A program made the position numbers and the translations under genes. A stretch of 62,110 bases of DNA, filler included, from Actinomycetota bacterium (GTDB lineage: Bacteria; Actinomycetota; Acidimicrobiia; IMCC26256; VFJJ01): assembly GCA_009886115.1 (NCBI GenBank). It is 4 parts of 4 records of this genome, joined end to end, with 100 filler letters (N's around TTAATTAATTAA, not from the genome) between each part and the next. Parts side by side here need not be neighbours in the genome. Positions count along the whole stretch, not along the records: positions 35,492 to 62,110 come from VFJJ01000125.1; 3 more parts are not named here. One strand, 5' to 3'. Every line of letters starts with the position of its first letter. Positions within the stretch are counted from its first letter, which is position 1. The notes beneath the pieces were generated by a model. The model was not told the origin of the DNA. It saw nothing but the letters and a program-made list of their open reading frames with translations, and did not search any database. Below are positions 1 to 62,110 of this stretch, piece after piece.

Positions 1-14
1 CATCCGCGGATCGC

Positions 15-97
15 CGAACGCCCCGCGAACGCCCGCGAACGCCCGCCGAATGCCCGCGAACGCCCCGCGAATGCCCCGCGAATGCCCGGCGAACGCG
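15..97 (+). repeat. Degenerate 10-11 bp tandem repeat (CGAAYGCCC[C]G, about 8 units)
   Basis: Seen directly upstream of the GGDEF-EAL gene; no spacers between units. Confidence 0.85.
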
Positions 98-185
98 TAG
101 CCGTCCGGTCACCGTGCGAGGTATTCCAGGCGCCCCAAGGGGAAAGTATCGATCGACCCTTCCCGGGGTTCTAGGGTGACGAAAG

Positions 186-2552
186 ATGGCGCTCGATCGT
201 GAGGATCTCGTACGGCAGGATCGGGAGTTCCGAGCCGCGCTGATGATCGGTGCCTTGGCGTCGCTCGGCGGGGTGCTGCTCGCCCTCGGGTCCAAGAGCG
301 CGACCACGACCCGGATCGTCCTGGCGTCGCAGTCGGTGCTCGTGCTGGCGTTCCTGGTGCTGTTCTTCGTGCTCCGAGCCCGCAGGCGGCTGGTGCGAGC
401 CGTGGCGGCGCTGGAAGGGGCCGAGCAACGCTTCGCGGGTCTGGTGGGGAGCTCGGTCGACATCATCGCGGTGGTCTCGGCCGAGGGTCTCGTCACGTAC
501 GTGAGCCAGGCCGTCACCCGCATGCTGGGCTACGAGCTGGAGTCGCCGGTCGGCCAGACCGTCTCGTCGTTCGTGCATCCCGACGATCTCGACGAGGTCG
601 TCGCGGGCCTGGGCGCTCTGGGCTCCGAGGTGAACGAGCGCGAGCCTCGGCGAGTCCGGATCCGGGCCGTCGACGGGCTCTACCACTGGGTCGAGGTCAT
701 CAGCTCGAACATGCTCGACGACACCGTCATCCAGGGCTACGTCCTCAACGTCCGCGACATCTCCGAGCGCATCGACTCCGAGGCGGTGCTGCGGGAATCG
801 GAGGAGCGTTTCCGATCGGCGTTCGACGGCGCCCCGATCGGCATGGCGCTCGTGGCCCCCGACGGAAGCTTCCTCCGCGTCAACCAGGCGCTCGGCGACA
901 TGCTCGGTCACACCGAGACCAGCCTCCTGGCAGCGCGGGCCGCCGACCTCGTGCATCCCGACGACCGGGCCGTCATCGGCGACGCTCTGGCCTCCATCGC
1001 CGACGGGAGCTTGGCGCTGCACCGGGCGGAGACCCGCTACCTTCGAGACGACGGTCGGGTGGTGTGGGCCATCCACACCGCGGCCGCGGTGCGCGATGCC
1101 GAGGGCCAGCTGCTGTATTCCACGGTCCAGGTGATGGACGTGACCGAGCAGCGCGAAGCCGCCGAACGGCTCGAGCACCAGGCGCTGCACGATCCGCTGA
1201 CCGGGCTCCCCAACCGCGCGTTGTTCCTCGACCGGCTCGAGCATGCGCTCGAACGGACGCAGCGCTCGGCGCTCGGCGTGGCCGTGCTCTTCCTCGATCT
1301 CGACCGGTTCAAGGTGGTCAACGACAGCCTCGGTCACGGCGCGGGCGACGATCTGCTCAACGAGGTCGCGCAGCGTCTCCGGGCCGTCGTGCGCCCGCTC
1401 GACACCGTGGCCCGCTTCGGGGGTGACGAGTTCACGGTCCTGATCGAGGACGTCGTCGACGAGGAACAGGCCACGATCGTCGCCGAACGGATCGGGGAGG
1501 CCATCTCGGAGCCCTTCGATCTGCACGGCTCGGAAGTGTTCGTGAACACCAGCATCGGCATCGCGCTCAGCTCCGTGCTCGACGTCGACCCCGAGACCCT
1601 CGTGCGCGACGCCGACGCCGCGATGTACCGGGCCAAGGAGCGGGGTCGAGCCCGCTACGAGGTGTTCGACGAGCGCGTGCGCCACTCCGTCGTCGAACGG
1701 CTCTCGATGGAGAGCGCGCTGCACCGGGCCTTGGCCCGCGGCGAGTTCGAGCTCGTCTACCAGCCCGAGGTCGATCTCCGTACCGGGAGGATCATCGGCA
1801 TCGAGGCCTTGTTGCGTTGGAAGCACGCCGATCGGGGAGTCCTCAAGCCCGGGCACTTCATCACCGTCGCCGAGGAGACCGGGCTCATCGTCCCCATCGG
1901 TGCCTGGGTGCTGCACGAGGCGTGTCGCCAGGCCGAGCGGTGGCGGACGGCCGGCGCCGGGAACGGTCATCCCAACGAAGTGCCGGCCGTGTGGGTGAAC
2001 CTCTCCGCTCGCCAGCTCTCCCATCCGGGGCTGCGCGACGCGTTGGCCGACGCGCTCGTCGAGACCGGCGCCCCTCCCGGCTCGATCTGCCTGGAGATCA
2101 CCGAGAGCGTCCTGATGGGTGACGCCGCGGCGACCATCGAGACACTGGAGTCGCTGCGCGACCTCGGAGTGCGCCTCGGCGTCGACGACTTCGGTACCGG
2201 GTACTCGTCGCTCGTGTATCTCAAGCGCTTCCCGGTCGACGTGCTCAAGATCGATCGCACCTTCGTCGACGGTCTCGGGCGGGAGTCCGACGACACCGCC
2301 ATCGTGGCCGCAGTCATCGGTCTCGCCCATTCGCTCGGGCTCACCGCGGTGGCCGAAGGTGTCGAGACCGCCTTCCAGGTCGCCGAGCTACGAACCTTGG
2401 GCTGCGACGTGGGCCAGGGGTACTTCTTCGCGGAGCCCCAACCGGCCGACGTGATCGACGCCCTGCTCGGGCGCCCCCTGCTCGCCGGGACGCTGCTCTC
2501 GGGCGGCGGCCCCGATTTGATCGACCTCCGGGCCCAGGAGCTCCACATCTGA
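186..2552 (+). CDS. Membrane-anchored PAS-PAS-GGDEF-EAL diguanylate cyclase/phosphodiesterase
   Basis: Two N-terminal hydrophobic segments, two PAS-like HPDD motifs, HDPLTGLPNR, RFGGDEF, GIEALLRW, EITES, DDFGTGYSSL, AEGVET. Confidence 0.95.
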   Translation: MALDREDLVRQDREFRAALMIGALASLGGVLLALGSKSATTTRIVLASQSVLVLAFLVLFFVLRARRRLVRAVAALEGAEQRFAGLVGSSVDIIAVVSAEGLVTYVSQAVTRMLGYELESPVGQTVSSFVHPDDLDEVVAGLGALGSEVNEREPRRVRIRAVDGLYHWVEVISSNMLDDTVIQGYVLNVRDISERIDSEAVLRESEERFRSAFDGAPIGMALVAPDGSFLRVNQALGDMLGHTETSLLAARAADLVHPDDRAVIGDALASIADGSLALHRAETRYLRDDGRVVWAIHTAAAVRDAEGQLLYSTVQVMDVTEQREAAERLEHQALHDPLTGLPNRALFLDRLEHALERTQRSALGVAVLFLDLDRFKVVNDSLGHGAGDDLLNEVAQRLRAVVRPLDTVARFGGDEFTVLIEDVVDEEQATIVAERIGEAISEPFDLHGSEVFVNTSIGIALSSVLDVDPETLVRDADAAMYRAKERGRARYEVFDERVRHSVVERLSMESALHRALARGEFELVYQPEVDLRTGRIIGIEALLRWKHADRGVLKPGHFITVAEETGLIVPIGAWVLHEACRQAERWRTAGAGNGHPNEVPAVWVNLSARQLSHPGLRDALADALVETGAPPGSICLEITESVLMGDAAATIETLESLRDLGVRLGVDDFGTGYSSLVYLKRFPVDVLKIDRTFVDGLGRESDDTAIVAAVIGLAHSLGLTAVAEGVETAFQVAELRTLGCDVGQGYFFAEPQPADVIDALLGRPLLAGTLLSGGGPDLIDLRAQELHI

Positions 2553-2601
2553 TCGGAGTGGGCGCCGTCGGTTGACTCAAGTCTCCCTGGTTCGGGCCGA
2601 C

Positions 2602-4104
2602 GTGAGTCATGTGCACTGGCGTCCTCCCGCGTGGCTGATCCTGCTGCTGGCTGCTGTGATCTACGGTACGTACCAGCATCGGGCCACCGCGTCCGAGCTC
2701 GGTGTAGCCAAGGAGATCGGTGGCATGGCGGCCTACTGGTCACCGCTCGAGACCGCCGATCCGGTGGCCGGGGGCGCCGTCTTCGATGGCATCGTCGGAT
2801 CGCGGCCCGGGGCCGTCGCTGCGGGGCTCGCCGGCGTCGTCGCCGTGGGTCGGCAGACCGACGGCGACGGAGGCACGGATGCCGCCGTGTGGGCGTCGGT
2901 CGACGGGGCCGCGTGGGCCCGGGTCCCCGATGGCAACGGCGAGCTCGGCGGTCCTGGCAACCAGGACATCCGCGGAATCGCCGCGTGGCCGACCGGGGGA
3001 TCGCAGAGCGGTTTCGTCGCCGTTGGCGTCGACACGCTGGTGACCGGGGTGAGCGCGCCCGCCGACGGTTCCGAGTCGGCCGAGTCGGACGCCGCGATCT
3101 GGGTCTCCGCGACCGGAGTCCATTGGCAGCGCGTCGGCCACGACGTCGACGATCTCGGTGGTCCCGGAGCGCAGGTGATGGAGGCGGTGGCCCCGGCTGG
3201 CGTCGGGATGGTTGCCGTGGGCTGGGCCCGGACCGGGCTCTTCCAGGGCGAGGCCGCGGCGTGGGTGTCGTCCGACGGGCAGGTGTGGCAGCGGATCGAG
3301 TCAGAGGCGTTCGGGGGCCCTGGGGAACGACGCATGCTCGCGGTCACGGCCTTCCCCGACGGCGTGGTGGCCGTGGGCTGGGAAGCGGACACCGATGGTG
3401 TGCACCATCCCGCCGCATGGGTGTCGAACGACGGGACTGCCTGGGCTCGGGCCACGAACGTCGCCGGGTCGATCCCCCTTGCCTCGTTGCCTGCCGGAGC
3501 GAGCATCGACCAGCTTCCGATCGGCGAGCTGCGCTCGGTGATGGTCACGTCGGAACAGATCCTCGCGGCTGGACACATGACCGGGATCGCAGGCGAGCGC
3601 GTGGGCGATATCGACGGTGCGCTGTGGACATCGACCAATGGGATCACGTGGAACGCCATCCTCCCCGTCGAGCGCGGCACCGCCATCTTCGGCGGCCCCG
3701 GGCGGCAGTCACTGGTCGGGGTCGTCGCCGCGCAGACCACCGATGGGCTGCGTTTCGTGGCCGTGGGCGAGACCCAGCGCGTCGAACCCGTGGACGACGG
3801 GCCCGATGACTCCGACGATGCAGCCAGCACCGACGATGCCGGCACCGGTCCTGCCGACGGCAGCTCGATCGGTGCCGCCTACGGTCCACCGGTGTTCGCC
3901 ACGTGGTGGTCGGCCGACGGCAACGTGTGGCGCCCTCAGGGCGTGCTCGGTGTCGGCGACTTCGAGGCGTCGTCGGCGACGGCGTTGATCACGATCGAGG
4001 ACCGGTTCCTCGCGTTGGGGACGGCTGCCGAGCCCGGGGGCGACGCCGAACCGGCCGCCTGGTATCTCAGGCTCGAGCTCGCACGACCCGACCAGCCGGG
4101 TTGA
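2602..4104 (+). CDS. Exported or membrane-anchored protein with six Asp-box-like W-x-S-x-(D/N/T)-G-x-x-W repeats (probable beta-propeller)
   Basis: N-terminal hydrophobic stretch; WASVDGAAW, WVSATGVHW, WVSSDGQVW, WVSNDGTAW, WTSTNGITW, WWSADGNVW. Start uncertain (2572 or 2602). Confidence 0.75.
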   Translation: MSHVHWRPPAWLILLLAAVIYGTYQHRATASELGVAKEIGGMAAYWSPLETADPVAGGAVFDGIVGSRPGAVAAGLAGVVAVGRQTDGDGGTDAAVWASVDGAAWARVPDGNGELGGPGNQDIRGIAAWPTGGSQSGFVAVGVDTLVTGVSAPADGSESAESDAAIWVSATGVHWQRVGHDVDDLGGPGAQVMEAVAPAGVGMVAVGWARTGLFQGEAAAWVSSDGQVWQRIESEAFGGPGERRMLAVTAFPDGVVAVGWEADTDGVHHPAAWVSNDGTAWARATNVAGSIPLASLPAGASIDQLPIGELRSVMVTSEQILAAGHMTGIAGERVGDIDGALWTSTNGITWNAILPVERGTAIFGGPGRQSLVGVVAAQTTDGLRFVAVGETQRVEPVDDGPDDSDDAASTDDAGTGPADGSSIGAAYGPPVFATWWSADGNVWRPQGVLGVGDFEASSATALITIEDRFLALGTAAEPGGDAEPAAWYLRLELARPDQPG

Positions 4105-4170
4105 CGGTCGTCCAGACGGCTCGACCTCCGCCGGTAGTGTGACCCGTTCGCGCTTCGAGGGAAGAGACAC

Positions 4171-5118
4171 ATGGCTCCCAAGCTGTCGGTGTTCGTGACC
4201 GAGGTCCGCGATCCTCGTCGGGCCGTGGTGTCGACGACGGAGGCCGAGGCGCTCGGCTTCCACGGAGCGTGGTTCCCCTCGACGATGGCGTCCGATGCGC
4301 TGACGCTGGCCGCCCTCGCCGCAGCGGCGACCGAACGGATCGGTGTGGGCACGGCTGTCGTGCCGATGCCGACGCGCCATCCGATGGTGCTCGCCCAGCA
4401 GGCGCTGACCGTCCAGGCCGTCGCACGCGGACGCTTCAGCCTCGGGGTGGGAACCGGGCATCCGCTCCTCGTCGCGCAGGCGTACGGCGTGCGCCCGATG
4501 CGTCGACTCGTCGAGGTGCGCGACCACCTCGACGCGCTGCGCAACGCGCTTTCGGGCCCCGACGGCTCCCGAGGCGGCGGTCCGGCGGGGCTGATCATGG
4601 TCGAGCCGAGCCTGCCCGTCGGGCTCGTGGTCGGGGCGCTCTCGCCCCGCCTGGCCGCCCTCGGGGGCGCGCTCGCGAGTGGTGTCGTCACCTGGCTGAC
4701 GCCGGCGTCGTACATCGCCGACATCCTGGTTCCCGCCGTGGCGTCGGGCGCGGAGCGGACCAATGTGATCGCCCCTCCGACGGTGGCCTGTGTCCCGGTG
4801 ATCCTCACCGGGGATCGTGAGCACGCCCGTGCCGCAGCGGAGGCCGAGATCGGTGTGGCGCTGCGCCTCCCGGCGTTCCGGGCCATGCTCGAATCTGCGG
4901 GGGCGATCGGGCGGGGGCAGCCGGCCGACCTCGGGTTCACCGACGTGCTGCTCGACCGGGTCGTGGCCTGGGGAGACCAGGAGCTCCTCGTCTCCCGCCT
5001 CGCCGACTACGCCCGGGCCGGGGTGAGCGAGATCGCCGTCGCTCCCATCGGCGTGGGCTCCGACGCCGACTCCGATCGAGCCCGCACCCGGGCGGCGATC
5101 GCCGAGCTCATCGGGTGA
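4171..5118 (+). CDS. LLM-class (luciferase-like, probably F420-dependent) oxidoreductase
   Basis: AEALGF..AW, ATERIGVGTAVVP..RHP..LAQQA.T, GRFSLGVG motifs. Confidence 0.88.
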   Translation: MAPKLSVFVTEVRDPRRAVVSTTEAEALGFHGAWFPSTMASDALTLAALAAAATERIGVGTAVVPMPTRHPMVLAQQALTVQAVARGRFSLGVGTGHPLLVAQAYGVRPMRRLVEVRDHLDALRNALSGPDGSRGGGPAGLIMVEPSLPVGLVVGALSPRLAALGGALASGVVTWLTPASYIADILVPAVASGAERTNVIAPPTVACVPVILTGDREHARAAAEAEIGVALRLPAFRAMLESAGAIGRGQPADLGFTDVLLDRVVAWGDQELLVSRLADYARAGVSEIAVAPIGVGSDADSDRARTRAAIAELIG

Positions 5119-5170
5119 TCGAACCCGGGACCTGACGCTCGACCGACCTCGCCGCCTCGCCGATCTCGGC

Positions 5171-5220
5171 GGCGTCGAGCGGCGTCGAGCGGCGTCGAGC
5201 GGCGTCGAGCGGCGTCGAGC
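5171..5220 (+). repeat. Perfect tandem repeat (GGCGTCGAGC)x5
   Basis: Seen directly, intergenic. Confidence 0.95.
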
Positions 5221-5506
5221 GGTGGCTGCAGTTCCAGGGGCGCTCCCAGGTCGGTCGTGCTGGGCCGAGCCGTCGACGATCTCGGCTTCAACAGCGGCCT
5301 GGGCGTGGTCGTGCTGGCATTCGGCCGAGCTCCGGGTGCTCGATCTGGGCCTTCCGGCGGTTCCCGACGCGGTTTGCCGGAAACCGGGGAATCTCCTGGC
5401 AGCAGAGTCACCAGAGGCGTTGTACCGTCCGCTCGTCGACCTCATCGACACGCCCCTCACCGGGCGTCGATCCCCACGGACGGGCCCACAGGCGAGCGGG
5501 CAGCGC

Positions 5507-6868
5507 ATGATGAGCAGCGATCAGATGGGTCTGGGCGACGGCGCGCTGGCTGACCACCCGGGTGCGCCACCGTCTCGCGTGCCGGCCTCGGTGGCGATGG
5601 TGTTCCAGCACCTGGCGCACGTCCTCGACTCGTCGGTGCGTTCGTCGCCCAGCGTTCCCGTGCCGATCAGGGAGTTCGCGGCCGAGCACTGCGGCGTCGC
5701 CCCGGGGGAGATGGTGTGTGCGTCGGAAGATCTCTCGGCGCTCACGACCCAGCTCGTGGGTCGGGTGCTGGGTCGGCTCCTGCACGCCCACGAGCACGCG
5801 CCGGCGGGGGTTGCGGTGCGCGGGGTCGACGACAACGATCCACCCCACTGGGAACGGCTCGTGGTCGACGGGCACGTCGAGATGATCCCGTCGTCGATGG
5901 CGGCGGCGTTCCCATCGGGAGCGATCACCGAAGCTCCGGTCGTGCTCGTGCTCGAGGAGCGCTACGGCGACCGCCAGATCTCGGTGTGGTCGGCCCGGGC
6001 TCACGCCGAGCAGGGCTACACGGTGCTCCAGGAGATCCTCGAGCGTGCTCGCACCGTCGACAATCCGTTCCGGGGGAAGGTGCTCGAAGCGACGATCGAG
6101 ATGAACCGGGGCCTCGTGTTCCGGGCTCCGAAGCCGCCGACCGCCGAGCGTCATCGTCTCGTGCTCCCCGATGCGCTCTGGGAGGAGATCGACCTCAACG
6201 TGCACGGCCTCTTCGCCAACCTCGAGCGGCTCCAAGCGGCCGATCTCGGGACCAACCGGGGCCTGCTGCTCGTCGGGCCCCCGGGGACGGGCAAGACCTG
6301 GATCTGCAAGGTGCTCGCGGCCGAGCTCGCCGGCGAGGTGACCGTGGTCTTCTGCTCGGCCCGGGCGGTCACGCACTGCATCGGGCTGATCTACGAGGAG
6401 GTGAAGTGGCTCGCTCCGGCGCTCGTGGTGATCGAGGACATCGATCTCATCGTGCCGAACCGGGCCCACGCCCAGAGCGGCCTGCTCCAGGAGTTCCTGC
6501 TCGCGCTCGACGGGGCGATGACCTCGCACGGCGGGGTCGTCACCGTCGCGACCACGAATGCCGTCGACTCCATCGACGATGCCGCCAAGCGTGCAGCCCG
6601 GTTCGACCGGATCCTCGAGGTGCCCAAGCCCACCGAGGAAGGGCGCCGCAAGATCCTCAAGACGTACCTCGACCCGCTCGGCGCCGGTGTCCGGGCCTCG
6701 GTCGACGTCCAGCGTGTGGCAGCGCTGACCGAAGGCGCGACCGGAGCCGAGCTCAGGGAGCTCGTCCGCCTGGCCGTGCTCCACACCGACGGTGTGGTGA
6801 GCACCGAGATCCTCGTGCGTCTGGCCAACGACGGTGCGGCCTCGACCGCTCCCGGGATGTACCTGTAG
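5507..6868 (+). CDS. AAA+ ATPase
   Basis: Walker A GPPGTGKT, Walker B VVIEDID, SRH ATTN...RAARFDR; ATG 5507 preferred over 5222. Confidence 0.88.
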   Translation: MMSSDQMGLGDGALADHPGAPPSRVPASVAMVFQHLAHVLDSSVRSSPSVPVPIREFAAEHCGVAPGEMVCASEDLSALTTQLVGRVLGRLLHAHEHAPAGVAVRGVDDNDPPHWERLVVDGHVEMIPSSMAAAFPSGAITEAPVVLVLEERYGDRQISVWSARAHAEQGYTVLQEILERARTVDNPFRGKVLEATIEMNRGLVFRAPKPPTAERHRLVLPDALWEEIDLNVHGLFANLERLQAADLGTNRGLLLVGPPGTGKTWICKVLAAELAGEVTVVFCSARAVTHCIGLIYEEVKWLAPALVVIEDIDLIVPNRAHAQSGLLQEFLLALDGAMTSHGGVVTVATTNAVDSIDDAAKRAARFDRILEVPKPTEEGRRKILKTYLDPLGAGVRASVDVQRVAALTEGATGAELRELVRLAVLHTDGVVSTEILVRLANDGAASTAPGMYL

Positions 6869-6987
6869 CCCTGGAGGCGGTGCTCGTCGCCCAGGCCCCC
6901 TGGACGCGGTGCTCGTCGGTCAGGCGCGTCGCGAATGGCCGGTCGGCCATTGCCCGTCGGGCGAGCGTGCCCGCTACCGTCGGCGCC

Positions 6988-7034
6988 ATGTCCGGCGGTG
7001 TGAGCGAACAGGTCGATCTGGTGGTGGTGGGGGC
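6988..7034 (+). CDS. 5' fragment of a probable FAD/NAD(P)-binding oxidoreductase, cut by the contig end
   Basis: MSGGVSEQVDLVVVG resembles the strand before a GxGxxG motif; TACCGT lies 7 nt upstream of the ATG. Confidence 0.5.
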
Positions 7035-7134
7035 NNNNNNNNNNNNNNNNNNNNNNNNNNNNNNNNNNNNNNNNNNNNTTAATTAATTAANNNNNNNNNN
7101 NNNNNNNNNNNNNNNNNNNNNNNNNNNNNNNNNN
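7035..7134. other. Artificial contig linker
   Basis: N-run + TTAATTAATTAA + N-run, 100 nt. Confidence 0.98.
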
Positions 7135-7162
7135 CGCCTGGCGACGATTTCTGCACACAGAT

Positions 7163-7200
7163 GGGGTTGGGGGCTGGGGGTTGGGGGCTGGGGGCTGGGG
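7163..7200 (+). repeat. G-run 7-mer tandem repeat (GGGGG[C/T]T)n
   Basis: Six runs of G4-5 separated by 2-nt loops. Confidence 0.85.
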
Positions 7201-7202
7201 CG

Positions 7203-7646
7203 TCAGGCGACGGGCTGGGGCGTCAGGAGCACCAGGGGGATCGGGCGCTCGGTCCGGGCCTGGTACTTCGTATAGCCCTTGTAGAGGCCCGTGATGCGAG
7301 GCCACCACTCGGCTCGCTCCTCGGCGGTGGCCACGCGGGCCGTGTAGCGCAGGGTGGCGCCTCCGTGCTCGGCCGAGACCGAGGGGTTGGCGACGCAGTT
7401 GTGGAACCAGCCCGGGGAGGCCTCGGCGCCGCCGTTCGACGCCACGATCACGACCCGGCCGTCGCCGAGATCGAGATACATGAGGGGTGAGACGCGCTGG
7501 GCTCCCGACTTGGCTCCGGTGGTGTGCAAGAGCAGCGAGGGCATGCCACTGAACGCCAGCTTGCCCTTGCGCAGTCGGTGCAGCTTGGTGAAGAAGGCGT
7601 TGAATGCTCGTTGGAACCTCGGGTTCTGCGTCCACGTCTTGGCCAT
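7203..7646 (-). CDS. Deazaflavin (F420)-dependent nitroreductase family protein (Ddn-like)
   Basis: LLLHTTGAKSG..R.SPL, IVASNGG...PGWFHN..ANP, Y..YQART.R.IP. Confidence 0.92.
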   Translation of the reverse strand: MAKTWTQNPRFQRAFNAFFTKLHRLRKGKLAFSGMPSLLLHTTGAKSGAQRVSPLMYLDLGDGRVVIVASNGGAEASPGWFHNCVANPSVSAEHGGATLRYTARVATAEERAEWWPRITGLYKGYTKYQARTERPIPLVLLTPQPVA

Positions 7647-7647
7647 A

Positions 7648-9255
7648 TCAGCCGTTCCCTTCCAGCTTCTCGTCGAGCAGGCGATTGAGCACCTGCGGAT
7701 TGCCCTGCCCGGCGAGTGCCTTCATGGCTTCACCCATGAAGAATCCCCGCTTCTTCTTGCGGGCCTTGTCGTCGCCGGCTCGGTACTCGGCCACGGCATC
7801 GGCGTTGGCCGCGAGGATCCCGTCGATCACCGAGCCCAGCGAACTCTCGTCGCTCACCTGGGCCAGGCCCCGATCGGTCACGATTCGAGCTGGCCGTCGA
7901 CCGTCGGCCAGCGCCTCGCCCAACACGTCCTTGGCCTGGTTGCGCGAGATCGTGCCCGCGGCCACGAGCCCCACGAGCTCGGCGAGGGCGGCGGGCGCAA
8001 GGGACAACGCTGCGGGAGACGAGCCGGTTTCGTTGAGGTGACCGGCGATCTCGCCGTTGACCCAGTTGACGATGTCGCGAGGCGACCCGCCCCGGGCCCC
8101 GTCGACCGCGAGAGCCTCCAGCGCCTCCAGCGCCTCCAGCGCCGACACCGCGGCCTCCGCGTAGTCGGCGAGACCAGGCGTACCCAACAACGCCGCCGCG
8201 TCGCGCTCGGTGATGGCCCACGCAGCGACGAGCCGATCGCGCCGGGCCGCCGGCAGCTCGGGCATGGCGGCTCGTACCGCGGCCCGCATCTCGGGCGTGG
8301 GGGCGACGGGCACCAGGTCGGGCTCGGGGAAGTACCGGTAGTCGTAGGCCTCCTCCTTCGAGCGCATCGAGTGGGTCTGACCGTCGTTCTCGTTCCAGTG
8401 ACGGGTCTCCTGCACGACCCGTCCGCCGGCCTCCAGCACCTCGATCTGGCGGGCCCGCTCGTACTCGATCGCTCGCCCCAACGAGCGGATGGAGTTCACG
8501 TTCTTGGTCTCGGTGCGGGTACCGAAGCCGTCGCTGCCCCGACGGCGCACCGACACGTTGGCGTCGACGCGCATCGAGCCCTCCTCCATCTTCACGTCTG
8601 ACACACCGATGGCTTCGAGGGTCGCCCGCAGCTCGGAGGCGTAGGCCTTGGCCTGTTCCGACGATCGGATGTCGGGCTCGCTCACGATCTCGAGCAGCGG
8701 CACGCCGGCCCGGTTGTAGTCGACGAGCGAGAAATCGGCGTCGTGGATGCGTCCGCCGCCGCCGACGTGGGTGGTCTTGCCGGTGTCTTCTTCCATGTGG
8801 GCCCGCGTGATCGTGATGCGCACCCCGTCGACGTCGAGATGGCCGCCCAGGCAGATCGGCTCGTCGTACTGCGAGGTCTGGAAGTTCTTGGGCATGTCGG
8901 GATAGAAGTAGTTCTTCCGGGCGAACACCGACTGCGCCGGCACGTCGAAGTGGAAGGCCTCCCCCACCCGCAGCGCGTACTCGACGACCAACTCGTTGAG
9001 GACGGGCAACGCGCCCGGCAGCCCCAGGCACACCGGGCACACGTTGGTGTTCGGCTCCTGCCCGAACTCGTTGGCACAGCCACAGAAGAGCTTGGTGGCC
9101 GTCGCCAGCTCCACGTGCACCTCGAGGCCGACGACGAGCTCCCAGCCGTCGGCGTGACCGTCGAGACCCACCTCGATGGTGTCGGGCGCGTCGGTTTCGG
9201 AAGGCGTGGTCGGCGCCGACGGGGTCGACGGGGTCGACGGCTCGGGCGGGGTCAT
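7648..9255 (-). CDS. gatB: Asp-tRNA(Asn)/Glu-tRNA(Gln) amidotransferase subunit B
   Basis: [56 protein letters not shown] overlaps the gatA stop. Confidence 0.97.
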
Positions 9256-10787
9256 GCCGGTCCTCCCGGTCGGGCCCTGGCCGCGAACCCGAAGCCCAGC
9301 TCCAGTGCCCGGGCCACCCTGAACATCACGGCCTCGCCGAGCCCCGGAGCCAGCACCTGCACGCCGATCGGCAGCCCCGACCCGTCGAGCCCGGCCGGGA
9401 TCGACATGGCGGCGGCGCCGGCCAGGTTGGTGGGGATGGTGCACACGTCGCTCAGGTACATCGCCAACGGGTCGTCGACCTTGTCGCCCAATGGGAACGC
9501 AGTCGTGGGCGTCGTCGGCGACAGCAGCACGTCGAAGTGCTCGTAGGCCCGGTCGAAGTCGCGGATGATGAGCGTGCGCACCCGCTGGGCCTGCCCGTAG
9601 TAGGCGTCGTAGTACCCCGCCGAGAGGGCGTAGGTGCCGAGCATGATGCGCCGCTTGACCTCGGCCCCGAAACCGGCGTGCCGGGTGGCGCCGTTCATGG
9701 CGGCCGCGTTGGCCGATCCCGGCTCACCGGGCACCACTCGCAGCCCGTAGCGGATGCCGTCGAAGCGGGCGAGGTTCGATGACGCCTCGGCCGGGGCGAT
9801 GAGGTAATAGGCCGGGAGGCCGTAGATGGCCGACGGCACCGACACCGAGTCGAGCGTCGCCCCCGCCTGCTCGAGCAGCTTGACGGCCTGTTCGAGCGCG
9901 GCCGACACCTCAGGCTGGATACCGTCGACCTCGGTGAGCTCGCGCACCACGCCGACCCGCAGGCCCGCCACCCCGCGCTCGAGCCCGGGGAGGATCGGCT
10001 CGCACGGCGTGGGGATCGACGTGCTGTCGGCGGGGTCGTGGCCCCACACCGCTTCGAGGAGCAGCGCGGCGTCCTCGACCGTGCGGGCGAACGGGCCCAC
10101 CTGGTCGAGCGACGAAGCGAAGGCCACGACGCCGTAGCGCGAGACCCGGCCGTAGGTGGGCTTCACGCCGACGACCCCGCACAGCGCGGCGGGTTGACGG
10201 ATCGAGCCGCCGGTGTCGGTTCCCAGCGCCAGCGGTGCGAACCCGGCTGCGACCGCGGCGGCCGAGCCCCCCGACGAGCCTCCAGGCACCCGCCCGAGGT
10301 CCCACGGGTTGTGCGTGGGACCGAACGCCGAGTTCTCGGTCGAGCTGCCCATGGCGAACTCGTCCATGTTGGCCTTGCCCACGGCGATGGCTCCGCTGGC
10401 TTCGAGGCGGGCCACGACGGTGGCGTCGTACGGCGGCAGCCATCCCTCGAGGATGCGCGACCCGCACGTGGTGGGCACGCCCCGGGTGCACAGCACGTCC
10501 TTCACGGCCACCGGGACGCCGGCCAGGGGCGGCAGCGACTCGGGACCGTCGCTCCTGCGCTGGGCGTCGAGCGCGTCGGCCCGGGCCCGAGCGCCATCGG
10601 CGGTCACGTGGAGGAAGGCGTGCACCGAACCGTCGAGCGCCTCGATGCGGGCCAGGTGGGCGTCGACGACCTCACGGGCCGACACCTCGCCCGAGCGGAC
10701 GGCCGCCGCCAACCCGGCCGCCGAGCGTGACGTGAGATCGCGGTCGCGGTCGTGGTCGCGGTCGTGGTCGCTGTCGCTGGAGCTCAC
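9252..10787 (-). CDS. gatA: Glu-tRNA(Gln) amidotransferase subunit A
   Basis: Amidase signature [48 protein letters not shown] overlaps the gatC stop. Confidence 0.97.
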
Positions 10788-11083
10788 GCCTCGTCCTCGA
10801 GGATGCGGGGCACGCGGAATCGGCCGTCCCGGGCGTCGGGAGCGCACGCCAGCACCTCGTCGCGATCGAGCGACGGCTTCACCACGTCGGGGCGCAGCAC
10901 GTTGACCATCGGGAAGGGGTGAGCGGTGGGGGGCACGCCGTCGGTGTCGAGCGCCGAGACCCGGGCCGCGTGGTCGAGGATGCCGGCGAGCTGGCCCGTG
11001 AAGCGGTCGAGCTCGTCGTCGGAGAGGTCGAGCCGAGCCAGCTTCGCCACGTGGCGCACCTGCTCGCGGGTCAGTTCACTCAT
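10784..11083 (-). CDS. gatC: Amidotransferase subunit C
   Basis: V.HVAKLARL...[12 protein letters not shown]...LRPD...FRVPRIL; position in gatCAB. Confidence 0.96.
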
Positions 11084-11114
11084 GCTTTGGATGGTACCCG
11101 GGAGGCCGTGAGGC

Positions 11115-12422
11115 TCAGTACCCCGAGACGAGGGTCCGCCCGTCGAGATCGATGGCTACGGTGTCGGGGTCGCCGACGTGCCAGCCGCGAACGGCGGCGC
11201 CGCTCGACCAGAACACCCACTGGCCGTCCGGGGAGAGCGCCGCCGCTCCGAGTTGCCCGCCTTGGTCGGGAAGGCTGATGAGCTCCCCCGTCGTCGAATC
11301 GAAGAGGCGATACTCGGGAGGACCGCCGGTGTATATGACGACCACCTGTCGGCCTGCCGCTTCTGCGGAGAACGGCTCACCGAAGCTGACCCCTGGCCAA
11401 TTCAGCGCATCGAGGAAAGCCGCCGGGCGCCGTTCGCCCGTCGCCGGGTCGAAGAGCGTCGTCGTGCACCGCAACGCCTCGTCGCACTCGCTGAGAAGAA
11501 TGATCCTGCCGAGGACTGCTTCGACCTTCCCTGTGGCGATCTGATCGAAGGTGCCGTCCTGGCCGACGTACAGGCCCCCGCCCGCACCGATCACGAGGCC
11601 GTCGGGCACGGCGAAGTAGACCCTGGAGCTCGCCGGAGGCCGTGCCTCGCCGGTGACCGTGCCGTCGGCCAGGTCGACCTCTCGGAGCTCGGGGCGCCCG
11701 TCCTCGGTGCACTCGTACACCCACCACCGGCCCGGTGTCGCCGACGGGAACCCACCACAAGCGTCGCCGAGCGGCACCGGCTCGCCGCCGCCTCCGGCGA
11801 GCGGGATGGCAAGCACGGGTCGCCCGCTGAGCGTGACGACCCAACCGTCGTGCACCATGCAACAGACCGGGTACAGCTCGTCGCCGAGGTTCTCGGCGAT
11901 CGTGCGTTCAACGCCGGTGTCGAGGTCGATCTCCACGAGGTCACCGTCGTCGGCCACGAGAAGGCGTGTACCGGTCGGGGCCAGCAGGTACGGGCCGTGG
12001 GGTTCCCGGGTCGTGGGTACCCCGATCGAGGGCGAGCCCGTGATCACCGACCGCGATCGATCGATGGCCTCGGGCGAAACCGCCGGGCCGTGACGGGTCA
12101 CCGACGACCGCTCGGTCGCCGACGGTGTGGTGGACGGGGGAAGCGGCGGCGCTGCAGTGGTCGCTGCGGCTGTCGAACCGGTCGTCGAGCTGGCTGAGGA
12201 GCTCCCCGGGGCGACGTCGGCCGAGCGCACGGCCAGCCCGATCGCCCCGCCGATCAGCGCCAGACCCACCGCCCAGGCACCCAGCCGACGCGCTCGCGAG
12301 CCGGGTCCGGCCCTGCCGGGCACGGCGACCGCCTCGATCGACTCGATCTCGTCGATCGAACGCTCCACGGCCAGCGGAGCGAGCACGTCGACCGCGTCGT
12401 CGCCTGGACGCCGTCCCTTCAC
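11115..12422 (-). CDS. Single-pass membrane protein with Ser/Thr linker and probable beta-propeller (paralog of 12459-13874)
   Basis: TM segment, S/T/P-rich linker, REPHGPYLL, LSPDGQW motif. Confidence 0.7.
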   Translation of the reverse strand: MKGRRPGDDAVDVLAPLAVERSIDEIESIEAVAVPGRAGPGSRARRLGAWAVGLALIGGAIGLAVRSADVAPGSSSASSTTGSTAAATTAAPPLPPSTTPSATERSSVTRHGPAVSPEAIDRSRSVITGSPSIGVPTTREPHGPYLLAPTGTRLLVADDGDLVEIDLDTGVERTIAENLGDELYPVCCMVHDGWVVTLSGRPVLAIPLAGGGGEPVPLGDACGGFPSATPGRWWVYECTEDGRPELREVDLADGTVTGEARPPASSRVYFAVPDGLVIGAGGGLYVGQDGTFDQIATGKVEAVLGRIILLSECDEALRCTTTLFDPATGERRPAAFLDALNWPGVSFGEPFSAEAAGRQVVVIYTGGPPEYRLFDSTTGELISLPDQGGQLGAAALSPDGQWVFWSSGAAVRGWHVGDPDTVAIDLDGRTLVSGY

Positions 12423-12458
12423 GGCGCACTCTCATTCACCCCGGCCACCCCGGCGTGC

Positions 12459-13874
12459 TCAGTATCCGCCGATGAAGGTGCGGCCGCTGAGATCGAGATC
12501 GAGATCGATGACATCGGGGCCCCCGACGAGCCAGGCGCGCACGGTGCCACCGGACAACCAGAACAGCCAACGACCGTCGGGCGAGAGCACCGTGACCCCG
12601 TCGAAACCGAATCTGTCGATGTCGGAGCTCTCGGGCAGGTCGAAGACCTCGCCCGACTCCACGTCGATCACCTGGACCAGCGGGCCCTGCCCGTCGTAGG
12701 TGACCGACACGAAGCGGGAGCCGGCGATGCTGGCGACCGACCCGCCGTAGAAGCCGAATCCGGCCGTGAGCGGCACATCGACCGGCCGGCTGTCGCCGGT
12801 GACCGGATCGACGAGGAGCATCTCGCACTCGAGGCGCTCGTTGCAGCTCGTGACCAGCACGTGCGAGCCGAGCACCACGCCGCCCGATCCGTCGGAGACC
12901 CGTCGGATGTCGCCGTCGCCGTCGGCCACGTACACCCCACCCGGCGCCGTGATGACCAGGCCGGCGTTGGAGTCGCCCGACACCGGGATCGGGAACGGGG
13001 GCGTGAACGTGCCCACCCCCACTCCATCGTCGAGCCTGATCTCACGGAGCTCCTGGACCGGTCCATCGCACTGGTAGATCCACCAATGCCCGGGCTCGGC
13101 TGACGGGAACCCGCCGCACCCTCCGCTTCCGACGCGTCGGGGCTCCCCACCCTCGACCGGGATCGCCGTGATGGTGTCGGTGGAAGCAACGATCCAGCCG
13201 TCCTGCACGCGAACCGAGCCGGGATACAGGTTCTCGCCGATGTCTTCGGCGACGAGCCGCTCGGCTCCGGTGTCGAGGTCGATGGCCACGAGATCGCCCC
13301 GGTCGGCCACGAGCAGATGGGCTCCCGTGGGGACCAGCAGGTACGGCCCGTGCGGTTCCCTGGTGGTCGTGGTGCGGTCGCTTCGGCGCGGGTTGGTCGT
13401 CGGGGTTCGGCCTGGCCGGCTCGTCTCCGACTGCGGATCGTTGCCTCCTGCGGACGACGTGGTGGTCGAGGCACCTGCGTCGAGCTCGCTACCGGAGCCG
13501 TCACCGGCCGAGCGAACCGCGAGCCCGATCGCCCCGGCCACGACGGCCAGTCCGAGGATCCAGGCCCCGGCCCGCCGGAGACGGGCCCCGGGCTCGTCGT
13601 CCGACGCTGCTCCGCCGACGGCCAGGGCCGACCGGTCGTCGAACAAAGGGTCGATCGCGGCGAGGTTGCCCGACCCGGCGGTATCGGCAACCGGCGCACG
13701 GGTGACCCGGCTCGGGCGCAGGCCCAGGGCGGCGCCACAGGTCGGGCACACCGTGGCCCCTGCCGGGCATCGCGCGAAGCACTCGGAGCACACCTGCTGG
13801 GGCACGGGCATCGCCGGCTCGGAGGGGGGCTGCGACGGGGGGAGCGGCGGATGCGGCGGGGGCGGCCGGGTCAT
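12459..13874 (-). CDS. Zinc-ribbon + TM + probable beta-propeller protein
   Basis: CSEC...CPTCG, TM segment, REPHGPYLL, LSPDGRW; start uncertain. Confidence 0.7.
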   Translation of the reverse strand: MTRPPPPHPPLPPSQPPSEPAMPVPQQVCSECFARCPAGATVCPTCGAALGLRPSRVTRAPVADTAGSGNLAAIDPLFDDRSALAVGGAASDDEPGARLRRAGAWILGLAVVAGAIGLAVRSAGDGSGSELDAGASTTTSSAGGNDPQSETSRPGRTPTTNPRRSDRTTTTREPHGPYLLVPTGAHLLVADRGDLVAIDLDTGAERLVAEDIGENLYPGSVRVQDGWIVASTDTITAIPVEGGEPRRVGSGGCGGFPSAEPGHWWIYQCDGPVQELREIRLDDGVGVGTFTPPFPIPVSGDSNAGLVITAPGGVYVADGDGDIRRVSDGSGGVVLGSHVLVTSCNERLECEMLLVDPVTGDSRPVDVPLTAGFGFYGGSVASIAGSRFVSVTYDGQGPLVQVIDVESGEVFDLPESSDIDRFGFDGVTVLSPDGRWLFWLSGGTVRAWLVGGPDVIDLDLDLSGRTFIGGY

Positions 13875-13883
13875 GCCGCTCCC

Positions 13884-14654
13884 TCAGCCGCTCGTGATCC
13901 GGACGGCGAAGGCGACAGCCTGTTCCTCGATGAGCGGGGCGTCCCAGTCTTGTGTGGCCACGTGGTACGAACGCTCGAGCGACACCCGCACGACCGACCC
14001 GGCCACCGCCTCGGCGTACACGTCGGACGACCCCGGCGGCACCACGTGATCGTCGACCGAGGTGAACACGAGCGACGCGCAGCGGATCTGGCTCAATGCC
14101 GGCGCCACCTCGTCGCGCACTGCTTCCAGGAGGGATACCAGCGGCCGCAAGGGCGTGCCCACGTAGGCCGTCTCGATCACGTCGGGCTTGGCGATGTCGG
14201 AGCCGATGCCGGCCATCACCTCGCCATTGGCCAGCTCGGCTTCGAGCAGGGGGATGAGGTCGGCGCTGGCCGGGTCGAACAAGCCGTTGACGGTGACCAC
14301 GCCGGCGACTCCCTCATGGCGCGAGGCCAGCCATGCGACGAGTGTCGCCCCCATCGACAATCCGACGACCACGACGCTGTCGACCCGGGCAGACAGGTCG
14401 AGGTACTCGGCCTCCAGCGCAGCGGACCAGTCGGCCCACCTGGTCGGGAGCATGTCGTCGACGTGGGTGCCATGGCCCGGAAGTCGAGGCAGCTCGACCG
14501 TGAAGCCGGCAGCGGCGAAACACTCGGCCAACGCGCGCATCGAGCCCGGGTTGCCCGTGAAGCCGTGACTCAGGAGCACTCCGTGCCGACCGCCGGCAGC
14601 CGACCATGCCTCCGCGCCGTCGATCACGGGATACGACGACCAACCATCAACCAC
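13884..14654 (-). CDS. Alpha/beta-hydrolase carboxylesterase (monoacylglycerol lipase-like)
   Basis: HGFTG, LPGHGT, nucleophile GLSMG, DHVV, SYHVAT. Confidence 0.92.
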   Translation of the reverse strand: MVDGWSSYPVIDGAEAWSAAGGRHGVLLSHGFTGNPGSMRALAECFAAAGFTVELPRLPGHGTHVDDMLPTRWADWSAALEAEYLDLSARVDSVVVVGLSMGATLVAWLASRHEGVAGVVTVNGLFDPASADLIPLLEAELANGEVMAGIGSDIAKPDVIETAYVGTPLRPLVSLLEAVRDEVAPALSQIRCASLVFTSVDDHVVPPGSSDVYAEAVAGSVVRVSLERSYHVATQDWDAPLIEEQAVAFAVRITSG

Positions 14655-14898
14655 GGTGACCTCCGAGTGCGAGCGCGAGCGCTGGGGAACGAGCCGATCG
14701 ACCGGCCACGGGCGTGGAGCCCGGGCGGATGCAGGCGACGGGGCACACCGGCACGCACGCCCCGCAGCCGGTGCACGAGCGGGCATCGATGGAGACCCGG
14801 GGGCCCGCGACACGAATGGCGTCGAACGCCGGCGGGCACGCGGGCAGGCACAGCAGGCACGACACGCACAAGGTCGGCTCGATCCGTAGCGCACGCAC
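14647..14898 (-). CDS. 2x[4Fe-4S] ferredoxin
   Basis: CVSCLLCLPACP and CTGCGACVPVCP at the 3' end of the 14647-15354 ORF; GTG at 14898. Confidence 0.85.
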   Translation of the reverse strand: MRALRIEPTLCVSCLLCLPACPPAFDAIRVAGPRVSIDARSCTGCGACVPVCPVACIRPGSTPVAGRSARSPALALALGGHRG

Positions 14899-15168
14899 GG
14901 ACGCCAGGGTAGGCGGTCGGGACGCCGGTCGTCGTGCGCCCCGACCGGGCTCCGAGCGCCGCCCCGCAGTACCCGTCGATCGGGGACGGACGGCCGGCGC
15001 AACGGTCGCCCCGCCGCTCCCGAGGCGCTTCCCTGTCTGCCCGAAGCGGCCCCCGTCGGCGGGCAACGGCGACGTTCTCGGCCCCGGAGCTCGTTCCGAC
15101 ACCGGGCCGACCCGATCGCCACGGTCGATAGCATCGGGCGACATCGCCGGCCGTCCCCAGGAGCGCTC

Positions 15169-15561
15169 GTGGCCCTCACCTTCCTCTCCGACGAGTGGTT
15201 CACCAAGGTCGCCGAGTTGGTGTCCGAGCACGGCGGGGCGCCGCCGAACGCCAACCTGGTGATGAACCTCGTGGTCACCGGCGGCCCGTTCGACGGCGAC
15301 CGTCTCATGCACATGGGGGCCGAGAACGGTCACGCCTTGTGGGGGTCCGGGCATCGTGAGGTTGCCGACCTCACGATGACCACCGACTACCAGACGGCCA
15401 AGGACGTGTTCCTCTCACGCGACGCCCAGGCCGGGATGCAGGCGTTCATGACCGGCAAGGTGAAGGTGCAGGGCGACCTGGCCAAGCTCATGCTTTCGCA
15501 GGCCGCGGGGACGGGTCCGAGTCCCGAGCTCACCGACGCCATCGTCGAGATCACCGAGTAG
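15169..15561 (+). CDS. SCP2 sterol-binding domain protein
   Basis: FLSDEW N-terminus, QAFMTGKVKVQGDLAKLM; AGGAG RBS. Confidence 0.88.
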   Translation: MALTFLSDEWFTKVAELVSEHGGAPPNANLVMNLVVTGGPFDGDRLMHMGAENGHALWGSGHREVADLTMTTDYQTAKDVFLSRDAQAGMQAFMTGKVKVQGDLAKLMLSQAAGTGPSPELTDAIVEITE

Positions 15562-15638
15562 CTCGTAGCTCACCCGAGGAGGCCACGCAGGGAGGCCAGG
15601 AACCCACGAAGGGAGGCCAGGACCAGCGCAGCCGCACC

Positions 15639-17018
15639 TCACCGATGGACGGCGCGCTCCGGCGGCGGCCCGAACGCCAGCGCGAACCCCACGGCGATCG
15701 CAGCGATGCCCGTGAGCACCAGGTAGGACACGAAGAATCGCCCGGGCGTGCGATCGTCACCCAGCACCACGGTCATGAGCTGGATCCCCACCGTCACACC
15801 CACCTGCGACAGCATCTGGTTGGCGGCGCCCGCGGCCCCGAGGTCGTGCTCGGCCACCGACCGGGCCACGAGCGAAGCCATGGGCGGGAAGGCCGCTCCC
15901 CCACCGATCCCCGTAAGGGCCAGGCCGATCACCACGAGCGCCGTCGAACCCTCGCGAGCGCCGAGACCCGTCACGATCATCCCCGCCGCCAACACCATGA
16001 GCCCGAGCACGGCGCAGCGCCGCTCCCCCAGTCGGTTCGTGTAGTGGCCGGCGATCGCCGAGGCGCCCGATGACGTTCCCGGTCGGATGATCATGAGGAA
16101 CGCCGCACCGCTCACGGAGTACCCGAGCACCGAACGGGCCAGGGCCGGGCCGATGATGAAGCTCCCCATGTAGGCCATGTTCGCCAGAGCCGACGCCGTG
16201 ACGGGAGCCCAGACCGAGCGCAACCTGAAGTACGCCAAGGGCACCACCGGTTCGGGAACCCGCGCCTCATGGCGTAGGAACACCACCAGGGCGACGGGCG
16301 CCAGCGCGAAGCCGACGATCACGACCGGATGGTCGAAGCCCCAACGACCGCCCCGGTCGAGCGCGAACAACGCCGAGACGGTCGTCACGCCGAGGAGGAT
16401 CGCGCCGCGCACGTCGATCGACACGTGATCCCGCCGAGGCGTTTCGGGAATCACCCGCCAGGCAAGCATGAACACGACGGCGATGATGGGCGCCTGCACG
16501 GCGAAGATCGCCCGCCAGCCGAGCGTGTCGACCATCGGTCCGCCCAGCACCAATCCGGCGACGGGTGCCGACGCGCCGACCCCGGCCCACCAGCCGAGCG
16601 CCCGTGGCCGGTCCTCGAAGCTCAGGGTCGAAAGCAGCAGGGCCATCGACGACGGCATCAGGGCGCCCGTCGACGCGCCGGCGAGTGTGCGGACGACGAT
16701 GAGCGACGCCGCGTCCCACGCGAACACCGCACCCAGGGTGAACAACCCCGATGACGCGATGCCGATGAGGAACAGCCGGCGATGGCCGCGCAGGTCGCCC
16801 GTCTTGCCGGCGATGGGCATGGCCACCACGAAACCCAACATCGGACCCGTGACCGCCCAGGTGAGCGTGGCGCTGCTGGTACCCAGGCTCTCGGCGATGT
16901 CGCCGAGCGACACGGCGAGGATCGTGACCGAGTACCCCGTCCCGAACACACTGGCGAGCACGGTGAGCAGGACCCGCCGGGGAGAGCTCGGCGGCAGGTT
17001 CCGGCGACGACTTGACAC
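15639..17018 (-). CDS. MFS transporter (DHA2-like)
   Basis: GKTGDLRGHRR motif A, GPVAGLVLGG-type motif (APVAGLVLGG), GWRAIF, many TM helices; start uncertain. Confidence 0.88.
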   Translation of the reverse strand: MSSRRRNLPPSSPRRVLLTVLASVFGTGYSVTILAVSLGDIAESLGTSSATLTWAVTGPMLGFVVAMPIAGKTGDLRGHRRLFLIGIASSGLFTLGAVFAWDAASLIVVRTLAGASTGALMPSSMALLLSTLSFEDRPRALGWWAGVGASAPVAGLVLGGPMVDTLGWRAIFAVQAPIIAVVFMLAWRVIPETPRRDHVSIDVRGAILLGVTTVSALFALDRGGRWGFDHPVVIVGFALAPVALVVFLRHEARVPEPVVPLAYFRLRSVWAPVTASALANMAYMGSFIIGPALARSVLGYSVSGAAFLMIIRPGTSSGASAIAGHYTNRLGERRCAVLGLMVLAAGMIVTGLGAREGSTALVVIGLALTGIGGGAAFPPMASLVARSVAEHDLGAAGAANQMLSQVGVTVGIQLMTVVLGDDRTPGRFFVSYLVLTGIAAIAVGFALAFGPPPERAVHR

Positions 17019-17029
17019 TTTCGTCAAGT
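17010..17029. promoter_or_regulatory. Perfect inverted repeat ACTTGAC-N6-GTCAAGT, candidate operator between divergent MFS and thiolase-fold genes
   Basis: Palindrome seen directly; function inferred. Confidence 0.5.
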
Positions 17030-17207
17030 AAGCGCGCCCGGATCGGCGGGCGGCGGGCGGAGCGACGGTCACCCTCCCGACGTTACGTGAGCATCCGACC
17101 ATGCCGGGCACTGGCATGCCCCCACGGCATGCCCCACCCACCCAGGGCCGTTAGCGTGGGCCGGGACGGGTGGCGGAACTCCAAGCACCCGCGAACCGGA
17201 GGATGCC

Positions 17208-18353
17208 TTGGCGCGAACCGGCTGTGCCATCACGGGGATCGGGCGGACGACCTTCACGCGCCGCTCGGGCCGGACGACACTGGCCATGGCGGCCGAGGCA
17301 TGCCGCGCGGCCGTGGCCGACGCCGGCCTGACCATGCCCGACGTCGACGGCATGATCGCCTTCCAGGCCGGCGACTCGGTGGGACCGCTGTCGGTCTCGC
17401 GGGCCGTCGGCATCCCCGAGCTGGCGTGGAACATCGACGTGCTCGGGGGTGGGAACGTCGTCGCCAACATCGTCGCCACCGCAGGAGCTGCCATCGATGC
17501 CGGGCTGTGTCGAGCGGTGCTCGTGTACCGGTCGCTCAACGGCCGCTCGGGGTACCGCTTCGGAACCTCGACCTCGCGCCAGCAGGTGGGCGGAGAGATG
17601 CAGTTCGACGCACCCCACGGATACCTCGTCCCTCCCCAGTGGATCGCCATGTGGGCCCGCCGCCACCAGCACGAGTACGGCTCCACGTGCGACGACCTGG
17701 GCCAGATCGCGATCACGCAGCGGACCCACGCCACGGCCAACGAGCATGCGATCAACCGCTCGCCCCTGAGCCTCGACGAGTACCGCGCCGGACGCTGGAT
17801 CAACGAGCCGTTCCGGATCTACGACTGCGCCTACGAGATCGACGGCGCGGTGGCCATCTTGGTGGTGGGACCCGAGCTCGCCGAGTCGTGCGCCGTCGCA
17901 CCGGCGTGGCTCATCGGCTCGGCCGACTCGCAGTCGGGCGACGGTTGGACCCAATGGGACGACCCCACGTCGATGTACTCCCGCCACGCCGCACCCCGGC
18001 TGTGGAACCGGACGGGCCTCAGCGCCGCCGAGATCGACGTCGCCTGCATGTACGACTGCTTCACCTACACCGTCATGGCCACGATCGAGGACTTCGGCTT
18101 CTGCGCCAAGGGCGGCGTCGGCGAGTACTTCTCGTCGGGACGGGCCACCTATGGCGGAGACGTGGTCGTGAACCCGCACGGCGGGCTGCTGTCGGAGGGC
18201 TACATCCACGGGCTCAACCACTACTTCGAGGCTGCGCTGCAGCTCCAGGGCCGCGCCGGTGAACGCCAGGTGCCCGATGCCCGCCGGGCTCTCGTGACCG
18301 CCGGCGCGGGCCCCTACGGCGGCGCCACCGTGCTCAGCGCCGACCGTCCATGA
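17208..18353 (+). CDS. Thiolase-superfamily lipid-transfer protein (Ltp2-like aldolase type)
   Basis: AITGIG.T, YDCFT, NPHGGLLSEGYIHG; GGG where thiolases carry the nucleophilic Cys; coupled to a DUF35 gene. Confidence 0.85.
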   Translation: MARTGCAITGIGRTTFTRRSGRTTLAMAAEACRAAVADAGLTMPDVDGMIAFQAGDSVGPLSVSRAVGIPELAWNIDVLGGGNVVANIVATAGAAIDAGLCRAVLVYRSLNGRSGYRFGTSTSRQQVGGEMQFDAPHGYLVPPQWIAMWARRHQHEYGSTCDDLGQIAITQRTHATANEHAINRSPLSLDEYRAGRWINEPFRIYDCAYEIDGAVAILVVGPELAESCAVAPAWLIGSADSQSGDGWTQWDDPTSMYSRHAAPRLWNRTGLSAAEIDVACMYDCFTYTVMATIEDFGFCAKGGVGEYFSSGRATYGGDVVVNPHGGLLSEGYIHGLNHYFEAALQLQGRAGERQVPDARRALVTAGAGPYGGATVLSADRP

Positions 18354-18811
18354 GCGCGCCCATGGACGGGGCAGTCGGGGCAGTCGCGGCAGTCGCGGCT
18401 CCCCCGTCGAGCGAGCCGCCGCAGCCCCTGCCCGACCTCGACACCGAGGGATTCTGGCAGGCGACGGCCCGGGGCGAGCTGGCCCTGTGTCGTTGTCACG
18501 ACTGTCTGCTGTGGGTGCAGCCCCCGCTCGAACGCTGCCCGTCGTGTGCCGGTCCCACGTCGTTCCAGCCGGTGAGCGGGATCGGGCGCGTGTTCAGCTT
18601 CATCGTGGTGCGCCATCCGGCCGTCTCGGGCTTCGAGCACGAGCTCCCCATGGTGGTGGCGATCGTCGAGCTCGAGGAGCAGGTGGGGCTGCGCCTCACG
18701 AGCCGCATCGTCGGCCCGCTCGAGGAGGTCGAGATCGGTTCGCGGGTCGTGGCCGAGCTCGTCGCCCTGCCCGGGGGCGACTTCCACGCCCCCGTCTTTC
18801 GCCCCACCTGA
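18350..18811 (+). CDS. DUF35 Zn-ribbon/OB-fold protein
   Basis: FWQA...GEL...RCHDC...CPSC, G.G.VFSF, VELEEQ; ATGA overlap with upstream gene. Confidence 0.9.
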   Translation: MSAPMDGAVGAVAAVAAPPSSEPPQPLPDLDTEGFWQATARGELALCRCHDCLLWVQPPLERCPSCAGPTSFQPVSGIGRVFSFIVVRHPAVSGFEHELPMVVAIVELEEQVGLRLTSRIVGPLEEVEIGSRVVAELVALPGGDFHAPVFRPT

Positions 18812-18863
18812 ACGGAACCCATCCCAAATTTGCGGGGTGTTTGGGTCCGGGGCGGGAGGGGGG

Positions 18864-20048
18864 CTACGGCGTGATCTCGACGGGGGTGCCAAGGGGGACG
18901 TGCTCGGCGAGGAGGGCCACGACGTCGTTGGCGACGCGGACGCAACCGTGCGACGCGCTCCTGCCGATGCTCCCGGGCTTGTTCGTGCCGTGGATCGCCA
19001 GCTGGCCGTCACCGCCGCCGAACTCGGTGAGCACGTCCGAGAACCCGTTGAGGGCCAACGCAGCCGGGCCGTACGCGCCCTGGGGTCGACCCGTGAGCAC
19101 CACGGCGTTCACGTAGTACGTGCCCGGCGGCGTGGGGGTCGACGGCATCCCGACGGCCACGCTCACGTCGTGGACGACCTCGAGCCCGTGGACCACGACC
19201 ATCCGGTGCTCGGCGAGCGACACCGAGATGCGCCACTCGTTGGCCACGAGGGTCACCTGGCTCTCACGGATCCAGCCCGTCGAGCCGTTCGGTCGCTGTG
19301 GCAGCACCACCTCGAGCCAGCCGTCGCCGGGACGGTCGGTGACGAGCAACACGAGCGGAGCGTCGTAGCGCCACGGGTTGGCGAAGTTGGCGACGGGAGC
19401 GAGGTCGCCGGGAGCGGCAAACACGTCGACGCTCGTGCCCGTGGCCCAGGCCGACCATCCACCGATGCCCGCCGGCGGTCCCGGGAGGGACGTCGAGGTC
19501 GTCGTGCTGGCCGCCCCAACCTCGACGTCACCTGAGGCGAGCGCCGGCGTGGCCGTAGCTGAGTCCGCGGCCTCGGACGGCGGCTTCGTGGCGACCGTCG
19601 TGGGCGCGGTCTCGGGCCGGAGCTCGCCGATGTCGTCCTGGGCCTCGTCGAGCAGGACGGTCTTGGGGGCCCTGAGCCGTTGACCGTCGGAGGCCAGCAC
19701 GGTGGGAACGGCAATGGCCGACGCCAGCCCCAGTGCGACGAAGGGGACGACCACACGCGCGCGGAGACCCCGCAGCTTGCTCACGCCCAGTGATCGGCGC
19801 CGCCGGATCATGGCTTGAGGATTCGGGGCCGCGCCCACCCGTCGGATCGGTTCGACAAGGCCCCCAGGGTACAGACCGTCGTGGGTGGCAGCGTCGTCGG
19901 GCTCGGACTCGGCGCCGACGTCGGTGGGCGTCGTGGTCGGGTGGGCGACGTGATCCGGCGGGCCCCCGACCACGTTTTCGGGCGGGCGTCGGCGGGCGGC
20001 GGTGTCGGACGGGCACGCGGTGGCGCCCGACGGTGTCGGTCGGCTCAC
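18864..20048 (-). CDS. L,D-transpeptidase (YkuD family)
   Basis: RPNGSTGW, VAVG....TPPG, AIHGT....IGRSASHGCVRV; start uncertain (20048 or about 19811). Confidence 0.9.
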   Translation of the reverse strand: MSRPTPSGATACPSDTAARRRPPENVVGGPPDHVAHPTTTPTDVGAESEPDDAATHDGLYPGGLVEPIRRVGAAPNPQAMIRRRRSLGVSKLRGLRARVVVPFVALGLASAIAVPTVLASDGQRLRAPKTVLLDEAQDDIGELRPETAPTTVATKPPSEAADSATATPALASGDVEVGAASTTTSTSLPGPPAGIGGWSAWATGTSVDVFAAPGDLAPVANFANPWRYDAPLVLLVTDRPGDGWLEVVLPQRPNGSTGWIRESQVTLVANEWRISVSLAEHRMVVVHGLEVVHDVSVAVGMPSTPTPPGTYYVNAVVLTGRPQGAYGPAALALNGFSDVLTEFGGGDGQLAIHGTNKPGSIGRSASHGCVRVANDVVALLAEHVPLGTPVEITP

Positions 20049-20614
20049 AGAGCGACGACGGCCGCGGCCCGGCCGGTGGCGGTGAGGGTGACCGTTTCGG
20101 CGCCACCGGGCACCGCCGGCGCGAAGAGCGACCGGATGCGGGTCTCGAGCACCACCTCGACCACGGGAGCCGACCCCGGCTCGTGCTCGACGCGCACAGA
20201 CACGACCGACACGTCGCCCAGATCCGACGAGCCCCGGATGGCCACGGCCTCGGTCACGATGGCCCGGGCTGTCTCGGCATCGAGACGGATCACCCCGTCG
20301 ACGGTGAACTGCCGGTCGGTCGCGATGGCCGCGGCGACGGCGTCGTTGGCTGACGAGTCGGCCAGGTCGACCAACTGGCGCTTGGCCTGGAAGGAACGAG
20401 CCGCGTCGACCGACACCGCGGCGAGCATGAACACGATGAGCAGCCCCGCCGGCATCAGCATCAGCGCCGAACCCCGCTGCCGGTCACCGGTGCAGCCCGA
20501 GCGCCGGCCACCCAGCCGGCTCCGACCTCCCCACAAGCGACCGCGACCCCGGCCGCGACCGCGGCAGCGACCGCGGCGAGGCAGCGGCCCCCGTCCCCCA
20601 CCGGGCCTCAGCAC
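20045..20614 (-). CDS. TadG-like minor pilin
   Basis: QRG|SALMLMPAG hydrophobic helix, VD...ADS.A..A pattern; position in Tad cluster. Confidence 0.7.
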   Translation of the reverse strand: MLRPGGGRGPLPRRGRCRGRGRGRGRLWGGRSRLGGRRSGCTGDRQRGSALMLMPAGLLIVFMLAAVSVDAARSFQAKRQLVDLADSSANDAVAAAIATDRQFTVDGVIRLDAETARAIVTEAVAIRGSSDLGDVSVVSVRVEHEPGSAPVVEVVLETRIRSLFAPAVPGGAETVTLTATGRAAAVVAL

Positions 20615-21096
20615 AACGCCAACCCGGGGATACCGCTGCGGTACGGATCGACCAACTCGGTGTGACGAGAACGTACCGTCACCAGGCTGCCACCCCACCC
20701 GTCGCCCCCGATGGGCAAGCGGACCGTTGGCACGTCGTAGGCGACCTCCACGACCACCCGCTCACAGCGTTCGAAGGCCTCACTGGCGCCGGTCGAGACA
20801 ACGGTGATCGTGTAGTTGGCGCCCGGCACCGGATGACGGCCGCTCGCCTCGAGCGATGCGCGCGCCGCCGCATCGGCGACCGCCAACGCCTCCGCGTCGG
20901 TGAGCACGTCGGCCTCGGCATAGGCCCGGGCCGCTTCCCTGGCGGCTCCGGCTACTGCCTGCTTGGCCTCGATGGTTCCCCACACGCTCACGATGAGCAG
21001 CGTGCCGATCACGAACACCAGCACCCCGAACAGGAGCATCTCGGCCCCTCCGACGAACCCGGCCTGGTCCCGCCTCCCTGTACTCGCGACTGTCAT
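20608..21096 (-). CDS. TadE-like minor pilin
   Basis: QAG|FVGGAEMLLFG helix, AAREAARAYA, VDPYRSG. Confidence 0.8.
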   Translation of the reverse strand: MTVASTGRRDQAGFVGGAEMLLFGVLVFVIGTLLIVSVWGTIEAKQAVAGAAREAARAYAEADVLTDAEALAVADAAARASLEASGRHPVPGANYTITVVSTGASEAFERCERVVVEVAYDVPTVRLPIGGDGWGGSLVTVRSRHTELVDPYRSGIPGLALC

Positions 21097-21455
21097 GGCA
21101 TCTGCTCCCGTCGCACCCTGACGGTCCGGTCGACGATGTCGAGGCCCGGCATCCCAGGCAGCACATCGGGGTTGTCGACGATCACCCGCACCACGACGTG
21201 CTCGGCCGTCGAGCCCGACCAGTCGAAGACGGCTCGCTCGCCGACCGATCCGAGCAGCTCCCGCGCCCGATCCTCGGCCAGCGCCTCGGTGTCGGCCGCG
21301 CGAGCCACCCGGTGCGCGGCATCGGCCGCGACCGCTCCCGTCGTCGACGACGTGTACAGGTGCAGCACGACCTGCACCGAGAACAGCAGGAGCACCATGA
21401 ACACCAGCACCCCGGCCCACGTCGAGATCAGCCCACTCCCGCGCTCACCCTTCAC
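21093..21455 (-). CDS. TadE-like minor pilin
   Basis: ERG|SGLISTWAG helix, AADAAHRVAR. Confidence 0.75.
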   Translation of the reverse strand: MKGERGSGLISTWAGVLVFMVLLLFSVQVVLHLYTSSTTGAVAADAAHRVARAADTEALAEDRARELLGSVGERAVFDWSGSTAEHVVVRVIVDNPDVLPGMPGLDIVDRTVRVRREQMP

Positions 21456-21462
21456 CGGGCAC

Positions 21463-21690
21463 TCAGTTGCCGATCTGGCGGATCTGCTGGTCGGTGGTCT
21501 GGGTCGTGTTGTCGAAGATCCCCCGGAAGGCCAACCACATCCCGGCCCCGAGAAACGCCACGATCATCACCGCGATCGCAGCGCTGATGACTCCCTCGCC
21601 GCGCTCGTCGCGCTCGCTGGTGGCGTGGTGCCAACTGGCCGCCAGCCAGGATTGGACAGTTATCCACCAGACGGTCGTCAGGTCGTTCAT
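21463..21690 (-). CDS. Flp-like major pilin (75 aa)
   Basis: DERG|EGVISAAIAVMIVAFLG, small size, AGGAG RBS, position after TadC. Confidence 0.75.
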   Translation of the reverse strand: MNDLTTVWWITVQSWLAASWHHATSERDERGEGVISAAIAVMIVAFLGAGMWLAFRGIFDNTTQTTDQQIRQIGN

Positions 21691-21761
21691 CGCTGTTCTC
21701 CTGTCATGCCTTGGTTGTTGTGGGGTGAAGCGAGCAGCGGAAGCCGACCGGGTAACGCACC

Positions 21762-22682
21762 TCAGCCGCCGTAGAACCGGAGGGCTTCGAGGAAGGGGAT
21801 CATGAGGAACACGGCGCCTGGCAGCAGTGTGGCTACCGTCACCGGCACCCACACCTGCTGCGAACGGCGCTCCACCGCCTCGATCAGATCGCGATGCGCG
21901 TCGCGGCGGATCGAGCGGGCCTCGTCGGAGATGAGACGCCCGAGATCGCTCGCTTCTCGGTTCAAGGCCAGGACGGCAACGAGCCGGTCGAGCGCCGGGA
22001 CCGCGGCGAGCACCTGCCATTCGCGTAGCGCCTCGATCTCAGAGAGGCCGTGACGGATCCGGCGACCGACCCGGCCCAGGTCGCGCGCGCACGCTCCGTC
22101 GCCCCTGATCGCCAAGCGGCTCAAGGCCGATGTGAGCGAGTACCCAGCCGAGAGCAACATCGCGAGCTGCTCGGACGTGACCGGGAGCTCGAGGCGAACC
22201 TGGGTCTGCCAGCGCTGTGCAGCCTTGACCGCCTGCTGCTCGGTCACCAGGAACGCCAGCACCGGAGCCCCGAGCAACATCAGCAGGCCCACGGGTGCGG
22301 GCATCTCGACCGAGAGCACGACGACGATCGCTGCCACCAGTGCCGCCAAGGACCAGCCGCCCTGGCGGATGCGGTACTCGGCGGCGGTCGTGCTGGAGTG
22401 GACCCGGGCCAGGCGCACGTCCAAGGTCTCCCCAATGCCCAGCGCTCGCGACCCGCGCTCGCCGAGGTCGCGCAGCACCGGCCCGATCGACTCCCGCCAT
22501 GTGGCCGCCGACCAGATCCGCCCTGGACCCGGCCGGTCTCCCATGCCGGGGACGGCGAGCGGCGTGTACGGACGAACGCGGTCGGCGTACGACTGCCGAG
22601 CGAACCATCTGACCCGCGAGAACAGCAGCGCCGCTCCTGCCCACAGCCCGAAGCCGAACACCACGGCGAGACGGGCGCTCAT
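21762..22682 (-). CDS. tadC: Type II secretion system F family protein, TadC-like
   Basis: ELP...EQLAMLLSAG.SL..AL, C-terminal VPV...LLP; ATGA overlap with TadB. Confidence 0.85.
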   Translation of the reverse strand: MSARLAVVFGFGLWAGAALLFSRVRWFARQSYADRVRPYTPLAVPGMGDRPGPGRIWSAATWRESIGPVLRDLGERGSRALGIGETLDVRLARVHSSTTAAEYRIRQGGWSLAALVAAIVVVLSVEMPAPVGLLMLLGAPVLAFLVTEQQAVKAAQRWQTQVRLELPVTSEQLAMLLSAGYSLTSALSRLAIRGDGACARDLGRVGRRIRHGLSEIEALREWQVLAAVPALDRLVAVLALNREASDLGRLISDEARSIRRDAHRDLIEAVERRSQQVWVPVTVATLLPGAVFLMIPFLEALRFYGG

Positions 22683-23692
22683 CGGGGCTCCCACGGTCGG
22701 CGGAGGGCTGAACGACGAGCTCGCGACCTCGGCGCCCATGCTGCAGGGGTGGCTGCGGAATCAGTACCGAGCGACCGTCCGCCGGCCACGAAGATCCGCT
22801 GCTCGCTCGGCAGACGCATGATCCGACCGGCCCACCACCAGCAGCCGCCGATCATCGCCAATGCGACAACGACGGCCGCCTGCCCTGTCGCGGTCTGGTA
22901 GGCGGCCCGCCCGTTGCCGATCCCGAGACCGGCGAGGGCCATGCCCATGGGCACGAGGAGCACGAAACGCCGGGCGAAGCGAGCACCCGCCTGACGGGAA
23001 CGGGCGTCCTTGCGGCCCTGGAGGTCCTGGATCCGGTCGGCGGCGAGCGACTCCAGGACCCGATCGACGTCGTGCCCTCCCACCTCGTGAGCGACGAGCA
23101 GCGTCTCGCACACGACGTCGGCGGTGGGGTCGGCGAGTCGAGCCTCGAGCACGGCGACCGTCCGCTCGAAATCGGTCGACAACAGCCACTCGCGCTGGGT
23201 CGCCTGGAACGCCGGTCGGAGCTCGACGGGGGCCCGGGCGCCCACCTCGAAGAGGGCCTGGGGTATCGAACGACCGACGCTCCCGGTGAGGAGACGAATC
23301 TCCTCGATCATGCGGGGCCAGGCTTCCTGGGCATCGGTCCTGCGCCGTTCCCGACGGGCCCGCGACCCGGCGACGGGCAGCACGGCTGCGAAGAGCCCGC
23401 CGAGCAAAGCCGGGACCGGCCCCCCGAACACGGCGAACAGCGCACCGGCGCTGAGCACGAACAGCACCAGCATCATCCCGAGGAACTCCGACGGCTTCAC
23501 GTCATCGAGGCCGGCCTGGGTCATCCATTCATGCACCCGCCCTCGCGCCGTCGCCCTCCGGAGACCGGACCGCCCGTCAGCACGGGCTGAGCCCACCATC
23601 CCGAGGTCGCGCCGGCCCATCACCAGGCCCGTGTAGAGGAGGTGGACGCCGAACGCGCCGCCGAGCGCGACGAGCACGGCCAGTCCGATCAT
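22679..23692 (-). CDS. tadB: Type II secretion system F family protein, TadB-like
   Basis: AWP..IE.I....G.S..QAL, LADPTAD.V.E.L..A.EVGG, Y.T.TG. Confidence 0.85.
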   Translation of the reverse strand: MIGLAVLVALGGAFGVHLLYTGLVMGRRDLGMVGSARADGRSGLRRATARGRVHEWMTQAGLDDVKPSEFLGMMLVLFVLSAGALFAVFGGPVPALLGGLFAAVLPVAGSRARRERRRTDAQEAWPRMIEEIRLLTGSVGRSIPQALFEVGARAPVELRPAFQATQREWLLSTDFERTVAVLEARLADPTADVVCETLLVAHEVGGHDVDRVLESLAADRIQDLQGRKDARSRQAGARFARRFVLLVPMGMALAGLGIGNGRAAYQTATGQAAVVVALAMIGGCWWWAGRIMRLPSEQRIFVAGGRSLGTDSAATPAAWAPRSRARRSALRRPWEPR

Positions 23693-25047
23693 CCGACGCC
23701 CCGCAGGAACGCCGGTACGGCCTCACGGCTCGTCGTCGCCATCTCGAGCACGGCCCGCAGATCGCAGCCCGAGATCTCGAAGGCGCCCCGGGCCCGGATG
23801 GGTACGTTGCCCGACCACGAGAGCGGCTCGTCCCAGTGCCGCCGTCGGAACACCTCGGTGGTGGTGAAGCTGGTGGAGTCGGGGCCGGTCTGGAGCTCCT
23901 CGACCATCACGATCTCGGTCACCTTCACCGAGCCACGCTCACGCGCGCAGTGCACGACGACGTCGACGGCCTCCGACACCAGACTGTTCAGTGCCGCCAT
24001 GGGCAGCTCCGAGCCCGTGTCGGCCAGCTGACACACGAAACGCAAGCGGGTCAAGGCCTGGCGCGCCGACCCGGCGTGGATCGTGGTGAATCCCTTCACC
24101 CCCGATGACAGCGTCAGCAACAGCGGCAAGGCCTCTCGATCCCTGACCTCGCCGACGATCGCGACGTCGGGTGCCATGCGCAAGAAGCCGGCGACGAGCC
24201 GTCGGAGATCGACGGCGGGACGGTCGGCCCGCGCCGGCCGGGTCTGCATCGACGCAACGTTCGGCAACGGAACGTCGCACTCGAACACCTCCTCGGCGGT
24301 GACGACTCGCAGTGACGGGTCGAGCTCGGCGGCGCAACACGAGAGCATCGTCGTCTTCCCCGAGCCGGGCGCCCCGGCGAAGATGATCGACAGCCGGGCC
24401 TTCACACAGGCCCGGAGGAACTCGGCGACCGGGGGGTCGATCGTGCCGTGGTCGACCAGCTCGTCGAGGCTGCGGAACGCCAACCCGTTGAACTTGCGGA
24501 TGTTCACGATCAGGTTGCCGTCACGCCCGATGTCGCCGTGCACGATGTGCAACCGGGCCCCGTCGTCGAGCTGGGCGTCCTGGAGCCCGTCGGCCGGGTC
24601 GAGCTTGCGGTGCGATCCCCCGGCATCGTCGAGGATCTTCGTGAGGGTCCGCACGACGTGCTCCCCGTCGTGGAACACTTCGGAGTGGTATCCGCTCGAG
24701 CCCATGTGCCGCTTGACGAAGATCTGGTCGGGCCCGTTGATCATGATCTCCCACACGTCGGGGTCGGCCATCAACGGGTCGAGGGGGCCATAGCCGGTGA
24801 GGTTGCGCCAGGCTCGGTCGGCGATTGCGGCCGGATCGGCCAGGTCGTAGGGACGGGCGCCACGCTGGAAGTCGGCGCGCCACCGGTCGATCTCGTCCTC
24901 GACGAGGCGGCGCAGCTCGGCTCGTCCAGCGGAGGTCCCCGCGTCGAGGTGAAGATCGTGCGCCCGCTGCTGGACACCCCGTTCGATCTCGACCAGGGGG
25001 GAGAACGTGAGCTCGGTACCGGAGGGGTCCTGGGCCAGGGTCGTCAC
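23689..25047 (-). CDS. cpaF: Tad pilus assembly ATPase CpaF/TadA
   Basis: YGPL.PL..DP.V.EIMING, GAPGSGKTT, LRMAPD..IVGEVR, TIHA. Confidence 0.93.
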   Translation of the reverse strand: MTTLAQDPSGTELTFSPLVEIERGVQQRAHDLHLDAGTSAGRAELRRLVEDEIDRWRADFQRGARPYDLADPAAIADRAWRNLTGYGPLDPLMADPDVWEIMINGPDQIFVKRHMGSSGYHSEVFHDGEHVVRTLTKILDDAGGSHRKLDPADGLQDAQLDDGARLHIVHGDIGRDGNLIVNIRKFNGLAFRSLDELVDHGTIDPPVAEFLRACVKARLSIIFAGAPGSGKTTMLSCCAAELDPSLRVVTAEEVFECDVPLPNVASMQTRPARADRPAVDLRRLVAGFLRMAPDVAIVGEVRDREALPLLLTLSSGVKGFTTIHAGSARQALTRLRFVCQLADTGSELPMAALNSLVSEAVDVVVHCARERGSVKVTEIVMVEELQTGPDSTSFTTTEVFRRRHWDEPLSWSGNVPIRARGAFEISGCDLRAVLEMATTSREAVPAFLRGVG

Positions 25048-25050
25048 GGT

Positions 25051-26454
25051 TCACTCCTCAGGGAAGTCGGGGGCGTCGGGGGCGTCGGGGAAGTCGGGCG
25101 CGTCGGGGAACTCGGGAAGATCGTCGAACCAGGAGCCGAGCGAGCCCGGTGCCACGAGTTGCGGAGCGACCTCGGGCTCGAGCCAGTCGGCCCGGCGATC
25201 CACCCGGGCCAGGACCGCGGTGAGCGCCCGGGCCAGGATCGCCGGGAGCGGCCCGGGAACGGGGGTCGCGTCGCGTGCCGCTTGGTCGACGGGTCGGCGA
25301 GGCAGGAACACCGTGGGGGCGAAGGGTCCGACCAGATCGCGTACGAGCTCGTCGAGGGCCCGGCCGAGCACGGCGCGTGTCTTGGGAGCGCGGGGCACGG
25401 GGTTGAGGACCGGCATCGTGCGACCCGGATCGACACCGGCCTCGACGAGATCGTGCAGCAGGCCCGTGAGCCCGTGGAGACCTTGCACACCCGGACGGCC
25501 GACGGCGACGACCACGTCGGCATGCCTGATCGCCATGCGGGACATGAGGTTCCGCTCCTCGACGTCGATCGAGCCCGAGATCGCCTCGTCTTCGAAGTCG
25601 CCGTCGATGTCGTGGACCACGAGCGCCCAGTGACGACGCAGCCCGTCGAGCGCGGCCTCGTGGGCCCGTCGGCGCAACGTCGTCCAGTAGCGGGGACGCC
25701 GTAGACCGAGGAGGAGGTCGTAGCCCCGGCCTTCCATCGGGAACGTCAATGCTCGGAGCTCGTCGGCGCCGAGGCGGCCGTGCCGGTGGGCATCGACGAG
25801 CTCCTGGATGCCGGGGACGAGGTCGCCCGTGTCGTGCAGCATCCCGAGCTGGGCCCGCCGACACCCGTCGACCAGCAGCACCGACCCCGCCCTGCCCCGA
25901 TGCCCCGGCACCCCGTCCGAGCTCGACGGGTCACCGTGACGACGCCAGTGGGCCGCGACCCCTTGGGCCAGGGCCATGGCGACGGTCGACGCACCCGTCC
26001 CTCCGGGGCCGCAGACTGCGACGACCGTTCCCGCGCCCCCCAGCAGGTCGTCGAAGCCCGAGGCCTCGGCGTCGAGACCGGTCCCGTGGCCGACCATGCG
26101 CCCATGGGTCACGAGGAGATCGAGCAGCTCCTCGCGGCGGAAGTCGGGCTCGAGCGCTCCTGTTGCGCCAAGCGCCGTCCAGTCGCGCACGATCCGGGGA
26201 TCGGTGACGACGATCACGATGCTGCCGGCTGACCGAGCAAGATCGACGAGGTCGCGATCGACGGAGTGCGAACCACCGTCGAGGACGACCGCGGAGAACG
26301 GGCGGCCCTGGGCCAGGCTCACCCTGACCTCTTCGGCGCTCACGGCCTTGACGAACTCGATCGGCAACGCGCCCGATGTCGCCCAGCGAGACACGGCGGC
26401 GAACCAGGCCGCACGGGGCTGGGCCAAGCCGAGCACGACGAACCGTTCGGTCAC
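25051..26454 (-). CDS. CpaE/TadZ/Ssd-like protein (receiver-like N-terminus + degenerate MinD-type P-loop)
   Basis: VAVCGPGGTGASTVAMALA, VLLVD; directly upstream of cpaF. Confidence 0.75.
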   Translation of the reverse strand: MTERFVVLGLAQPRAAWFAAVSRWATSGALPIEFVKAVSAEEVRVSLAQGRPFSAVVLDGGSHSVDRDLVDLARSAGSIVIVVTDPRIVRDWTALGATGALEPDFRREELLDLLVTHGRMVGHGTGLDAEASGFDDLLGGAGTVVAVCGPGGTGASTVAMALAQGVAAHWRRHGDPSSSDGVPGHRGRAGSVLLVDGCRRAQLGMLHDTGDLVPGIQELVDAHRHGRLGADELRALTFPMEGRGYDLLLGLRRPRYWTTLRRRAHEAALDGLRRHWALVVHDIDGDFEDEAISGSIDVEERNLMSRMAIRHADVVVAVGRPGVQGLHGLTGLLHDLVEAGVDPGRTMPVLNPVPRAPKTRAVLGRALDELVRDLVGPFAPTVFLPRRPVDQAARDATPVPGPLPAILARALTAVLARVDRRADWLEPEVAPQLVAPGSLGSWFDDLPEFPDAPDFPDAPDAPDFPEE

Positions 26455-26456
26455 GG

Positions 26457-27281
26457 TCAGGCCCCAGCCGGGATGCGGGCCACGCCGGCCACAGCGGCGG
26501 CGGGGCTCACCTTCGAACCGGGCCCGGCCCCGGCGCCAGCAGCGGTCTGCGGGCAGGCGAGCACGACAGCCTCGTCGGTTGCCGTGGTGGTACCGACCAC
26601 GCTCAACGTCGCCGTGTCGGCTGCGAAGGTGAGGAGGCGGGCGGTTTCGGGGTCGGCGACGGCCAGCACGAACACCACGTCGTCGCGGGCGCCGAGCTGG
26701 TCGTCGCCCCGGCGGAAATCGGCCACCAGCGCTCGGCGCACGATCCGATCGGTGCAGGCGCCGGCGGTGTCCTCGAACGTCGCCAACACGTCGACCCGTT
26801 CGCCGGGGGTGAAGGCCCGCCCGAGCGCCCGGCTCGTGGGTACCGAGAACGACACCTCCTCGAACCCCGCCTGTGTACCGACGGCAACGACATCGTCGAC
26901 CCGGAGCATCGAGTGTGCCGCCACGTCGTGCACGAGCACCGAACCCACCACCGTTGCCGCGTCGACCACCAGGCCGGCCTGTACGTCGTCGGGCACGTCG
27001 ACGGCGAGCTCCTCCAGGTCGAGCCGGGTGATCACGGCTCCGGCGCCGAGGTCACGGTTCACTGCCAGCACCCGAGTGGCAGGACGCGAGTCGGCCGAGG
27101 CCACGGTGGCGAACAGCCCGACGGCCGCCGCGGCCACGAGGAAGCCGCCGACGAGGGCCCGGGAGTTGGGCCGCGCCACCCGGCTCTTGGGGCGGGGTCG
27201 TGTCCGGGTGTCTCGTCGGGGACGGTCGCCGTCAGCGTCTCGGCTCTCGGTCGGGTGTGCCGGTCGATCGAGCACGGTCAT
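26457..27281 (-). CDS. SAF-domain CpaB/RcpC-like protein
   Basis: TM segment, VLAVNRDLGAGAVIT..DL, PGERVDVLAT. Confidence 0.8.
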   Translation of the reverse strand: MTVLDRPAHPTESRDADGDRPRRDTRTRPRPKSRVARPNSRALVGGFLVAAAAVGLFATVASADSRPATRVLAVNRDLGAGAVITRLDLEELAVDVPDDVQAGLVVDAATVVGSVLVHDVAAHSMLRVDDVVAVGTQAGFEEVSFSVPTSRALGRAFTPGERVDVLATFEDTAGACTDRIVRRALVADFRRGDDQLGARDDVVFVLAVADPETARLLTFAADTATLSVVGTTTATDEAVVLACPQTAAGAGAGPGSKVSPAAAVAGVARIPAGA

Positions 27282-27385
27282 CGGGGGGAACCTCCGCACT
27301 CGAGCACGCGGGGGCCGTCGAAGACGTCCCGCGATCGTTGAACATGAAACGATACGAGGTGGTATGAGCGACTATGGTCGGGCCC

Positions 27386-27610
27386 ATGGCGATCGACATC
27401 ACATGGCTCGGAACCCAAGACGCTGCCCGCCTGCTGGGCGTCACGCCCCGCACGCTGTACCGCTTCATCGATGAAGGGCAGCTCGCGGGGTACAAGTTCG
27501 GCCGGGTGATCAGGCTCAAGGAGTCCGACGTGCTGGCCTTCATCGAAGGGTCGCGCATCGAACCGGGCACGCTCGAGCACCTCTACCCCGAGACCCGCTC
27601 GTCGCACTGA
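27386..27610 (+). CDS. Excisionase/BldC-like HTH_17 DNA-binding protein
   Basis: WL.T.DAARLLGVTPRTLYRFIDEGQL.GYKFGRVIR; TATGGT lies 7 nt before ATG 27386. Confidence 0.88.
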   Translation: MAIDITWLGTQDAARLLGVTPRTLYRFIDEGQLAGYKFGRVIRLKESDVLAFIEGSRIEPGTLEHLYPETRSSH

Positions 27611-27690
27611 GCCCGTCACCGTCGACGCGGTCGCCGCTGCGGTCGCCCTCGCCGCTGAGGCCGTCATCGCGACCACGGGGATCACCGCGA

Positions 27691-28263
27691 TCATCGCGTC
27701 GCCGCCGGGCCTGGGCCGTCGGTCACGACCTCGGTGACGGCCCGCAGCTGACAGGCGCTCAACCCGCTCTCGCGTGCGTCGAGCTTCACCGTCACCACGT
27801 CGACTCCGAGCGACCACAGGCGTCCCGTCACCGTCGTCGCCTGGCCGCCCAAGCCCAACGAGGCTCGTTGCCCGTCGGCCACGAGGTCGGCCAGGAACGC
27901 ATGGAAGCTCGAAGGAGCGTGGAGGCGACGGTCGGTCGTGGGCGCCGGCCAGTCGGACCCCGGGGTGCGCACCGAGGCGACGGCGTCGAGCACCACGGCT
28001 GCGAGCCGGCCGGTCGTGTTCTCGACCACGCAATAGTCGAGGCCCACGGCTCGCACCCGACCCACGTGCTGGCGGCCGGCCGTCGTCTCGACCACGACCG
28101 CACGACGGGCCTCGGCGAGATCGATCAGGGCGCTGGCGAAGGTTGCGCACTCACGGGCCTGCTCGCGCAGCCACCGCTGCCGACCCCGGGCGTCGACGGC
28201 CTCGGCACGACGGGCCTCGTCGAGGAGGCCCACGATCTCGAGATCGATGCTGTGCTCGTCCAC
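27691..28263 (-). CDS. Hypothetical protein with two similar small beta-rich halves
   Basis: Coherent ORF with GGAGG RBS; halves GRVRAVGLD and GRLWSLGVD resemble each other. Confidence 0.65.
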   Translation of the reverse strand: MDEHSIDLEIVGLLDEARRAEAVDARGRQRWLREQARECATFASALIDLAEARRAVVVETTAGRQHVGRVRAVGLDYCVVENTTGRLAAVVLDAVASVRTPGSDWPAPTTDRRLHAPSSFHAFLADLVADGQRASLGLGGQATTVTGRLWSLGVDVVTVKLDARESGLSACQLRAVTEVVTDGPGPAATR

Positions 28264-28442
28264 GCTCGCCCCTCCCGTCACTCTCCGTGAGGCGAGCGGA
28301 CCGTACGCCCGATCCGGTTGGAAAGGGAGGGCGACTGAAGTCACTCAGCGTGAGGTATCGCAGGGTTGCCCGAGTTCGGGACACCGTTCGGAGGCTCCCG
28401 AGTGAGCCCGACCGGCGACCGGTTGGCGTGCGGAGCCCGATC

Positions 28443-28542
28443 NNNNNNNNNNNNNNNNNNNNNNNNNNNNNNNNNNNNNNNNNNNNTTAATTAATTAANN
28501 NNNNNNNNNNNNNNNNNNNNNNNNNNNNNNNNNNNNNNNNNN
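28443..28542. other. Artificial contig linker
   Basis: N-run + TTAATTAATTAA + N-run. Confidence 0.98.
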
Positions 28543-28651
28543 CTTGCTAGCCCCACAAACACGGACAACCTGCAGGTCAGAGGCACCGAGTTGTCGAGCA
28601 GCATCGCATCGGACGGACAGGATCGCCGGTGTCTGCGAGCACAGCGCTCGG

Positions 28652-28664
28652 ACAACTGATTACT
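28652..28664 (+). repeat. 13-bp direct repeat ACAACTGATTACT (second copy 30492-30504), candidate arm-type site of module 1
   Basis: Identical copies, each 65-95 bp inside an att core and each preceded by GGTGTYTGCG. Confidence 0.6.
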
Positions 28665-28822
28665 CCTCATTTCGGACGTGTGGTTGCATCGCCTCCCGCT
28701 CGCTTCGGGTTCGATCCTCCGCCTCGCCGAGTCCTGGCGGCGGAGCCTCGAGGCGTCCAACTGGTCAGCTGTGATCGGCGTGAGATGTGCGACTGTGAAG
28801 CGGTCGCACTCGGCGCCGTGGG

Positions 28823-30004
28823 TCATTGGCTGCGTTGCGCGTCGGGGATGGTTCGTTTCAGGAACTCGTCGAAGAGGGGCACGGTGAATGCGGTATCGCC
28901 GTGTGCTGGGCTGTAGATCATGCCCTTGATGATGAGGCCGGACCGTCGCGGTGCGACCGACTCCACCCGGAGGCGTAGCGCAGCTGCGATGTCACCCGAT
29001 CGGTGCGGACCCGGACCGAGTTCGGCCATGGCCCGTAGGTACTCCCGCTCCTTCGGCGTCAGCCGGTCGAGTCGGACCAGGAAGAAGTTGCGATCGAGTT
29101 GGTCGATGACGAACGGCCGGGCGGCCCGTACGTCGTCGAGCGTGATCGGGGTCGTGCTGGCGAGGTTCCAGACGTGGAAGCCCCACTCCTGGAGGAAGTA
29201 CGGGTAACCCTTGGACTCCGAGACGATGAGCTCGACGGCTGCTCGCTCGAACGTCACCTCGAGGTTGTGCGCGGGGATCTCGATGGCGGCGGCCGCGTCG
29301 CTGGAGCCGAGTGATCCGATCACCGGGAAGTCGAACAGTCGCTCGGCGTACGACTTAGCGTCGCCGGCGAGCCCGGGAAGCTGTGGCAGGCCAGCGCCGA
29401 CGAGCACGATTGGTAGGTTGCGCTGTGTCGTGCGGTGGATGGCGGTGATGAGGGCGGCGAGCTCGTCTGCGGCGAGGTACTGCACTTCGTCTATGGCGAG
29501 GAGCATGCCGGTGCTGTCTTCGGCGGCGGCTTCTCCGATTGTGACGAGCAGGTCCGTGAGGTCCTCGCTGAGCAGACCTGAGTCGGCGAGGCCGGCTTCG
29601 GGTTCGACGCCGATCGAGATTGCGCTGCCGTCGGGGAGTTGGCAGCTGAACGAGCGGAGCGCACCGAGCGCTCGGGCGATGAGGCGTCGGGCGGGTCCAC
29701 TGGTATTGAGTGCCAGCAGGACCTTGCGCAGTCGAATGGCGAGCAGCATCTGGAAGTCGCCGGTCTCCGGCGCTTCGATGAAAGCGACCTGCATGCCTTG
29801 GCGTTCGGCCACCTCGGCGAACCGGTTGAGTAGCACGGTCTTGCCGACGCCGCGTAGGCCGATCGGCATGTAGCTCTTGCCCGGGCGGTTGTCGAGCGCC
29901 CGACGAATCGTCACATCGAACCGGTCGATGAGATCGTCACGTCCGAGAAGTGCCGGCGGTGTCGTACCGGCCCCCGGGCGGTAGGGGTTGTCGAACCGGT
30001 CCAT
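28823..30004 (-). CDS. AAA_16-like P-loop ATPase with probable C-terminal winged HTH
   Basis: NPYRPGAG..P..L.GR, GLRGVGKT, LAIDEVQ, GYPYFLQ, R..LI.KGMIY. Confidence 0.9.
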   Translation of the reverse strand: MDRFDNPYRPGAGTTPPALLGRDDLIDRFDVTIRRALDNRPGKSYMPIGLRGVGKTVLLNRFAEVAERQGMQVAFIEAPETGDFQMLLAIRLRKVLLALNTSGPARRLIARALGALRSFSCQLPDGSAISIGVEPEAGLADSGLLSEDLTDLLVTIGEAAAEDSTGMLLAIDEVQYLAADELAALITAIHRTTQRNLPIVLVGAGLPQLPGLAGDAKSYAERLFDFPVIGSLGSSDAAAAIEIPAHNLEVTFERAAVELIVSESKGYPYFLQEWGFHVWNLASTTPITLDDVRAARPFVIDQLDRNFFLVRLDRLTPKEREYLRAMAELGPGPHRSGDIAAALRLRVESVAPRRSGLIIKGMIYSPAHGDTAFTVPLFDEFLKRTIPDAQRSQ

Positions 30005-30569
30005 GTTGAACGATCTTATCTGATCTTATGTCTCTTATTCAACAGCTGGCTAAGAAATGTCAAGGCTCCCGAACCAGGCGCGGGCTGCGAACGAGATCGG
30101 GGTCGAGCCCGATCCTGTCGGAACGATTCCGATCCAGGATCGGTGAAGCGACTCGCTATGTGAGTTGCGCGGAGGTCACGATGCCGCTGTGCCCCCCTCC
30201 CCGGGGGGAGGAGCTCGGCTCGTTGGTGTCGCCGTTCGAGTGGCAGGCGACCGTCGGCGTCTCTTTCGCTGGGTCGATCCTGCGTGGGTGGTCGTCGTGG
30301 GCCAGGTTGGCTTCTTCGACCAGTTCCCACGGTGCTGATGAGCCGATACTCACAGTGCGTGGCGATCGACTCGACGGGTTGTTTCGATGAGAGGCTCCTC
30401 TGGCGGGCGGAGGCGGATCGGGAGGCACTTCGGGTCGGCGGGCCAGTAGGATGGTGGCGTCGCCGTAGCCGTACTTGGAAGGTGTTTGCGTACAACTGAT
30501 TACTTTACCCTCGACGCTCGACCCCGAGCAGGGAATACGCTGGTGAGTACAGCGTGAGGGGTCTGATAG

Positions 30570-30612
30570 CTGATAAGGATGAGGTCGCAAGTTCGATTCT
30601 TGCTAGCCCCAC
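30570..30612 (+). repeat. tRNA-Ile(GAU) 3'-half duplicate (att core)
   Basis: CTGATAA loop, GGATG, AGGTC, GCAAG-TTCGATT-CTTGC T-arm, TAGCCCC-A; no D-arm or 5' acceptor strand upstream. Confidence 0.88.
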
Positions 30613-30681
30613 CCAGCATTTCCGCAGGTCAGAGTATATTTCCGAGGTGTCTCGGAGACCGTCGGGAAGGGCCTGAAACGG

Positions 30682-30710
30682 GTGTCGTGCCACAAGCGTG
30701 CCACTACGAA
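30682..30710 (+). repeat. 29-bp direct repeat GTGTCGTGCCACAAGCGTGCCACTACGAA (second copy 35199-35227), candidate arm-type site of module 2
   Basis: Identical copies with internal CGTGCCAC at 11-bp period; extra inverted copy at 35228-35236. Confidence 0.8.
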
Positions 30711-30742
30711 ACCGGGGGGCACTCGACGTGTGGACAGGCAAC

Positions 30743-31642
30743 ATGCCGACGTACGGGGAGTTGATGTTGCCAGTTCTTCGGGCGGTCGTCGCGCTTGGTG
30801 GTTCGGGGAGTAGTCGGGAGATCACGGATCAAGTGGTACGAGACCAGAGCTTCTCGGAGGAGATGCTCACGGTCTGCTATCCGACCGGCAAGGAGAAGTC
30901 GGTGTTGCTCGACCGCCTCGACTGGGCTCGCTCCTACTGCAAGCTCGGTGACATTCTGGAGAGCCCGAAACGTGGCCTGTTTTTGGTCACCGATACAGGC
31001 CGAGAGCTGTCTGAGCTGCCGGACGACCGGGCTGTCGAGGCGCTCAAGGAGATCGATCGGGAGGTTCGGCATCAGCGTGGGCGAACAGCCCCAGGCGGCT
31101 CAGAGACGATTCCTGAGATCGTCGGCGGAGATCAGCCCGCCCTCGCGGCGGTCGATGAGGAAGATGACGATGGTGCGTGGCGACGCCAGCTCCTTGAACG
31201 GCTCCATCAGCTCTCGCCTGCCGCGTTCGAGCGGTTCACCCTATATCTGCTCCGGGCGTACGGGATGGAGCTGCGCCGGCAAGGCGGCCCAGGCGACGAG
31301 GGCATCGACGGAATAGGTACGGCACCGCTCACTGATGTGCTGACGACCACGGTCGCAGTGCAAGCGAAACGCTACGAGCCGGGGGGGACCATCGGACGAG
31401 AGATCGTTGCTCTCTTCCAGAGCGACGCGACGGCGGCCGGCGCCGAACATGGTGTCCTCGTGACCACGGCGCGCTTCTCCGAGCCCGCCAGGAAGGCAGC
31501 TCTGGGAAGGACGCCAACGATTGATCTGATCGACGGTGACCGATTGGCTGACCTGTGTCTGCGCCAAGAGGTCGGTGTCGTCACCCGACCGGTGGTGCGG
31601 CACGAGTGGTTCAACCGGTTCGAGGACGAACGCGATCGATAG
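30743..31642 (+). CDS. mrr: Mrr-family type IV restriction endonuclease
   Basis: Mrr_N (MPTY.ELM.PVL...R..WARSY...LES.KRG) and Mrr_cat (FE.....LL...G, GDEGIDG, VQAKRY, G.LVTT..F, LIDG..L). Confidence 0.93.
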   Translation: MPTYGELMLPVLRAVVALGGSGSSREITDQVVRDQSFSEEMLTVCYPTGKEKSVLLDRLDWARSYCKLGDILESPKRGLFLVTDTGRELSELPDDRAVEALKEIDREVRHQRGRTAPGGSETIPEIVGGDQPALAAVDEEDDDGAWRRQLLERLHQLSPAAFERFTLYLLRAYGMELRRQGGPGDEGIDGIGTAPLTDVLTTTVAVQAKRYEPGGTIGREIVALFQSDATAAGAEHGVLVTTARFSEPARKAALGRTPTIDLIDGDRLADLCLRQEVGVVTRPVVRHEWFNRFEDERDR

Positions 31643-31870
31643 GGGACTGGCCAGTTGCTCCGGTCGGGCTCGCTTCCGACAGGCGTGACACCCTCAGACA
31701 GACCGCCTCCCGGTCGAGACGACAGCGCCGACACTCCGATGCCCGGCCATCCACCGCTGCGCTCCGCCGGTGAAACTCCTCAAGCGGAAGCACTGGACAT
31801 CGAGAGAGGCCCTCATCTGGCCGACCCCTGGTGCCCGCAGCACCAGGGAATTCCGTGACCGTTGACATGC

Positions 31871-32029
31871 GATCTCCCACCGATCGAGATCGTGCACGTC
31901 CACCCGGCTGCGGTGCTCGATGCCGTGGCCGACGCGCTGCGTCCGCTCGGAGTGACGATCGCCGAGACGCACCTCTCGCCGAGCCGGGTCCGCGAGTTGG
32001 TGGAGGCTGCTGCGTGCCCGCCTCGGTGA
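31871..32029 (+). pseudogene. Possible C-terminal relic of a xanthine/CO dehydrogenase molybdopterin subunit
   Basis: Own translation DLPPIEIVH-VHPAAVLDAVADALRPLGVTIAETHLSPSRVRELV resembles CoxL/XdhA C-termini; no start codon. Confidence 0.55.
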
Positions 32030-33472
32030 TCAGCGGGTCGCTCGTGAGTCTGCGCCGTCCTGACGGAGACGGGCGGCGACGAGCAGCCAGCAGCCGCTGC
32101 CGGCGACGAGGAGACCCAAGAGCATGGCGACGGTCAAGTTGCGACCGGTGAACGCCAACCCGCCGCCCGCAGCGTTGCTCTCGTCGACGCTGAGGGCGAC
32201 GGTCACCGGTGTGGAGCCGGCGACGGTGACCGTGCGTGCTTTTGAGAGTTCGCCGGTGGCCGGGTCCTCGCCGACGCACTGGTAGCTGCCGTGCGGGAGG
32301 TTCTCGGCGGCGAACCCGCCGTCTGCGCCTGAGTAGACCGTCAACGACGTGTCATCGCCGGTGCCTCGGGTCCCGTCGATGCCACCCCACGTGCAGGTGA
32401 CGACGGCACCGGCGACAACCGCGGCGGTGTCCTGGTCGCGCACGACACCCACGATGGTGCCGTCGCCTCGAGCGGCGAAGTCGGCGACGGCCGTCCCGCC
32501 GGTGACGACCACGACGACATGCCAGTCGACGACCGTGTCGCTGTCCCACGTGAGTACCACGTCGGTGCTCGGCGTGTACGCCACAACCTCGTAGGTCCCG
32601 CTCGTCACGTTCGTGAACAAGAACGACCCGTCGGCGCCCGTCGTGGTCGACGCGATGCCGAGCACGACGGTGACGCCAGCGAGCGGCAACTCTTCGGCGT
32701 CGCGCACCGAGTCACCATCGCTGTCGATCCAGACGTGGCCCTCGACCCGGCCCGGCGCCTCCCCGGCTCCGCCGCCTGAGCCGCTCGATCCGGCCGTCGT
32801 CGAGGTGGTCCCGGTCGATGAGCCGGAGCCTGTTCCTCCGGTCGCGCCGGAACCGGCCGTTGTGGATGTCGTGGACATCGCGGTGGTCGTAGTTGTCGAG
32901 GTCGAGAAGCTCGGCGAGGATCCCGTCGGGTTCGAGAACGACCCGATCGCGGCGAGGAGCGTAGCGTCTTCCTCGGCTCCCTGGTCATCGAGGTCGGCCA
33001 GGATCGATGAGGTCGACTCGCCGGCGGCCACCTCGGTGTTGAAGAACTGCTGGGCGGACATCGCCCCGCAGGTCCCGGCGTAGGAGGTCCCACCCACGCT
33101 CGTGCCGTTGAAGATGGCCTGGCCGACGGTGGTCCAGTTCTGGCCCGAGCCGTGGCCGTCCGATGCCGCGTCGGGGATGACATCACCCCAGTTCTTGGCG
33201 TTGGGTGGGTAGGCGAACGACGGGTCGAACGGCGATCCCGCGTGATGGCTGTGATCGTTGCCGCCCGACCCGTTCACCGCCGACACGCTGACCGTGATCC
33301 GTCGGTACGGGTTCGTCGTCGAGTGTGTCCTGTGACAGATCGTGATACGGCTGGGTGCCGCCTCGGCGGGTGAAGGGCTCTGTACGAGGATGGCGCTTGC
33401 TGCAACGAGCATGAGGCCGGTCAGACAGCGGAACATGCGGGCGCGGCGGGCGCGGGGCGAAATGGGGTTCAT
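32030..33472 (-). CDS. Secreted, probably sortase-anchored surface protein with SdrD-B-like domain
   Basis: Signal peptide (..PAEA), CHRTHSTTNPY domain, S/T/G linker, GHVWIDSDGD..RD.EE.PLAGVTV, LAFTG + TM + basic tail. Confidence 0.82.
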   Translation of the reverse strand: MNPISPRARRARMFRCLTGLMLVAASAILVQSPSPAEAAPSRITICHRTHSTTNPYRRITVSVSAVNGSGGNDHSHHAGSPFDPSFAYPPNAKNWGDVIPDAASDGHGSGQNWTTVGQAIFNGTSVGGTSYAGTCGAMSAQQFFNTEVAAGESTSSILADLDDQGAEEDATLLAAIGSFSNPTGSSPSFSTSTTTTTAMSTTSTTAGSGATGGTGSGSSTGTTSTTAGSSGSGGGAGEAPGRVEGHVWIDSDGDSVRDAEELPLAGVTVVLGIASTTTGADGSFLFTNVTSGTYEVVAYTPSTDVVLTWDSDTVVDWHVVVVVTGGTAVADFAARGDGTIVGVVRDQDTAAVVAGAVVTCTWGGIDGTRGTGDDTSLTVYSGADGGFAAENLPHGSYQCVGEDPATGELSKARTVTVAGSTPVTVALSVDESNAAGGGLAFTGRNLTVAMLLGLLVAGSGCWLLVAARLRQDGADSRATR

Positions 33473-33539
33473 GGGAGGGCGTGTCGGCACCGCCGGCGAT
33501 CTCGATAGGTCTCGGGCGAGTTCTTCGAGACCACCGGGC

Positions 33540-33788
33540 CGATGACCGTTCGATGAGGTCGGGTCATCGTCGAACAGATCGGACAGTTTCAGCCCGAGCG
33601 CCGTAACGACGGCATCCGCCGAGCACCCGGCGCGACAGAACACGAGCGCCCTCCGTCGAGCCCCTCGGTCACGTCGAGTGATGGGTTCTGGTCGTCGTGC
33701 CCCGGGCACGCCTCCGCGAGCCCTCCTGGCGACCGCCACACCCGGCGGCGTCGAGGGCCTGCTTGAGCCGCTCCGTCGCGCCGCTCAC
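33540..33788 (-). pseudogene. Frameshifted primase zinc-binding domain relic
   Basis: CPGHDDQNPSLDV in one frame, LVFCRAGCSADAVVTALGL..SDLF in another; no TOPRIM or helicase follows. Confidence 0.75.
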
Positions 33789-33957
33789 GCCAACGCTCCG
33801 GGCTCGGGGTCGGCACCGGTCGCGCGTAGCCATATGCGACACGCCACCCACGGGCAACGCCACTGGTCGAGCGCCTGGAGCCGGCGCTCGCAGCGGCCAC
33901 AACCTGCGACCCCCCCAACCACAACGGCGCGCCCACCCGTGTGAGCGCCATACGCCG

Positions 33958-34179
33958 TCATCGCCCCGACTTGAGGCCAGGTACCCCGACCGGTTCGACG
34001 ACGGCCGCGTCAAGTAGCGCTTCGAGGTCGGCCACGTCGAACCGGATCGACCGGCCGACCTTGTAGAACCGGACGCGCCGCTCGGCGACGAGACGCCGCA
34101 GGTGTCGTTCGGACCGAGCGATGAGGGCTGCTGCTTCACCGATCGAGACGAGGTCTCGTCGGGCTGGAGTTCCGGCCAT
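33958..34179 (-). CDS. Excisionase-family HTH_17 protein
   Basis: SI.EAAALI..SER.LRRLVAERRV.FYKVGRSIRFD..DL; AGGAGG RBS. Confidence 0.9.
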   Translation of the reverse strand: MAGTPARRDLVSIGEAAALIARSERHLRRLVAERRVRFYKVGRSIRFDVADLEALLDAAVVEPVGVPGLKSGR

Positions 34180-34260
34180 GGGTGGCCTCCTTCGATGTCA
34201 GGTGGAGCCAACCGTGGACTCCGAAGCACTTGCGGACAACCCTGGTACGATGACTATCCG

Positions 34261-35148
34261 ATGACGCAGCCGGCAGACTTGAAGCTCGCGACGGAACTGG
34301 CCGGGATGCACGCGCCGTCGGGTCAGTTGACACGCCGGGTCGGCGCCACCCTCTGGCCCCGGCCGGCCCGCGTGTGGATCGACGGAGATCGGTTGTGCTC
34401 GGACCCGGGTCCTGGCGGTGTCGTCACCGTCGACGACACCGATCGGCTGCTCGAGCGTTTCCTCCGGCTGGCCGACTCGGACGAGCAGGAAATCGTGACG
34501 TTCGCGGCCCAGCTCGGCGTGCTCGGGATCTGTGCGCACGGCCTCCCGAGCACCCATGCAGCCCTGGCGGTGACCTTCCCCGATCGTGAGGGATGCAACC
34601 CGATCGGATGGCCGAGCCCCTACGAGCCGGTCCTGTACTGGCGGAGCCTCGCCCGGCAAGCCAAGGCGATCCTCCGGTGGGCGGGGCTGCTTCACCGGGG
34701 CCTCCCCGTCGACGACGAGATTCGGCTCACGGCCGCGCGTCTCGTGAACGAGACGATTCCGGACTTCGGAGGGCAGATCCTGATCCGTATGGAGGATGCC
34801 GACTTGCTCGTCGTCCACCTCGAAGATGCCGAGCCCACGTCAGAACAAGATCGGGTGCAGCTCGGGTGGCTCGTCGACCAGTGGCTCAGGATCGGCGACG
34901 TGCGACTCGCGTTCTCGTTTGCCGGCTCGAAGGGCACACTCCGCTTCGAGCCGGGTGGGCTCTTCGGCTCCGTGGCCACACACGTCGCGCTGGCCGTCGC
35001 CCGATCCGCAGGGATCGCGTTCTGCGCGAGTTGCACCCAAGCGTTCCCGCCCAGGCGGTCGACGCAGAAGTACTGCTCCCGCTGTGGCGACAGGGCCCGG
35101 ATGCGCGACGCCCAGCGAGCACGCAGGGCCCGCCGGCGTAGCGGTTGA
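34261..35148 (+). CDS. CGNR-zinc-finger-like putative regulator
   Basis: C-terminal CASC..F......KYCSRCGDRARMR..R; divergent from xis. Confidence 0.7.
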   Translation: MTQPADLKLATELAGMHAPSGQLTRRVGATLWPRPARVWIDGDRLCSDPGPGGVVTVDDTDRLLERFLRLADSDEQEIVTFAAQLGVLGICAHGLPSTHAALAVTFPDREGCNPIGWPSPYEPVLYWRSLARQAKAILRWAGLLHRGLPVDDEIRLTAARLVNETIPDFGGQILIRMEDADLLVVHLEDAEPTSEQDRVQLGWLVDQWLRIGDVRLAFSFAGSKGTLRFEPGGLFGSVATHVALAVARSAGIAFCASCTQAFPPRRSTQKYCSRCGDRARMRDAQRARRARRRSG

Positions 35149-35326
35149 GGCGAGCCAGTGAAGAGCCCGCAAGCGACCTACGTGCTTGGGTCATGCAAGT
35201 GTCGTGCCACAAGCGTGCCACTACGAAGTGGCACGAGGGGTAAATCATGGTCGCTCATGGTCAGACGGAAATGGTGTCTGACCAGGAGATTGACCGTATC
35301 TCCGCAGGTGGCGGAACCGGCCCTCG

Positions 35327-35377
35327 CATCCCTGATAAGGAGGATGAGGTCGCAAGTTCGATTCTTGCTAGCCCCAC
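35327..35377 (+). repeat. tRNA-Ile(GAU) anticodon arm + 3' half (att core) with a 3-nt GGA insertion
   Basis: CATCC-CTGATAA-[GGA]-GGATG, then identical to the 30570 copy. Confidence 0.88.
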
Positions 35378-35391
35378 AAACACGGACAACC

Positions 35392-35491
35392 NNNNNNNNN
35401 NNNNNNNNNNNNNNNNNNNNNNNNNNNNNNNNNNNTTAATTAATTAANNNNNNNNNNNNNNNNNNNNNNNNNNNNNNNNNNNNNNNNNNNN
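35392..35491. other. Artificial contig linker
   Basis: N-run + TTAATTAATTAA + N-run. Confidence 0.98.
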
Positions 35492-35591
35492 AGCGGGCCC
35501 ACGCCTCGCGTCCGTCACGCTCGCGCTCCTCGCGCTCGGCGGCGGGATGCTCGGAACGGGCTTCGCGCTCGTGGCGCACGCCGTCTTCCCT

Positions 35592-35638
35592 TCGGACTTC
35601 TCATCCGAAGGTCGCAGGTTCGAATCCTGCCGGGGGCG
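35592..35638 (+). repeat. tRNA-Arg(UCU) 3'-half fragment (att-like scar)
   Basis: TCGGA-CTTCTCA-TCCGA anticodon arm, AGGTC, GCAGG-TTCGAAT-CCTGC, CGGGGGC-G; 5' half absent. Confidence 0.85.
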
Positions 35639-36026
35639 CGTGGTGTTCTTCCGGGCGCGTCGGCGAGCCTCGTGGTTGCGCCAGGTGATGAGCGAGAGCT
35701 CGCGTTCGGCGCGGCGTTCCTCTCGCTCGAAGCGCTCGCGTTGCTGCATGGACTCGACGGCGGCGACGAGTGATCGTTGTGCCGACTCGGCATCGCGCTC
35801 GGCCTGCGCAGCGACGACGGCGAGCCGCTCCAGCCAACGCGTGCGGGCGTACGTCGAATCTTCGTGCAGCGCCGCGTCGGCGAGCTTCTTGACCGCGGCA
35901 TCCACGTACGACCGTCGTCAGACGGTTGCGCTGGCGCAATCGGCAAGTCTGTGCGGCTCATTTCAAAGGATTCGGAGGGCACGGCGTTGAGGTGCGTCGC
36001 GGCGTTCGGGTGCGGGTCGGACGTGA

Positions 36027-36237
36027 TCATGCATGCTCGCGATCGGCGCGCAGGGGATCGGCGGGGATCGGGCCGAGAAGCTGCTCGAGCTGGTGGCGCG
36101 CGATGACGACCCGTCGGCCCAGCGTGAGCGACGGGATCTCGCCCCGCCGCACGCACTCGTAGGCGCTCGTAGGCGCTCGTGCGGCAGATCCCGAGGAGCC
36201 GGGCGGCCTCGGGAACGGTGAAGGTGAGCCTGGACAC
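36027..36237 (-). pseudogene. Excisionase-family HTH gene frameshifted by a 10-bp duplication
   Basis: SRLTFTVPEAARLLGICRTSAYE continues as CVRRGEIPSLTLGRRVVI in another frame; CTCGTAGGCG x2 at 36156-36175; GGAGG RBS. Confidence 0.85.
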
Positions 36238-36352
36238 GGTGACCTCCGTGGTTTGTCGGACACCTGCGGAAAAGCGCGCCCGGAGGACGAGACGCGACAG
36301 CGCACGCGGTGCGTGACCCTCGACGGACGCGACGCGACGTCACGGGCGTCGC

Positions 36353-36407
36353 GTTGAGGTCGCCCATGCGCTCGTTGAGGGTCGAGTTGAGGGTCACGTT
36401 GAGGTCG
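36353..36407 (+). repeat. Four GTTGAGG(G)TC direct repeats, the last three at 12-bp period
   Basis: Copies at 36353, 36374, 36386, 36398. Confidence 0.75.
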
Positions 36408-36492
36408 GGTCGTGGTGATCGAGGTGTTCACCGGGTGGGCGGTCCGCGCTCGTCGCGGGTGGTCTGTGGCAGCTGGGCGGCCACGGTTCAAG

Positions 36493-36897
36493 ATGATGAA
36501 GACTCGCGTCATGCGATTCACGTTCACGATCGACAGCACGGATCCCGGTCGCCTGGCGACCTTCTGGGCCGCGGCACTCGGCTACACCGCGGTCGGCGAG
36601 TTCGGCGTCTTCTGGCCGCTGTTCCCGGCGGACGCGAGCGAGCCGGCGTTCAACATCCAGCGTGTCGGCGATGCGAAGGTCGGCAAGAACCGGATGCACC
36701 TCGACGTCCACGTCGATGACCTGGAGGCAGAGGTGGCGCGCCTGGTATCGCTCGGCGCCTCGACCATGAGTGCGGCGGTGATCTGCGAGCACGAGCACCG
36801 GTGGTTCGTGATGGCCGATCCGGATGGCAACGAGTTCTGCGTCGTGCAGCGCCCGTCTGAGGTCGACGAGCTGGGTCGGCCGGTCGACGCCGCGTAG
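36493..36897 (+). CDS. VOC/glyoxalase family protein
   Basis: ID..DP..LA.FWAAALG, KNRMHLD, EVARLV.LGA, VMADPDGNEFCV. Confidence 0.92.
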   Translation: MMKTRVMRFTFTIDSTDPGRLATFWAAALGYTAVGEFGVFWPLFPADASEPAFNIQRVGDAKVGKNRMHLDVHVDDLEAEVARLVSLGASTMSAAVICEHEHRWFVMADPDGNEFCVVQRPSEVDELGRPVDAA

Positions 36898-37010
36898 GGC
36901 CCGAACCGAGCCAGCCGTGTGCCGCGCGGCAGGGGCCACCGCTCCCGGAACCCGGCGCCCGCCACTGATCGACCCGAGCACGTTTCCCCTGGTTGTGGGA
37001 GGCTTCTCGG

Positions 37011-39674
37011 GTGGAGATCCTGCCGACCGGCACCGTCACCTTCCTCTTTTCCGACATCGAGGGATCGACGCGTCGGTGGCAGGAGGACCCCGGGGCGATG
37101 CAGGCGGCGTTGTCCGAGCACGACGCGATCTGGCGGGACGTGATCGACGCGCGACATGGGTATCTGTTCAAGCACACCGGGGATGGCGTGGTGGCGGTGT
37201 TCCCTTCAGCGTCGGACGCGGTGAAGGCGTCGGTTGATGCGCAGACGCGCTTGGTCGACGTGTTGCCGGTGCGGATGGGCCTGCACACTGGCGAGGCCGA
37301 GTTGCGCGACGGGGACTACTTCGGGTCGACGTTGAACCGGTGCGCTCGCCTGATGGGTGTGGCCCATGGTGGGCAGGTCGTGTGCAGCGCAGCGACCGCC
37401 GAGTTGGTGCGCGATCGAGGCGATCTGCGCGATCTCGGTGAGCATCGGCTGCGCGATCTCAGCCGGGCGGAACGGGTGTGGCAGGTCGGCGGTGGTGATT
37501 TCGCGGCGTTGCGGTCGCTGAACAACCTGCCGACGAATCTGCGGCCGCAGCTGTCGAGCTTCGTGGGCCGTGAGGAAGCGGCGGTGGCACTGACCGAGGC
37601 GGTCGGTGCGGCGCGGCTGGTGACGTTGACCGGACCGGGTGGTGTGGGCAAGACGCGGCTTGCACTCCAGGTCGCCGCGGAGGTGCTGGCGCGTTTCGAG
37701 AACGGTGCCTGGCTGATCGAGCTGGCCCCGATCACCGATGGCGCGGCGTTGGCGGAGGCGGTGGCGGCGGCGTTGGGTGCGGTGCCGCAGCCCGGTCTGT
37801 CGTTCGCCGCGAGCGTGGTCGAGTTCGTCCGTTACAAGCAGATGTTGTTGGTCTTCGACAACTGCGAGCACGTGGTCGATGACGTGGCGGGGTTGATCGA
37901 GCAGATCCTGGCCGACGCGCCGCGCGTCCACGTGCTGGCCACGTCGCGTGAGGCGTTGGCGCTCGAGGGTGAGTCGATCCGGCCGGTTCGGCCGATGACG
38001 GTCGATGACGAGGCGTCCGAGGCGGTTCGTCTGTTCGTCGAGCGGGCCCGCGGCGCGCGTCCGGAGTTCGCGATCGACGACGCGAACCGGTCGAGTGTGC
38101 TGGACATCTGTCGGCGTCTCGACGGCGTGCCGCTGGCGATCGAGTTGGCGGCCGCCCGGTTGGGCGCGATGGGCCCGGCCGACATCGCGCAGCGACTCGA
38201 CGAGCGGTTCCGTCTGTTGGCGGCCGGCCGGCGGGCACGGGTGGAGCGGCACCAGACGCTGCGCGCCACCGTGGACTGGTCGTATCAGCTGCTCGACCCG
38301 GCGGAGCAGACCGTCTTCAACCGGCTCGCGGCGTTCAGCGGCGGTTGGACCGCCGACGCCGCGCAGGCGGTGATCTTCGACGACACGATCGACGAGTGGC
38401 AGGTGCTGGACTTGCTGACGCATCTGGTCGACAAGTCGATGGTCAATGCGACGCCGGACGACCAGGGCGGTGTGCGGTACTCGATGCTCGAGACGCTGCG
38501 GCAGTACGCGCAGGAACGGCTCGACGAGCGCGGCGAGGTCGACGAGTTGCGGGCCCGCCACGCCCGTCACGTCGCGGCGTGGCTGGCGCGGATCGAGCCG
38601 CTGCTGAAGAGCCGCGACGAGCCCGTGTGGCTGCCGCGGCTCGCGGCCGAGCGCGACAACATCGTTGCCGCGGTCGACTGGGCCCTCGGTGGAGATGATC
38701 TCGACACGGCGATCGCGATCGTCGCGGCGCTCGACTGGCACGCCTTCATGGTGCCCGGCCTGGGCCTGACAACGCTTCCCTTGGTGGTGACGAACAGCGA
38801 TCGATGTGAGGATCATCCCGCCTATGGCTCGGTGGCTGCCGCGGCTGCCCAGTCGCTCTGCGTCGCGGGACGCATGGCGGAAGCAATTGATCTCGCCGAG
38901 GGTCTGGTGCGGCAGGACCGATCGAACTGGCTGGCGTACTCCGCGTTGGCGTTCAGCTACAACCACACGAACCGAGGCGCCGACGCGCTGGCTGCTGCCG
39001 AACGCGTGGTCGACATCAGCCGAGTGGCTGACGATCCGTGGGTGCTCGCGAGCGCGCTCAGCACCCTCAGCACGGTCCGGGTCACGTATACGGCAGACCC
39101 GAGTGCCCGCGGGGAGGCAGCTGAGGCAGTCGCGCGTGCCGAGCGGATCGGGTGTCCGACGCTGTTGCACCTGGCCTACTTCACGCGTGGGTTCGTCGAG
39201 GAGTACTCCGATGCCGAGCAGGCAGTGCAATGGTGCCGCAAGGCGATTGACGTTCTCGAAGCGTCGTCCGCATCGGCGCTGCTAACCGGCAGCGCATACG
39301 CAACGATCTGTCTCGCGGCGGCCGAGCTCGGCGATCGCGACCTCTTGTTGACGTCGCTGCGCGACGCGGTGACCTTCACCCGCGCCTCGACGGTGTGGTT
39401 CGCGCTTTACCACGCGTGCGAATACGGCGGCCAGGCGCTGGTTCGGTTCGGGCATGTCGAGACCGCGGTCCGCCTGCTCGGCGCGGCCTCTACGCAACGC
39501 CCCCTCGGTGGCGCCGAGATCGAGAAGCGTGCCGAGGCGCTTGCCGAGGCTCGCGCACTCCTCGCGGAAGCGGCCTACGAAGCGGCCTTCCACTTCGCCG
39601 ACGGCATGAACCCCGACGAACTGGCGGCGTACGTGCTGGCCGAGGTCGAACGCCTGGAGCGCGGCGATGCCTGA
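37011..39674 (+). CDS. Class III cyclase-STAND(NB-ARC)-helical repeat protein, copy A
   Basis: FSDIEGST, KHTGDG, RMGLHTG, DYFG..LNRCAR; GPGGVGKT, DNCEH, ATSRE, DGVPLAIELAA. Confidence 0.92.
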   Translation: MEILPTGTVTFLFSDIEGSTRRWQEDPGAMQAALSEHDAIWRDVIDARHGYLFKHTGDGVVAVFPSASDAVKASVDAQTRLVDVLPVRMGLHTGEAELRDGDYFGSTLNRCARLMGVAHGGQVVCSAATAELVRDRGDLRDLGEHRLRDLSRAERVWQVGGGDFAALRSLNNLPTNLRPQLSSFVGREEAAVALTEAVGAARLVTLTGPGGVGKTRLALQVAAEVLARFENGAWLIELAPITDGAALAEAVAAALGAVPQPGLSFAASVVEFVRYKQMLLVFDNCEHVVDDVAGLIEQILADAPRVHVLATSREALALEGESIRPVRPMTVDDEASEAVRLFVERARGARPEFAIDDANRSSVLDICRRLDGVPLAIELAAARLGAMGPADIAQRLDERFRLLAAGRRARVERHQTLRATVDWSYQLLDPAEQTVFNRLAAFSGGWTADAAQAVIFDDTIDEWQVLDLLTHLVDKSMVNATPDDQGGVRYSMLETLRQYAQERLDERGEVDELRARHARHVAAWLARIEPLLKSRDEPVWLPRLAAERDNIVAAVDWALGGDDLDTAIAIVAALDWHAFMVPGLGLTTLPLVVTNSDRCEDHPAYGSVAAAAAQSLCVAGRMAEAIDLAEGLVRQDRSNWLAYSALAFSYNHTNRGADALAAAERVVDISRVADDPWVLASALSTLSTVRVTYTADPSARGEAAEAVARAERIGCPTLLHLAYFTRGFVEEYSDAEQAVQWCRKAIDVLEASSASALLTGSAYATICLAAAELGDRDLLLTSLRDAVTFTRASTVWFALYHACEYGGQALVRFGHVETAVRLLGAASTQRPLGGAEIEKRAEALAEARALLAEAAYEAAFHFADGMNPDELAAYVLAEVERLERGDA

Positions 39675-42327
39675 GGAGACCGCCCGAGTGCAGAACACGC
39701 CGACCGGCACGGTGACGTTCTTGTTCACCGACATCGAGGGTTCGACGCGGTTGTGGGAGGAGCGACCCGAGGAGATGCGTGCCGCGCTGGCGGAGCATGA
39801 TGCGATCGTGCGGGGCGCGATCGATGCGCACGATGGGTATGTGTTCTCGACGGGTGGTGACGGGTTCGCGGTGGCGTTCTCGCGGGCGGGGGACGCGGTC
39901 GATGCGGCGGTACGGGCGCAGGCGGCGCTGGCGGGGCATCGGTTGATCCGGGTGCGGATGGGGTTGCACACGGGGGAGGTGCACGAGCGCGGCGGGGACT
40001 ACTTCGGTCCGGCGGTGAACCGTGCCGCACGCCTGATGGCGATCGGTCACGGCGGGCAGGTGCTGGCGTCTGCGGTCACCGCGGCGTTGCTCGACGCTGC
40101 GGTACCGACGCGTGATCTGGGTGAGCATCGGTTGCGGGATCTCTCGGCGCCGCAGCGGGTGTTGCAGCTGGGTGACGGTTCGTTCCCGGCGTTGCGGTCG
40201 GTGGATGTGGTGCCGTCGAACTTGCCGGTGGTGTTGACCGAGTTGGTGGGCCGCGGTGACGACATCGCCGAGTTGTCGCAGCTGGTACGCCGCGACCGGA
40301 TCGTGACGCTGACCGGCACGGGTGGGGTGGGCAAGACCCGGCTGGCGCTCGGTGTCGCGGCGGCGGTCGCGGCCGAGTTCTCGGATGGCGTGTGGTTGGC
40401 CGAGTTGGCGCCGGTCGCCGACTCGGCCCGGATCGACCAAGCGGTCGCCGCCGCGTTGGGGGTCGGTGTTGCCGTGGACGGCCGCGCGGGTCTGGTCAGC
40501 TACTTGCAGGCCCGACGACTGGTGTTGGTGCTGGACAACTGTGAGCAGGTTCTCGACTCGGCCGCTGAGTTCGTCAGCGCCGTGGTCTCGGCGGCGCCCG
40601 AGGTGCATGTGATCGTGACGTCGCGTGAACCTCTGGGGGTCGACGGCGAGGTGGTGCGGCGCGTGCGATCCCTCGGGTTGCCCGACGATGCCGATGACCC
40701 GTCCGCCATCGACGGGTCGGATGCCGTTCGGATGTTCGTCGAGCGCGCCGGCGCGGCGAGTGGCGACTTCCAGCTCAACGCCGGCAACCGCGCCGCCGTG
40801 GCGGAGGTCTGCCGCCGCCTCGATGGGATTCCCTTGGCGATCGAGCTTGCCGCGGCCCGCGCGCGCGCCATGACCCCGGCGCAGATCGCGGCGAGGCTCG
40901 ACGAGCGGTTCCGGTTGTTGTCGGGCGCGCGCCGGACACAGGAACGACACCGCACCCTGCAGGCCGCGGTGTCGTGGTCGTATGACTTGTTGTCGCCCGA
41001 GGAGCAACGGGTGTTCTGGCGGCTGTCGATCCTCCCGTCGAGCTTTGATACGGCCGCTGCGGACGCGGTGGCCGGTGACGACGCCGACGTGCTCGATGAT
41101 CTGCTGCGATTGGTGGATCGGTCGTTGGTGCAGCACGACCCGATCACCGGCCGCTACCGGTTGTTGGAGACGTTGCGGCAGTTCGGCGCCGACCGCGCGG
41201 TCGAGGCGGGCGAGGCCGACGAGATCCGTGGCCGCTACGTCGACCACTTCCGAGGAGTCGTGGCGACCAACGGTCCGCGCTACGAAGCTCCCGAGTCCTT
41301 CTCCGCCGCCGAAGAAGCACTGAGCGTCGAGCTCGACAACATCACGGCGGTTGCGGGGCTGCTCGTCGACGACCAGGCGTGGCGTCAACTGCACGACCTC
41401 TGCCTGAGCATGGCGGCGTTCATGAACAACTACGCCCCGGCGAGCTTCGCCCGGTGGCTCGGCGCGGCCACTGATGCCGGCGCGTGCGTCGATGACCAAG
41501 AGCGAATCGACGCGCTCGGCTGGGTCGCGTACGGCCTTTTCAATTCGGGCGGCCTCGATACGGCGGCCGGTCGCGCCACCGAGAGCCTCGCGCTCGCCGC
41601 GCGACGCGACGGCGATCCGAGCCCGTGGGCGTTGTGGACACTCGGCACCCTCGCACAGGTGGCGGGCCGGTGGGCCGACTGCCTCGCCCACTTCGATGCA
41701 GCTGTCAACGCCACGGCCCATCGCGCTTGCTATACACAGTTGCTCATCCGGGCCACGTGGCTCCAGGGATTCCTGCTCGATCGAGGCTTCGATGGGAACG
41801 AGCCGGTGATCGAAGAGGTGCTGCGGGAGACGAGCGAACACCCCGTCACCTCCGTCATCGCAGCGCTGGCCGTCGCGATGCCGCTGGCCGTCGCGGGCGA
41901 CGCCGAGCGAGGTCGGCGGTATCTGGAGGCGGTATCCGAGCAGTCCATCGCCAACCCGGTGCTGCGCGGGTGGTTCAGCATGGCGAAGGCGATGGCGTTG
42001 ATCGACGCCGCACCACATGCAGCCGTCGGCTACGCCATCGAGGCGGTGCATTCGAGCGACCGTGCCGGGAACGCGTATTCGAAACACGGCGCAACGCTCA
42101 CGCTGGCCGTGCTCGCCGGCCGCATCGGTCGAGTCGACCTCGCGGCCCGGCTCCATGCGCACACCGAGGCGTTTCCGGACTTCCATGGAGCTCACGGGTA
42201 TGTGTGGCTGCTCGTCGACATCGACGCCGCGCTCGTCGCGGCCGGCATGCCAACGCCGGTGACCCCCCAGGAGCTCACCCGGCAGGAACTGTTCGCGATC
42301 ATCGCCGAGTTGGAGGCCGAATCATGA
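39667..42327 (+). CDS. Cyclase-STAND-helical repeat protein, copy B
   Basis: FTDIEGST, STGGDG, VNRAAR; GTGGVGKT, DNCEQ, GIPLAIELAA. Confidence 0.92.
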   Translation: MPEETARVQNTPTGTVTFLFTDIEGSTRLWEERPEEMRAALAEHDAIVRGAIDAHDGYVFSTGGDGFAVAFSRAGDAVDAAVRAQAALAGHRLIRVRMGLHTGEVHERGGDYFGPAVNRAARLMAIGHGGQVLASAVTAALLDAAVPTRDLGEHRLRDLSAPQRVLQLGDGSFPALRSVDVVPSNLPVVLTELVGRGDDIAELSQLVRRDRIVTLTGTGGVGKTRLALGVAAAVAAEFSDGVWLAELAPVADSARIDQAVAAALGVGVAVDGRAGLVSYLQARRLVLVLDNCEQVLDSAAEFVSAVVSAAPEVHVIVTSREPLGVDGEVVRRVRSLGLPDDADDPSAIDGSDAVRMFVERAGAASGDFQLNAGNRAAVAEVCRRLDGIPLAIELAAARARAMTPAQIAARLDERFRLLSGARRTQERHRTLQAAVSWSYDLLSPEEQRVFWRLSILPSSFDTAAADAVAGDDADVLDDLLRLVDRSLVQHDPITGRYRLLETLRQFGADRAVEAGEADEIRGRYVDHFRGVVATNGPRYEAPESFSAAEEALSVELDNITAVAGLLVDDQAWRQLHDLCLSMAAFMNNYAPASFARWLGAATDAGACVDDQERIDALGWVAYGLFNSGGLDTAAGRATESLALAARRDGDPSPWALWTLGTLAQVAGRWADCLAHFDAAVNATAHRACYTQLLIRATWLQGFLLDRGFDGNEPVIEEVLRETSEHPVTSVIAALAVAMPLAVAGDAERGRRYLEAVSEQSIANPVLRGWFSMAKAMALIDAAPHAAVGYAIEAVHSSDRAGNAYSKHGATLTLAVLAGRIGRVDLAARLHAHTEAFPDFHGAHGYVWLLVDIDAALVAAGMPTPVTPQELTRQELFAIIAELEAES

Positions 42328-44969
42328 CGGCCATCCCGACGGGCACGGTGACGTTCTTGTTCACCGACATCGAGGGTTCGACGCGGTTGTGGGAGGAGCG
42401 GGCCGCGGAGATGCGCGGCGCGTTGGCGGAGCACGATGCGATCGTGCGCGGCGCGATCGACGCGCATGGTGGGTATGTGTTCTCGACGGGCGGGGATGGG
42501 TTCGGTGCAGCGTTTCAGCGGGCGGCTGACGCGGCCGCCGCTGCGGAGCGGGCGCAGGCGGGCCTGGCCGGTCATCGGTTGATCCGGGTGCGGATGGGGT
42601 TGCACACCGGCGAGGTGCAAGAGCGCGACGGCGACTACTTCGGTCCGGCGGTGAATCGTGCGTCGCGGATCATGACGGCAGGGCACGGTGGGCAGGTCTT
42701 GCTGTCGCAGACGACCGCTGATCTGCTCGGCCGGGGGTACGTGTTGGTCGATCTCGACGAGCACCGCTTCGCCGGGCTGTCGTCGGCACAACGAGTCTTC
42801 CAGCTGGGCTCGGAGTCCTTTCCGCCGTTGCGGTCGTCGACCGCGGTCGTGTCGAACCTGCCGGTGGAGCGGTCGGTGTTCGTGGGTCGTGAGCGGGAGT
42901 TGGCGGCGGTCGCAGGGTTCGTGCGTTCCGGTCGCGTGGTGACGTTGACCGGGGTGGGCGGGGTCGGCAAGACCCGGCTCGCCATCCAGGTCGCGGCGGG
43001 GTTGGTGGAGGAGTTCCCAGCGGGGGTGTGGCTGGTGGAGCTCGCGCCGTTGATCGACTCGGCGTTGGTGGCCGGGGCGGTCGCGTCGGCGATCGGGGCG
43101 CCGCCGAGCCCGGGGGTGGAGCCGATCGAGGTGGCGTGCCGCTTCCTCGAGCACAAGCGGGCGTTGGTGGTGCTCGACAACTGTGAGCACGTGATCGACG
43201 CGGCGGCCGCGTTGGTCGATCGTCTCGCGGATGCCGCACCGCGCACGAACGTCGTTGCGACGAGTCGTGAGCCGTTGAGCGTGCGGGGCGAGGTGGTGTG
43301 GCGGGTGCCGTCGTTGTCTGTTGCCGATGACGCGACGGGCGATGCGGTGGCGTTGTTCGCCGAGCGGGCCGGGCAGGTGCGCTCGGGCTTCGCGCTCGAC
43401 GACGCGAATCGTGATGCGGTCGTGCGGGTGTGCCGGCGGCTCGACGGCATCCCGCTGGCGATCGAGCTGGCGGCGGCGCGGGCGCGGTCGATGTCGGTCG
43501 AGCAGATCGCGTCGCGGCTCGACGAGCGGTTCCGGCTGCTGACGCGCGGTGGGCGCACTGCGGTGCCGCGTCAGCAGACCCTCCAGGGCGCGATCGACTG
43601 GTCCTACGATTTGCTGGCCGACGACGAACGCGACCTGTTCGATCGACTCGCGGTCTTCGCCGGCGAGTTCGACGTCATGGCGGCCGCCGCGGTCGGCGGG
43701 GTCGAGGACTTCGAAGCGCTCGATCTGCTCGAACAGCTCGCCGACAAATCGATGGTCGAGGCCGACCCGGCGAAGGACCACTATCGATTGTTGGAGACGC
43801 TGCGCCAGTACGGGTGGGACCGCCTCACCGCCTCGGGCCATCTCGCCGAGGCCCGCGACGCTCACGCCGCGTACTTCGCCGGGGTGGTCGGCGACGCGGT
43901 AGAGGTGATGCGCACCGCGGGCCGCCAAGTCGAGGCCCTCGACCGGCTCGACGCGCAGTATGACAACCTCCGTGCGGCGCTCGCGTATCTGATCGACAGC
44001 CGGGACGCCGATGCCGCGACGCGCCTGGTGCGTCGCTTGGGCGGGCTGTTCAACGTCCGCCACCCCCGCGAAGGCCTCGCGTGGTTCCAGGCCGTCATCG
44101 AGATCGCCGACGAGCTCCCGGCCCGCGTGCGCGCTCGCCTGCACACCGACGCCGCCCACGCGGCCATGAATGCCGGTGACCTCGGTAACGAGTTCGCGTA
44201 CGCGCAGAACGCGATAGACGACGGCGGCAGCGAGGCCCCCGCCTTGGCGCATGCGTTTCTCGCGGACTGGCATCTCTGGAACGACGAGCCACAGGACGCG
44301 CTCGAACACCTGGAACGGGCCGTCGCTGCCGCCCAAGATCCGCTCACGACGATGATGGTCGGGCCCATGCGCATCCAAGCGTCGAGCTCGCTCGGTGACG
44401 AGGCCGAAACCCGCATTCAGGTGGCGGTGCTCATCTCCCAAGCCGAAACGCTCGCCGATCCGACGTTCCTCGCTGCAGCGTTTCAGATCGGCGGCCAAGC
44501 GCTGGCCGTGCTCGGCCACACCGACGAAGCCGTGGTGCACTATGAGGCCGCGCTGCGGCATGTGGCCGCCGCAGGTGAAACCATGACCAACATCGTCCTG
44601 GCCACCCTGGCGGTCGAGATCGACGACCCCGAACGCGCGGCAGCCCTGTTGCGCGTCGCGATTCCTCTCGCCCGCAACCAGGTGGGAGCCAAGTTCCAGA
44701 TCTACCCGATGGTGGCCGCCGCGAAGATCGCTGGAAACCATGGTCGTTCGCACGAGTCGGCCCAACTCCTGGGCGCGACCGAACGATGCTTCGAGCACGC
44801 GGGCGTGAAGGGGAACCGTTACTCACTGCTCTGGCGCGATCGGATTCTCGAACAGCTCGCCGCAATCCTCGGCGCCGACGCCGTCGCCCACGACCTCGAA
44901 GTGGGCCGCCGCCTCTCGGCCGACGACGCGCTCAAGCTGGCGCTCGACTGCCTTCCGGAGTCCCGATAA
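42324..44969 (+). CDS. Cyclase-STAND-helical repeat protein, copy C
   Basis: ATG overlapping the copy B stop; STGGDG, VNRASR; GVGGVGKT. Confidence 0.92.
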   Translation: MTAIPTGTVTFLFTDIEGSTRLWEERAAEMRGALAEHDAIVRGAIDAHGGYVFSTGGDGFGAAFQRAADAAAAAERAQAGLAGHRLIRVRMGLHTGEVQERDGDYFGPAVNRASRIMTAGHGGQVLLSQTTADLLGRGYVLVDLDEHRFAGLSSAQRVFQLGSESFPPLRSSTAVVSNLPVERSVFVGRERELAAVAGFVRSGRVVTLTGVGGVGKTRLAIQVAAGLVEEFPAGVWLVELAPLIDSALVAGAVASAIGAPPSPGVEPIEVACRFLEHKRALVVLDNCEHVIDAAAALVDRLADAAPRTNVVATSREPLSVRGEVVWRVPSLSVADDATGDAVALFAERAGQVRSGFALDDANRDAVVRVCRRLDGIPLAIELAAARARSMSVEQIASRLDERFRLLTRGGRTAVPRQQTLQGAIDWSYDLLADDERDLFDRLAVFAGEFDVMAAAAVGGVEDFEALDLLEQLADKSMVEADPAKDHYRLLETLRQYGWDRLTASGHLAEARDAHAAYFAGVVGDAVEVMRTAGRQVEALDRLDAQYDNLRAALAYLIDSRDADAATRLVRRLGGLFNVRHPREGLAWFQAVIEIADELPARVRARLHTDAAHAAMNAGDLGNEFAYAQNAIDDGGSEAPALAHAFLADWHLWNDEPQDALEHLERAVAAAQDPLTTMMVGPMRIQASSSLGDEAETRIQVAVLISQAETLADPTFLAAAFQIGGQALAVLGHTDEAVVHYEAALRHVAAAGETMTNIVLATLAVEIDDPERAAALLRVAIPLARNQVGAKFQIYPMVAAAKIAGNHGRSHESAQLLGATERCFEHAGVKGNRYSLLWRDRILEQLAAILGADAVAHDLEVGRRLSADDALKLALDCLPESR

Positions 44970-45043
44970 CCGATCGCCGGTCGCCGGTCGCCCATGGTTG
45001 ATCGACCCGAGCACGTGTCCCCTGGTCGTGGCAGGCTTCTCGA

Positions 45044-47689
45044 GTGGAGATCCTGCCGACCGGGACGGTGACGTTCTTGTTCACCGATATCGAGGGTTCG
45101 ACCCGGCTGTGGGAGGAACGGCCCGACGAGATGCGCTCGGCGCTCGCGGAGCACGACGTGGTGGTTCGGGGCGCGATCGATGCGCACGATGGGTATGTGT
45201 TCTCGACGGGTGGTGACGGGTTCGCGGTGGCGTTCTCGCGGGCGGGGGACGCGGTCGATGCGGCGGTGCAGGCGCAGGCGGCGCTGGCGGGGCATCGGTT
45301 GATCCGGGTGCGGATGGGGTTGCACACGGGGGAGGTGCAGGAGCGCGGCGGAGATTACTTCGGTCCGCCGGTGAATCGTGCGGCGCGGTTGATGGCGATC
45401 GGTCACGGCGGGCAGGTGCTGGCGTCGGCAGCGACCGAGTCGCTGTTGGACGGCACCGTGGAGCGCCGGGATCTGGGTGAGCACCGGTTGCGGGATCTGT
45501 CGGCGCCCCAGCGGGTGTTCCAGCTCGGCGACGGGTCGTTCCCGGCGTTGCGGTCGGTGGATGCGGTGCCGTCGAACCTGCCGACGGTGTTGACCGAACT
45601 GGTGGGCCGCCGTGACGACATCGCCGAGTTGTCGCGCCGCACTCGGATCGATCGGATTTTGACCTTGACCGGCACCGGCGGCGTGGGCAAGACCCGGCTG
45701 TCGTTGGCGGTCGCGGCGGCGGTGGCGTCGGAGTTCTTCGACGGGGTGTGGTTCGTCGAGCTGGCCCCGGTGGCCGATGCGGCGGGGATCGAGCGCGCAG
45801 TGGCGTCGGCGCTGGGTGTCGGCGCCACGACCGACATCGGCCAGGCCGGGTTGGTGAACTACTTGCGGGGGCGGCGGTTGGTGTTGGTGCTCGACAATTG
45901 CGAGCACGTGCTCGACGATGCCGCCGACTTCGTCACGGCGGTCGTGGCCGGTGCGCCCGACGTGCACGTGGTGGCGACGTCGCGTGAACCGTTGGGGGTC
46001 GACGGTGAGGTGGTGCGCCGGGTGCGTTCACTCGGCCTTCCGGACGACGACGCGGATGCGGCCGCAGTTGCCGCGTCGGACGCGGTGCGGATGTTCGTCG
46101 AGCGGGCGACGGCCGTGAACGACGAGTTCCGGCTCAACGCCGGGAACCGGGCGGCAGTGGTCGAGATCTGTCGCAAGCTCGACGGGATCCCGTTGGCGAT
46201 CGAGCTCGCCGCCGCTCGCGTCCGGGGGATGACCCCGACTCAGATCGCAGGGCGGCTCGACGAGCGGTTCCGGTTGCTGTCGGGGGCTCGACGCGCGCAG
46301 GAACGGCACCGCACGCTGCAGGCCGCAGTGTCGTGGTCCTATGAGCTGTTGTCGCCCGATGAGCAGCGCGTGTTCTGGCGGTTGTCGGTGTTCCCGGCGA
46401 GTTTCGACGACGCCGCGGCCCAAGCCGTCGCGGGTGACGCTGTTGATGTGTTCGATGATCTGTTGCGTCTGGTGGATCGGTCGTTGGTGCAACACGACCT
46501 CCATACCGGCCGGTACCGGTTGCTGGAAACCCTCCGCCAGTTCGGTTCGGAGCGAGCGGTGGACGCGGGCGAGGGCGACGAGATCCGCGACCGGTACATC
46601 GACTATTACGTCGCACTCCTGACGGAGGTCGGGCCGCGCTACGAGGACGCCCGAGGTTTCGCGACCGCTGCGGTGATCCTCATCGCCGAGCTCGACAACA
46701 TTGCCGCGGTGGCCGCCCTGCTGGTCGGCGACGCCCGCTGGCGCCAGCTCCACAATCTCTGTTGCTGCTCGGCGGGCTTTCTCGTCAACCACGCACCCGC
46801 GAACATGGCGCGTTGGCTCGACATCGCCGTCCAGCCCGGTTCGTGCATCGATGCCGACGAGCGCGCCGACGCGCTCGGCCGGCTCGCCTACGCGGCGTTC
46901 AACGGAGGCGCGATCGATCTTGCCGCGGGCTTCGCCACCAGGAGCATGGACCTCTCCTCGAGCAGTGAGGGCGGCGCGAGCCCGTGGGCGCTCTGGACGC
47001 TCGGCACGTTCGGACAGCTGGAGAATCGCTTCGACGAGTCGCTGGCCTACTTCGACGCCGCGGTCGCTGCCGCGGCCCACCACAACCGGTACACGCGGTT
47101 GCTGGTCGGCGCCGGCTGGCTCCTCGCTTTCTTGCGCGTTCACGGGTACGAGGGGAACGACGGCGTGATCGACGATGCGCTGCAGAAGGCCAAGGGGCAT
47201 CCCGTCGCGTATGCCGTCATGGTGACGTCGGCTTCGAACAGGGCCCTCGGCGTCGAGCGTGATCTCGACCGCGGGCGTGGATACCTCGACACGGTCACCG
47301 ATTCATCGGCGGCCGGCTCCGTGCTCGAGGCCTGGATCAACCAGTTGCGAGCGATGGCGCTGACGGATCACGACCCACGTGCCGCCGTCGGCTACGCCAT
47401 CGAGGCCGTCCGCGTGAGCGACCGCGCCGGATCGGCCTTCGCGATGTACACCGCGTTCTACACACTCGCAGCCCTCGCGGTGCGCATCGGCCGGCCCGAT
47501 CTCACGATCCGGCTCAACGCCCACCTCGAGGCGCTTCCCGATGTCTACCGCAGGGGGTCCTCCCCGTGGCTCAACATCGAGATCGACGCGGCACTCGCAG
47601 ACGCCGGCATCGCAATCCCGGTGATCCCCCACGAGCTCACCCGGCAGGAACTGTTCGCCATCATCGCCGAGTTGGAGGCGTCGGTATGA
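45044..47689 (+). CDS. Cyclase-STAND-helical repeat protein, copy D
   Basis: STGGDG, VNRAAR; GTGGVGKT. Confidence 0.92.
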   Translation: MEILPTGTVTFLFTDIEGSTRLWEERPDEMRSALAEHDVVVRGAIDAHDGYVFSTGGDGFAVAFSRAGDAVDAAVQAQAALAGHRLIRVRMGLHTGEVQERGGDYFGPPVNRAARLMAIGHGGQVLASAATESLLDGTVERRDLGEHRLRDLSAPQRVFQLGDGSFPALRSVDAVPSNLPTVLTELVGRRDDIAELSRRTRIDRILTLTGTGGVGKTRLSLAVAAAVASEFFDGVWFVELAPVADAAGIERAVASALGVGATTDIGQAGLVNYLRGRRLVLVLDNCEHVLDDAADFVTAVVAGAPDVHVVATSREPLGVDGEVVRRVRSLGLPDDDADAAAVAASDAVRMFVERATAVNDEFRLNAGNRAAVVEICRKLDGIPLAIELAAARVRGMTPTQIAGRLDERFRLLSGARRAQERHRTLQAAVSWSYELLSPDEQRVFWRLSVFPASFDDAAAQAVAGDAVDVFDDLLRLVDRSLVQHDLHTGRYRLLETLRQFGSERAVDAGEGDEIRDRYIDYYVALLTEVGPRYEDARGFATAAVILIAELDNIAAVAALLVGDARWRQLHNLCCCSAGFLVNHAPANMARWLDIAVQPGSCIDADERADALGRLAYAAFNGGAIDLAAGFATRSMDLSSSSEGGASPWALWTLGTFGQLENRFDESLAYFDAAVAAAAHHNRYTRLLVGAGWLLAFLRVHGYEGNDGVIDDALQKAKGHPVAYAVMVTSASNRALGVERDLDRGRGYLDTVTDSSAAGSVLEAWINQLRAMALTDHDPRAAVGYAIEAVRVSDRAGSAFAMYTAFYTLAALAVRIGRPDLTIRLNAHLEALPDVYRRGSSPWLNIEIDAALADAGIAIPVIPHELTRQELFAIIAELEASV

Positions 47690-50376
47690 GCACGCTTCCG
47701 ACCGGCACGGTGACGTTTCTGTTCACGGATGTCGAGGGTTCGACGCGTCGGTGGCAGGACGAGCCGGAGGCGATGCGGGCGTTGTTGGCGGAGCATGACG
47801 CGATCCTGCGGGATGTGATCGACAAGCACCGGGGTCATCTGTTCAAGCACACCGGTGATGGCGTGGCGGCAGTGTTCGGGTCGGCGGCTGACGCATGCGC
47901 GGCCGCGGTGGATGCACAAGCGCGGCTCCGCGACGTGTTGCCGGTGCGGATGGGTCTGCACACGGGCGAGGCGGAGTTGCGCGACGGGGACTACTTCGGG
48001 TCGACGTTGAACCGCTGCGCGCGCCTGATGGGGGTGGCGCACGGCCGCCAGATCGTCTGCAGCGACGCGACCGCGGGTCTTGTGCGTGATCGGGACGATC
48101 TGCGGGATCTGGGTGAGCATCGGCTTCGGGATCTGTCGCGTGCGGAGCGGGTGTGGCAGGTCGGCGGCGGGGAGTTCCCGGCGCTGCGGTCGATCGACGC
48201 GTCGCCGGGGAACCTGCCGCTGCAGTTGTCGTCGTTCGTCGGGCGTGGGGAGGACCTTGCGGAGGTCGTCGATGAGGTGATGGAGCATCGTCTGGTGACG
48301 CTGACCGGCGTAGGCGGGGTCGGCAAGACGCGGTTGGCCTTGCAGGCGGCGGCCGAGCTCGTGCCGCGCCATGCACATGGTGCATGGTTGGTCGAGTTGG
48401 CACCGGTCGGCGACGGCGATGGGGTGGCGGCGGCGGTGTTGATGGCGCTCGCCTTGCGTCAGCACCAGGGCAAGTCGGTCGAACAGTCCGTGGTCGATTC
48501 TCTGGAAGCCCGCCAGGTGCTCGTGGTGCTCGACAACTGCGAGCACCTGATCGGTGCCGTGGCGCAGTTCGTCGACCGGTTGTTGCGCGCGTGTCCGCAG
48601 CTGCGTGTCTTGGCGACCAGTCGTGAGGGGCTCGGGGTGCGCGGTGAGCGGATCATGGCGGTGCGTTCGTTGTCGGCTGGTGACGGGGTGGCGCTCTTCG
48701 CCGAGCGCGCCGCGGACGCGAGCCGTTCGTTCGTCGTCGACGGTGAGAACCGTCTGATGATCGAGCAGGTCTGCGACCGCCTCGACGGCATCCCGTTGGC
48801 GATCGAGTTGGCGGCGGCGCGGGTGCGAGCGCTCGGCGTCGCAGGGGTGGCCGCGAAGCTGCACGATCGGTTCCAGCTGCTGCGGGGCGGGAGCCGCACC
48901 GCGGTGGAGCGGCATCAGACGTTGCGGGCGACGGTGGATTGGAGCTATCGACTGCTCGACGGGCTCGATCAGCACGTGCTCGACCGGCTGTCGGTGTTCG
49001 CTGGTGGGTTCACCCTCGACGCGGCCGAAGCCGTCGCGGCAGACGACCAGGGCGACGCGGCCGAGGTGGTCGATTCGTTGGCGTCGCTCGTCGACAAGTC
49101 GTTGGTCATCGCGGAACCCGACGGATCCGGCGGTGTGCGCTACCGGCTGCTCGAGATGATCCGACAGTACGCGGAGGAACGTCTCGGCGAGGACGGTGAC
49201 CATGCCGCGGTGAAGGCACAGCACGGCGCGTACTTCGCGTCGTTGATCGAACGCGAAGGACGGCGAGCGAAGAGCCGTGAACGGATGGCGGCGATTGCGG
49301 TCCTCGAGACCGAACTGAGCAACCTGTACGCAGCGTTCGACAGCGCAGCCAGCGCGGGTGATCTCGATCGGGCGATCCGCATCCTCAGCATCTTGGACCA
49401 GTCGGTGCTGTGGTCGACACGGCTCGGCTCGACGTTCGCCGGCTGGGCGACCCCGCTCCTCGACCACCCCGGGGTCGCCGAACATCCGGAACGATGCTGG
49501 GTCTTGGCGCTCGGAGCGCTGCATCGCGTCGCCCGCGGCGACATCGCCGCCGCGAACCAACTTTCGGCCGACGCGGTCGCGGCGCCTGAGCCGTCATCGG
49601 TCCTCGGGGAGCTGTTCCGGCTCGATGTCCGTGGCCTGTGCGCATCCCTGGCCGGCGACTTCGAGTTCGCGCTGCAACTCGCGCGAGCACGGATCGAGCT
49701 CGCCCGGCGCCATGCCCTCGCCCACGAACTGGCGCACAGTCTCAGCAGCTATTCCGGCTACCTGATCATGACCGACCGAGTTGAAGAGGCCGGCCTCGCC
49801 GCCGAGGAAGCCTTCTCGATCGGGGTTCGGCTGGGCGACCCCTATCTCCAGGCCGGCCCGGCATACGCGCTCGCAATGTGGTTGTCCGACCGCGACCCGC
49901 AACGCGCGCTCGAGGTCGCGACGCAGGGTCTCGCCACGGCCCGCGCCGCGCAGCACCACTACCTCGTGGCATTGCTCCTGATCCCGCTCGCTGTTCTACG
50001 CGACCGGCCCACACACGGTGACATCACCGCGATCCGCTGGGTCTTCGATGAACACGGTGACGCCCACGACCACTTCAGCGCGGAGGCGACCATCGCCTGC
50101 TTCGCGACCTACGTCTTCCATCTCGTCGACGCAGAAGTCGGCATTCGGCTTGCCGGCGCTTCGCCCCTTTTCACACGAAACCCAGCCCACGCGCGGCAGC
50201 TCCGCGAGCCATCGATCGCCAGACTCGGCCAGTCCGCCACCGACCGGCTCCTCGCCGAAGGAGCCGCGCTCAGCCTCGCCGCCGCCCTCGCCGAAGCCTC
50301 CGAACTGCTCGCCCGACTCGAAGCCGACCTCAGCCAGGACGCCGCTGCGGGCTCGGACCCGCATCACGCCGAGTAG
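47686..50376 (+). CDS. Cyclase-STAND-helical repeat protein, copy E
   Basis: ATGA overlap; KHTGDG, LNRCAR; GVGGVGKT. Confidence 0.92.
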   Translation: MSTLPTGTVTFLFTDVEGSTRRWQDEPEAMRALLAEHDAILRDVIDKHRGHLFKHTGDGVAAVFGSAADACAAAVDAQARLRDVLPVRMGLHTGEAELRDGDYFGSTLNRCARLMGVAHGRQIVCSDATAGLVRDRDDLRDLGEHRLRDLSRAERVWQVGGGEFPALRSIDASPGNLPLQLSSFVGRGEDLAEVVDEVMEHRLVTLTGVGGVGKTRLALQAAAELVPRHAHGAWLVELAPVGDGDGVAAAVLMALALRQHQGKSVEQSVVDSLEARQVLVVLDNCEHLIGAVAQFVDRLLRACPQLRVLATSREGLGVRGERIMAVRSLSAGDGVALFAERAADASRSFVVDGENRLMIEQVCDRLDGIPLAIELAAARVRALGVAGVAAKLHDRFQLLRGGSRTAVERHQTLRATVDWSYRLLDGLDQHVLDRLSVFAGGFTLDAAEAVAADDQGDAAEVVDSLASLVDKSLVIAEPDGSGGVRYRLLEMIRQYAEERLGEDGDHAAVKAQHGAYFASLIEREGRRAKSRERMAAIAVLETELSNLYAAFDSAASAGDLDRAIRILSILDQSVLWSTRLGSTFAGWATPLLDHPGVAEHPERCWVLALGALHRVARGDIAAANQLSADAVAAPEPSSVLGELFRLDVRGLCASLAGDFEFALQLARARIELARRHALAHELAHSLSSYSGYLIMTDRVEEAGLAAEEAFSIGVRLGDPYLQAGPAYALAMWLSDRDPQRALEVATQGLATARAAQHHYLVALLLIPLAVLRDRPTHGDITAIRWVFDEHGDAHDHFSAEATIACFATYVFHLVDAEVGIRLAGASPLFTRNPAHARQLREPSIARLGQSATDRLLAEGAALSLAAALAEASELLARLEADLSQDAAAGSDPHHAE

Positions 50377-50461
50377 CCCCGCACCTCGATCATGGCGTCC
50401 GGACCAGAGGTACCGACTGGTTCACGAGCAGAGCGTCCGGTGGCCGTGGGAGGCTTGTCGG

Positions 50462-53173
50462 ATGGAGAGCCCGCCGACCGGCACGGTGACGTTCTTGTTC
50501 TCGGACATCGAGGGTTCGACGCGTCGGTGGCAGGACGAGCCGGACGCGATGCGGGCGTTGCTCACCGAGCACGACGCGATCTGGCGTGAGGTGATCGAGA
50601 AGCACCGGGGTCATCTGTTCAAGCACACCGGTGATGGCGTGGCGGCGGTGTTCGCGTCGGCGGCTGATGCGTGTGCGGCTGCGGTGGATGCTCAGGCGCG
50701 GCTGGCCGGCGTGTTGCCGGTGCGGGTGGGGTTGCACACCGGTGAGGCGGAGTTGCGCGACGGGGACTACTTCGGCTCCACGTTGAACCGGTGCGCGCGC
50801 CTGATGGGGATCGCGCACGGTGGCCAGATCGTGTGTAGCGCGGCCACAGCCGAGCTGGTGCGCGACCGCGACGATCTGCGCGACCTGGGCGAGCATCGCC
50901 TGCGGGACTTGAGTCGTGGGGAGCGGGTGTGGCAGGTCGGCGCGGGTGAGTTCCCGGCGTTGCGGTCGTTGACCGCAGCGTCGACGAACCTGCCGTTCCT
51001 GTTGTCGTCGTTCGTGGGCCGTGAGGCGGAGATGGCCGAGCTCGTGGCGGCGGTGGGTGAGTCGCGTCTGGTGACCTTGACCGGGGTGGGTGGCGTCGGG
51101 AAGACGCGTTTGGCGTTGCAGGTCGCGGGGGAGGTCTTGCCCGGGTTCGTGGATGGCGTGTGGCTGGCCGAGCTAGCGGCGGCGGCGAACGGTGACGAGA
51201 TGGTGCAGGTGGTGGCCTTGGCGTTGGGGGTGGTGCAGCGCCAGCAGATGACGTTGGCGGAGTCGATCGTCGACTTCCTGCGGACCCGCGAGATGTTGGT
51301 GGTGTTGGACAATTGCGAACACCTGCTCGACGACACGAGCGAGCTGGTCGAGGACGTGTTGGCGGGCGCGCCAAAGGTCCGGGTCCTGGCGACGAGTCGT
51401 GAAGGGTTCGGGATCCCGGGCGAGGCCGTGCGGCCGCTGCGCTCACTCGCGGCGACTGAGCAAGACGCGGAGTCGAGCGACGCGGTGGTCCTGTTCGTCG
51501 AGCGGGCCCGGGCCGTGAAGCCCGGCATCGTGCTCGACACAGATGCGGTGTCGATCGTGGTCGAGTTGTGCCGGCGATTGGACGGGATACCGCTGGCGAT
51601 CGAGCTCGCGGCGGCGCGGGTCGCCACGATGACCCCGGCCGAGATCGTCGGACATCTCGACGAACGCTTTCGGCTGTTGACCGGGGGGCGCCGGGGTCGG
51701 GTGGAGCGGCACCAGACGTTGCGTGCGGCGATCGAGTGGTCGTACTCGTTGCTCGAGGAGACCGAGCGAGCAGTGTTCGACCGGCTCGGGGTGTTCCCGG
51801 CGAGCTTCGACGAGGCCGCCGCAGTGGCGGTGTGTGCCGGCGACGGAGTCGAGCGGTGGGATGTGATCGACGCGATGGCCGGCTTGGCGACCAAGTCGAT
51901 GGTCAACACCGAACAACATGGAGACGTGACGCGCTATCAGTTGCTCGAGACGCTGCGGCACTTCTCCCGTGACCGCGCCGACGACCTCGATGAGTTGCGG
52001 CGACGCCACGCCCGCCATTTCGCCGGCGTGGCGGAGGCGTTCTCGTCCGGGCTCAGGAGCCCGGACGAGTTCGCGTGGCGGCCACGGCTCGTCGCCGAAC
52101 TCGACAACCTGCGCGCCGCTGCGGGATGGGCGTTCGACGCTGCTGGCCTCGACGACGTCGGGTTCGGCGTTCGCATCATCGACGCGCTGCTGCACGAAGC
52201 CGGGGACCGGCTGTCGTGGGGGATCCAGGCCTGGGCCGCGCCGGGTTTGGCGCGCGTGGATGATCTCGAGGCCGCCCAGCGGGCCACGCTGTTCACCGCC
52301 GCGAGCCAGGCCGAGTTCCTCCTCGGCGATCTCGAGCGGGCCCGACAGCTTGCGGCGCGCGCCCTTGCGGACACGCCGATCCTCTCCAACGCACACGACA
52401 TCGCAATCATCTGGCTCTGCATCGGGGAGGCCGCGCTCGGCGACCCGGCCGCGGCGATGGACTTCTTGGCCGAGGCTCGCGCGCTGGTGGAATCCGACCC
52501 GACGAGCAACAAGTGGCGGGCTGCGGGACTTCCCATCCTCGTCTCCACCATCGCGCTCATGGCCGGCGACCACGACACCGCACGGTCACAGGCCCGGCTG
52601 AGCGTCTCAAGAAATCGAGCACTGTCCAACCCGTCCATGCTGGCCCACGCGCTCGTGAACGAGGGACACGTGCTCTGCACGCAGAGTCCCACCGAGGCGC
52701 TCGCCTTGCTCGATGAGGCCATGCCCCTTCTCGAGGCCGGCTTGGTCGATTCGGTGTATTCCGGGGCGTTGCTGGATGTTGCCTTCCTGCGAGCGCCCGC
52801 CGATCTCGCCCGTGCGGCGCGTGCCGCGAGCACCGCGATCGGCGTGCTGGCCCGTACCGGCAATCGAAGCAACATCGCCGACGCGATCGCCATGGCGGCG
52901 TTCGTGACCGCGGCCCACCCCGCCTACCGGGAAGTGGCCGTCACCCTCGATGGGGCCCGCCGCGGACCGTTGCTCGGCCACATCCCGGCCCTTTTCACCA
53001 CCCCCTACCAGCCCCGCCTCGATGCCACCAGCGAAGACGTCGTGGCGGGCCTGGACCCCGCGATCGTCGGGGCCGCGCAACGGCGGGGAGCCGCGATGAC
53101 CTACGACGAGGTCACCGCGTATGCGCTCGAGCAACTTGCCCGGATCGCCGTCGAGTCCGAGGCTTCGGTATGA
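50462..53173 (+). CDS. Cyclase-STAND-helical repeat protein, copy F
   Basis: KHTGDG, LNRCAR; GVGGVGKT; start set by alignment to paralogs. Confidence 0.92.
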   Translation: MESPPTGTVTFLFSDIEGSTRRWQDEPDAMRALLTEHDAIWREVIEKHRGHLFKHTGDGVAAVFASAADACAAAVDAQARLAGVLPVRVGLHTGEAELRDGDYFGSTLNRCARLMGIAHGGQIVCSAATAELVRDRDDLRDLGEHRLRDLSRGERVWQVGAGEFPALRSLTAASTNLPFLLSSFVGREAEMAELVAAVGESRLVTLTGVGGVGKTRLALQVAGEVLPGFVDGVWLAELAAAANGDEMVQVVALALGVVQRQQMTLAESIVDFLRTREMLVVLDNCEHLLDDTSELVEDVLAGAPKVRVLATSREGFGIPGEAVRPLRSLAATEQDAESSDAVVLFVERARAVKPGIVLDTDAVSIVVELCRRLDGIPLAIELAAARVATMTPAEIVGHLDERFRLLTGGRRGRVERHQTLRAAIEWSYSLLEETERAVFDRLGVFPASFDEAAAVAVCAGDGVERWDVIDAMAGLATKSMVNTEQHGDVTRYQLLETLRHFSRDRADDLDELRRRHARHFAGVAEAFSSGLRSPDEFAWRPRLVAELDNLRAAAGWAFDAAGLDDVGFGVRIIDALLHEAGDRLSWGIQAWAAPGLARVDDLEAAQRATLFTAASQAEFLLGDLERARQLAARALADTPILSNAHDIAIIWLCIGEAALGDPAAAMDFLAEARALVESDPTSNKWRAAGLPILVSTIALMAGDHDTARSQARLSVSRNRALSNPSMLAHALVNEGHVLCTQSPTEALALLDEAMPLLEAGLVDSVYSGALLDVAFLRAPADLARAARAASTAIGVLARTGNRSNIADAIAMAAFVTAAHPAYREVAVTLDGARRGPLLGHIPALFTTPYQPRLDATSEDVVAGLDPAIVGAAQRRGAAMTYDEVTAYALEQLARIAVESEASV

Positions 53174-55812
53174 GCACGCTTCCCTCCGGCACCGTGACGT
53201 TCCTGTTCTCCGATATCGAGGGTTCGACGCGTCGGTGGCAGGACGAGCCGGAGGCGATGCGGGCGTTGCTCACCGAGCACGATGCGATCTGGCGCGACGT
53301 GATCGACAAGCACCGCGGCCACTTGTTCAAGCACACCGGTGATGGCGTGGCGGCGGTGTTCGGGTCGGCGGGCGACGCGGTGACCGCGGCGGTCGACGCA
53401 AAGGCGCGGTTGGCTGATGTGTTGCCGGTGCGGATGGGGTTGCACACCGGTGAAGCGGAGCTGCGCGAGGGGGACTACTTCGGGTCGACGTTGAACCGGT
53501 GCGCGCGCCTGATGGGCATCGCCCACGGTGGTCAGGTGGTCTGCAGCGCGGCGACGGTCGAGTTGGCGCGCGATCGCGACGATCTCCGAGATCTGGGCGA
53601 GCATCGCCTCCGGGACCTGAGTCGCGCGGAGCGGGTGTGGCAGATCGGTGCGGGGGAGTTCCCGGCGTTGCGGTCGTTGAGTGCCACGCCATCGAATCTG
53701 CCGACGGTGTCGACGGAGCTGGTGGGCCGTGGTGACGACGTCGAGGAGTTGTCGCGGCTGGTGCGCGGTGATCGGGTGGTGACGTTGACCGGCACGGGTG
53801 GGGTGGGCAAGACCCGCTTGTCGTTGGCGGTCGCCGCGGCAGTGGCGCCGGAGTTCTTCGACGGAGTGTGGTTCGTCGAGCTCGCCCCGGTGGCCGACGC
53901 AGCGGGGATCGAGCGTGCCGTGGCGTCGGCGCTCGGCGTCGGCGCCACGACCGACATCGGCCGGGCCGGTTTGGTGAACTACCTGCGCGGTCGGCGGTTG
54001 GTGCTGGTGCTCGACAACTGCGAGCACGTGCTCGACGATGCGGCCGACTTCGTCACCGCGGTGATCGGCGCGGCGCCCGAGGCGCACGTGGTGACGACGT
54101 CGCGCGAGCCCCTGGGGGTTGACGGCGAAGTGGTCCGCCGGGTGCGTTCGCTCGGTGTGCCCGGCGACGCGGAGGATTCCGCGGCCGTCGACGCGTCGGA
54201 CGCGGTGCGAATGTTCGTGGAACGGGCGTCGGCCGCGAGCGGCGACTTCGTCCTGAACGCCGGCAACCGTGCGGCGGTGGTGGAGATCTGTCGCAAGCTC
54301 GATGGGATCCCGTTGGCGCTCGAGCTCGCGGCGGCGCGCGTGCGGGGGATGACCCCGGCCCAGATCGCGGCGCGGCTCGACGAGCGGTTCCGGTTGCTGT
54401 CGGGGGCTCGTCGCGCCCAGGAACGGCACCGCACGCTGCAGGCCGCGGTGTCGTGGTCCTATGACCTGTTGTCCCTTGACGAAAAGCGCGTGTTCCGCCG
54501 GTTGTCGGTGTTCCCGTCGAGTTTCGACGCGGCCGCCGCCGACGCGGTGGCCGGTGACGGCGGCGACGTGTTCGATGTCGTGCTGCGTCTGGTGGATCGC
54601 TCGTTGGCGCAACACGACCCCACCACCGGCCGCTACCGGTTGTTGGAGACGTTGCGGCAGTTCGGCGCCGAACGCGCCGTCGACGCGGACGAGGCCGACG
54701 AGGTCCGCGATCGCTACGTCGACCACTACCTGCAGCTGGCGCGCGACATCGGTCCGGGATTCAAGGACCCGAGGCGATTCGTGAGCGCGGTCGCCACGCT
54801 CGAGGCAGAGATGGAGAACCTCGCCGCCGTCGCGGAGCTGCTCTTCGACGACGGGAGGTGGCGCGAGCTGCACCAGTTCTGTCTGGATGCACACGCCTTC
54901 CTGGCGTCGAGTGCGCCGCGGTCGTTCGAGCGCTGGCTCGACGCCGCGGTCGACTCGGACACCAGCGCCGGCACGCAGGAACGAATCGACGCGCTCGGCT
55001 GGATCGCGTGGAGCGCGAGCGCGTCGGGAGCGATGGAGCTCGCCGCGCGGCGGGCGGCCGAGAGCGTCGCGCTCGCCACCGACTGCGGCCTCCCCCCGAG
55101 CCCGGCGGCGTTCTGGGTCCTTGGTGTTCTGGCGGGCATCGAGGGTCGCTCGGACGACTACCTCGGCCACGCGACGGCCGCGATGCAGACCGCGGAGCAG
55201 CGGGACGACCGGTTCAACGCGCTGTTCATGCGGGCCGGCTGGCTCGACGCGCATCTGCGGGTCCACGGATACGACGCCGACGAGGCGCTCGTCGAGGACG
55301 TGCTCCGCGAGACCATCGAACACCCCGCGGCGTACGCATCCGCGGTGCTCGGCGCGGCGATGACCGCGGTGTTGGTGGCGCGCGACCTCGAACGCGGGCT
55401 GCGCTACCTCGAGACCGTCGTCGACCGCCGGACGATCGGCCCGGTCCCCGAGACGTGGCTCGCCATCCTCCACGCGTTGGCGCTGACCGACGTCGCCCCG
55501 CACGCGGGGGTCGGCTTCGCGGCCCGGGCTGCGCGTCTCAGCGACCGGTCCGGGTCGGAGTGGGGGACGTACGGCGCGGTGCTGGCGCTCGCGGTGCTGG
55601 CCGCCCGCACCGGCCGCCTCGAGGCCGCACAACAGCTCTCCGCCCACGCCGAGGCGTCGCCGCACTTGCATCTGACCAACTGGTTCGGGTGGCCCCGCGC
55701 CGACACGCTGGCCGCGCTCGAGACCGCCGGCTGTGCGATCCCGGTCGTCGCCCACGAGCTCTCTCGCCAGGAGCTGTTCGCGATCGTCGCGGAGTTGGAG
55801 GCCGCATCGTGA
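53170..55812 (+). CDS. Cyclase-STAND-helical repeat protein, copy G
   Basis: ATGA overlap; KHTGDG, LNRCAR; GTGGVGKT. Confidence 0.92.
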   Translation: MSTLPSGTVTFLFSDIEGSTRRWQDEPEAMRALLTEHDAIWRDVIDKHRGHLFKHTGDGVAAVFGSAGDAVTAAVDAKARLADVLPVRMGLHTGEAELREGDYFGSTLNRCARLMGIAHGGQVVCSAATVELARDRDDLRDLGEHRLRDLSRAERVWQIGAGEFPALRSLSATPSNLPTVSTELVGRGDDVEELSRLVRGDRVVTLTGTGGVGKTRLSLAVAAAVAPEFFDGVWFVELAPVADAAGIERAVASALGVGATTDIGRAGLVNYLRGRRLVLVLDNCEHVLDDAADFVTAVIGAAPEAHVVTTSREPLGVDGEVVRRVRSLGVPGDAEDSAAVDASDAVRMFVERASAASGDFVLNAGNRAAVVEICRKLDGIPLALELAAARVRGMTPAQIAARLDERFRLLSGARRAQERHRTLQAAVSWSYDLLSLDEKRVFRRLSVFPSSFDAAAADAVAGDGGDVFDVVLRLVDRSLAQHDPTTGRYRLLETLRQFGAERAVDADEADEVRDRYVDHYLQLARDIGPGFKDPRRFVSAVATLEAEMENLAAVAELLFDDGRWRELHQFCLDAHAFLASSAPRSFERWLDAAVDSDTSAGTQERIDALGWIAWSASASGAMELAARRAAESVALATDCGLPPSPAAFWVLGVLAGIEGRSDDYLGHATAAMQTAEQRDDRFNALFMRAGWLDAHLRVHGYDADEALVEDVLRETIEHPAAYASAVLGAAMTAVLVARDLERGLRYLETVVDRRTIGPVPETWLAILHALALTDVAPHAGVGFAARAARLSDRSGSEWGTYGAVLALAVLAARTGRLEAAQQLSAHAEASPHLHLTNWFGWPRADTLAALETAGCAIPVVAHELSRQELFAIVAELEAAS

Positions 55813-58517
55813 TGGCGATTCCTTCCGGCACGGTGACGTTCCTGTTCTCGGACATCGAGGGTTCGACGCGTCGGTGGCAGGACGAGCCGGAGGCGATGCG
55901 GGCGTGGCTGGTGGAGCACGATGCGATCTGGCGTGAGGTGATCGAGAAGCACCGGGGTCATTTGTTCAAGCACACGGGTGACGGCGTCGCGGCGGTGTTC
56001 TCGTCGGCGTCTGATGCGGTGGACGCGGCGGTCGACGCAAAGGCGCGGTTGGCCGAGGTGTTGCCGGTGCGGATGGGGTTGCACACCGGTGAAGCCGAGT
56101 TGCGCGACGGAGACTATTTCGGGTCGACGTTGAACCGGTGCGCGCGCCTGATGGGGATCGCGCACGGCGGCCAAGTGGTCTGCAGCGCGGCGACGGTCGA
56201 GTTGGTGCGTGATCGCGATGATCTGCGCGATCTGGGTGAGCATCGTCTCCGGGACTTGAGTCGTGCGGAGCGGGTGTGGCAGATCGGCGGCGGCGAGTTC
56301 CCGGCGTTGCGTTCGTTGACCGCGGCGTCGACGAACCTGCCGTCATTGGGGAACGCGTTCATAGGTCGGGTGGCCGAGCTCGACGCGGTTGCGAAGGAGT
56401 TGTCCGAGGCGCGGCTCGTGACCTTGACCGGGGTCGGCGGGGTGGGCAAGACCCGGTTGGCGATGCAGGTTGCGGCCGAGGCGCTGCCTCGCTTCGTCGA
56501 CGGGGTGTGGTTGTGCGAGCTCGCCGCGGCGGCGAACGCCGACGAGATGATGCCCGTGGTGGCCTTGGCGTTGGGCGTGGTGCAGCGCCCACAGATGACG
56601 CTGACCGAGTCGATCGTCGACTTCCTGCGCCCCCGGCAGACCCTCATCGTGTTGGACAACTGCGAGCACCTGCTCGACGCGGCGGCCGAATTGGTCGAGG
56701 ACGTGCTCGCCGGCGCACCGGGTGTGCGGGTGTTGGCCACGAGCCGCGAGGGCTTCGGGATCGCGGACGAGCGCGTGCGCCCGCTGCGGTCGCTGGCGAT
56801 CGCGGCCGAGCACACCGAGACGAGCGACGCGGTCGTGCTCTTCGTGGAGCGGGCACGCGCGGTCAACCCCGACTTCACGCTCGATGCCGCGTCGGCACCC
56901 GTCGTCGCCGATCTGTGCCGGCGGCTCGACGGGATCCCGCTGGCGATCGAGCTGGCGGCCGCGCGTGTGACCGCGATGAGCCCGGCCGAGATGGTGTCGC
57001 ACCTCGACGAGCGGTTCCGGCTGTTGACGGGCGGGCGACGGGGCCGCGTCGAGCGGCATCAGACCCTGCGCGCCGCCGTCGAGTGGTCGTATTCCTTGCT
57101 CGGTGAGGTCGAGCGCTCCGTCTTCGACTGCATTGGTGTGTTCCCCTCGAGTTTCGACGAGGCTGCGGCGGTCGCGGTGTGTGCCGACGATGGCGTCGAG
57201 CGCTGGGATGTGATCGACGCACTGGCCGCGTTGGTGGCGAAGTCGATGATCGGCACCGAACGCGACAGCGGCACGACCCGTTATCAGCTGCTCGAGACGC
57301 TTCGGCACTTCGCACGCGATCGCGCGCACGACCTCGACGCGCTGCGCCGCCGCCACGCCACCTACTACGCCACGTTCGCCGAGCAGCTCGGGGCAGGTTT
57401 GCGCACGCCCGATGAGCTCGTGTGGCGTCCCCGGCTCGGGGTCGAGATCGACAACCTGCGCGCGGCGACGGCCTGGGCGTTCGACGCCGCGACGCTCGAG
57501 GAGGTTGTGATCGGTGCGCGCATCGTCGACGCACTCGTCTACGACGGTGGTACGGCAAGTGCGTCGTTTGGGATCCAGCGGTGGGCGGCTCCCGTGTTGG
57601 ACCGTGTCGACGGGTTCGAACCCCGGCATCGGGCAGCGCTGTGTGCCGCGGCCGGCGTCGAGGCGTTCCAGGCGGGCGACATCGAGGGCGGCCGGGCGCT
57701 CGCTCGCCGGGCGATCGCCGATTCGGTCAGCCTGACTCCGGCGTGCGCGGCCGCCGTGGCGTGGCTGGCGGGTTGGGAGGCCGTCCTCGGCAACGATGCC
57801 GCGTTGGCGGCGGTTCTGGCCGACGCCCATCGGTTGTTGGATGCGGTCGATGTGGGACGGGATTATTGGGCCGCCGCGCTGGCGACTGTCGAGGCGTTGG
57901 CCCCGGGCCTGGCCGGCACGTTCGATGGTGCCGTGGCCGAGAATGCGGTGGCGTTGGCCCGGCGATCGGGAGTTCCGAACCTGCTCTTCTCGGCCCTCGG
58001 AGCCTTGGGACGGGTGAACTTCAACGCCGACCCTGACGTTGCCCTGGCTGCGTACGACGAGGCGAGCGCGCTCTTCGATGCCGGCGCCGCGTCCGGGCTC
58101 TTCACGATGATGCAGCAAGACACGGCAGTGCTGCGGGCCGCGACCGGAGACCACATCGGGGCGGCCCGCGCCGCGCGCGCCGCCATCGAGCACGGGGCCC
58201 GCAACGGTGACCGCATCAACGTGGTCGACACGCTTGCGATCGCCTCGTTCGTGGCGGCGGTTCGACGTGATCTCGCGGTTTCGGCGACGCTCGTCGGGGC
58301 CCGCAACGGCCCCGCGCTCGGCGCGATCCGGCCCGGGTCGGTCTCGATCCACGTCCCCCTCATCGAGGCGGCGCTGGCGCGGGTGGCCGCCGAACTCGCC
58401 ACCGTCGCCTATGCGGCCGCGTACCAGCGCGGTGGGGCGATGAGCTACGACGAGATCGTCGCGTACGCGCTCGAGGAGCTCGGGCGGATGGCGTCCGAGC
58501 CCGCGTCCAGGGGATGA
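55812..58517 (+). CDS. Cyclase-STAND-helical repeat protein, copy H
   Basis: GTG 55809 or ATG 55812 overlapping the copy G stop; KHTGDG; GVGGVGKT. Confidence 0.92.
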   Translation: MAIPSGTVTFLFSDIEGSTRRWQDEPEAMRAWLVEHDAIWREVIEKHRGHLFKHTGDGVAAVFSSASDAVDAAVDAKARLAEVLPVRMGLHTGEAELRDGDYFGSTLNRCARLMGIAHGGQVVCSAATVELVRDRDDLRDLGEHRLRDLSRAERVWQIGGGEFPALRSLTAASTNLPSLGNAFIGRVAELDAVAKELSEARLVTLTGVGGVGKTRLAMQVAAEALPRFVDGVWLCELAAAANADEMMPVVALALGVVQRPQMTLTESIVDFLRPRQTLIVLDNCEHLLDAAAELVEDVLAGAPGVRVLATSREGFGIADERVRPLRSLAIAAEHTETSDAVVLFVERARAVNPDFTLDAASAPVVADLCRRLDGIPLAIELAAARVTAMSPAEMVSHLDERFRLLTGGRRGRVERHQTLRAAVEWSYSLLGEVERSVFDCIGVFPSSFDEAAAVAVCADDGVERWDVIDALAALVAKSMIGTERDSGTTRYQLLETLRHFARDRAHDLDALRRRHATYYATFAEQLGAGLRTPDELVWRPRLGVEIDNLRAATAWAFDAATLEEVVIGARIVDALVYDGGTASASFGIQRWAAPVLDRVDGFEPRHRAALCAAAGVEAFQAGDIEGGRALARRAIADSVSLTPACAAAVAWLAGWEAVLGNDAALAAVLADAHRLLDAVDVGRDYWAAALATVEALAPGLAGTFDGAVAENAVALARRSGVPNLLFSALGALGRVNFNADPDVALAAYDEASALFDAGAASGLFTMMQQDTAVLRAATGDHIGAARAARAAIEHGARNGDRINVVDTLAIASFVAAVRRDLAVSATLVGARNGPALGAIRPGSVSIHVPLIEAALARVAAELATVAYAAAYQRGGAMSYDEIVAYALEELGRMASEPASRG

Positions 58518-58521
58518 CCCG

Positions 58522-61221
58522 GTGAAGAGCACTGCCACCGGCGCCGTGACGTTCCTGTTCTCGGACATCGAGGGTTCGACGCGTCGGTGGCAGGACGAGC
58601 CGGAGGCGATGCGGGCGTTGCTCACCGAGCACGACGCGATCTGGCGCGACGTGATCGACAAGCACCGGGGTCACTTGTTCAAGCACACCGGTGATGGCGT
58701 GGCGGCGGTGTTCGGGTCGGCTGCTGATGGGTGCGCGGCGGCGCTGGATGCACAGGCGCGGCTCTGTGACGTGTTGCCGGTGCGGGTGGGGTTGCACACC
58801 GGTGAGGCCGAGCTGCGCGACGGGGACTACTTCGGGTCGACGTTGAACCGGTGCGCGCGCCTGATGGGGATCGCGCACGGTGGCCAGGTGGTGGCCTCAG
58901 AGGCGACCGCGGCGTTGGTGCGCGACCGCGACGATCTCAAAGATCTGGGTGAGCATCGTCTCCGGGACCTGAGTCGGGCCGAGCGGGTGTGGCAGGTCGG
59001 TGCGGGGGAGTTCCCGGCGTTGCGTTCGTTGACCGCGGCGGCCACGAACCTGCCGTCGTCGGGGAACGCGTTCGTTGGTCGCGTGGCGGAGATGGACACG
59101 GTCGCGAGGGCGCTGGCCGATGCTCGGTTGGTGACCCTGACCGGGGTCGGCGGGGTCGGCAAGACACGCTTGGCGTTGCAGGTCGCGGCCGAGGTGTTGC
59201 CACGCTTCGCGGATGGCGCGTGGCTGTGCGAGCTTGCCGCGGCGTCGAACGGCGATGACATGGTGCAGGTCGTCGCGCGGGCGTTGGGCGTCGTGCCGCG
59301 GCCGCAGATGACGCTGACCGAGTCGGTCGTCGACTTCGTGCGCGCCCGTGAGCTCCTCATCGTGTTGGACAACTGCGAGCACCTCCTCGACGACGCTGCC
59401 GTGTTGGTGGAGGACGTGCTGGCGGGGGCACCGAGGGTGCGGATCCTGGCGACGAGCCGCGAGGGCTTCGGGCTCCCCGACGAACAGGTGCGGCCGGTGC
59501 GGTCGTTGGCGGTGTCGAGCGAGCACCCCGAGACGAGTGACGCGGTGGTGTTGTTCGTCGAGCGGGCGCGCGCGGTCAAACCTGACCTGGTGCTCGACTC
59601 GTCGTCGATGCCGGTGGTGGTCGAGTTGTGCCGGCGGCTCGACGGGATCCCGCTGGCAATCGAGCTCGCTGCGGCGCGGGTCGCGACGATGACCCCGGCC
59701 GAGATCGTGGGGCATCTCGACGAGCGATTCCGCTTGTTGACGGGCGGCCGCCGGGGCCGCGTCGAGCGCCATCAGACGTTGCGCGCCGCCGTCGAGTGGT
59801 CGTATTCGTTGCTCGACGACACGGAACGTGCCGTGTTCGATCGGCTCGGGGTCTTTCCGTCGAGCTTCGACGAGGCCGCCGCGGTCGCCGTCTGCGTGGG
59901 CGAGGGGATCGAACGGTGGGACGTGATCGACGCGCTCGCGAGCCTGGCCGCGAAGTCGATGATCGGCGCGGAGCAGTCCGAGAGCTCGACGCGCCATCAG
60001 CTCCTCGAGACGCTGCGCCACTTCGCGCGTGACCGCGCCGGCGATCTCGACGAGCTGCGCCGCCGCCACGCGGTGCACTTCGCGGCCTTCGCCGAGCGAG
60101 CCGGGGTAGGACTGGCCAGCCCCGACGAGCTCGCGTGGAAGCAGCGGCTGGCCGTCGAGATCGAGAACCTTCGGGCCGCGGTCGACTGGAGCGTCGATGC
60201 ACGGCCACTCGCGGACCTGAACCTGGGCGTCGGGATCATCGAAGCATTGCTGGGCGAGGCGGTCACGACGATGGCGTGGGGAATCCACTCGTGGGCGTTA
60301 CCGGTGCTGCTTCGAGCCGGCGAGCTCGATGGACCGCACAGTGCGACCATCTCGGCGGCGTCGAGCATGCACTTCTTCAACCAGGGCGACATCGCACAAG
60401 GCCGTGATCTCGGCCGGCGTGCCGTTGCCGATTCGGCGGCGTTCACGAACGCGTACTTCGCCGCGATGATCTACTCGGCCCTGGCGGACGTGCTCCTCGG
60501 CGAGCCGGTCGCCGCCGTGGCGACGATCGCCGCCGGGCAACGCCTGCTGATGTCGGAGACTGATCCGGCCGAGTGGCAGCGGTGCCGGATGCAGATCGCC
60601 GCCGCCTCGATCCACGGGTTCCTGGGTGACCACGCAGCCGCGCGGGCCGCGGCTGCGGAGGCCGTGGTCGAGGCTCGCCGATCACGCCTGCCGTCGTTCC
60701 TGGCCGGCGCCCTGACGGTGTACGGGCATTACCAGTGCGAGGTGGATCCGCAGGAAGCCGATCGGTCGTTGGGCGAGGCGATCGGGTTGTTCGAGTCGCT
60801 CGGCGGTGGCTCGATCTTCCCCGGCGCGCTGATGGACATGGCCGTTCTGCGCGCCGCCGAGGGGGACGTTTCTCGCGCCGCCGACCTGGCACGGACGTCG
60901 GTCGAGCAGTTCGTCCGCGACGGGTACCGACAGGACCTGGTCGACGCCTTGTCGGCGGCGACGACCGTGTTCGCCGCGCATCGTGACGGCGCGGACGCGG
61001 CCGCCACGGTCGACGGCGCGCGCCGCGGACCGGTCCTCGGACAGCTGATGAGCGGGTACGCCGCGCCGCATCGATCGCGCATCGAGGCCGTACAGGAGCG
61101 TGTGGCCGCTGAACTCGGCCCTGACGCGTACGAGGCGGCTCGACAGCGGGGCGCCGCGATGACCTACGACGAGATCGTCGCGTACACGCTCGACCAACTC
61201 GCGCGGATCGCCGACTCGTAG
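58522..61221 (+). CDS. Cyclase-STAND-helical repeat protein, copy I
   Basis: KHTGDG, LNRCAR; GVGGVGKT. Confidence 0.92.
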   Translation: MKSTATGAVTFLFSDIEGSTRRWQDEPEAMRALLTEHDAIWRDVIDKHRGHLFKHTGDGVAAVFGSAADGCAAALDAQARLCDVLPVRVGLHTGEAELRDGDYFGSTLNRCARLMGIAHGGQVVASEATAALVRDRDDLKDLGEHRLRDLSRAERVWQVGAGEFPALRSLTAAATNLPSSGNAFVGRVAEMDTVARALADARLVTLTGVGGVGKTRLALQVAAEVLPRFADGAWLCELAAASNGDDMVQVVARALGVVPRPQMTLTESVVDFVRARELLIVLDNCEHLLDDAAVLVEDVLAGAPRVRILATSREGFGLPDEQVRPVRSLAVSSEHPETSDAVVLFVERARAVKPDLVLDSSSMPVVVELCRRLDGIPLAIELAAARVATMTPAEIVGHLDERFRLLTGGRRGRVERHQTLRAAVEWSYSLLDDTERAVFDRLGVFPSSFDEAAAVAVCVGEGIERWDVIDALASLAAKSMIGAEQSESSTRHQLLETLRHFARDRAGDLDELRRRHAVHFAAFAERAGVGLASPDELAWKQRLAVEIENLRAAVDWSVDARPLADLNLGVGIIEALLGEAVTTMAWGIHSWALPVLLRAGELDGPHSATISAASSMHFFNQGDIAQGRDLGRRAVADSAAFTNAYFAAMIYSALADVLLGEPVAAVATIAAGQRLLMSETDPAEWQRCRMQIAAASIHGFLGDHAAARAAAAEAVVEARRSRLPSFLAGALTVYGHYQCEVDPQEADRSLGEAIGLFESLGGGSIFPGALMDMAVLRAAEGDVSRAADLARTSVEQFVRDGYRQDLVDALSAATTVFAAHRDGADAAATVDGARRGPVLGQLMSGYAAPHRSRIEAVQERVAAELGPDAYEAARQRGAAMTYDEIVAYTLDQLARIADS

Positions 61222-61231
61222 CGCCGAACCC

Positions 61232-61630
61232 TCACGCCGACTGGCTGCGGGCGCGGAGCGCGGCGACGTCGAGGAGGAGGAGGAGGAGGAGGAGGAGGAT
61301 GTGCTTGCCGTCGACGTCGATCCAGCCGAGCAGGCGCAGGGCGCGGAAGGCCTTGACGACCGCTTCGCGCGACTGGCCCGACCAGCCCGCGAGGTCGTTC
61401 TGGGTGACGGGCGTGCGGAGCGCGACGGTTCCGTCGGGCCGTAGCGGCCCGCCATGTCGAGGAGTCGGGCGCACACCCGGCCGATCGCGTCGTTGGTGCC
61501 GAACTCGAGTTGGCGCGACGAACTGCCCCGCAGGCGTTCCGCGAGGAGCCGCATCAACAGGGTGGCCACGCCGGGGTGATCGTCGACGAACGCGAGGAAC
61601 GCGGCGTGCGGGACGATCAGCGCGGTGAAC
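61232..61630 (-). pseudogene. Crp/Fnr-family regulator, C-terminal half, frameshifted
   Basis: F..FVDDHP.VA..LMRLLAERLR...D..GRVCARLL, shift near 61440, then TQNDLAGWSG.SREAVVKA...LR..GWI. Confidence 0.85.
61271..61297 (+). repeat. (GAG)9 microsatellite (poly-Leu in the Crp relic)
   Basis: Seen directly. Confidence 0.95.
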
Positions 61631-62010
61631 GGGATCAGGTATCCGGCGGCAGGGCTGTTGATGTTCTTCGCCGCGTACGTGCGCTGCCCCATCTTGAGGT
61701 ACATGGGCAGAGCAGGTGTGGCTCGCAGCAGCCGAACAGCATGCGCCGATCGGGCGCCGAGGTGAACATGTCGGTGCCGCTGAACATGAGGAGTCCGTCG
61801 AGCACCCCCGAGCCTCGGTGTGCCGGCCGCACCGAGTTCCGCTCACCGACCGCCATCATCGACGCGGGGATCTCGGCGAGGAACGGCCCGAGTTGGTACT
61901 GGTCGATCGGGCGCCGGGAGAACCCGTCACCACCCCAGGTGATGCGCGTGGCCGCGCCGACTTGGTCGCCGTCGCGCGCGAATTAGATCCAGCTGTGCTC
62001 GTCCTCGGCC
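61631..62010 (-). pseudogene. GNAT-fold (FeeM-like acyltransferase) relic
   Basis: EDEHSWI*FARDGDQVGAATRITWGGDG...E...VRPAHRGSGV...GCCEPHL / YLKMG; in-frame TAA at 61983-61985 and a shift near 61705. Confidence 0.55.
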
Positions 62011-62110
62011 GCCACCCGACGGACCGGGCACCGCTGCAGCGCTACAGGCGGCGATCGCACCGGTCGATGCTCTCCGAGGCTTGCTCGAGCCCCGGACACT
62101 CATGACCGAC

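Follow-up and report, generated by a model that had tools for sequence, protein, structure and literature searches.

The contig analysed here probably derives from an array at a tRNA-Ile gene in which remnants of integrative elements, decayed and without an integrase, stand in tandem, with the assembly having broken at the repeated att site. It carries two islets, A (approximately 2.0 kb) and B (4.77 kb), which are unrelated to each other and are best read as decayed integrative elements, resembling CIMEs, that accreted one behind the other. We infer that this contig has its place in the chromosome and that the array arose by serial integration of elements followed by their decay.

The contig, G000:C164, occupies positions 28543-35391 of the window, which is the whole 62,110-nt stretch of DNA (filler included) that was analysed, and belongs to a metagenome-assembled genome (MAG) of 224 contigs. 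It is a separate contig, with N...TTAATTAATTAA...N spacers on either side in the window. Its features are listed in Table 1.

Table 1. Features of the contig, in coordinates of the window
Feature	Position	Strand	Remarks
Left terminal 28-nt repeat	28543..28570	+	tRNA-Ile 3' end, 14 nt; flank, 14 nt
Conserved post-tRNA flank, P'-arm-like	28557..28700	+	Seven flank copies aligned, two species
Motif GCAGGTCAGAG	28572-28582		Within post-tRNA flank
Motif ACAACTGATTAC, first copy	28652-28663		In post-tRNA flank
AAA_16/AAA_22 P-loop ATPase, 393 aa (islet A cargo)	28823..30004	-	Pfam PF13191, E 7.4e-14
Conserved 'right end' of islet A, P-arm-like	30341..30569	+	BLAST
Motif ACAACTGATTAC, second copy	30492-30503		In islet A right end
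attL of islet B, internal tRNA-Ile 3' fragment	30570..30612	+	43 nt, anticodon loop to end
29-nt arm-like repeat, copy 1	30682..30710	+	Contains two GTGCCAC; 70 nt inward from attL
Mrr-type type IV methyl-directed restriction endonuclease	30743..31642	+	Pfam Mrr_N and Mrr_cat
Secreted surface protein	32030..33472	-	Signal peptide, SdrD_B/CarboxypepD_reg domain, C-terminal LAFTG-type anchor
Excisionase-family HTH_17 protein, 73 aa	33958..34179	-	Pfam PF12728, E 8.8e-9
Protein P0001, 317 aa	34195..35148	+	C-terminal C4 zinc ribbon, basic tail; large uncharacterised family
29-nt arm-like repeat, copy 2	35199..35234	+	Plus inverted GTGGCAC; 90-130 nt inside attR
attR of islet B, terminal tRNA-Ile 3' fragment	35325..35377	+	Homology from anticodon stem on
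Right terminal 28-nt repeat	35364..35391	+	Contig ends where paralogous copies diverge

It is apparent that the contig carries one and the same 28-nt sequence at its two ends (0 mismatches); two matches were found in none of 100 dinucleotide shuffles. The start-to-start spacing of the two copies is 6821 bp, and the intact tRNA-Ile(GAT) gene, placed by ARAGORN at C199:29105-29179, ends 14 nt into the repeat. The preliminary description, which had reported identical ends that extend 14 nt into non-tRNA flank and, when joined, give a 6821-bp unit with two att cores, was thus accurate on these points, and its reading of the ends as att-type repeats derived from tRNA-Ile is borne out. A second, internal tRNA fragment is the one designated attL in Table 1. 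The 28-mer occurs four times in the assembly, namely at both ends of this contig, at C199:29166, where it follows the intact tRNA gene, and at C143:156. The last two copies are internal to their contigs, and that on C143, which precedes a gnd gene, sits in a shortened tRNA-Ile fragment. A degenerate, mutated copy is found at C2:3307-3357. Where the copies diverge, the base is T in C199 and at the head of C164, and A in C143, and it is at this base that the right end of C164 stops. The four copies and the position of this stop favour the second choice of the preliminary description, namely that the assembly broke where an att flank is repeated. Upstream of the 28-mer at least 16 further nt are common to all copies, so that its left end is no repeat boundary and the left end of the contig is left unexplained by a simple graph branch.

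Overlaps between oriented contig ends are frequent in this assembly (174 of 448 ends), and the self-overlap of C164 spans only 28 nt, as against the 109 nt of the assembler's usual graph overlap. Two other contigs, C91 and C195, overlap themselves; the overlap of each recurs in a third contig, a pattern that marks a repeat-flanked insert in an assembly graph. The smallest contig of the MAG is 2476 bp, contigs below approximately 2.5 kb having been dropped. An Rfam scan gave four matches, all far under gathering scores.

Islet A is bounded by att repeats consisting of the flank copy from 28543 onward and the tRNA fragment at 30570. The head of the contig matches the tail of C199 with 81 % identity over approximately 220 nt, the first 61 nt being exact. 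The conserved flank contains GGACAAC/GTTGTC three times and can form an imperfect long hairpin, for which the consensus fold as a structured RNA is weak (alifold -9.1). The motif GCAGGTCAGAG lies 11-16 nt past the tRNA end at tRNA-Ile, at tRNA-Ala (C85) and at tRNA-Met (C57); on C85 a tyrosine integrase gene, identified by an integrase domain match, lies approximately 100 nt beyond it. BLAST matches to the right end of islet A were obtained at C143:26-141 (90 %), on C2, and on G001:C77 and G001:C74 of a sister species.

Islet B is enclosed by direct repeats of 37-43 nt (30570-30612 and 35335-35377), of which 37 nt (35341-35377) are identical. Its attL matches C199:29137-29179 at 100 %, and ARAGORN found no whole tRNA there; its attR matches C199:29130-29193 at 95.5 % (BLAST) and carries a 3-nt GGA insertion at 35338-35340. 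The two 29-nt arm-like repeats are identical (30682-30710 and 35199-35227). The pattern GTGCCAC(2-8 nt)GTGCCAC was found at five places in the genome, and the identical spacing and 29-mer solely at the two islet B copies.

Among the islet B genes, the Mrr gene was recognized by PADLOC as mREase_IV (E 1.9e-32); its ORF is listed from a GTG at 30698, and the ATG at 30743 is the likely start. The open frame of the surface protein runs 89 codons further upstream, to 33739, and this extension has a weak PHROG match to 'DNA primase' (E 0.0011, 35 residues). Its interpretation as a primase remnant was unsupported by BLASTP against a Prim-Pol neighbour, by Pfam, by tblastn and by a longer-protein search, and the match is regarded as a weak lead only. 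The HTH_17 protein also matches NCBIfam TIGR01764 'excise' (E 7.9e-10) and a PHROG excisionase, and is the sole counterpart on the contig (xis-like) of the AICE gene set of int, xis, rep and FtsK-like tra.

No PF00589 or PF00239 domain was detected on the contig, and no replication domain scored above threshold in Pfam, NCBIfam or PHROGs, in keeping with the absence of recombinase and replication genes noted in the preliminary description. Tyrosine recombinases are likewise absent from every array contig of G000 and of the sister species G001, and tblastn searches of these contigs for integrase remnants, with 12 integrase ORFs of the genome, gave nothing below E 0.05. These ORFs were drawn from the 16 matches to PF00589 elsewhere in the genome, one of which lies beside the tRNA-Ala with GCAGGTCAGAG. 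Thus, of an intact tRNA-Ile and an adjacent integrase, both of which the preliminary description had suggested locating, the former was found on C199 and the latter on none of the array contigs.

The protein P0001 was compared with sequence and structure collections. A word-index protein search returned only the query itself, but an exhaustive HMMER search found at least 2273 cluster representatives at E<=1e-3; none of 60 family members scanned matched Pfam at E<=0.01. The ESM Atlas gave hypothetical proteins only, as did the source names; BFVD gave no named match, and a protein-guided scan with P0001 gave two distant partial matches only. The top structural match with both aligners, albeit weak, was 3h0n (Foldseek E 0.072; VIA Z 7.1, rmsd 5.1, 150 aligned), a structure representing the DUF1470-type (ABATE/CGNR zinc-finger) regulators. 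Relatives were examined in context in four other genomes: in G149 a tyrosine integrase and tRNA-Phe come after the gene; in G295 the gene and those for HTH_17 and Prim-Pol are oriented divergently, with a serine recombinase approximately 4 kb away; in G311 the gene is found with AAA_25 and phage protease/terminase genes; and in G298 with WhiB and AAA_25. Recombinase genes adjoin two of the four and replication genes three, and three of the four lie in recombinase- or replication-bearing elements. A role for P0001 as a novel recombinase was rejected, as intact relatives adjoin recombinases of their own and the fold bears a weak resemblance to that of a DUF1470-type regulator; the protein probably binds DNA and regulates integrative elements. 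Together with the excisionase-family gene, the proximity of P0001 relatives to recombinase, Prim-Pol or AAA_25 genes suggests that islet B may descend from an autonomous element.

In the sister species, a homologue of islet A with 90.5 % identity over C164:1-1803 is situated on G001:C74, inside a 40.9-kb contig, and is preceded by a right end, a tRNA fragment and a flank. This identity (over 1.8 kb) is close to the 88-92 % between G000 and G001 in the core DNA on which the tRNA lies. The tRNA-Ile of G001 is followed by a flank, a HigB/HigA-like pair and a right end, and the islet content of the two species differs. Islet B gave more than gene-fragment matches in none of 40 genomes (G001 and 39 other relatives), and the searches revealed no intact close relative of it.

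Sequencing depth was assessed in Logan k=31 contigs from four public metagenome runs. Pieces of C164 had k-mer depths of 5.1-8.05 in run X1, versus 9.54 for the intact-tRNA contig, and of 3.9-6.89 in run X4, versus 6.22. These depths, which amount in the two runs to approximately 0.5-1.1 times the value for the intact-tRNA contig, are averages over contigs of metagenomes that contain strain variants, and hence rough only. The exact repeat common to the copies is at least 51 nt long (84 nt with the T-type flank) and so exceeds k=31; no contig joined 35391 to 28571, but such a junction would be invisible in these contigs. A 37-nt exact pattern, chosen to be unique to the C164 right end, matched none of the metagenome contigs. 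Additional flank variants, absent from the MAG, were observed at places corresponding to 28695 and 28750. Two apparent joints, 30426>35348 (X4) and 30575>28618 (X1), were considered as rearrangements and rejected, being paralogous copies of the C143 junction and of a flank variant, respectively.

A plausible history of the locus can be drawn from these data. Related tyrosine-integrase elements would have integrated serially into the 3' end of tRNA-Ile(GAT), so that every junction in the array would resemble a whole attP, with a P-arm-like right end, a tRNA 3' fragment and a P'-arm-like flank. The elements would then have been stripped of the integrase and of most other genes and so have reached the state of CIMEs, islet A retaining its ATPase gene. 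Islet B would have been inserted later, into the tRNA fragment at the right end of islet A, and would have retained both att sites, the arm-like repeats and the genes for the excisionase-family protein, the zinc-ribbon protein, Mrr and the surface protein. Because the att repeat is multi-copy and strains in the metagenome probably differ at the tRNA-Ile locus, the assembler would have stopped at the repeat on both sides, and the identical 28-nt ends would follow.

It must be noted that no contig or read physically joins C164 to chromosomal DNA, and that, within the MAG, the 28-mer copies on C199 and C143 already have left and right contexts that pair with one another. Synteny with G001 suggests that C199, a missing toxin-antitoxin (TA) islet and C143 could complete the chain without C164, in which case only the end and the start of C164 would be unpaired, as expected from a circle or a tandem copy. 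The preliminary description had proposed exactly these, an excised 6.8-kb circle or a tandem amplification, neither of which received positive support. That C164 is a closed 6,821-bp circle of A and B, or a low-copy extrachromosomal form, excised by an integrase whose gene lies elsewhere in the cell, appears unlikely. Its identical ends, the unpaired contexts, the retention in islet B of an excisionase-family gene, both att sites and arm-like repeats, and the 16 PF00589 matches elsewhere, one by a tRNA-Ala with the same post-tRNA motif, would all accord with a circle. However, the contig has no replication gene; its depth, which the preliminary description had proposed comparing with that of the chromosome, is not elevated; excision of the composite would have to span three att copies; islet A is chromosomal in G001, with a divergence about that of core DNA; and the 6.8-kb unit consists of two unrelated islets, not of a single element. 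Unpaired contexts are moreover to be expected where small contigs were dropped from the MAG, and the public runs do hold flank variants that it lacks. Head-to-tail chromosomal amplification of A and B is very improbable: a collapsed tandem repeat would yield the same self-overlap signature, but the unique parts of C164 are no deeper than the single-copy tRNA contig, and the overlap falls far from the usual 109 nt.

The islets might instead be functional integrase-less cassettes with attP-like bounds, shuffled in trans by a tyrosine integrase from another locus (another tRNA), in the manner of an integron with tRNA-derived sites, with C164 as a segment of the array or as an intermediate that has been, or could be, excised. 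The recurrence of right-end and flank modules at junctions in two species, the repetition of ACAACTGATTAC and GGACAAC on both sides of the core, cargo of single genes or pairs of defence or TA type (ATPase, HigBA-like pair, Mrr), the lack of an integrase on the array contigs of both species and their unlike islet content are in line with such shuffling. Tandem accretion of related elements with deletion would, however, give the same architecture automatically, some junctions are visibly degraded (the shortened C143 fragment, the mutated C2 copy), and an excised or empty-site form was not observed, so that we assign this alternative a low probability. Islet B, given its intact att sites and arm-like repeats, might nevertheless be excised in trans. 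That C164 is chimeric or mis-binned, and foreign to the genome, is extremely unlikely; the source is a metagenome and the G+C content is 66.3 %, versus 70-71 % in neighbouring contigs, but islands are usually lower in G+C, the contig's ends and internal junction exactly match the genome's own tRNA-Ile and flank, and the sister species has its islet A homologue in the corresponding array.

Taken together, the data argue for a decayed tandem array, a structure of an ordinary type. For draft and metagenome assemblies the lesson is that identical contig ends are no evidence of a circle if the repeat is an att site present in several copies. In a little-studied uncultured lineage, the locus offers a further case of integrative elements accreting in tandem and decaying at a tRNA gene, with cargo of defence type (a type IV restriction enzyme, an ATPase and a TA pair). 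If its cassettes are mobilised in trans, it would be a tractable model of integrase-less island mobility, and the large unnamed P0001 family may merit characterisation.

Several known systems invite comparison. Actinomycete elements of the pSAM2/AICE type integrate at tRNA 3' ends, encode an excisionase-family HTH protein and have arm-type repeats near att. C164 resembles them in all three respects but is without int, rep and an FtsK-like transfer gene; the comparator within this genome is the tyrosine integrase situated straight after tRNA-Ala, with GCAGGTCAGAG. The ssrA islands of Dehalococcoides reportedly carry their own integrases, unlike the array contigs described here. Those islands (PMC3146451) are similar in their serial arrangement at one small-RNA gene, with 3'-end copies bounding each, and in the strain variability of the locus. 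Integron cassette arrays are alike in having small, mostly single-gene units, recombination-site-like repeats between them and defence or TA cargo; here there is no IntI gene, attI or attC hairpin site, and the repeats are tRNA-derived att sequences with arm-like modules. CIMEs (cis-mobilizable elements), known together with site-specific tandem accretion from ICESt1/ICESt3-related elements in Streptococcus thermophilus, are matched by islets A and B in their att repeats and in the lack of recombinase and transfer genes. The present array, known from sequence alone, differs in having no assembled functional ICE or IME partner, in residing in an uncultured high-G+C bacterium rather than a Firmicute, and in retaining long conserved arm modules on both sides of its junctions.

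The third of the window's four contigs, separated from its neighbours by N/TTAATTAATTAA spacers, is C164 (6849 bp), from a draft assembly of 224 contigs and 5.45 Mb in which the smallest contig measures 2476 bp. The public runs that contain its sequence are freshwater-sediment metagenomes, so the source genome is a metagenome-assembled genome (MAG). A preliminary description had reported identical 28-nt contig ends lying in a tRNA-Ile, a second att core, and neither recombinase nor replication gene. All of these features are real. Both contig ends carry the 28-mer with 0 mismatches (two matches were found in 0 of 100 shuffles); it covers the last 14 nt of the intact tRNA-Ile(GAT) and the next 14 nt. 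That intact gene, which the description had left to be located, lies on another contig, C199. The second core is a further tRNA-Ile 3′ fragment inside C164. Searches of C164 revealed neither a recombinase of the tyrosine or serine type nor a replication domain, and no whole tRNA was detected there by ARAGORN.

The 28-mer occurs four times in the assembly. Two copies are the ends of C164; one is internal to C199, at the genuine tRNA and the flank downstream of it, and one is internal to C143, at a shortened tRNA fragment with a gnd gene after it. C2 carries a mutated copy. The C164 head (~220 nt) and the final 205 nt of C199 are paralogous, with 81% identity overall and an exact match over the first 61 nt. 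The right end of C164 falls at the exact base where the copies diverge: C199 and the C164 head have T at this site, C143 has A, and the sister species, G001, has C or A. The left edge of the 28-mer does not coincide with a boundary of the repeat, at least 16 further upstream nucleotides being common to all copies, and no assembly-graph explanation was found for this edge.

Overlapping contig ends are a general trait of this assembly. It is apparent that 174 of the 448 oriented ends overlap another end, by exactly 109 nt in 60 pairs and by 14–99 nt in the rest. The short overlaps are mostly microsatellites or unique two-copy sequences; that of C164 is the one also found internally in other contigs. 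Two other contigs overlap themselves, C91 (17465 bp, 109 nt) and C195 (5605 bp, 86 nt), and in each case the overlap also lies at the end of a third contig (C5 and C173, respectively), which is the graph signature of a segment with flanking direct repeats. These cases suggest additional inserts flanked by repeats, or else circular/integrated pairs. An overlap also joins C173 to C2, the contig carrying a degenerate tRNA-Ile fragment. The next contig of the window, C165, begins 73 nt upstream of a tRNA-Arg(TCT), another contig boundary near a tRNA.

The 6.8-kb unit of C164 is composite, consisting of two islets, A and B, whose features are listed in the table.

Features of C164 and related tRNA loci (window coordinates unless a contig is named)
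Feature	Coordinates	Details
Contig C164	28543-35391	
Islet A	28543 to ~30569	
Islet A, post-tRNA flank		conserved, ~150 nt; contains GCAGGTCAGAG, a long imperfect hairpin and ACAACTGATTAC
Islet A, AAA_16 ATPase		393 aa; minus strand; only gene
Islet A, 'right end'		conserved, ~230 nt; contains a second ACAACTGATTAC
GCAGGTCAGAG copies	28572-28582; 30624-30634	after tRNA-Ile fragments
Internal tRNA-Ile 3′ fragment	30570-30612	second att core
Islet B	30613-35330	bounded by internal and terminal tRNA fragments
Islet B gene		Mrr-type type IV restriction enzyme
Islet B gene		secreted surface protein with LAFTG-type anchor
Surface-protein frame extension	33473-33739	minus strand; 89 open codons upstream of signal peptide
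Islet B gene		73-aa excisionase-family HTH_17 protein
Islet B gene	34195-35148	317-aa protein (P0001), divergent from HTH_17 gene
8-bp inverted repeat	35259-35283	GGTCAGAC...GTCTGACC, perfect
tRNA-Arg(TCT)	35565-35639	on C165
tRNA-Ile(GAT)	C199: 29105-29179	intact
tRNA-Ala region	C85: 19961-20150	
tRNA-Met region	C57: 30224-30391	

The two tRNA fragments bounding islet B are identical to each other over 37 nt and to the tRNA over 43 nt; the terminal one, which contains a 3-nt insertion, reaches into the anticodon stem by an additional 9 nt. Identical copies of a 29-nt sequence with two GTGCCAC repeats lie just inside both ends of the islet, the right copy being followed by a third, inverted GTGGCAC. 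Judged from sequence, the repeats are placed as expected of putative arm-type sites in an attP, on its P and P′ arms. The gap between the 317-aa gene and the att core is only ~180 nt, and the recombinase of islet B is therefore absent rather than hidden. Between the att core and the right-hand arm-like repeat is the perfect inverted repeat, with a half-site similar to the GGTCAGAG in the post-tRNA motif. In the open extension of the surface-protein frame, residues 28–62 gave a weak PHROG 'DNA primase' match (E 0.0011) and nothing else matched; the extension may be a leftover of some lost replication gene, or due to chance.

If related elements integrated serially into one tRNA, each internal junction would consist of a P arm, a core and a P′ arm. 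The order observed in the array of islets 3′ of the tRNA-Ile is right end, tRNA fragment, flank, and the junctions would thus resemble whole attP sites because related elements integrated one after another into the same tRNA. The flank motif, the 11-mer GCAGGTCAGAG, sits 11–16 nt 3′ of three tRNA genes (Ile, Ala and Met) as well as after the tRNA-Ile fragments, and six of the eight genome-wide matches to GCAGGTCAGA[G/A] are in post-tRNA or post-fragment positions. At the tRNA-Ala, three GTTGTCAAC repeats lie beyond the motif, as does a tyrosine integrase gene, and a 47-nt copy of the tRNA-Ala 3′ end is found on another contig; at the tRNA-Met, the motif is present and the contig stops 91 nt later. 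The evidence from these two loci indicates that intact, integrase-bearing members of such elements exist in the genome. Most simply, the flank at tRNA-Ile would be element-derived, and GCAGGTCAGAG may be a trait conserved in the attP of a single family of integrative elements.

Comparison with G001, which is 88–92% identical around the tRNA-Ile, bears on the history of the array. There, the same flank follows the tRNA-Ile; next come a 1.25-kb islet and, where the contig stops, the conserved right end. Islet A has a homologue (90.5% identity over C164:1-1803) within a G001 contig of 40.9 kb; a long right end, a tRNA fragment and the flank precede this homologue, and DNA specific to G001 comes after it. 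Searches of G001 and 39 other relatives did not find islet B; two relatives gave gene-fragment matches only. These results indicate that islet A is an old chromosomal resident of the array and islet B a later, lineage-specific insertion into a tRNA fragment. PF00589 had no match on the three G001 array contigs and 24 matches elsewhere in G001; PF00239 had no match in either genome. From reading of the sequence alone, the first G001 islet (C77, reverse strand) carries a HigB/HigA-like pair, with a HigB/RelE-like toxin and an XRE-HTH antitoxin, and a loose end in one metagenome run, X4, suggests that, in the metagenome, C143 is preceded by the end of the same antitoxin gene. Downstream of the array, C143:1848-5908 is 96–98% identical to G001 C129, versus 88–92% around the tRNA-Ile, and the C143 gnd gene (~330-1826) is absent at the corresponding place in G001, which suggests recent exchange or a further mobile segment.

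We consider it probable that C164 represents two remnants resembling cis-mobilizable elements (CIMEs, decayed integrative elements that keep their att sites) in a tandem array at tRNA-Ile, the contig having been cut at the att repeat on both sides. That it is a free circle is unlikely; the one argument in its favour is that no att context in the assembly is unpaired except those at the end and start of C164. However, flank variants absent from the MAG were seen in the public runs (loose ends at 28695 and 28750), and these, together with the 2.5-kb contig cut-off, indicate that the MAG does not contain the whole array, which weakens that argument.

The elevated coverage expected of a circle or an amplification was not borne out by Logan contigs (k=31), a rough, contig-level measure of depth. 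In run X1, the C164 pieces ranged from 5.1 to 8.05 and the intact-tRNA contig, told by the absence of the 3-nt insertion and a loose end reading into the tRNA 5′ half, was at 9.54; in X4 the values were 3.9 to 6.89 and 6.22. Tandem amplification is accordingly very improbable. An active cassette system mobilized in trans is, like the circle, doubtful.

The 317-aa protein matched only itself in a word-index search; an exhaustive HMMER search gave 2273 cluster representatives at E≤1e–3 and 869 at E≤1e–10. In an alignment of 60 members, Cys/His positions are conserved and a CxxC...CxxC ribbon with a basic tail is shared at the C terminus. None of these 60 had a Pfam match, no NCBIfam model was found, and all names were 'hypothetical protein'. 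Sequence matches in the PDB were to small zinc fingers only. The AlphaFold model (pLDDT 77.7, pTM 0.71) was closest, weakly, to the DUF1470 protein 3h0n by Foldseek and VIA-align (E 0.072; Z 7.1, rmsd 5.1, 150 residues). Five of 301 genomes of the class, the source genome included, carry the family at E≤1e–10. In all four other contexts examined, relatives adjoin recombinase, Prim-Pol or AAA_25 genes: directly 5′ of a tyrosine integrase and then tRNA-Phe (G149); divergent from HTH_17 and Prim-Pol, with a serine recombinase ~4 kb off and RM/SNF2 cargo (G295); with WhiB and AAA_25 (G298); and, as a broken copy, with AAA_25 and phage protease/terminase genes (G311). The family is thus one of integrative or prophage-like elements, which come with a recombinase of their own, and for that reason the idea that the protein is the missing recombinase was set aside. 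We read it as a putative DNA-binding regulator.

C164 is chiefly of value as a caution against taking identical contig ends as circularity, and it also draws attention to a widespread, element-associated family of unnamed proteins. As a structure, it is a fresh example of an already known type.

Follow-up and report, generated by a model that had tools for sequence, protein, structure and literature searches.

Within the 62,110-nt stretch of DNA that was analysed (the window), positions 28543..35391 make up one whole contig of 6,849 bp, with a GC content of 66%, set between artificial N linkers (Table 1). Linkers of the form N+TTAATTAATTAA+N mark contig joins, a practical lesson for scans of this genome, and neighbours in the window are thus not necessarily genomic context. 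A preliminary description had used the flanking window as context for two cassettes; the neighbouring sequence turned out to be unrelated contigs. The first and last 28 bases of the contig are identical and consist of the tail of a tRNA fragment and 15 nt of the ATPase segment, so that the contig closes into a 6,821-bp cycle. This cycle contains two tRNA-Ile(GAU) 3' halves, two gene modules and no integrase. Module 2 measures 4,765 bp from core to core, and module 1, which takes up the remaining 2,056 bp of the cycle, comprises a lone ATPase gene and two att-site arms.

Table 1 Features of the contig and its joiners, in order of window position
Feature	Position	Strand	Remarks
Left contig joiner, N run + TTAATTAATTAA + N run, 100 nt	28443..28542	.	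Artificial
First 28 bases of the contig	28543..28570	+	Identical to the last 28, 35364-35391
GCAGGTCAGAG, att-flank motif, left end of ATPase segment	28572..28582	+	Sequence motif
13-mer ACAACTGATTACT, right-hand (P'-side) copy	28652..28664	+	95 nt past tRNA end; candidate arm site
AAA_16/AAA_22 ATP-binding protein, 393 aa	28823..30004	-	Only gene of module 1
Non-coding region upstream of ATPase	30005..30358	.	Conserved with L020 to ~30358, then divergence
Segment A, att-site left arm	30436..30569	+	88% identity to L020:4-181, core included
13-mer ACAACTGATTACT, left copy, within segment A	30492-30504	+	Exact repeat
fragB, tRNA-Ile(GAU) 3' half, anticodon loop to discriminator base	30570..30611	+	attL-type junction of module 2
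GCAGGTCAGAG, att-flank motif, left end of module 2	30624..30634	+	Sequence motif
Left 29-mer GTGTCGTGCCACAAGCGTGCCACTACGAA, tandem pair of CGTGCCAC, period 11	30682..30710	+	Candidate P' arm-type sites
Mrr_N + Mrr_cat protein, cargo	30743..31642	+	Type IV methyl-directed restriction enzyme (PADLOC)
Probable secreted protein, 480 aa from ATG at 33472, cargo	32030..33472	-	SdrD_B / CarboxypepD_reg domains
Decayed gene, Cys/His zinc-finger motif over three reading frames	33473..33957	-	Primase profile match
Excisionase-family HTH protein, 73 aa	33958..34179	-	HTH_17, TIGR01764, PHROG excisionase
295-aa protein, C-terminal Cys4 zinc ribbon, basic tail	34261..35148	+	Unnamed family, 2,304 representatives
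Right 29-mer GTGTCGTGCCACAAGCGTGCCACTACGAA (CGTGCCAC x2) from 35199, with inverted copy	35199..35235	+	Candidate P arm-type sites
fragA, tRNA-Ile 3' part, anticodon stem to discriminator base	35325..35376	+	attR-type junction of module 2
Right contig joiner, N+TTAATTAATTAA+N, 100 nt	35392..35491	.	Artificial

The two tRNA fragments have 37 exact bases in common, and both match the intact tRNA-Ile(GAU) of relatives up to the discriminator base. FragA carries a 3-nt insertion in its anticodon-stem part and is followed by the first 15 nt of the ATPase segment. ARAGORN found no intact tRNA-Ile in the window.

Among the products of module 2, the 480-aa protein has a candidate N-terminal hydrophobic leader, as judged by eye. 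The decayed gene gave no match in Pfam; a piece of it matches a 772-position DNA primase profile only at positions 43-78, which marks it as a truncated remnant. With an excisionase-like gene kept beside this truncated primase remnant, module 2 fits a decayed, CIME-like element. For the 295-aa zinc-ribbon protein a fold was predicted confidently, with no informative match and no likeness to a recombinase; members of its family are absent from the integrase-bearing loci examined. The ORFs of the contig yielded no integrase, resolvase or transfer families (neither Phage_integrase nor Resolvase in Pfam), and Pfam detected no integrase in the 37 ORFs of the window's other contigs. In tblastn searches, 7 tyrosine integrases and 1 serine recombinase gave no real match on the contig, and a profile built from 9 local integrases, which recovers integrases in 10 elements elsewhere, reached a best E-value of 0.54 there. 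No conjugation or mobilisation genes, or remnants of them, were seen in module 2, and no intact parent element of this module was found.

The 29-mer GTGTCGTGCCACAAGCGTGCCACTACGAA begins at 30682 and at 35199, and the 13-mer ACAACTGATTACT at 28652 and 30492, both as first described. In module 2, the left 29-mer lies 70 nt past the tRNA end, and the Mrr start codon follows 32 nt further on, at the position occupied by the integrase start in relatives. On the right, an inverted CGTGCCAC copy (35228-35235) directly follows the 29-mer, and the whole repeat block ends 89 nt ahead of fragA. The 29-mer repeat is far beyond chance: all 5 copies of CGTGCCAC in the window belong to the two arms of module 2, and 6 right arms of other elements hold 0 copies. 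The case for the 13-mer of module 1 is weaker. It is AT-rich and present once per arm, with no tandem pair; allowing up to 2 mismatches, it occurs only at its two known positions in the whole window.

The ATPase of module 1 shares 96% protein identity with the copy in a relative, L020. A word-seeded search returned at least 8,000 matches, the best 120 of 8,000 lying at 70-85% identity, and the named ones among the best matches come from several phyla; the gene is widely transferred. L020 has this ATPase segment too, but only one tRNA fragment accompanies it and module 2 is absent. Its positions 4-181 align with window positions 30436-30613 at 88% identity over 178 nt, and positions 167-1916, running straight on, align with 28543-30345 at 90.5% over 1,807 nt. 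Module 2 has no match among the loci compared. Since L020 holds the same segment with one tRNA fragment, module 2 appears as a discrete site-specific insertion, and its initial description as a discrete integrase-less element between tRNA-Ile 3' copies stands, with L020 as the site without module 2, known from this one relative. In L020, the two 13-mers flank the single att core like two arms of one site, and both are kept, with distances to the core unchanged (100 nt before and 116 nt after the 20-mer). The ATPase segment is then continuous with ordinary genes (for Abhydrolase_10 and for a branched-chain amino-acid permease), and no second att site lies past it in L020. There is therefore no closed cassette at that locus, which speaks against the proposal that module 1 is one.

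The arm words of module 2 have counterparts at other loci, as judged by a scan of family architecture over 121 loci in which the integrase-bearing relatives are elements at tRNA-Ile in other Acidimicrobiia. A tandem word of at least 8 nt with a period of 11-13 occurs at +40..+110 in 16 of 80 cores, versus 6 of 480 control windows (p = 2.8e-10). The word varies by element and, in relatives, sits just ahead of the integrase start. The 29-mer is placed where integrase-bearing relatives have these element-specific tandem words, in agreement with its proposed role as an arm-like repeat. Like module 2, L117+L019, a complete element with its integrase, has a word pair at both ends: two copies of GGGGTGCA(A) lie in the left arm and two in its own right arm, and 6 other right arms have 0 copies. 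Integrase-less segments bounded by tRNA, 1.2-7.6 kb long, are present in three relatives (L027, L056 and L064), and their TCCCAAC-type words are those of the integrase-bearing L012, L023 and L025. A de novo tandem-word test on 7 bounded segments was clean only for module 2 and L117+L019; 4 of the 7 yielded only weak words of 6 nt that lacked a clear arm match, and L027 10001-17596 gave no word. In a longest-shared-word test, L064 reached 10 nt and L117+L019 11 nt, and mismatched controls reach up to 12, so that length alone does not separate either of them. The CGTGCCAC tandem pattern occurs at 0 of the 121 loci, and the search turned up no integrase-bearing element whose arms carry CGTGCCAC. 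The arm-site reading thus draws on position and analogy, by which the CGTGCCAC words are putative integrase arm-type sites. As observed at the outset, the two modules have different repeats around the same core, and different arm words on one core fit different integrase specificities.

We favour, with a probability of about 0.65, a reading in which module 2 is a decayed tRNA-Ile element in a pre-existing att site and module 1 is the remainder, with the arms of that site. Site-specific recombination of the tyrosine-integrase type would have brought module 2 into a tRNA-Ile 3' fragment that was already there, duplicating the core. It would have kept both att junctions, the CGTGCCAC tandem pair in each arm and the excisionase-like gene, and would have lost its integrase, with the primase gene reduced to a truncated, frameshifted stump. 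Its cargo would comprise the Mrr-type restriction enzyme, the probable secreted protein and the zinc-ribbon protein. Renewed movement would be expected only if a matching integrase were provided in trans, as for cis-mobilizable elements, and we infer that such an integrase acts in trans on module 2. The arms of module 1, with one 13-mer each, would belong to the att site into which module 2 inserted.

Judged from its sequence, the cycle may represent a real circle or a tandem array, and it could also be an assembly product. A linear chromosomal array with no circle, in the order arm A, fragB, module 2, fragA, ATPase segment and chromosome, is possible, although we would not bet on it; contig closure would then derive from the assembly graph, through collapsed att repeats, or from tandem duplication. 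The L020 ATPase segment, leading into its hydrolase and permease genes, agrees with such an array, the 37-nt repeats in the contig can tangle a graph, and 28 nt is an unusual length for an assembler's final k-mer overlap. However, the contig reads without a break through the internal core and the junction near 30358, and the end overlap holds 15 nt beyond the tRNA part that match the L020 flank. Distinctly doubtful is a real 6.8-kb circle in which the two units are co-excised, as part of an Acidimicrobiia tRNA-Ile cassette system with an address code of arm words. If true, one core would be common to many small cargo units, and their differing arm words would each be read by a different integrase in trans; the word would specify which helper moves which cargo. 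We consider it highly improbable that the cycle is a small autonomous plasmid with the AAA ATPase as initiator and an AT-rich repeat as origin. The contig is cyclic, an AT-rich inverted repeat does lie at ~30006-30050, in the region upstream of the ATPase, and the N terminus of the ATPase matches an Orc1/Cdc6 model weakly, but at 19.7 bits this match is far under the cut-off of 181; plasmids that carry the ATPase gene have it as lone cargo, in unrelated contexts, and in L020 it is linked to ordinary genes. Neither Pfam nor NCBIfam gave a replication-initiator family, and the recognisable replication initiator and origin that define a plasmid are missing from the cycle.

The repeats themselves can also be read otherwise. 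The idea of two independent closed cassettes, each with its own arm repeats and its own integrase, stacked as in an integron, takes its appeal from the different repeats of the two modules on the same core and from the integrase-less tRNA-bounded segments of relatives; we regard it as unlikely, given that the module 1 segment in L020 has one core flanked by 13-mers and then ordinary genes. The contig resembles an integron array in its small units of one or a few genes, with no recombinase of their own, stacked at one site. Every defining feature of integrons that was tested is nevertheless lacking: attI is absent, neither the contig nor the 37 ORFs tested from the window's other contigs encode an integrase of the IntI type or of any other, and the boundaries are direct repeats of tRNA 3' halves with long arms, not attC hairpin sites. 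That the tandem words of the 29-mer are operators for a regulator, such as the excisionase-like HTH protein or the zinc-ribbon protein, seems quite unlikely. Module 2 does encode these two candidate DNA-binding proteins, and a place directly upstream of the integrase start, as in relatives, is a natural one for an operator; yet L117+L019 and module 2 each have the words on both sides, also in the arm that no integrase gene adjoins, and the zinc-ribbon family has no member in the integrase-bearing loci examined. As for the 13-mer pair of module 1, we very much doubt that it is a functionless chance repeat, even though the contig has four other exact repeated 13-mers, neither arm carries a tandem pair but just one copy, and conservation in L020 is expected anyway at 88-90% identity. 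Shuffles gave a mean of 0.08 matches, with 2 of 100 reaching 2, and when left and right arms of other elements were mismatched, none of the 42 pairs shared 13 bases or more (maximum 12). The core spacing is unchanged in L020, and the word is AT-rich within a 66% GC contig, whereas the four other repeated 13-mers are all GC-rich.

The favoured reading, a decayed element in an older att site, can be set beside several known systems. In lambda-type attP sites, used by heterobivalent tyrosine integrases, a core is combined with arm-type sites, and int lies beside the P' arm. Here, too, the core lies in the tRNA 3' end, shared by fragB and fragA, element-specific tandem direct repeats stand ~60-100 nt out on both arms (tandem words in module 2, but for module 1 only one 13-mer per arm), and the words of relatives are directly next to the integrase gene. 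The difference from lambda-type sites is that no integrase is encoded here and that binding of the words by one is presumed.

Of the established concepts, tandem accretion of decayed, CIME-like integrative elements is the one that fits. CIMEs and tandem accretion have been described for ICESt1/ICESt3-type elements of Streptococcus thermophilus, in which a composite can be excised as one circle (PMC5704250). Module 2 and the cyclic contig fit the description outlined there: module 2 has attL- and attR-type flanks in fragB and fragA (L020 has the same flanks with a single core) and holds no integrase or transfer genes. Unlike those CIMEs, it resides in an uncultured Acidimicrobiia host with tRNA-Ile as its target, no conjugation genes or remnants were seen, and the array contains no integrase-bearing partner. 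Tycheposon arrays of Prochlorococcus, in the account of bioRxiv 10.1101/2020.12.28.424599, consist of successive elements at one tRNA with only partial tRNA copies between them; remnants and extra partial tRNAs accumulate, and tandem-repeat junctions and circles were detected. Partial tRNA copies flank the tandem elements here as well. However, the tycheposons screened in that account carry an integrase and module 2 does not; in place of their own tyrosine recombinase and replication module there is a primase stump only, and, as far as tested, neither the lineages nor the integrases are related.

Read in this way, module 2 belongs to a known kind of element, here met in actinobacteria of soil and water that have been little studied. 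The locus offers a clean before-and-after case, from an uncultured lineage of actinobacteria, in which an att site has taken up an integrase-less element, and suggests that defence cargo such as the Mrr-type restriction enzyme can travel on helper-dependent units. Together with its relatives it forms a natural set of att sites, with one tRNA-Ile core, differing tandem arm words and, in some, an adjoining integrase, usable for studying how the arm-binding specificity of an integrase and its DNA word change together.

An att-flank motif is also common to this set. GCAGGTCAGAG follows both cores (28572 and 30624), as originally pointed out, and, instead of being private to the cassettes, forms part of a family-wide motif. 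CAGGTCAGAGGCAC is shared by the left end of the ATPase segment and the left ends of L015 and L075, and CAGTTCAGAGGCAC is the L066 variant; an integrase adjoins the tRNA in L066 and L075. Overall, a GGTCAGAG-like motif lies no more than 35 nt from the tRNA end in 21 of 124 cores, versus 2 of 402 control windows.

The repeats and both modules, that is, the ATPase segment (module 1, 2,056 bp) and the unit beside it (module 2, 4,765 bp core to core), fill exactly one of the four contigs in the window (28543..35391; 6,849 bp), which has a GC content of 66.3% vs 69.7–71.0% in the other three. The contigs are separated by 100-nt joiners (an N run, TTAATTAATTAA and a further N run) at 7035-7134, 28443-28542 and 35392-35491; the window sequence flanking this contig is therefore not its genomic context and, since the four contigs are unrelated, findings that span or border a joiner do not reflect real genomic context. 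Every repeat listed in the preliminary description was found where it had been placed (see table below). The two tRNA-Ile 3' parts at the left and right junctions of module 2 (fragB and fragA, respectively) have 37 exact bases in common. No intact tRNA-Ile was detected in the window by ARAGORN, which found a single tRNA, a tRNA-Arg on the next contig, and an Rfam scan of the contig gave nothing above threshold, with sub-threshold matches on the tRNA fragments only.

Relatives were sought in a genome collection by means of the 20-nt core of the tRNA, which yielded at least 121 loci (L-numbers hereafter), almost all from Acidimicrobiia. The loci listed include 124 cores with sufficient flank, 102 in intact tRNA-Ile genes and 22 in fragments, and several cores share a contig in L027 (three) and in L055/L056, L064 and L117+L019 (two each). 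Among these loci, L020 alone resembles the window outside the tRNA. L020:4-181 corresponds to window 30436-30613 (88%; left flank of fragB and core) and, continuous with this match, L020:167-1916 corresponds to window 28543-30345 (90.5%; core tail, right flank of fragA and ATPase gene, the encoded proteins being 96% identical). The 15 bases 3' of fragA also agree with the L020 flank. Because the flanks are contiguous around one core in L020, the window has 4,765 extra bases exactly at the core, and the core is duplicated: its left copy retains the upstream flank of the target, and its right copy the downstream flank. Module 2 itself has no match in any of the 121 loci listed. This is the pattern that would be expected of site-specific integration of module 2, or of its precise excision in the L020 lineage.

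Features of the contig, its relatives and the other window contigs (window coordinates unless a locus is named)
Feature	Location	Strand	Size	Remarks
13-mer ACAACTGATTACT	28652 and 30492			module-1 repeat
GCAGGTCAGAG	28572 and 30624			follows the cores
29-mer	30682 and 35199			module-2 repeat
fragB	30570-30611			tRNA-Ile(GAU) 3' half
fragA	35325-35376			tRNA-Ile(GAU) 3' half, 3-nt insertion
AAA_16/AAA_22 ATP-binding protein	28823-30004	-	393 aa	sole gene of module 1
Mrr_N + Mrr_cat protein	module 2			PADLOC: type IV restriction enzyme
Excisionase-family HTH protein	module 2			TIGR01764 38.9 bits (cut-off 28.8); PHROG excisionase 3.9e-9
Zinc-finger motif	module 2, between excisionase and secreted-protein genes			spread over three reading frames
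Probable secreted protein	module 2			SdrD_B / CarboxypepD_reg domains
Protein with C-terminal Cys4 zinc ribbon	34261-35148	+	295 aa	module 2
Integrase-less segment	L064		1.2 kb	two small ORFs
Integrase-less segments	L027		1.6 kb; 7.6 kb	one esterase gene in the 1.6-kb segment
Integrase-less segment	L056		3.7 kb	ISL3 transposase, LuxR-type regulator
Tandem word CGTGCCAC	module 2			
Tandem word TCCCAACA	L012, L023, L025			
Tandem word GGCCAACA	L052			
Tandem word CGCCACC	L065, L086			
Tandem word GGGGTGCAAC	L117			
Tandem word GGGGACCAAC	L079			
tRNA-Arg(TCT) gene	35565-35639	+		74 nt from start of fourth contig
Paralogous genes, head to tail	36993-61218	+	roughly 880-1,200 aa	fourth contig, about nine genes
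T2SSE- and T2SSF-type genes, adjacent	21765-25047	-		second contig

In many of the genomes a gene begins directly after the tRNA, with a flank starting CCATGAAA..., which appears to be the unoccupied state. Other loci instead have a GGTCAGAG-like motif 10–16 nt past the tRNA end (21/124 cores vs 2/402 control windows), so that the GCAGGTCAGAG of the preliminary description is part of a family-wide att-flank motif. For 58 loci, the two nearest ORFs in the 4 kb downstream that passed filtering (107 in all; ORFs of >900 aa and those failing on codon-position GC had been dropped) were analysed with Pfam, which identified Phage_integrase in six loci (L023, L025, L029, L052, L066 and L075), and a local integrase profile identified ten elements (L006, L012, L019/L117, L023, L025, L029, L052, L065, L066 and L075). 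Aligned at their left ends, the elements display the same order: tRNA end, GGTCAGAG-like motif and, around +56 to +74, a 7–11-nt word in a tandem pair with a period of 11–13, often with an inverted copy after it. The integrase start codon follows directly in L012, L023, L025 and L052. Tandem words of at least 8 nt at +40..+110 are present at 16/80 cores vs 6/480 control windows (p = 2.8e-10). Lambda-type systems comprise a core, arm-type sites and int beside the P' arm, and the architecture at tRNA-Ile agrees with that layout. A second type of recombinase may also act at tRNA-Ile: L010 has a gene for a large serine recombinase (Resolvase + Recombinase + Zn_ribbon_recom; L010:76-1620) immediately to the left of a tRNA-Ile fragment (L010:2141-2160). 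An esterase gene comes after that fragment, and a similar esterase unit forms the 1.6-kb segment bounded by tRNA fragments in L027 (cores 780, 2406).

The 29-mer of module 2 is CGTGCCAC in a tandem pair and is the version of the family tandem word carried by this module. All five copies of CGTGCCAC in the 62-kb window lie within the two arms of module 2, two in the left arm and, in the right arm, two direct copies and a fifth, inverted, directly 3' of the 29-mer; 6 other arms contain none. The start codon of the Mrr gene lies 32 nt past a CGTGCCAC pair, the position held by the integrase in L012, L023, L025 and L052. The same both-arm arrangement occurs in the complete 10.1-kb element obtained from L117 and L019, which overlap on one contig and run from an intact tRNA-Ile to a fragment with the integrase at the right end. 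Its word is present twice in the left arm (+59) and twice on the right, where both copies fall between the fragment and the start of the integrase gene; 6 other right arms lack it. A word pair found in both arms, one of them without an integrase gene beside it, favours arm-type sites over an integrase operator, and the tandem words thus fit better as candidate arm-type sites. The longest common arm word measures 10 nt in L064 and 11 nt in L117+L019, with control pairs of mismatched arms reaching 12, so for these two length alone is not above the controls, and it is the identity of the common word with the tandem word that counts. Seven bounded segments were tested: in four, the tandem words are only weak 6-nt ones that lack a clear counterpart in the right arm of the same segment, and a fifth (L027 10001-17596) has no tandem word.

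The contig lacks an integrase, as the preliminary description had claimed: none was detected by Pfam on the contig or in 37 ORFs of the other window contigs, or by tblastn, for which the queries were seven tyrosine integrases and a serine recombinase, and a profile built from nine integrases at tRNA-Ile of relatives reached no better than E = 0.54 on the contig. A weak tblastn match of the L052 'integrase' ORF at window 30579-30791 was considered as an integrase remnant and rejected because the ORF call begins within the tRNA, making the match one of tRNA/att DNA. Segments bounded by tRNA-Ile cores and without an integrase match are also present in three relatives (L064, L027 and L056). Words of the TCCCAAC type lie in their arms, the right arm of L064 having as many as three; this is the word of the integrase-bearing elements L012/L023/L025. 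These segments suggest that helper-dependent units at tRNA-Ile are recurrent in the lineage. Integrase-bearing elements with CGTGCCAC or ACAACTGATTACT arms were sought among the 121 loci listed, and the tandem CGTGCCAC pattern of module 2 matches 0 of these; beyond the motif, the left ends in the window are only 29–42% identical in DNA to those of other elements, which therefore include no close parent among the loci listed.

Module 1 had been described as a second cassette with arm repeats of its own. The 13-mer is a weaker signal than the 29-mer: the contig contains 4 further exact repeated 13-mers. At up to 2 mismatches, it occurs at its two places only, against a mean of 0.08 matches in a shuffle control, with two matches reached in 2/100 shuffles. 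Of 42 mismatched pairs of arms taken from other elements, none had 13 or more bases in common. In L020, one copy of the 13-mer precedes the 20-nt core of a single fragment by 100 nt and the other follows it by 116 nt, and the spacings in the window, counted across the end-to-end join of the contig, are equal to these. The 13-mers hence appear to be a pair of arms belonging to a single att site, the one entered by module 2, and not the outer ends of a cassette; for a 2-kb circle, both descriptions amount to the same thing. In each arm the word is single and does not form a tandem pair. At its left end, the ATPase segment begins with CAGGTCAGAGGCAC, the same 14 bases as in L015 and L075, with the variant CAGTTCAGAGGCAC in L066; in L066 and L075 the integrase adjoins the tRNA, so the ATPase segment is element-type DNA too. 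L020 departs from the window near 30358, beyond the ATPase gene and some 350 nt upstream of that gene, and continues with ordinary genes (Abhydrolase_10 and a branched-chain amino-acid permease); no second core is present within L020:1-10,179. That module 1 is a closed mobile cassette is not established.

An integron-style array, also proposed previously, does not describe this contig, which has no IntI and no attI, and direct tRNA halves as boundaries in place of attC sites. The best fit is the concept of cis-mobilizable elements (CIMEs) and accretion, as set out in a review (PMC5704250). A tycheposon preprint (10.1101/2020.12.28.424599) reports successive elements at one tRNA with partial tRNA copies between them, as well as degenerated remnants and tandem-repeat junctions.

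The first 28 bases of the contig are identical to its last 28, and the contig therefore closes into a 6,821-bp cycle. Its sequence has no break across the internal core or across the junction near 30358. The cycle may be a circular composite of both units, as would arise if a tandem were excised across its two outer cores or if two att sites recombined; it may also be a tandem duplication or a loop in the assembly graph. A length of 28 nt is not usual for an assembler overlap. In a comparison of the whole contig with plasmids and phages, the ATPase gene alone matched, on 15 plasmids, and no phage matched.

Module 2 encodes five features. Apart from the Mrr protein, nothing on the contig scored well in PADLOC. 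One piece of the zinc-finger remnant matches positions 43-78 only of the 772-position PHROG DNA primase model (E = 9.7e-5), and Pfam gave nothing for it. The 295-aa protein was considered an orphan on the basis of 3 word-search matches, until a full scan returned 2,304 representatives (885 at E ≤ 1e-10) of an unnamed family with invariant Cys residues; no copy was found among the 121 tRNA-Ile loci listed, or in plasmids or phages. Its fold is predicted with confidence (pLDDT 83.5, pTM 0.81), and comparison of the model with the PDB (best E-value 0.2, TM below 0.2) and with viral models gave nothing informative. The predicted structure bears no resemblance to a recombinase (Cre at E 1.4). A DUF1470 structure matched weakly (E = 0.6), and the C terminus is loosely like a CGNR-type zinc finger. 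Comparison of the module-2 proteins and those of the L020 neighbour genes with all loci listed gave no common synteny.

The ATPase of module 1 returned at least 8,000 matches in a word-seeded search (all 8,000 scored candidates). The best 120 of the 8,000 (P0002-P0120 among them) are 70–85% identical, and those named come from Chloroflexota, Acidobacteriota and Actinomycetota. Similarity of the gene at the DNA level extends to Pseudomonadota plasmids; in the 3 plasmid records inspected out of 15, it stands alone, in unrelated contexts. Such high conservation suggests that the gene is often transferred horizontally. A sequence search for a solved relative found none, and an atlas search gave only 'putative ATP-binding protein', with no functional name.

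On the fourth contig, the head-to-tail paralogues form a tandem array of cyclase-STAND proteins: at the N terminus of each, an adenylate/guanylate cyclase domain precedes an NTPase region of the AAA_22, NB-ARC or nSTAND1 type. This contig may be broken beside another tRNA-linked variable region, at the tRNA-Arg(TCT) gene; no integrase was found in the tested ORFs near it. On the second contig, the T2SSE/T2SSF pair suggests a Tad/type IV pilus-like cluster.

Follow-up and report, generated by a model that had tools for sequence, protein, structure and literature searches.

The locus analyzed here raises the question whether the cyclase, STAND and sensor modules of neighbouring paralogues are exchanged freely or as larger units, and which role the resulting proteins may play. 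The window, i.e., the whole stretch of DNA analyzed, is 62,110 nucleotides long (filler included) and belongs to an uncultured Actinomycetota bacterium (GCA_009886115.1), the closest matches to its cyclases being found in Acidimicrobiales/Acidimicrobiia MAGs. Based on the translations, the region 37011-61221 carries nine intact genes (A to I) encoding class III cyclase-NB-ARC(STAND)-helical-repeat proteins, which are arranged in tandem and mostly overlap (Table 1). The sequence-only reading had closed the array at 59050, which cuts gene I after its cyclase; the true end is at 61221. An alternative ATG start is possible for gene B at 39667. A piece of an orthologue of the STAND lineage of gene E is present in G043.

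Table 1. Coordinates of the array genes and associated features, counted along the whole window
Feature	Position	Strand	Description
tRNA-Arg-like 3' half (att-like remnant)	35590..35639	+	contig C165 departs here from a GGDEF-EAL gene
HTH_17 (excisionase-like) remnant, frameshifted	36027..36237	-	PF12728 in two frames, E 3e-4 and 2e-4, below curated cut-off
Glyoxalase/VOC gene	36493..36897	+	directly upstream of A; PF18029, E 6e-28
Leader and first codons of A	36966..37030	+	94% identity over 65 nt with the D counterpart at 44999-45063
Gene A	37011..39674	+	887 aa; type 1 cyclase-NB-ARC-helical repeats; own STAND/sensor lineage
Gene B	39688..42327	+	879 aa; type 2 cyclase (K to S) on B/D/G-family STAND+sensor
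Gene C	42324..44969	+	881 aa; type 2 cyclase; own STAND/sensor lineage; 4-nt overlap with B
Gene D	45044..47689	+	881 aa; type 2 cyclase on B/D/G STAND+sensor
Gene E	47686..50376	+	896 aa; type 1 cyclase; own STAND lineage; 4-nt overlap with D
Gene F	50462..53173	+	903 aa; type 1 cyclase on F/H/I STAND+sensor
Gene G	53170..55812	+	880 aa; mosaic: type 1 cyclase on B/D/G STAND+sensor
Crossover zone in G	53680..53689	+	residues about 171-174, between FPALRS and NLP, cyclase-NBD linker
Gene H	55809..58517	+	902 aa; type 1 cyclase on F/H/I STAND+sensor
Gene I	58522..61221	+	899 aa; type 1 cyclase on F/H/I STAND+sensor
Broken Crp-family regulator	61232..61614	-	C-helix and HTH in two frames; convergent on gene I
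cNMP-protein fragment	61710..62021	-	54% identity with the N-terminal portion of a C80 protein that has a cNMP-binding domain

The cyclase domains have the class III fold: PF00211 scored above the cut-off in all nine proteins, and the model of G matched the Ma1120 cyclase with Foldseek TM values of 0.84-0.89, depending on the target. The two types distinguished beforehand were recovered in the translations, type 1 (motifs RRWQ, KHTGDG, LPVR, and LNRCAR) in A, E, F, G, H, and I and type 2 (RLWEER, STGGDG, HRLIRVR, and VNRA.R) in B, C, and D. Alignment to Ma1120 showed the two metal-binding Asp, the transition-state Asn and Arg, and the second substrate Asp in all nine proteins. The adenine-selecting Lys is present in type 1, where KHTGDG aligns with K101 of Ma1120, and this type has kept all six canonical adenylyl cyclase residues; in type 2 the same column holds Ser. 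In Ma1120, the K101E substitution lowers AC activity by 92% at pH 7.5 (PMC4215837). With Ser in place of the adenine-selecting Lys, lower activity or poorer purine selectivity is predicted for type 2, so that a swap of cyclase type may retune the strength of the output or the nucleotide produced. Small residues are common at this site among 115 homologues, however (43 Ala and 30 Ser, i.e., 73/115 without Lys), and type 2 may thus be an ordinary, active cyclase.

The STAND motifs (Walker A, the hhhhDNCE Walker B, TSRE, G.PLA.ELAA, and the winged helix) are intact in all nine proteins, and PF00931 was detected in each at E<0.001, reaching or exceeding the cut-off in six. The structure of G, the one protein modelled, was obtained by alignment-based folding (pLDDT 91; single-sequence folding gave 43) and best matched the STAND-TPR protein 6mfv, with further fold matches to Apaf-1 and the NRC1 NB-ARC. 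Residues about 509-879 of this model form an all-helical repeat region. Pfam gave a TPR match in C only, below the cut-off, among the nine proteins, and NCBIfam gave only sub-threshold LipJ and FxSxx_TPR matches in the proteins scanned (4/9). Domain scans of the nine proteins detected neither LuxR HTH nor SARP domains. An F/Y-HD latch motif is not apparent, the end of the winged helix, positioned by eye, reading LLETLR instead. Elsewhere in the genome, C174 carries a LuxR-type member (judged by sequence) with a QGEGDS cyclase. The C-terminal families proposed earlier were confirmed: B, D, and G end with EL(T/S)RQELFAI.AELEA, F, H, and I carry G.AM(T/S)YDE..AY.L..L.R, and the C-termini of A, C, and E are each distinct, with identities of 15-27% to the others. 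The sensors diverge fastest, being 42-52% identical within families.

The sequence-only reading held that the cyclase and sensor modules assort independently, a claim which congruent domain trees would have contradicted. The cyclase and STAND trees were found to be incongruent (AU p 0.0008 and 0.00007). The 13 type 1 cyclases of the genome form a single starred clade with end branches of 0.03-0.11, and they are spread over six STAND lineages, the sixth through the 109-nt overlap between contigs C94 and C192. The AU test rejected the cyclase clades B+D+G+J (p 0.00076) and F+H+I+C192b+G024a (p 0.00084), as well as a STAND clade uniting the genes with a type 1 cyclase (p 0.00007; 0.042 without G). 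A second set of trees, computed under LG+G4 with eight distant rows left out, gave long-branch warnings. The STAND families coincide with the C-terminal ones ({B,D,G}, {F,H,I}, A, C, and E), and within the array the B/D/G family alone bears both cyclase types. Among 130 members analyzed with FastTree, the strong splits in conflict with the STAND tree amounted to 4/58 for the sensor and 8/30 for the cyclase. The unit swapped is therefore the cyclase, against a linked STAND+sensor block: the exchange of the cyclase part of the claim stands, whereas STAND and sensor travel together and three-way assortment was not observed at family level. A within-family patchwork was also noticed in B/D/G. One consequence is that cyclase trees mislead on orthology in the cyclase-STAND family.

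The clearest case is gene G. The best single breakpoint in a MaxChi-type scan was 53680-53689 with all five parent triplets, which falls within the interval 53600-53720 previously suggested, just past FPALRS (chi2 161-215 vs a permutation maximum of 15.6-20.1, with 1000 permutations each); topology conflicts were assessed separately by AU tests. Residues 161-190 of the G model form a lower-confidence linker, with block pLDDT values of 69, 63, and 77. The STAND region of G had been described as nearly identical to that of D, which is true of alignment windows 201-300 (93-98%) but not overall (86% at the amino acid level and 84% at the nucleotide level). Since six of the eight B/D/G-family rows have a type 2-like cyclase (B, D, J174psi, G043_C23psi, P0003, and P0005), G is the derived form; at least one tract ending in the cyclase-NBD linker joined a type 1 cyclase to the STAND+sensor block of this family. 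The only other type change on this block occurs in P0002, from another assembly, which has the same combination as G. The two are each other's closest sensor (54%), and their sisterhood was rejected by the STAND (p 0.006) but not by the sensor (p 0.29); their junctions differ.

It might be objected that repeated cyclase sequence led to a chimeric assembly of G or to a false order of the genes in the array. The assembly is a metagenomic one consisting of 224 contigs, several of which end inside family members, and public k=31 contigs include pieces combining B and G at an exact repeat of 48 nt: one X2 contig has the letters of B at the 32/32 listed places checked, and then those of G across this repeat. 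This contig was set aside as evidence of exchange, since the repeat exceeds the k of 31 and the contig cannot be distinguished from a misjoin. None of the 32 pieces listed (of 669) spans the switch in G. However, the longest exact match of 53567-53785 elsewhere in the genome is of 28 nt, in a type 1 gene, and this segment has no exact match of at least 20 nt to B, D, or J; the contig overlaps are of 109 nt (118 of those counted), which exceeds the longest repeat inside the nine genes (101 nt); and neither half of G is identical to any candidate parent. The contigs listed bridge all seven junctions from B-C to H-I, although the runs may be the source sample, and the comparison of 41400-61399 with four contig sets gave depth in all 30 bins in all four runs. 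The repeat and overlap lengths, together with the occurrence of the same combination in P0002, largely dispose of a chimera as a refutation of the mosaic and make it highly improbable.

Silent sites indicate local gene conversion that reaches beyond G. Identity at four-fold sites of the cyclases was 0.74 among the neighbours E-I vs 0.59 to the off-array copies, which might belong to a co-binned strain (contamination 3%), a situation that would inflate the proximity effect but not the within-pair tests. Among all 1287 five-member sets of the 13 type 1 copies, E, F, G, H, and I are the most similar. Within pairs, four-fold-site identity was higher in the cyclase than in the STAND region for F-H (60/80 vs 73/151), F-I (64/83 vs 85/158), H-I (62/77 vs 97/167), B-D (73/93 vs 88/161), and G-I (66/81 vs 57/106), with Fisher p values of 1e-4 to 8e-4, which are overstated because sites within a tract are not independent. 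No such excess was found in four orthologue pairs (cyclase/STAND 0.85/0.84, 0.55/0.58, 0.57/0.67, and 0.56/0.69). The pS values were 0.24/0.52/0.60 for G vs I and flat (0.53/0.53/0.51) for I vs the off-array copy C192b. Identical stretches shared by the genes, of 47-101 nt, are clustered in the cyclase regions, those common to B and D measuring 101 and 69 nt, and the STAND+sensor blocks are 45-60% identical between families. No silent-site excess was detected between A and E-I (p 0.55-1.0), and that of the cyclases was not significant in E-G and G-H (p 0.12 and 0.095); part of the type 1 similarity thus reflects older exchange and purifying selection. The similarity of the leaders of A and D despite their different cyclase types suggests that the 5' border of the exchanged segment lies there.

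These data might also be explained by strong purifying selection on old duplications without any ongoing conversion, G being a single ancient fusion. The lack of excess in A fits this account, as do the fact that other genomes already combine type 1-like cyclases with STANDs of the E and C159 families, and the closeness of G and P0002 in the sensor, where sisterhood was not rejected. Selection on the protein leaves silent-site identity unraised, however, and the orthologue pairs show no excess; moreover, across the family, conservation is often lower in the cyclase than in the STAND (at least 72% for the STAND and at most 66% for the cyclase in many of the pairs listed), and the exact shared tracts are concentrated in the cyclases. 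This account is consequently very unlikely, and cyclase exchange in the array can be taken as real with high confidence. Apart from gene A, the array shows concerted evolution: ectopic exchange between adjacent paralogues, through homologous recombination or gene conversion, keeps the E-I cyclases alike, along with those of B and D and partly C. The array as a whole follows birth-and-death evolution, and its cyclase segment of 0.5 kb acts as an exchangeable cassette. Recombination at the conserved block at the end of the cyclase, as the sequence-only reading proposed, thus agrees with the breakpoints, the AU tests, and the cyclase-confined silent excess, but its three free modules do not. Most of the conversion stays within one class (type 1 to type 1 and B to D) and leaves the output class unchanged, and selection for sensor/output re-pairing is at most a candidate cause of the swapping.

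The surroundings of the array bear on its role. The GGDEF-EAL gene from which C165 departs continues intact on contig C141; the second junction of the putative insertion was not found in the bin. A full tRNA-Arg called by ARAGORN at 35565-35639 was rejected, as its 5' part is coding sequence common to C141 and the tRNA-Arg(TCT) of the genome is on C95. Scanning of 35492-51000 for promoters and terminators gave results at chance level (0 promoters; 8 terminators vs 6.0 expected). Downstream, the broken Crp, in which no cNMP-binding domain was found, is 48-54% identical to an intact Crp on C72, located 2.7 kb from the family member on that contig, and the genome has 13 cNMP-binding matches. Judging from neighbourhood and conservation, ligand-gated cAMP signalling of the ordinary kind is the most likely role, with defence second. 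Each protein may rest as an autoinhibited monomer; a ligand bound to the C-terminal helical repeats would allow nucleotide exchange and oligomerisation, which would pair the cyclase domains, a dimer being needed for the active sites, and the cAMP would be read in trans by Crp and other cNMP-binding proteins. With cAMP as the common readout in trans, many different inputs might feed one shared output.

The same exchange could instead serve an NLR-like immune repertoire, in which the repeats would recognise foreign proteins, such as those of phage, and the cyclic nucleotide would activate effectors encoded elsewhere. Several features are consistent with such a role: the tripartite NLR anatomy, the rapid divergence of the sensors and the many broken family members, the att-like tRNA half and HTH_17 remnant beside the array, an integrase near the G001 cluster, and toxin-antitoxin-type genes adjoining two other members. 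The predicted "immune clade 1" of a 2026 preprint also includes cNMP cyclases fused to NACHT/AP-ATPase STANDs (10.64898/2026.08.12.744502). On the other hand, the curated defence models (Avs, bNACHT, and Pycsar) gave weak matches only, PADLOC reporting PycC in 3/9 proteins (E 6e-5 to 5e-4) and one mad8, and the genes beside the array were found to include no toxic effector gated by cNMP. Most of the family-matching neighbour ORFs are metabolic or regulatory (P450, SnoaL, GNAT, VOC, and MFS; 50/90 candidates scanned), sensor pN is lower than pS in all three full orthologue pairs (0.024/0.16, 0.153/0.46, and 0.244/0.43), and the effector is homogenised rather than diversified. The immune role is therefore possible but doubtful. 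It is unlikely that the array is an NLR-like immune cluster whose recombining cyclase cassette has two chemical states, Lys giving canonical cAMP and Ser/Ala another or relaxed nucleotide, so that conversion between neighbours would re-route sensors to another messenger, with variants still arising (the B/G hybrid contigs and the C165/C141 branch). The explanation we favour, with reasonable though limited confidence, is a STAND-gated class III cyclase array in which the cyclase is exchanged among neighbours and the role is signalling.

There are thousands of cyclase-STAND-repeat proteins, of which hardly any has been tested. The array offers natural swap experiments, D and G having the same STAND+sensor family with different cyclase classes and E-I a common cyclase with different sensors, and makes it possible to test the product of the Lys-less cyclases and to decide between signalling and defence. 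The large named family, module swapping, and NLR effector exchange are already known; the exchange is unusually clear here, and conversion restricted to the cyclase was not found described for a bacterial cyclase-STAND array in the literature searched, which covered few subscription papers.

The closest known systems compare with the array as follows. Among 8000 scored candidates, 7956 matched G at E 1e-50 or better, and many are named "predicted ATPase/class 3 adenylate cyclase" (JGI). The array proteins resemble these and Mclx (Rv0386, Rv1358, and Rv2488c; PMC4452763) in having an N-terminal class III cyclase followed by AAA/NB-ARC, but differ in the absence of LuxR HTH, the nine tandem copies, the K or S substrate site, and the cyclase-restricted homogenisation. 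The effector-STAND-repeat layout is shared with bacterial NACHT/NLR-related proteins (10.1101/2022.07.19.500537) and fungal NLRs (PMC13449251). Related bacterial NACHT modules tend toward similar sensors with varied effectors (10.1101/2022.07.19.500537), which is the pattern of the array, although its proteins are NB-ARC-like and their defence role is a candidate one. In fungal NLRs, shuffling of the N- and C-termini and, possibly, ectopic conversion are reported; the cases described concern the sensor repeats (PMC13449251), whereas conversion in the array hits the effector. AfsR/MalT-type STAND regulators have a comparable NOD+TPR switch with a regulatory rather than immune function (10.64898/2026.09.02.748808; PDB 6mfv), but the output of the array is a cyclase instead of a DNA-binding domain, and the HD latch is not apparent. 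Pycsar/Pucsar cyclases likewise have a class III fold and make a cyclic mononucleotide (10.64898/2026.08.12.744502), as the array proteins are predicted to do; unlike them, the array proteins are fused to STANDs, show weak PycC similarity, and have no adjacent TIR or transmembrane effector. Paralogue expansion with input/output re-pairing recalls the lineage-specific expansions of histidine kinases with domain shuffling (PMC1630713), and conversion within a tandem cyclase array recalls the Trypanosoma adenylate cyclases (PMC1855330); the proteins are different in both cases, and the border in the array is a 10-nt zone in a domain linker, with the exchange toggling a catalytic residue.

Each of the nine proteins encoded by the array, A to I, combines a class III cyclase domain (PF00211) with an NB-ARC-like NTPase. 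The window consists of five contigs strung together with N-TTAATTAATTAA-N spacers, and the sequence before 35492 (window 7035-35491 and earlier) is unlinked to the array. The genome measures 5.4 Mb in 224 contigs (completeness 95.6%, contamination 3%); the public runs containing the array stretch are freshwater sediment metagenomes, and the top cyclase matches among named genomes come from Acidimicrobiales and Acidimicrobiia MAGs, to whose group the host therefore probably belongs. Four gene junctions in the array are 4-nt overlaps, the remaining gaps being of 13, 74, 85, and 4 nt. Nine copies is long for the 78 loci sampled (flanks of up to 8 kb), where a locus carried at most three complete cyclase-STAND frames.

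Coordinates of the array and of the contig carrying it
Feature	Position (window)	Strand	Description
Genes A to I	37011-61221	+	nine intact genes, 879-903 aa
Contig C165	35492-62110		contig in full

Both cyclase types and the C-terminal families proposed in the sequence-only reading were recovered in the protein translations. Cyclase identity amounts to 81-93% among type 1 copies and 75-91% among type 2 copies, vs. 53-63% across types. NB regions are 73-86% identical inside each of the groups {B,D,G} and {F,H,I} and 45-56% in all other comparisons; the C-terminal regions show the same grouping (42-51% within groups, 13-27% between them). The model of G, built from 112 sequences (pLDDT 91, pTM 0.82), comprises a cyclase (residues 7-159), a loose linker, an NBD from 188, and all-helical repeats from about 509; its fold is closest to those of 6mfv (a STAND-TPR protein), the Ma1120 cyclase, and Apaf-1. 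G resembles F/H/I through the FPALRS block, then B/D, and five triplet scans placed the switch at 53680-53689, in the linker (chi2 161-215 vs. permutation maxima of 15.6-20.1). Its STAND region, which had been called nearly identical to that of D, is so over about 100 alignment columns only, the overall identity being 86%. Within the B/D/G family there is a patchwork, with G nearer to D until about 54530 (p 0.002), and the closest sensor to that of G belongs to P0002, a family protein from another assembly (54%). G's sequence probably has three histories. At window 53155-53175, F ends ESEASV, resembling D's LEASV, and G begins MSTLP as E does; the F-G junction is like that of D-E, a likeness that an origin of G by unequal crossing-over between an E-like and a D-like gene would produce.

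Separate domain trees gave discordant histories, AU tests rejecting congruence in both directions, with a rejection that was marginal once G was removed (p 0.042). In the cyclase tree, the genome's 13 type 1 copies, G included, fall into a single starred clade whose branches are very short. In the STAND tree, the bearers of type 1 cyclases are spread over six lineages: G groups with B, D, and the broken gene J of contig C174 (100/100), and F/H/I and the off-array gene C192b are sister to another family's protein carrying a different cyclase. After relatives from three more MAGs were added (eight distant rows being excluded from the extended trees), the B/D/G family rooted on a type 2 gene of genome G043 (C23psi). 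Since the root is type 2-like and type 2-like cyclases occur in 6/8 rows of this family (type 1 in G and P0002 only, 2/8), G is the derived state. Among 130 proteins, the Lys/small-residue state requires 3 changes on a cyclase tree built without the trait columns, 8 on the STAND tree, and 10 on the sensor tree, vs. about 41 with shuffled labels. Strong splits conflict in 8/30 cases between cyclase and STAND, in 11/30 between cyclase and sensor, and in 4/58 between sensor and STAND (FastTree, 130 proteins). Cyclase exchange therefore recurs in the family, being far from free, and the sensor and STAND mostly travel together; the suggestion that modules assort independently thus holds in part for the cyclase against the STAND, but not for the sensor. 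That the array is a real mosaic, of two modules rather than three, is well supported.

Further family members lie on contigs C26, C72, C94/C192, C135, C159, C174, and C219, several of them broken or cut by contig ends. On C174 (584-3220, minus strand), the B/D/G-family gene J, which has a type 2 cyclase with a frameshift and a stop after the STAND, is coupled to the type 1 gene that follows it, the two constituting a second, decaying array. Contig C72 and a locus of the congeneric genome G001 (L139, C308:1782-13998) have in common a cluster of three cyclase-STAND genes accompanied by SnoaL-like genes, near a phage integrase in G001 and near Crp and another cNMP-binding gene on C72. At locus L113 (G041 C274), a protein of the C159 family has a degenerate type 1 cyclase (RHTDDG) and an added LuxR-like tail, which is a C-terminal gain within that family.

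The recombination or gene conversion invoked at the conserved block agrees with the breakpoint scans, the AU tests, and a silent-site excess confined to the cyclase. Over the 20 pairs tested, the sites being non-independent, the cyclase exceeded the STAND of its own pair in four-fold-site identity in F-H, F-I, H-I, B-D, G-I, E-H, and E-I (each p < 0.001) and more weakly in B-C, C-D, E-F, and F-G (p 0.007-0.046); the excess was not significant in E-G and G-H and was absent in all five pairs of A with E-I. Four between-genome orthologue pairs showed no such excess, the cyclase being the more diverged part in two of them. Mean cyclase four-fold identity is 0.74 within E-I, 0.59 between E-I and seven off-array copies, and 0.53 with three other-genome copies, and E-I ranks first of 1287 five-member sets in the similarity of cyclase copies. 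The exact common tracts of 47-101 nt sit in cyclases, except for one 48-nt B/G tract. Two otherwise different type 1 cyclase genes, C26:4331-4930 and C135:29039-29707, share an identical 109-nt end at the cyclase-STAND border, in the same DLGEHRLRDLS to NL block; the C26 leader almost exactly matches that of C159. The fact that A and D have a common 65-nt leader and start despite their different cyclases suggests that the exchanged segment may have a 5' border too. On these sequence comparisons, the cyclase likeness appears to be due to conversion and not to selection alone, and on the simplest reading conversion would be an incidental result of having one conserved 0.5-kb segment in nine adjacent copies.

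Could G be an assembly chimera? Public contigs, from runs which may be the source sample itself, bridge the seven junctions from B-C to H-I, and none of the pieces displayed spans the switch. In the rest of the genome, no exact match to the region around the switch exceeds 28 nt, and B, D, and J offer none of 20 nt; the contig overlaps of 109 nt suggest a final assembly k longer than every repeat inside the genes; and P0002, from a different assembly, shows this combination as well, its cyclase being of type 1 (81% identical to G's, 60% to D's) and its STAND and sensor of the B/D/G family. A chimera is therefore very improbable. At window 54459-54671, public contig X2 follows B until the 48-nt exact B/G repeat, then G, and is either a misjoin or a real recombinant. 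The array might also be a defence system, an immune role having been predicted for STAND-fused cNMP cyclases in a 2026 preprint (10.64898/2026.08.12.744502), and it starts next to an HTH_17 remnant and a foreign-looking tRNA-Arg 3' half, the latter interrupting a GGDEF-EAL gene whose copy on C141 is intact. However, PADLOC matches are weak, the genes next to other members, judged from 50 scanned ORFs out of 90 candidates, have mostly metabolic roles, and sensor pN is below pS in orthologue pairs.

As to these borders, C165 (window 35492-35639) and C141:1-109 open with an identical 109 nt of the GGDEF-EAL gene, C165 then diverging into the tRNA-Arg-like half, which is 81% identical to the native tRNA-Arg(TCT) of this genome. 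Judging from its sequence, this branch resembles the terminus of an element sitting at a secondary att site in some members of the population; the bin yielded no second junction. C165's opposite end (window 62002-62110) is likewise a graph branch, common to C76:1-109, and the contig, 26.6 kb in all, may thus constitute a variable segment. On C86 (7770-11535), most of a tRNA-Arg(CCG) is duplicated 3.7 kb away, which marks another small integrated element.

Type 1 cyclases carry D, K, D, D, N, and R at all six canonical positions; in type 2, Ser replaces the Lys aligned with K101 of Ma1120, the replacement of which by Glu lowered AC activity, by 92% at pH 7.5, while GC activity rose (PMC4215837). 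Since a small residue is the majority state at this position in 115 homologues (43 Ala, 30 Ser, 42 Lys) and the other five residues are nearly always retained, type 2 is a conserved variant rather than a product of decay. The array offers a clean natural Lys/Ser swap worth bench testing. Class III cyclases require a dimer. STAND repeats keep the NTPase off until a ligand binds, and oligomerisation then joins the N-terminal domains (10.64898/2026.09.02.748808; PMC7159879); here, a ligand on the repeats would release the NTPase, and oligomerisation would pair the cyclase domains. Candidate cAMP readers include 13 cNMP-binding matches in the genome, with an intact Crp near the C72 member; a broken Crp lies at the 3' end of the array, as does part of a cNMP-domain protein resembling one on C80. 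A (GAG)n run at window 61271-61300 gives a poly-Leu stretch in the Crp remnant. The simplest reading is that many inputs feed one messenger.

In the literature searched, we met no description of conversion restricted to the cyclase within an array of this kind. The array proteins share their architecture with the "predicted ATPase/class 3 adenylate cyclase" proteins, a very large family, and with the Mclx proteins described in PMC4452763, but lack the LuxR domain of the latter; all-in-one cyclase NLRs are mentioned in 10.1101/2020.01.06.895854. In bacterial NACHT proteins, the effector varies on a linked NTPase and sensor (10.1101/2022.07.19.500537), shuffling accompanies expansion in histidine kinases (PMC1630713), and tandem trypanosome cyclases undergo gene conversion (PMC1855330). 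Both the parts of the array and the evolutionary process are known.

Follow-up and report, generated by a model that had tools for sequence, protein, structure and literature searches.

What a tandem array of nine paralogous genes, each encoding a nucleotide cyclase domain, a STAND-type ATPase and a helical-repeat C-terminus, does for an uncultured member of the Acidimicrobiia (Actinomycetota) is the question raised by this locus. Our analysis suggests that the array is probably a bank of ligand-gated STAND-type nucleotide cyclases that feeds cAMP signalling. The window (the whole stretch of DNA analysed, 62,110 nucleotides) consists of four contigs joined by N linkers of the form N44-TTAATTAATTAA-N44 at positions 7035-7134, 28443-28542 and 35392-35491, and the real context of the array is restricted to positions 35492-62110, a contig of 26619 nt.

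The nine genes, named here C1 to C9 in their order, are intact and co-oriented on the + strand, encode proteins of 880-903 aa and fill positions 37011-61221, as the preliminary description had it. Distances between consecutive genes are -8, -4, +74, -4, +85, -4, -1 and +4 nt, and the claim that most stop and start codons overlap holds for five of the eight junctions. This arrangement predicts three translationally coupled blocks. C1 (37011-39674, 887 aa) heads the first block, in which C2 (39667-42327, 886 aa) overlaps C1 by 8 nt and C3 (42324-44969, 881 aa) overlaps C2 by an ATGA. The second block is headed by C4 (45044-47689, 881 aa), with an ATGA overlap to C5 (47686-50376, 896 aa). The third block consists of C6 at its head (50462-53173, 903 aa), C7 (53170-55812, 880 aa), C8 (55812-58517, 901 aa), which overlaps C7 by 1 nt, and C9 (58522-61221, 899 aa), the last gene of the array. 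A Shine-Dalgarno-like GGAGG within the last codons of the preceding gene recurs along the array, and the 5' leader and first codons of C4 resemble those of C1. A scan for promoters and terminators was uninformative (0 promoters; 11 terminator-like sites compared with 7.8 +/- 2.7 expected).

The contig opens with a tRNA-Arg (TCT) gene on the + strand (35565-35639), 74 nt inside its start. It is followed on the - strand by the remnant of an excisionase-type HTH_17 gene (around 36075-36222), which is split over two reading frames that match profile positions 2-21 (E 0.0037) and 15-47 (E 0.0015), both under the curated cut-off. An intact glyoxalase/VOC-family gene (36412-36897, + strand, Glyoxalase_6 E 9.7e-28) lies directly upstream of C1. 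These three features are given as context only. Convergent with the array, a Crp/Fnr-family gene (around 61232-61704, - strand) is also divided between two frames, one with HTH_Crp_2 at about 61289-61429 and the other with the preceding helix region, as read from the translations. This gene possibly encodes a cNMP receptor, and a Pfam profile search of it gave no cNMP_binding match. For both split genes, a frameshift is indistinguishable from a sequencing error in a metagenome assembly. The genes flanking the array had been described as broken, which stands for the excisionase-type and Crp-family genes, but the glyoxalase-like gene is intact and profile searches near the array found no GNAT gene. 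Tad pilus genes, an HTH_17 gene at 27374-27610 (the xis at 27.4 kb) and an Mrr endonuclease and an AAA_16 ATPase in a low-GC piece were considered as context of the array and rejected, being on other contigs. Since the xis gene and the low-GC Mrr region lie there, they give no evidence of an island around the array.

The presence of an N-terminal class III cyclase in each gene, as noted earlier, is confirmed by matches to Guanylate_cyc (PF00211) in all nine copies at 32.3-59.0 bits (cut-off 21.9). In C6 the domain occupies residues 1-160, and Foldseek comparison of its AlphaFold2 model reveals close matches to Ma1120 (TMt 0.86-0.89, rmsd 1.9-3.1) and Rv1900c (TMt 0.90). Residue positions were taken from alignment to the GRESAG4 and Ma1120 motifs. 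The Asp pair D15/D58 (C6 numbering), metal-binding in class III cyclases, the transition-state residues N109 and R113, and Arg88 are invariant in the nine copies. Across a family alignment of 79 members the Asp pair, Arg88 and Arg113 are present in all 79, Asn109 in 78 and Asp102 in 76. Judged from these residues, which are intact in all nine cyclases, activity is likely. The adenine-specifying Lys-Asp pair divides the copies into two types. Asp102 is present in all of them, while Lys54 is found in six (C1 and C5 to C9; motif FKHTGDG in C1) and is replaced by Ser in C2, C3 and C4 (FSTGGDG in C2). The Lys54 position is occupied by K in 41, S in 31 and A in 7 of the 79 family members. The six K-type copies should make cAMP, whereas the three S-type copies may have relaxed or different nucleotide specificity.

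Following the cyclase, an NB-ARC match is present in all nine copies, six at or above the cut-off of 23.5 bits and three just below it (21.7-22.9). The P-loop GxGGVGKT (GPGGVGKT at residue 208 in C1) and the Walker B motif hhhhDNCE are intact in every copy, and all 79 family members keep the P-loop Lys and the Walker B residues. The conserved STAND ATPase described for each gene is thus supported. In the C6 model (pLDDT 93.0, pTM 0.84) the nucleotide-binding oligomerization module (NOD) is formed by NBD, HD1 and WHD (residues ~188-505) and is followed by helical hairpins (residues 509-902). The best structural match of the whole model is the STAND-TPR protein PH0952 (6mfv; E 3.2e-13, TMt 0.56, 758 columns), and Apaf-1 (3.6e-10), CED-4, ZAR1 and NRC are also matched, at E 1e-8 to 4e-10. 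The MHD-type His-Asp latch is absent from the winged helix, where RYRFHDLVR of AfsR aligns with RYRLLETLR; R[YH]xxLE occurs in all nine copies, and the latch-position Glu (L-L-E) in 79 of 79 relatives.

The C-terminal region is Ala-rich and strongly diverged, as had been observed, with 19-25% Ala and 23% mean pairwise identity among the copies. In protein-atlas features the C-termini of C6 and C2 are nearest to TPR clusters (0.97 and 0.96), and the clearest, though sub-threshold, TPR_2/TPR_12 signal is in C3. Pfam and the C6 model with its Foldseek matches agree on the proposed architecture of cyclase, NB-ARC STAND and helical-repeat sensor. The C-termini fall into several classes. C2, C4 and C7 carry a C-terminus of group B, for which hhalign detects no profile similarity to the C-termini of other copies, and C8 and C9 carry one of group C. 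The NOD is likewise of group B in C4 and of group C in C8 and C9. The TPR-like C-terminus of C1 is unlike the others in the array and yet homologous to those of C6, C8 and C9 (hhalign 98%, E 1e-13), and in C5 the NOD and the C-terminus are each unlike the others. A cryptic DNA-binding domain, a prospect raised in the preliminary description, was sought in whole proteins and C-termini. No GerE/LuxR or other HTH was found in any of the nine whole proteins (E<=0.01) or in their last ~450 aa alone (E<=1), searching the PDB with a model of the final 115 aa (pLDDT 94) gave nothing at E<=0.001, and a SARP (Trans_reg_C plus BTAD) is absent from all nine N-termini. The earlier remark that no LuxR HTH is visible and that the cyclase is the only evident output therefore stands on Pfam scans and the C-terminal model search alike.

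Among known systems, the mycobacterial Mclx proteins (Rv0386, Rv1358 and Rv2488c) resemble the array proteins in having a class III cyclase homology domain at the N-terminus and a STAND-type ATPase after it. However, the Mclx proteins end in a LuxR HTH which the nine copies lack, leaving the cyclase as their sole recognisable output. The likeness to Rv0386-type proteins pointed out earlier agrees with passages of PMC4452763, where Rv0386 is given as an active cyclase and the biochemistry is credited to Castro 2005. AfsR-like large SARPs of the Actinomycetota (SARP, NB-ARC NOD and TPR) are the nearest solved and the nearest sequence relatives of the NOD-TPR module. Sequence searches reached no solved STAND other than AfsR (profile search, E 3.2e-14 and 4e-10); a single-sequence PDB search with the NOD-TPR part gave no match. 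A SARP stands instead of, or ahead of, the cyclase in proteins 38-46% identical to the NOD-TPR part over ~720 aa. Among 23 NOD-TPR matches chosen for their differing N-terminal lengths, six are SARP-NOD, four SARP-cyclase-NOD and one HTH_3-NOD, and a SARP is present in 13. In AfsR, according to PMC10936776, the effector is inhibited by the NOD and TPR until ATP binds; this effector is the DNA-binding SARP domain, in contrast to the cyclase of the array proteins. The F/Y-HD activation latch is stated in part of 10.64898/2026.09.02.748808 to be conserved in 3853 AfsR-like proteins. All nine array copies have L-L-E in its place, so the switch may work otherwise than in AfsR. PH0952/MalT-type STANDs follow the same NOD-plus-TPR sensor logic, but PH0952 and MalT have no cyclase, and sequence identity is only 14%.

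By analogy with MalT, PH0952, AfsR, Apaf-1 and plant NLRs, we infer that ligand binding to the TPR part would release the ATPase switch and that ATP-bound protomers would oligomerise. The active sites of class III cyclases form only across a dimer interface. Because of this requirement, oligomerisation could switch on cNMP synthesis by bringing the cyclase domains together. The signal would most likely be read by general cNMP receptors, for example the product of the adjoining Crp-family gene, rather than by a dedicated effector. The AfsR-type NOD-TPR switch would then drive enzymatic as well as transcriptional outputs.

Sequence divergence among the copies increases along the protein, mean pairwise identity dropping from 71% (cyclase) through 57% (NB-ARC) and 49% (winged helix) to 23% (C-terminus). 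Within close groups dN/dS is 0.13-0.30 for the cyclase and 0.17-0.24 for the NOD, and is raised to 0.44-0.60, still below 1, for the C-terminus. Every domain is under purifying selection. The copies are old, dS between them being 0.3-1.0 (within close groups, 0.33-0.41 for the cyclase as against 0.44-0.82 for the NOD). C7 is a chimera of a K-type cyclase and a group B remainder: its cyclase is 88-92% identical to those of C5, C6 and C8 and its NOD 80-87% identical to those of C2 and C4, with the crossover near aligned nt 480-540. Trees reflect this, since C1 and C5 to C9 group together in the cyclase tree (support 0.997) while C7 groups with C2 and C4 in the NOD tree (1.0). C3, the most divergent copy, stands apart from the others in the joint tree and is placed with group B, though weakly, by the NOD tree. 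A joint tree of cyclase and NOD, with eight of the nine copies in one clade (0.95), would have suggested a lineage-specific burst, which the separate trees reject: the common ancestor of the copies spans 56 of 75 sequences in the NOD tree and all 75 in the cyclase tree. Only the triplets C2/C4/C7 and C6/C8/C9 are firm close groups. The array probably originated from old tandem duplications (C2/C4/C7 and C6/C8/C9), from older paralog lineages brought together and from exchange between domains.

It might be argued that short-read metagenome assembly joined paralogs that are dispersed in the genome, producing the array or at least some feature of it, for instance the gene order or the C7 chimera. 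The contig is only 26.6 kb long and comes from a linker-joined set, and some copies have exact strings in common, up to 101 nt between C2 and C4 and 73 nt between C8 and C9. However, no 300 nt stretch is more than 92% identical between copies (a difference of 8% or more), and junction overlaps of 1-8 nt and the GGAGG sites recur. The crossover in C7 is also located away from the longest exact strings that C7 has in common with its sliding-window comparison partners, namely with C8 (52 nt, gene position 45), C5 (53 nt, position 46), C4 (39 nt, position 1208) and C2 (48 nt, position 1478). Other lineages also have tandem arrays of this family, on independent long contigs of 0.4 and 1.3 Mb (L012 and L047), and an artefact is scarcely credible. 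A different objection is that the cyclase is no output but serves to bind nucleotides or to dimerise, a role suggested for Rv1358 and Rv2488c, with signalling via protein-protein contacts. Parts of PMC4452763 discuss Mclx2 and Mclx3, in which some canonical cyclase residues are missing, as regulators, and three of the nine copies lack the substrate-specifying Lys, at a position that varies within the family. Nevertheless, none of the nine copies departs from the metal-binding and transition-state residues, which 76-79 of 79 relatives also have, conservation is highest in the cyclase (dN/dS 0.13-0.30), and no other output domain was found, which makes this reading very improbable.

The main alternative to a bank of signalling cyclases is an immune repertoire, in which NLR-like receptors with diversified TPR sensors would bind phage or competitor molecules and raise a cNMP alarm leading to growth arrest or to a distant effector. 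Class III-like cyclases are used in defence by Pycsar, and the array proteins would be Pycsar-like with sensor and cyclase fused. Pycsar pairs its cyclase gene with a gene for a cNMP-binding effector, whereas the contig of the array has no such gene. Antiphage STAND and NLR-like proteins (Avs and bNACHT) have the same tripartite make-up of effector, STAND ATPase and repeat sensor, although the array NOD is NB-ARC/AfsR-like and not of NACHT or Avs type. The sensor is the most diverged part with raised dN/dS, the group B C-termini have no detectable likeness to the rest, and the tandem arrays L012 and L047 show the same identity gradient (71-82% in the N-part, 45-57% in the C-part). The C-terminal divergence, the expansion in tandem and the division of the cyclases into K and S types are compatible with a conflict system as well. 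The array is adjoined by a tRNA gene and an excisionase-like remnant, and part of 10.1101/2022.07.19.500537 counts cNMP cyclases among the effector domains at the N-termini of bacterial NACHT proteins, as part of PMC7159879 does for other conflict systems. On the other hand, none of the nine proteins had a significant PADLOC 2.0 match, nor any match to Avs (C3, C4 and C9 had no match at all; the weak matches, to PycC with best E 6.4e-05, mad8 and TRIP13, were at E 6.4e-05 to 9e-03 and 13-20 bits). Neither a conserved partner nor a conserved cNMP effector was found among the 109 nearest neighbours of relatives at 53 loci, which include one cNMP-binding protein and three toxin-antitoxin or mobile genes, most others with a Pfam match being metabolic. 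The family is single-copy at 62 of 76 loci, with at least five copies at two (L012 and L047), and transcription regulators are its nearest relatives with a different effector. The copies diverged long ago and evolve under purifying selection, the array GC of 69-72% is similar to that of contigs 1 and 2, and a term search of the main text of a 2026 survey of antiphage STAND receptors (PMC12803255) does not return 'cyclase'. We therefore do not uphold the earlier proposal of an NLR-cluster-like repertoire that senses phages or competitors, given the lack of a PADLOC match and of a conserved partner, the SARP/AfsR kinship, the C-terminal dN/dS below 1 and the age of the copies, and we regard an immune role as rather unlikely. 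If it were true, bacterial NLR-like immunity would gain a branch that emits cNMP. A more elaborate form, in which each TPR sensor would bind its own molecule, either foreign (from phage or competitor) or derived from self, Lys and Ser cyclases would emit two cNMPs as a two-channel, sensor-fused counterpart of Pycsar, and shuffling as in C7 would make new sensor-output pairs, is quite improbable.

The array offers nine natural variants in one operon-like stretch; among them are both cyclase types, two or more sensor classes and a natural chimera. It is therefore convenient for asking what the sensors bind, whether a class III cyclase is gated by oligomerisation and whether the Lys/Ser switch alters the nucleotide product. 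A literature search found no experimental paper on the HTH-less cyclase-STAND-TPR family, while a 2004 survey of actinobacterial cyclases (PMC2447327), whose full text contains 'NB-ARC' 14 times and 'BTAD' twice, may already describe these architectures. The family is very common: protein matches exceed 8000, reference genomes contain 618 loci, and the NOD-TPR module has 117752 representatives. Its annotation is generic only. In Actinomycetota and several other soil phyla, few multi-domain cyclases are as common as the cyclase-STAND-TPR proteins. PF00196 is listed by none of the 120 best relatives, and the best matches to the array proteins from outside are 67% identical and located on contigs of 5-6 kb.

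The interval 37011–61221 is filled by nine open reading frames on the + strand (C1 to C9 in array order), each encoding 880–903 amino acids, as the preliminary description had stated in reporting intact, co-oriented paralogs with mostly overlapping junctions. The intergenic gaps from C1 to C9 are −8, −4, +74, −4, +85, −4, −1 and +4 nt, five of the eight being negative, and this pattern suggests three tightly coupled blocks (C1–C3, C4–C5 and C6–C9). GGAGG is present inside the final codons (...ELEA...) of several array genes, shortly 5′ of the following start, and about 45 conserved nucleotides are common to the leaders of C1 and C4, with fewer shared by the leader of C6. GC3 is 0.83–0.90 in all nine genes. 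Identity between copies is at most 92% over 300 nt and the longest exact string common to copies is 101 nt, so that collapse or duplication of copies by the assembler is unlikely; the gene order given here is that of the assembly.

Pfam analysis places a Guanylate_cyc domain above cut-off in all nine proteins (residues ~5–150), together with an NB-ARC match (residues ~190–430) that is at or above cut-off in six and 0.6–1.8 bits below it in three. NCBIfam matches were all partial and below cut-off (the cyclase part of LipJ, FxSxx_TPR and AfsR). A separate scan of the C-terminal ~450 residues (E ≤ 1) gave weak TPR matches in six of the nine copies and no HTH in any. The AlphaFold2 model of C6, built from a 79-sequence alignment (pLDDT 93.0, pTM 0.84), agrees with the proposed cyclase and STAND ATPase architecture: an α/β cyclase (residues 1–160) is followed by a linker, then by an α/β nucleotide-binding domain, a helical domain and a winged helix reaching to about residue 505, while residues 509–902 form helical hairpins. 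Foldseek comparison of this model with the PDB retrieved the archaeal STAND-TPR protein PH0952 (6mfv; E 3.2e-13, 758 columns, TMt 0.56), Apaf-1 (E 3.6e-10), ZAR1, NRC and CED-4 (E ~1e-8) and, for the cyclase, Ma1120 (TMt 0.86–0.89, rmsd ~2 Å). The last 115 residues, modelled separately with pLDDT 94.0, retrieved nothing from the PDB at E ≤ 0.001 (best E 3.6). Domain scans and structure search thus found no cryptic DNA-binding domain in the C-terminus, and the cyclase stands as the only visible output, as had been claimed from the lack of a LuxR HTH.

Alignment to GRESAG4.1/4.3, Ma1120 and Rv1900c locates the Asp of FxDIEGST, the Lys and Asp of K..GDG, RxGxHxG and DYFGxxxNxxxR, the roles of which we take to be those of class III cyclases in general. 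D15, D58, R88 and R113 are conserved in all 79 family members, as are the P-loop Lys and the DN.E Walker B motif, while N109 is present in 78 and D102 in 76. The substrate-specifying position (Lys54 of C6) is variable, being K in 41, S in 31 and A in 7 of these 79 sequences, and K in 54, N in 9 and S in 6 of a second set of 75, which also contains other residues. Within the array it is Lys in six copies and Ser in three (C2–C4; 39667–47689). This K/S/A split hints that nucleotide specificities may differ among the cyclases.

The copies have diverged very unevenly along their length. Mean pairwise identity is highest in the cyclase (71%) and drops through the NB-ARC part (57%) and the winged helix (49%) to 23% at the C-terminus, in keeping with the strong C-terminal divergence noted in the preliminary description. 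C6/C8/C9 and, from the NB-ARC-type STAND ATPase module (NOD) onwards, C2/C4/C7 form close-kin triplets, while C1, C3 and C5 fall outside both. C7 is chimeric, with a cyclase 88–92% identical to those of C5, C6 and C8 and a remainder 80–87% identical to C2 and C4; the switch point is at about aligned nucleotides 480–540. Within close groups, Nei-Gojobori estimates of dN/dS are 0.13–0.30 for the cyclase (dS 0.33–0.41), 0.17–0.24 for the NOD (dS 0.44–0.82), 0.14–0.32 for the winged helix and 0.44–0.60 for the C-terminus, ratios that are rough because dS is near saturation in a GC3-rich genome. These values indicate old duplications with purifying selection in every domain, the TPR-like C-terminus ("sensor") being the least constrained and the cyclase part homogenised or exchanged. 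In hhalign comparisons, the C6/C8/C9 C-termini show homology to the corresponding parts of C1 (98%, E 1e-13), C3 (94%) and C5 (81%), while those of C2/C4/C7 match no other copy (probability ≤7%, with shallow profiles). A protein language model scores both kinds as TPR-like (0.97 and 0.96).

The family itself is abundant in databases. A word-indexed protein search with C6 gave at least 8000 matches at E ≤ 1e-3; the best 120 of these are of equal length and, outside the window, 45–67% identical, carry only the generic names 'adenylate/guanylate cyclase domain-containing protein' or 'predicted ATPase/class 3 adenylate cyclase', and have PF00196 listed for none. A scan of species-representative genomes matched at least 623 stretches and confirmed at least 618 of them; 76 loci were retained. 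Judged by record titles, 58 of these belong to Actinomycetota, including 13 from Mycobacterium/Mycolicibacterium (some phylum assignments are our own), and the remainder to Chloroflexota (6), Eremiobacterota-like lineages (6), Armatimonadota (3), Verrucomicrobiota (2) and a gammaproteobacterial MAG (1). Multiple copies recur among relatives, but most loci (62 of 76) hold a single full family gene within ±10 kb; nine hold two, two hold three and one has a split copy only. The other two loci, L012 and L047, contain at least five each, both being cut by the locus end; their N-terminal parts are 71–82% and their C-terminal parts 45–57% identical, which indicates that tandem arrays with more diverged sensors recur. 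The nine copies described here form the largest array among the loci compared, with the most diverged sensors.

A joint cyclase and NOD tree (FastTree, 75 sequences) gathers all copies but C3 into one clade (support 0.95), C3 falling with a relative at locus L068 (0.94). The NOD tree does not recover the nine copies as a clade, their common ancestor subtending 56 of the 75 tips; C2/C4/C7 (1.0) and C6/C8/C9 (0.999) are retained, and C1 joins the latter along with outside sequences (0.89). The cyclase tree instead unites C1 with C5–C9 (0.997), and C2 with C4 (0.98), weakly joined by C3 (0.21). This disagreement contradicts a single recent burst and suggests that the array contains both local duplicates and paralog lineages of older origin, with exchange of cyclase modules.

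The NOD-TPR part of C6 (728 aa) matched 117752 cluster representatives at E ≤ 1e-3 and 57023 at E ≤ 1e-30; by our count, 58 of the best 150 matches start at residue 157–205, like the array genes. Among 23 matches chosen for other N-terminal lengths, six are AfsR-like (SARP and NOD), four carry SARP (BTAD, with or without Trans_reg_C), cyclase and NOD, one has HTH_3 and NOD, two have a cyclase with a longer N-terminus, four begin with ~95 residues without an assigned domain, three lack an N-terminal domain and three are giant multi-NOD proteins with BTAD. In the SARP-cyclase-NOD proteins (P0250, P0270, P0288 and P0332; ~1170–1200 aa), the SARP DNA-binding domain, cyclase, NOD and C-terminal part lie in one chain, and by domain content they are predicted to place two outputs on one switch. 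The giant predicted chains P0242 (3933 aa) and P0384 (2960 aa) contain 6–8 separate NOD-TPR matches, accompanied in P0242 by BTAD and WD40 propellers; these represent either multi-NOD fusions or tandem arrays that gene prediction failed to separate.

AfsR was the sole STAND protein detected in a sequence search of solved structures. One report describes its effector as inhibited by NOD and TPR until ATP binding relieves this (PMC10936776), and another describes an F/Y-HD latch in AfsR-like proteins (10.64898/2026.09.02.748808). Alignment of AfsR RYRFHDLVR with RYRLLETLR of the array proteins shows L-L-E at the position of this latch in all nine copies.

Taken together, the array most probably encodes a bank of paralogous sensors for ligand-gated cNMP (mainly cAMP) signalling, belonging to an AfsR-related STAND clade. 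The preliminary description had inferred a diversified, NLR-like sensor array converting many ligands, possibly phage or competitor molecules, into cNMP. Published lists of effectors include cNMP cyclases both for bacterial NACHT proteins (10.1101/2022.07.19.500537) and for other conflict systems (PMC7159879). The word 'cyclase' is absent from the main text of a 2026 survey of antiphage STAND receptors (PMC12803255). PADLOC returned only weak PycC, mad8 and TRIP13 matches (best E 6.4e-05), with none at all for C3, C4 and C9. The nearest genes on each side of family genes at 53 loci (109 of 236 called neighbours; six loci below 60% GC and loci shorter than 12 kb left out) include a single cNMP-binding domain, seven AMP-binding ligases (all in a single group of related loci), five members of a second cyclase-AAA_16 family and three toxin-antitoxin or resolvase genes; a further 38 lack a Pfam match, and the remainder have mostly metabolic or housekeeping roles. 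An immune receptor repertoire therefore appears unlikely, and no result here speaks for it directly. The second cyclase family, which often adjoins the cyclase-NB-ARC-TPR gene in mycobacterial-type loci (L006, L011, L016, L017 and L034), has ~1050–1100 residues, with a zinc ribbon (three of five) followed by cyclase and AAA_16.

The idea of a cyclase as the effector of a STAND protein has already been published, and the array is a large, well-preserved example of its family; what sets it apart and makes it useful is the K/S split of its cyclases, the natural chimera, the presence of two or more sensor classes and L-L-E in place of the HD latch. The body of a 2004 survey (PMC2447327) aside, our literature searches yielded no experimental study of HTH-less cyclase-NB-ARC-TPR proteins.

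Three artificial linkers (N44-TTAATTAATTAA-N44; 7035–7134, 28443–28542 and 35392–35491) mark the window as a composite of four contigs joined end to end, which restricts the true context of the array to the contig 35492–62110 (26619 nt); genes cut at linkers and synteny across them are artefacts. For the array proteins and for the GatB encoded in the window, the protein database records longest contigs of exactly 26619 and 21308 nt, the lengths of 35492–62110 and 7135–28442. Named relatives of this GatB, 72–74% identical to it, come from Acidimicrobiia MAGs. The Tad pilus genes, an HTH_17 at 27.4 kb and a low-GC Mrr/AAA_16 piece were rejected as array context, since they lie on other contigs, such as 7135–28442 (21308 nt). 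The broken flanks described earlier are partly borne out: an excisionase-type HTH_17 gene (~36075–36222, − strand; sub-threshold matches) and a Crp/Fnr-family gene (61232–61704, − strand) are each split over two frames, but no GNAT gene was found near the array. In the Crp-family gene, which is convergent with the last cyclase gene, the HTH and the helix before it read in different frames, and no cNMP-binding domain was detected upstream of the HTH; either the gene is a pseudogene or the break stems from the assembly. Shortly upstream of the array, a tRNA-Arg(TCT) (35565–35639, + strand) precedes the HTH_17 remnant, and the two may be what is left of a former integration event at the tRNA; an intact glyoxalase-like gene (36412–36897) is also present. 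The contig 28543–35391 (GC ~63%), separate from that of the array, carries an AAA_16/STAND-like ATPase (28823–30004, − strand) and an Mrr-type restriction endonuclease (30698–31642, + strand), and may represent a small island of defence or mobile genes. A PAS-PAS-GGDEF-EAL protein on another contig (186–2552, + strand) shows c-di-GMP signalling in the same bin.
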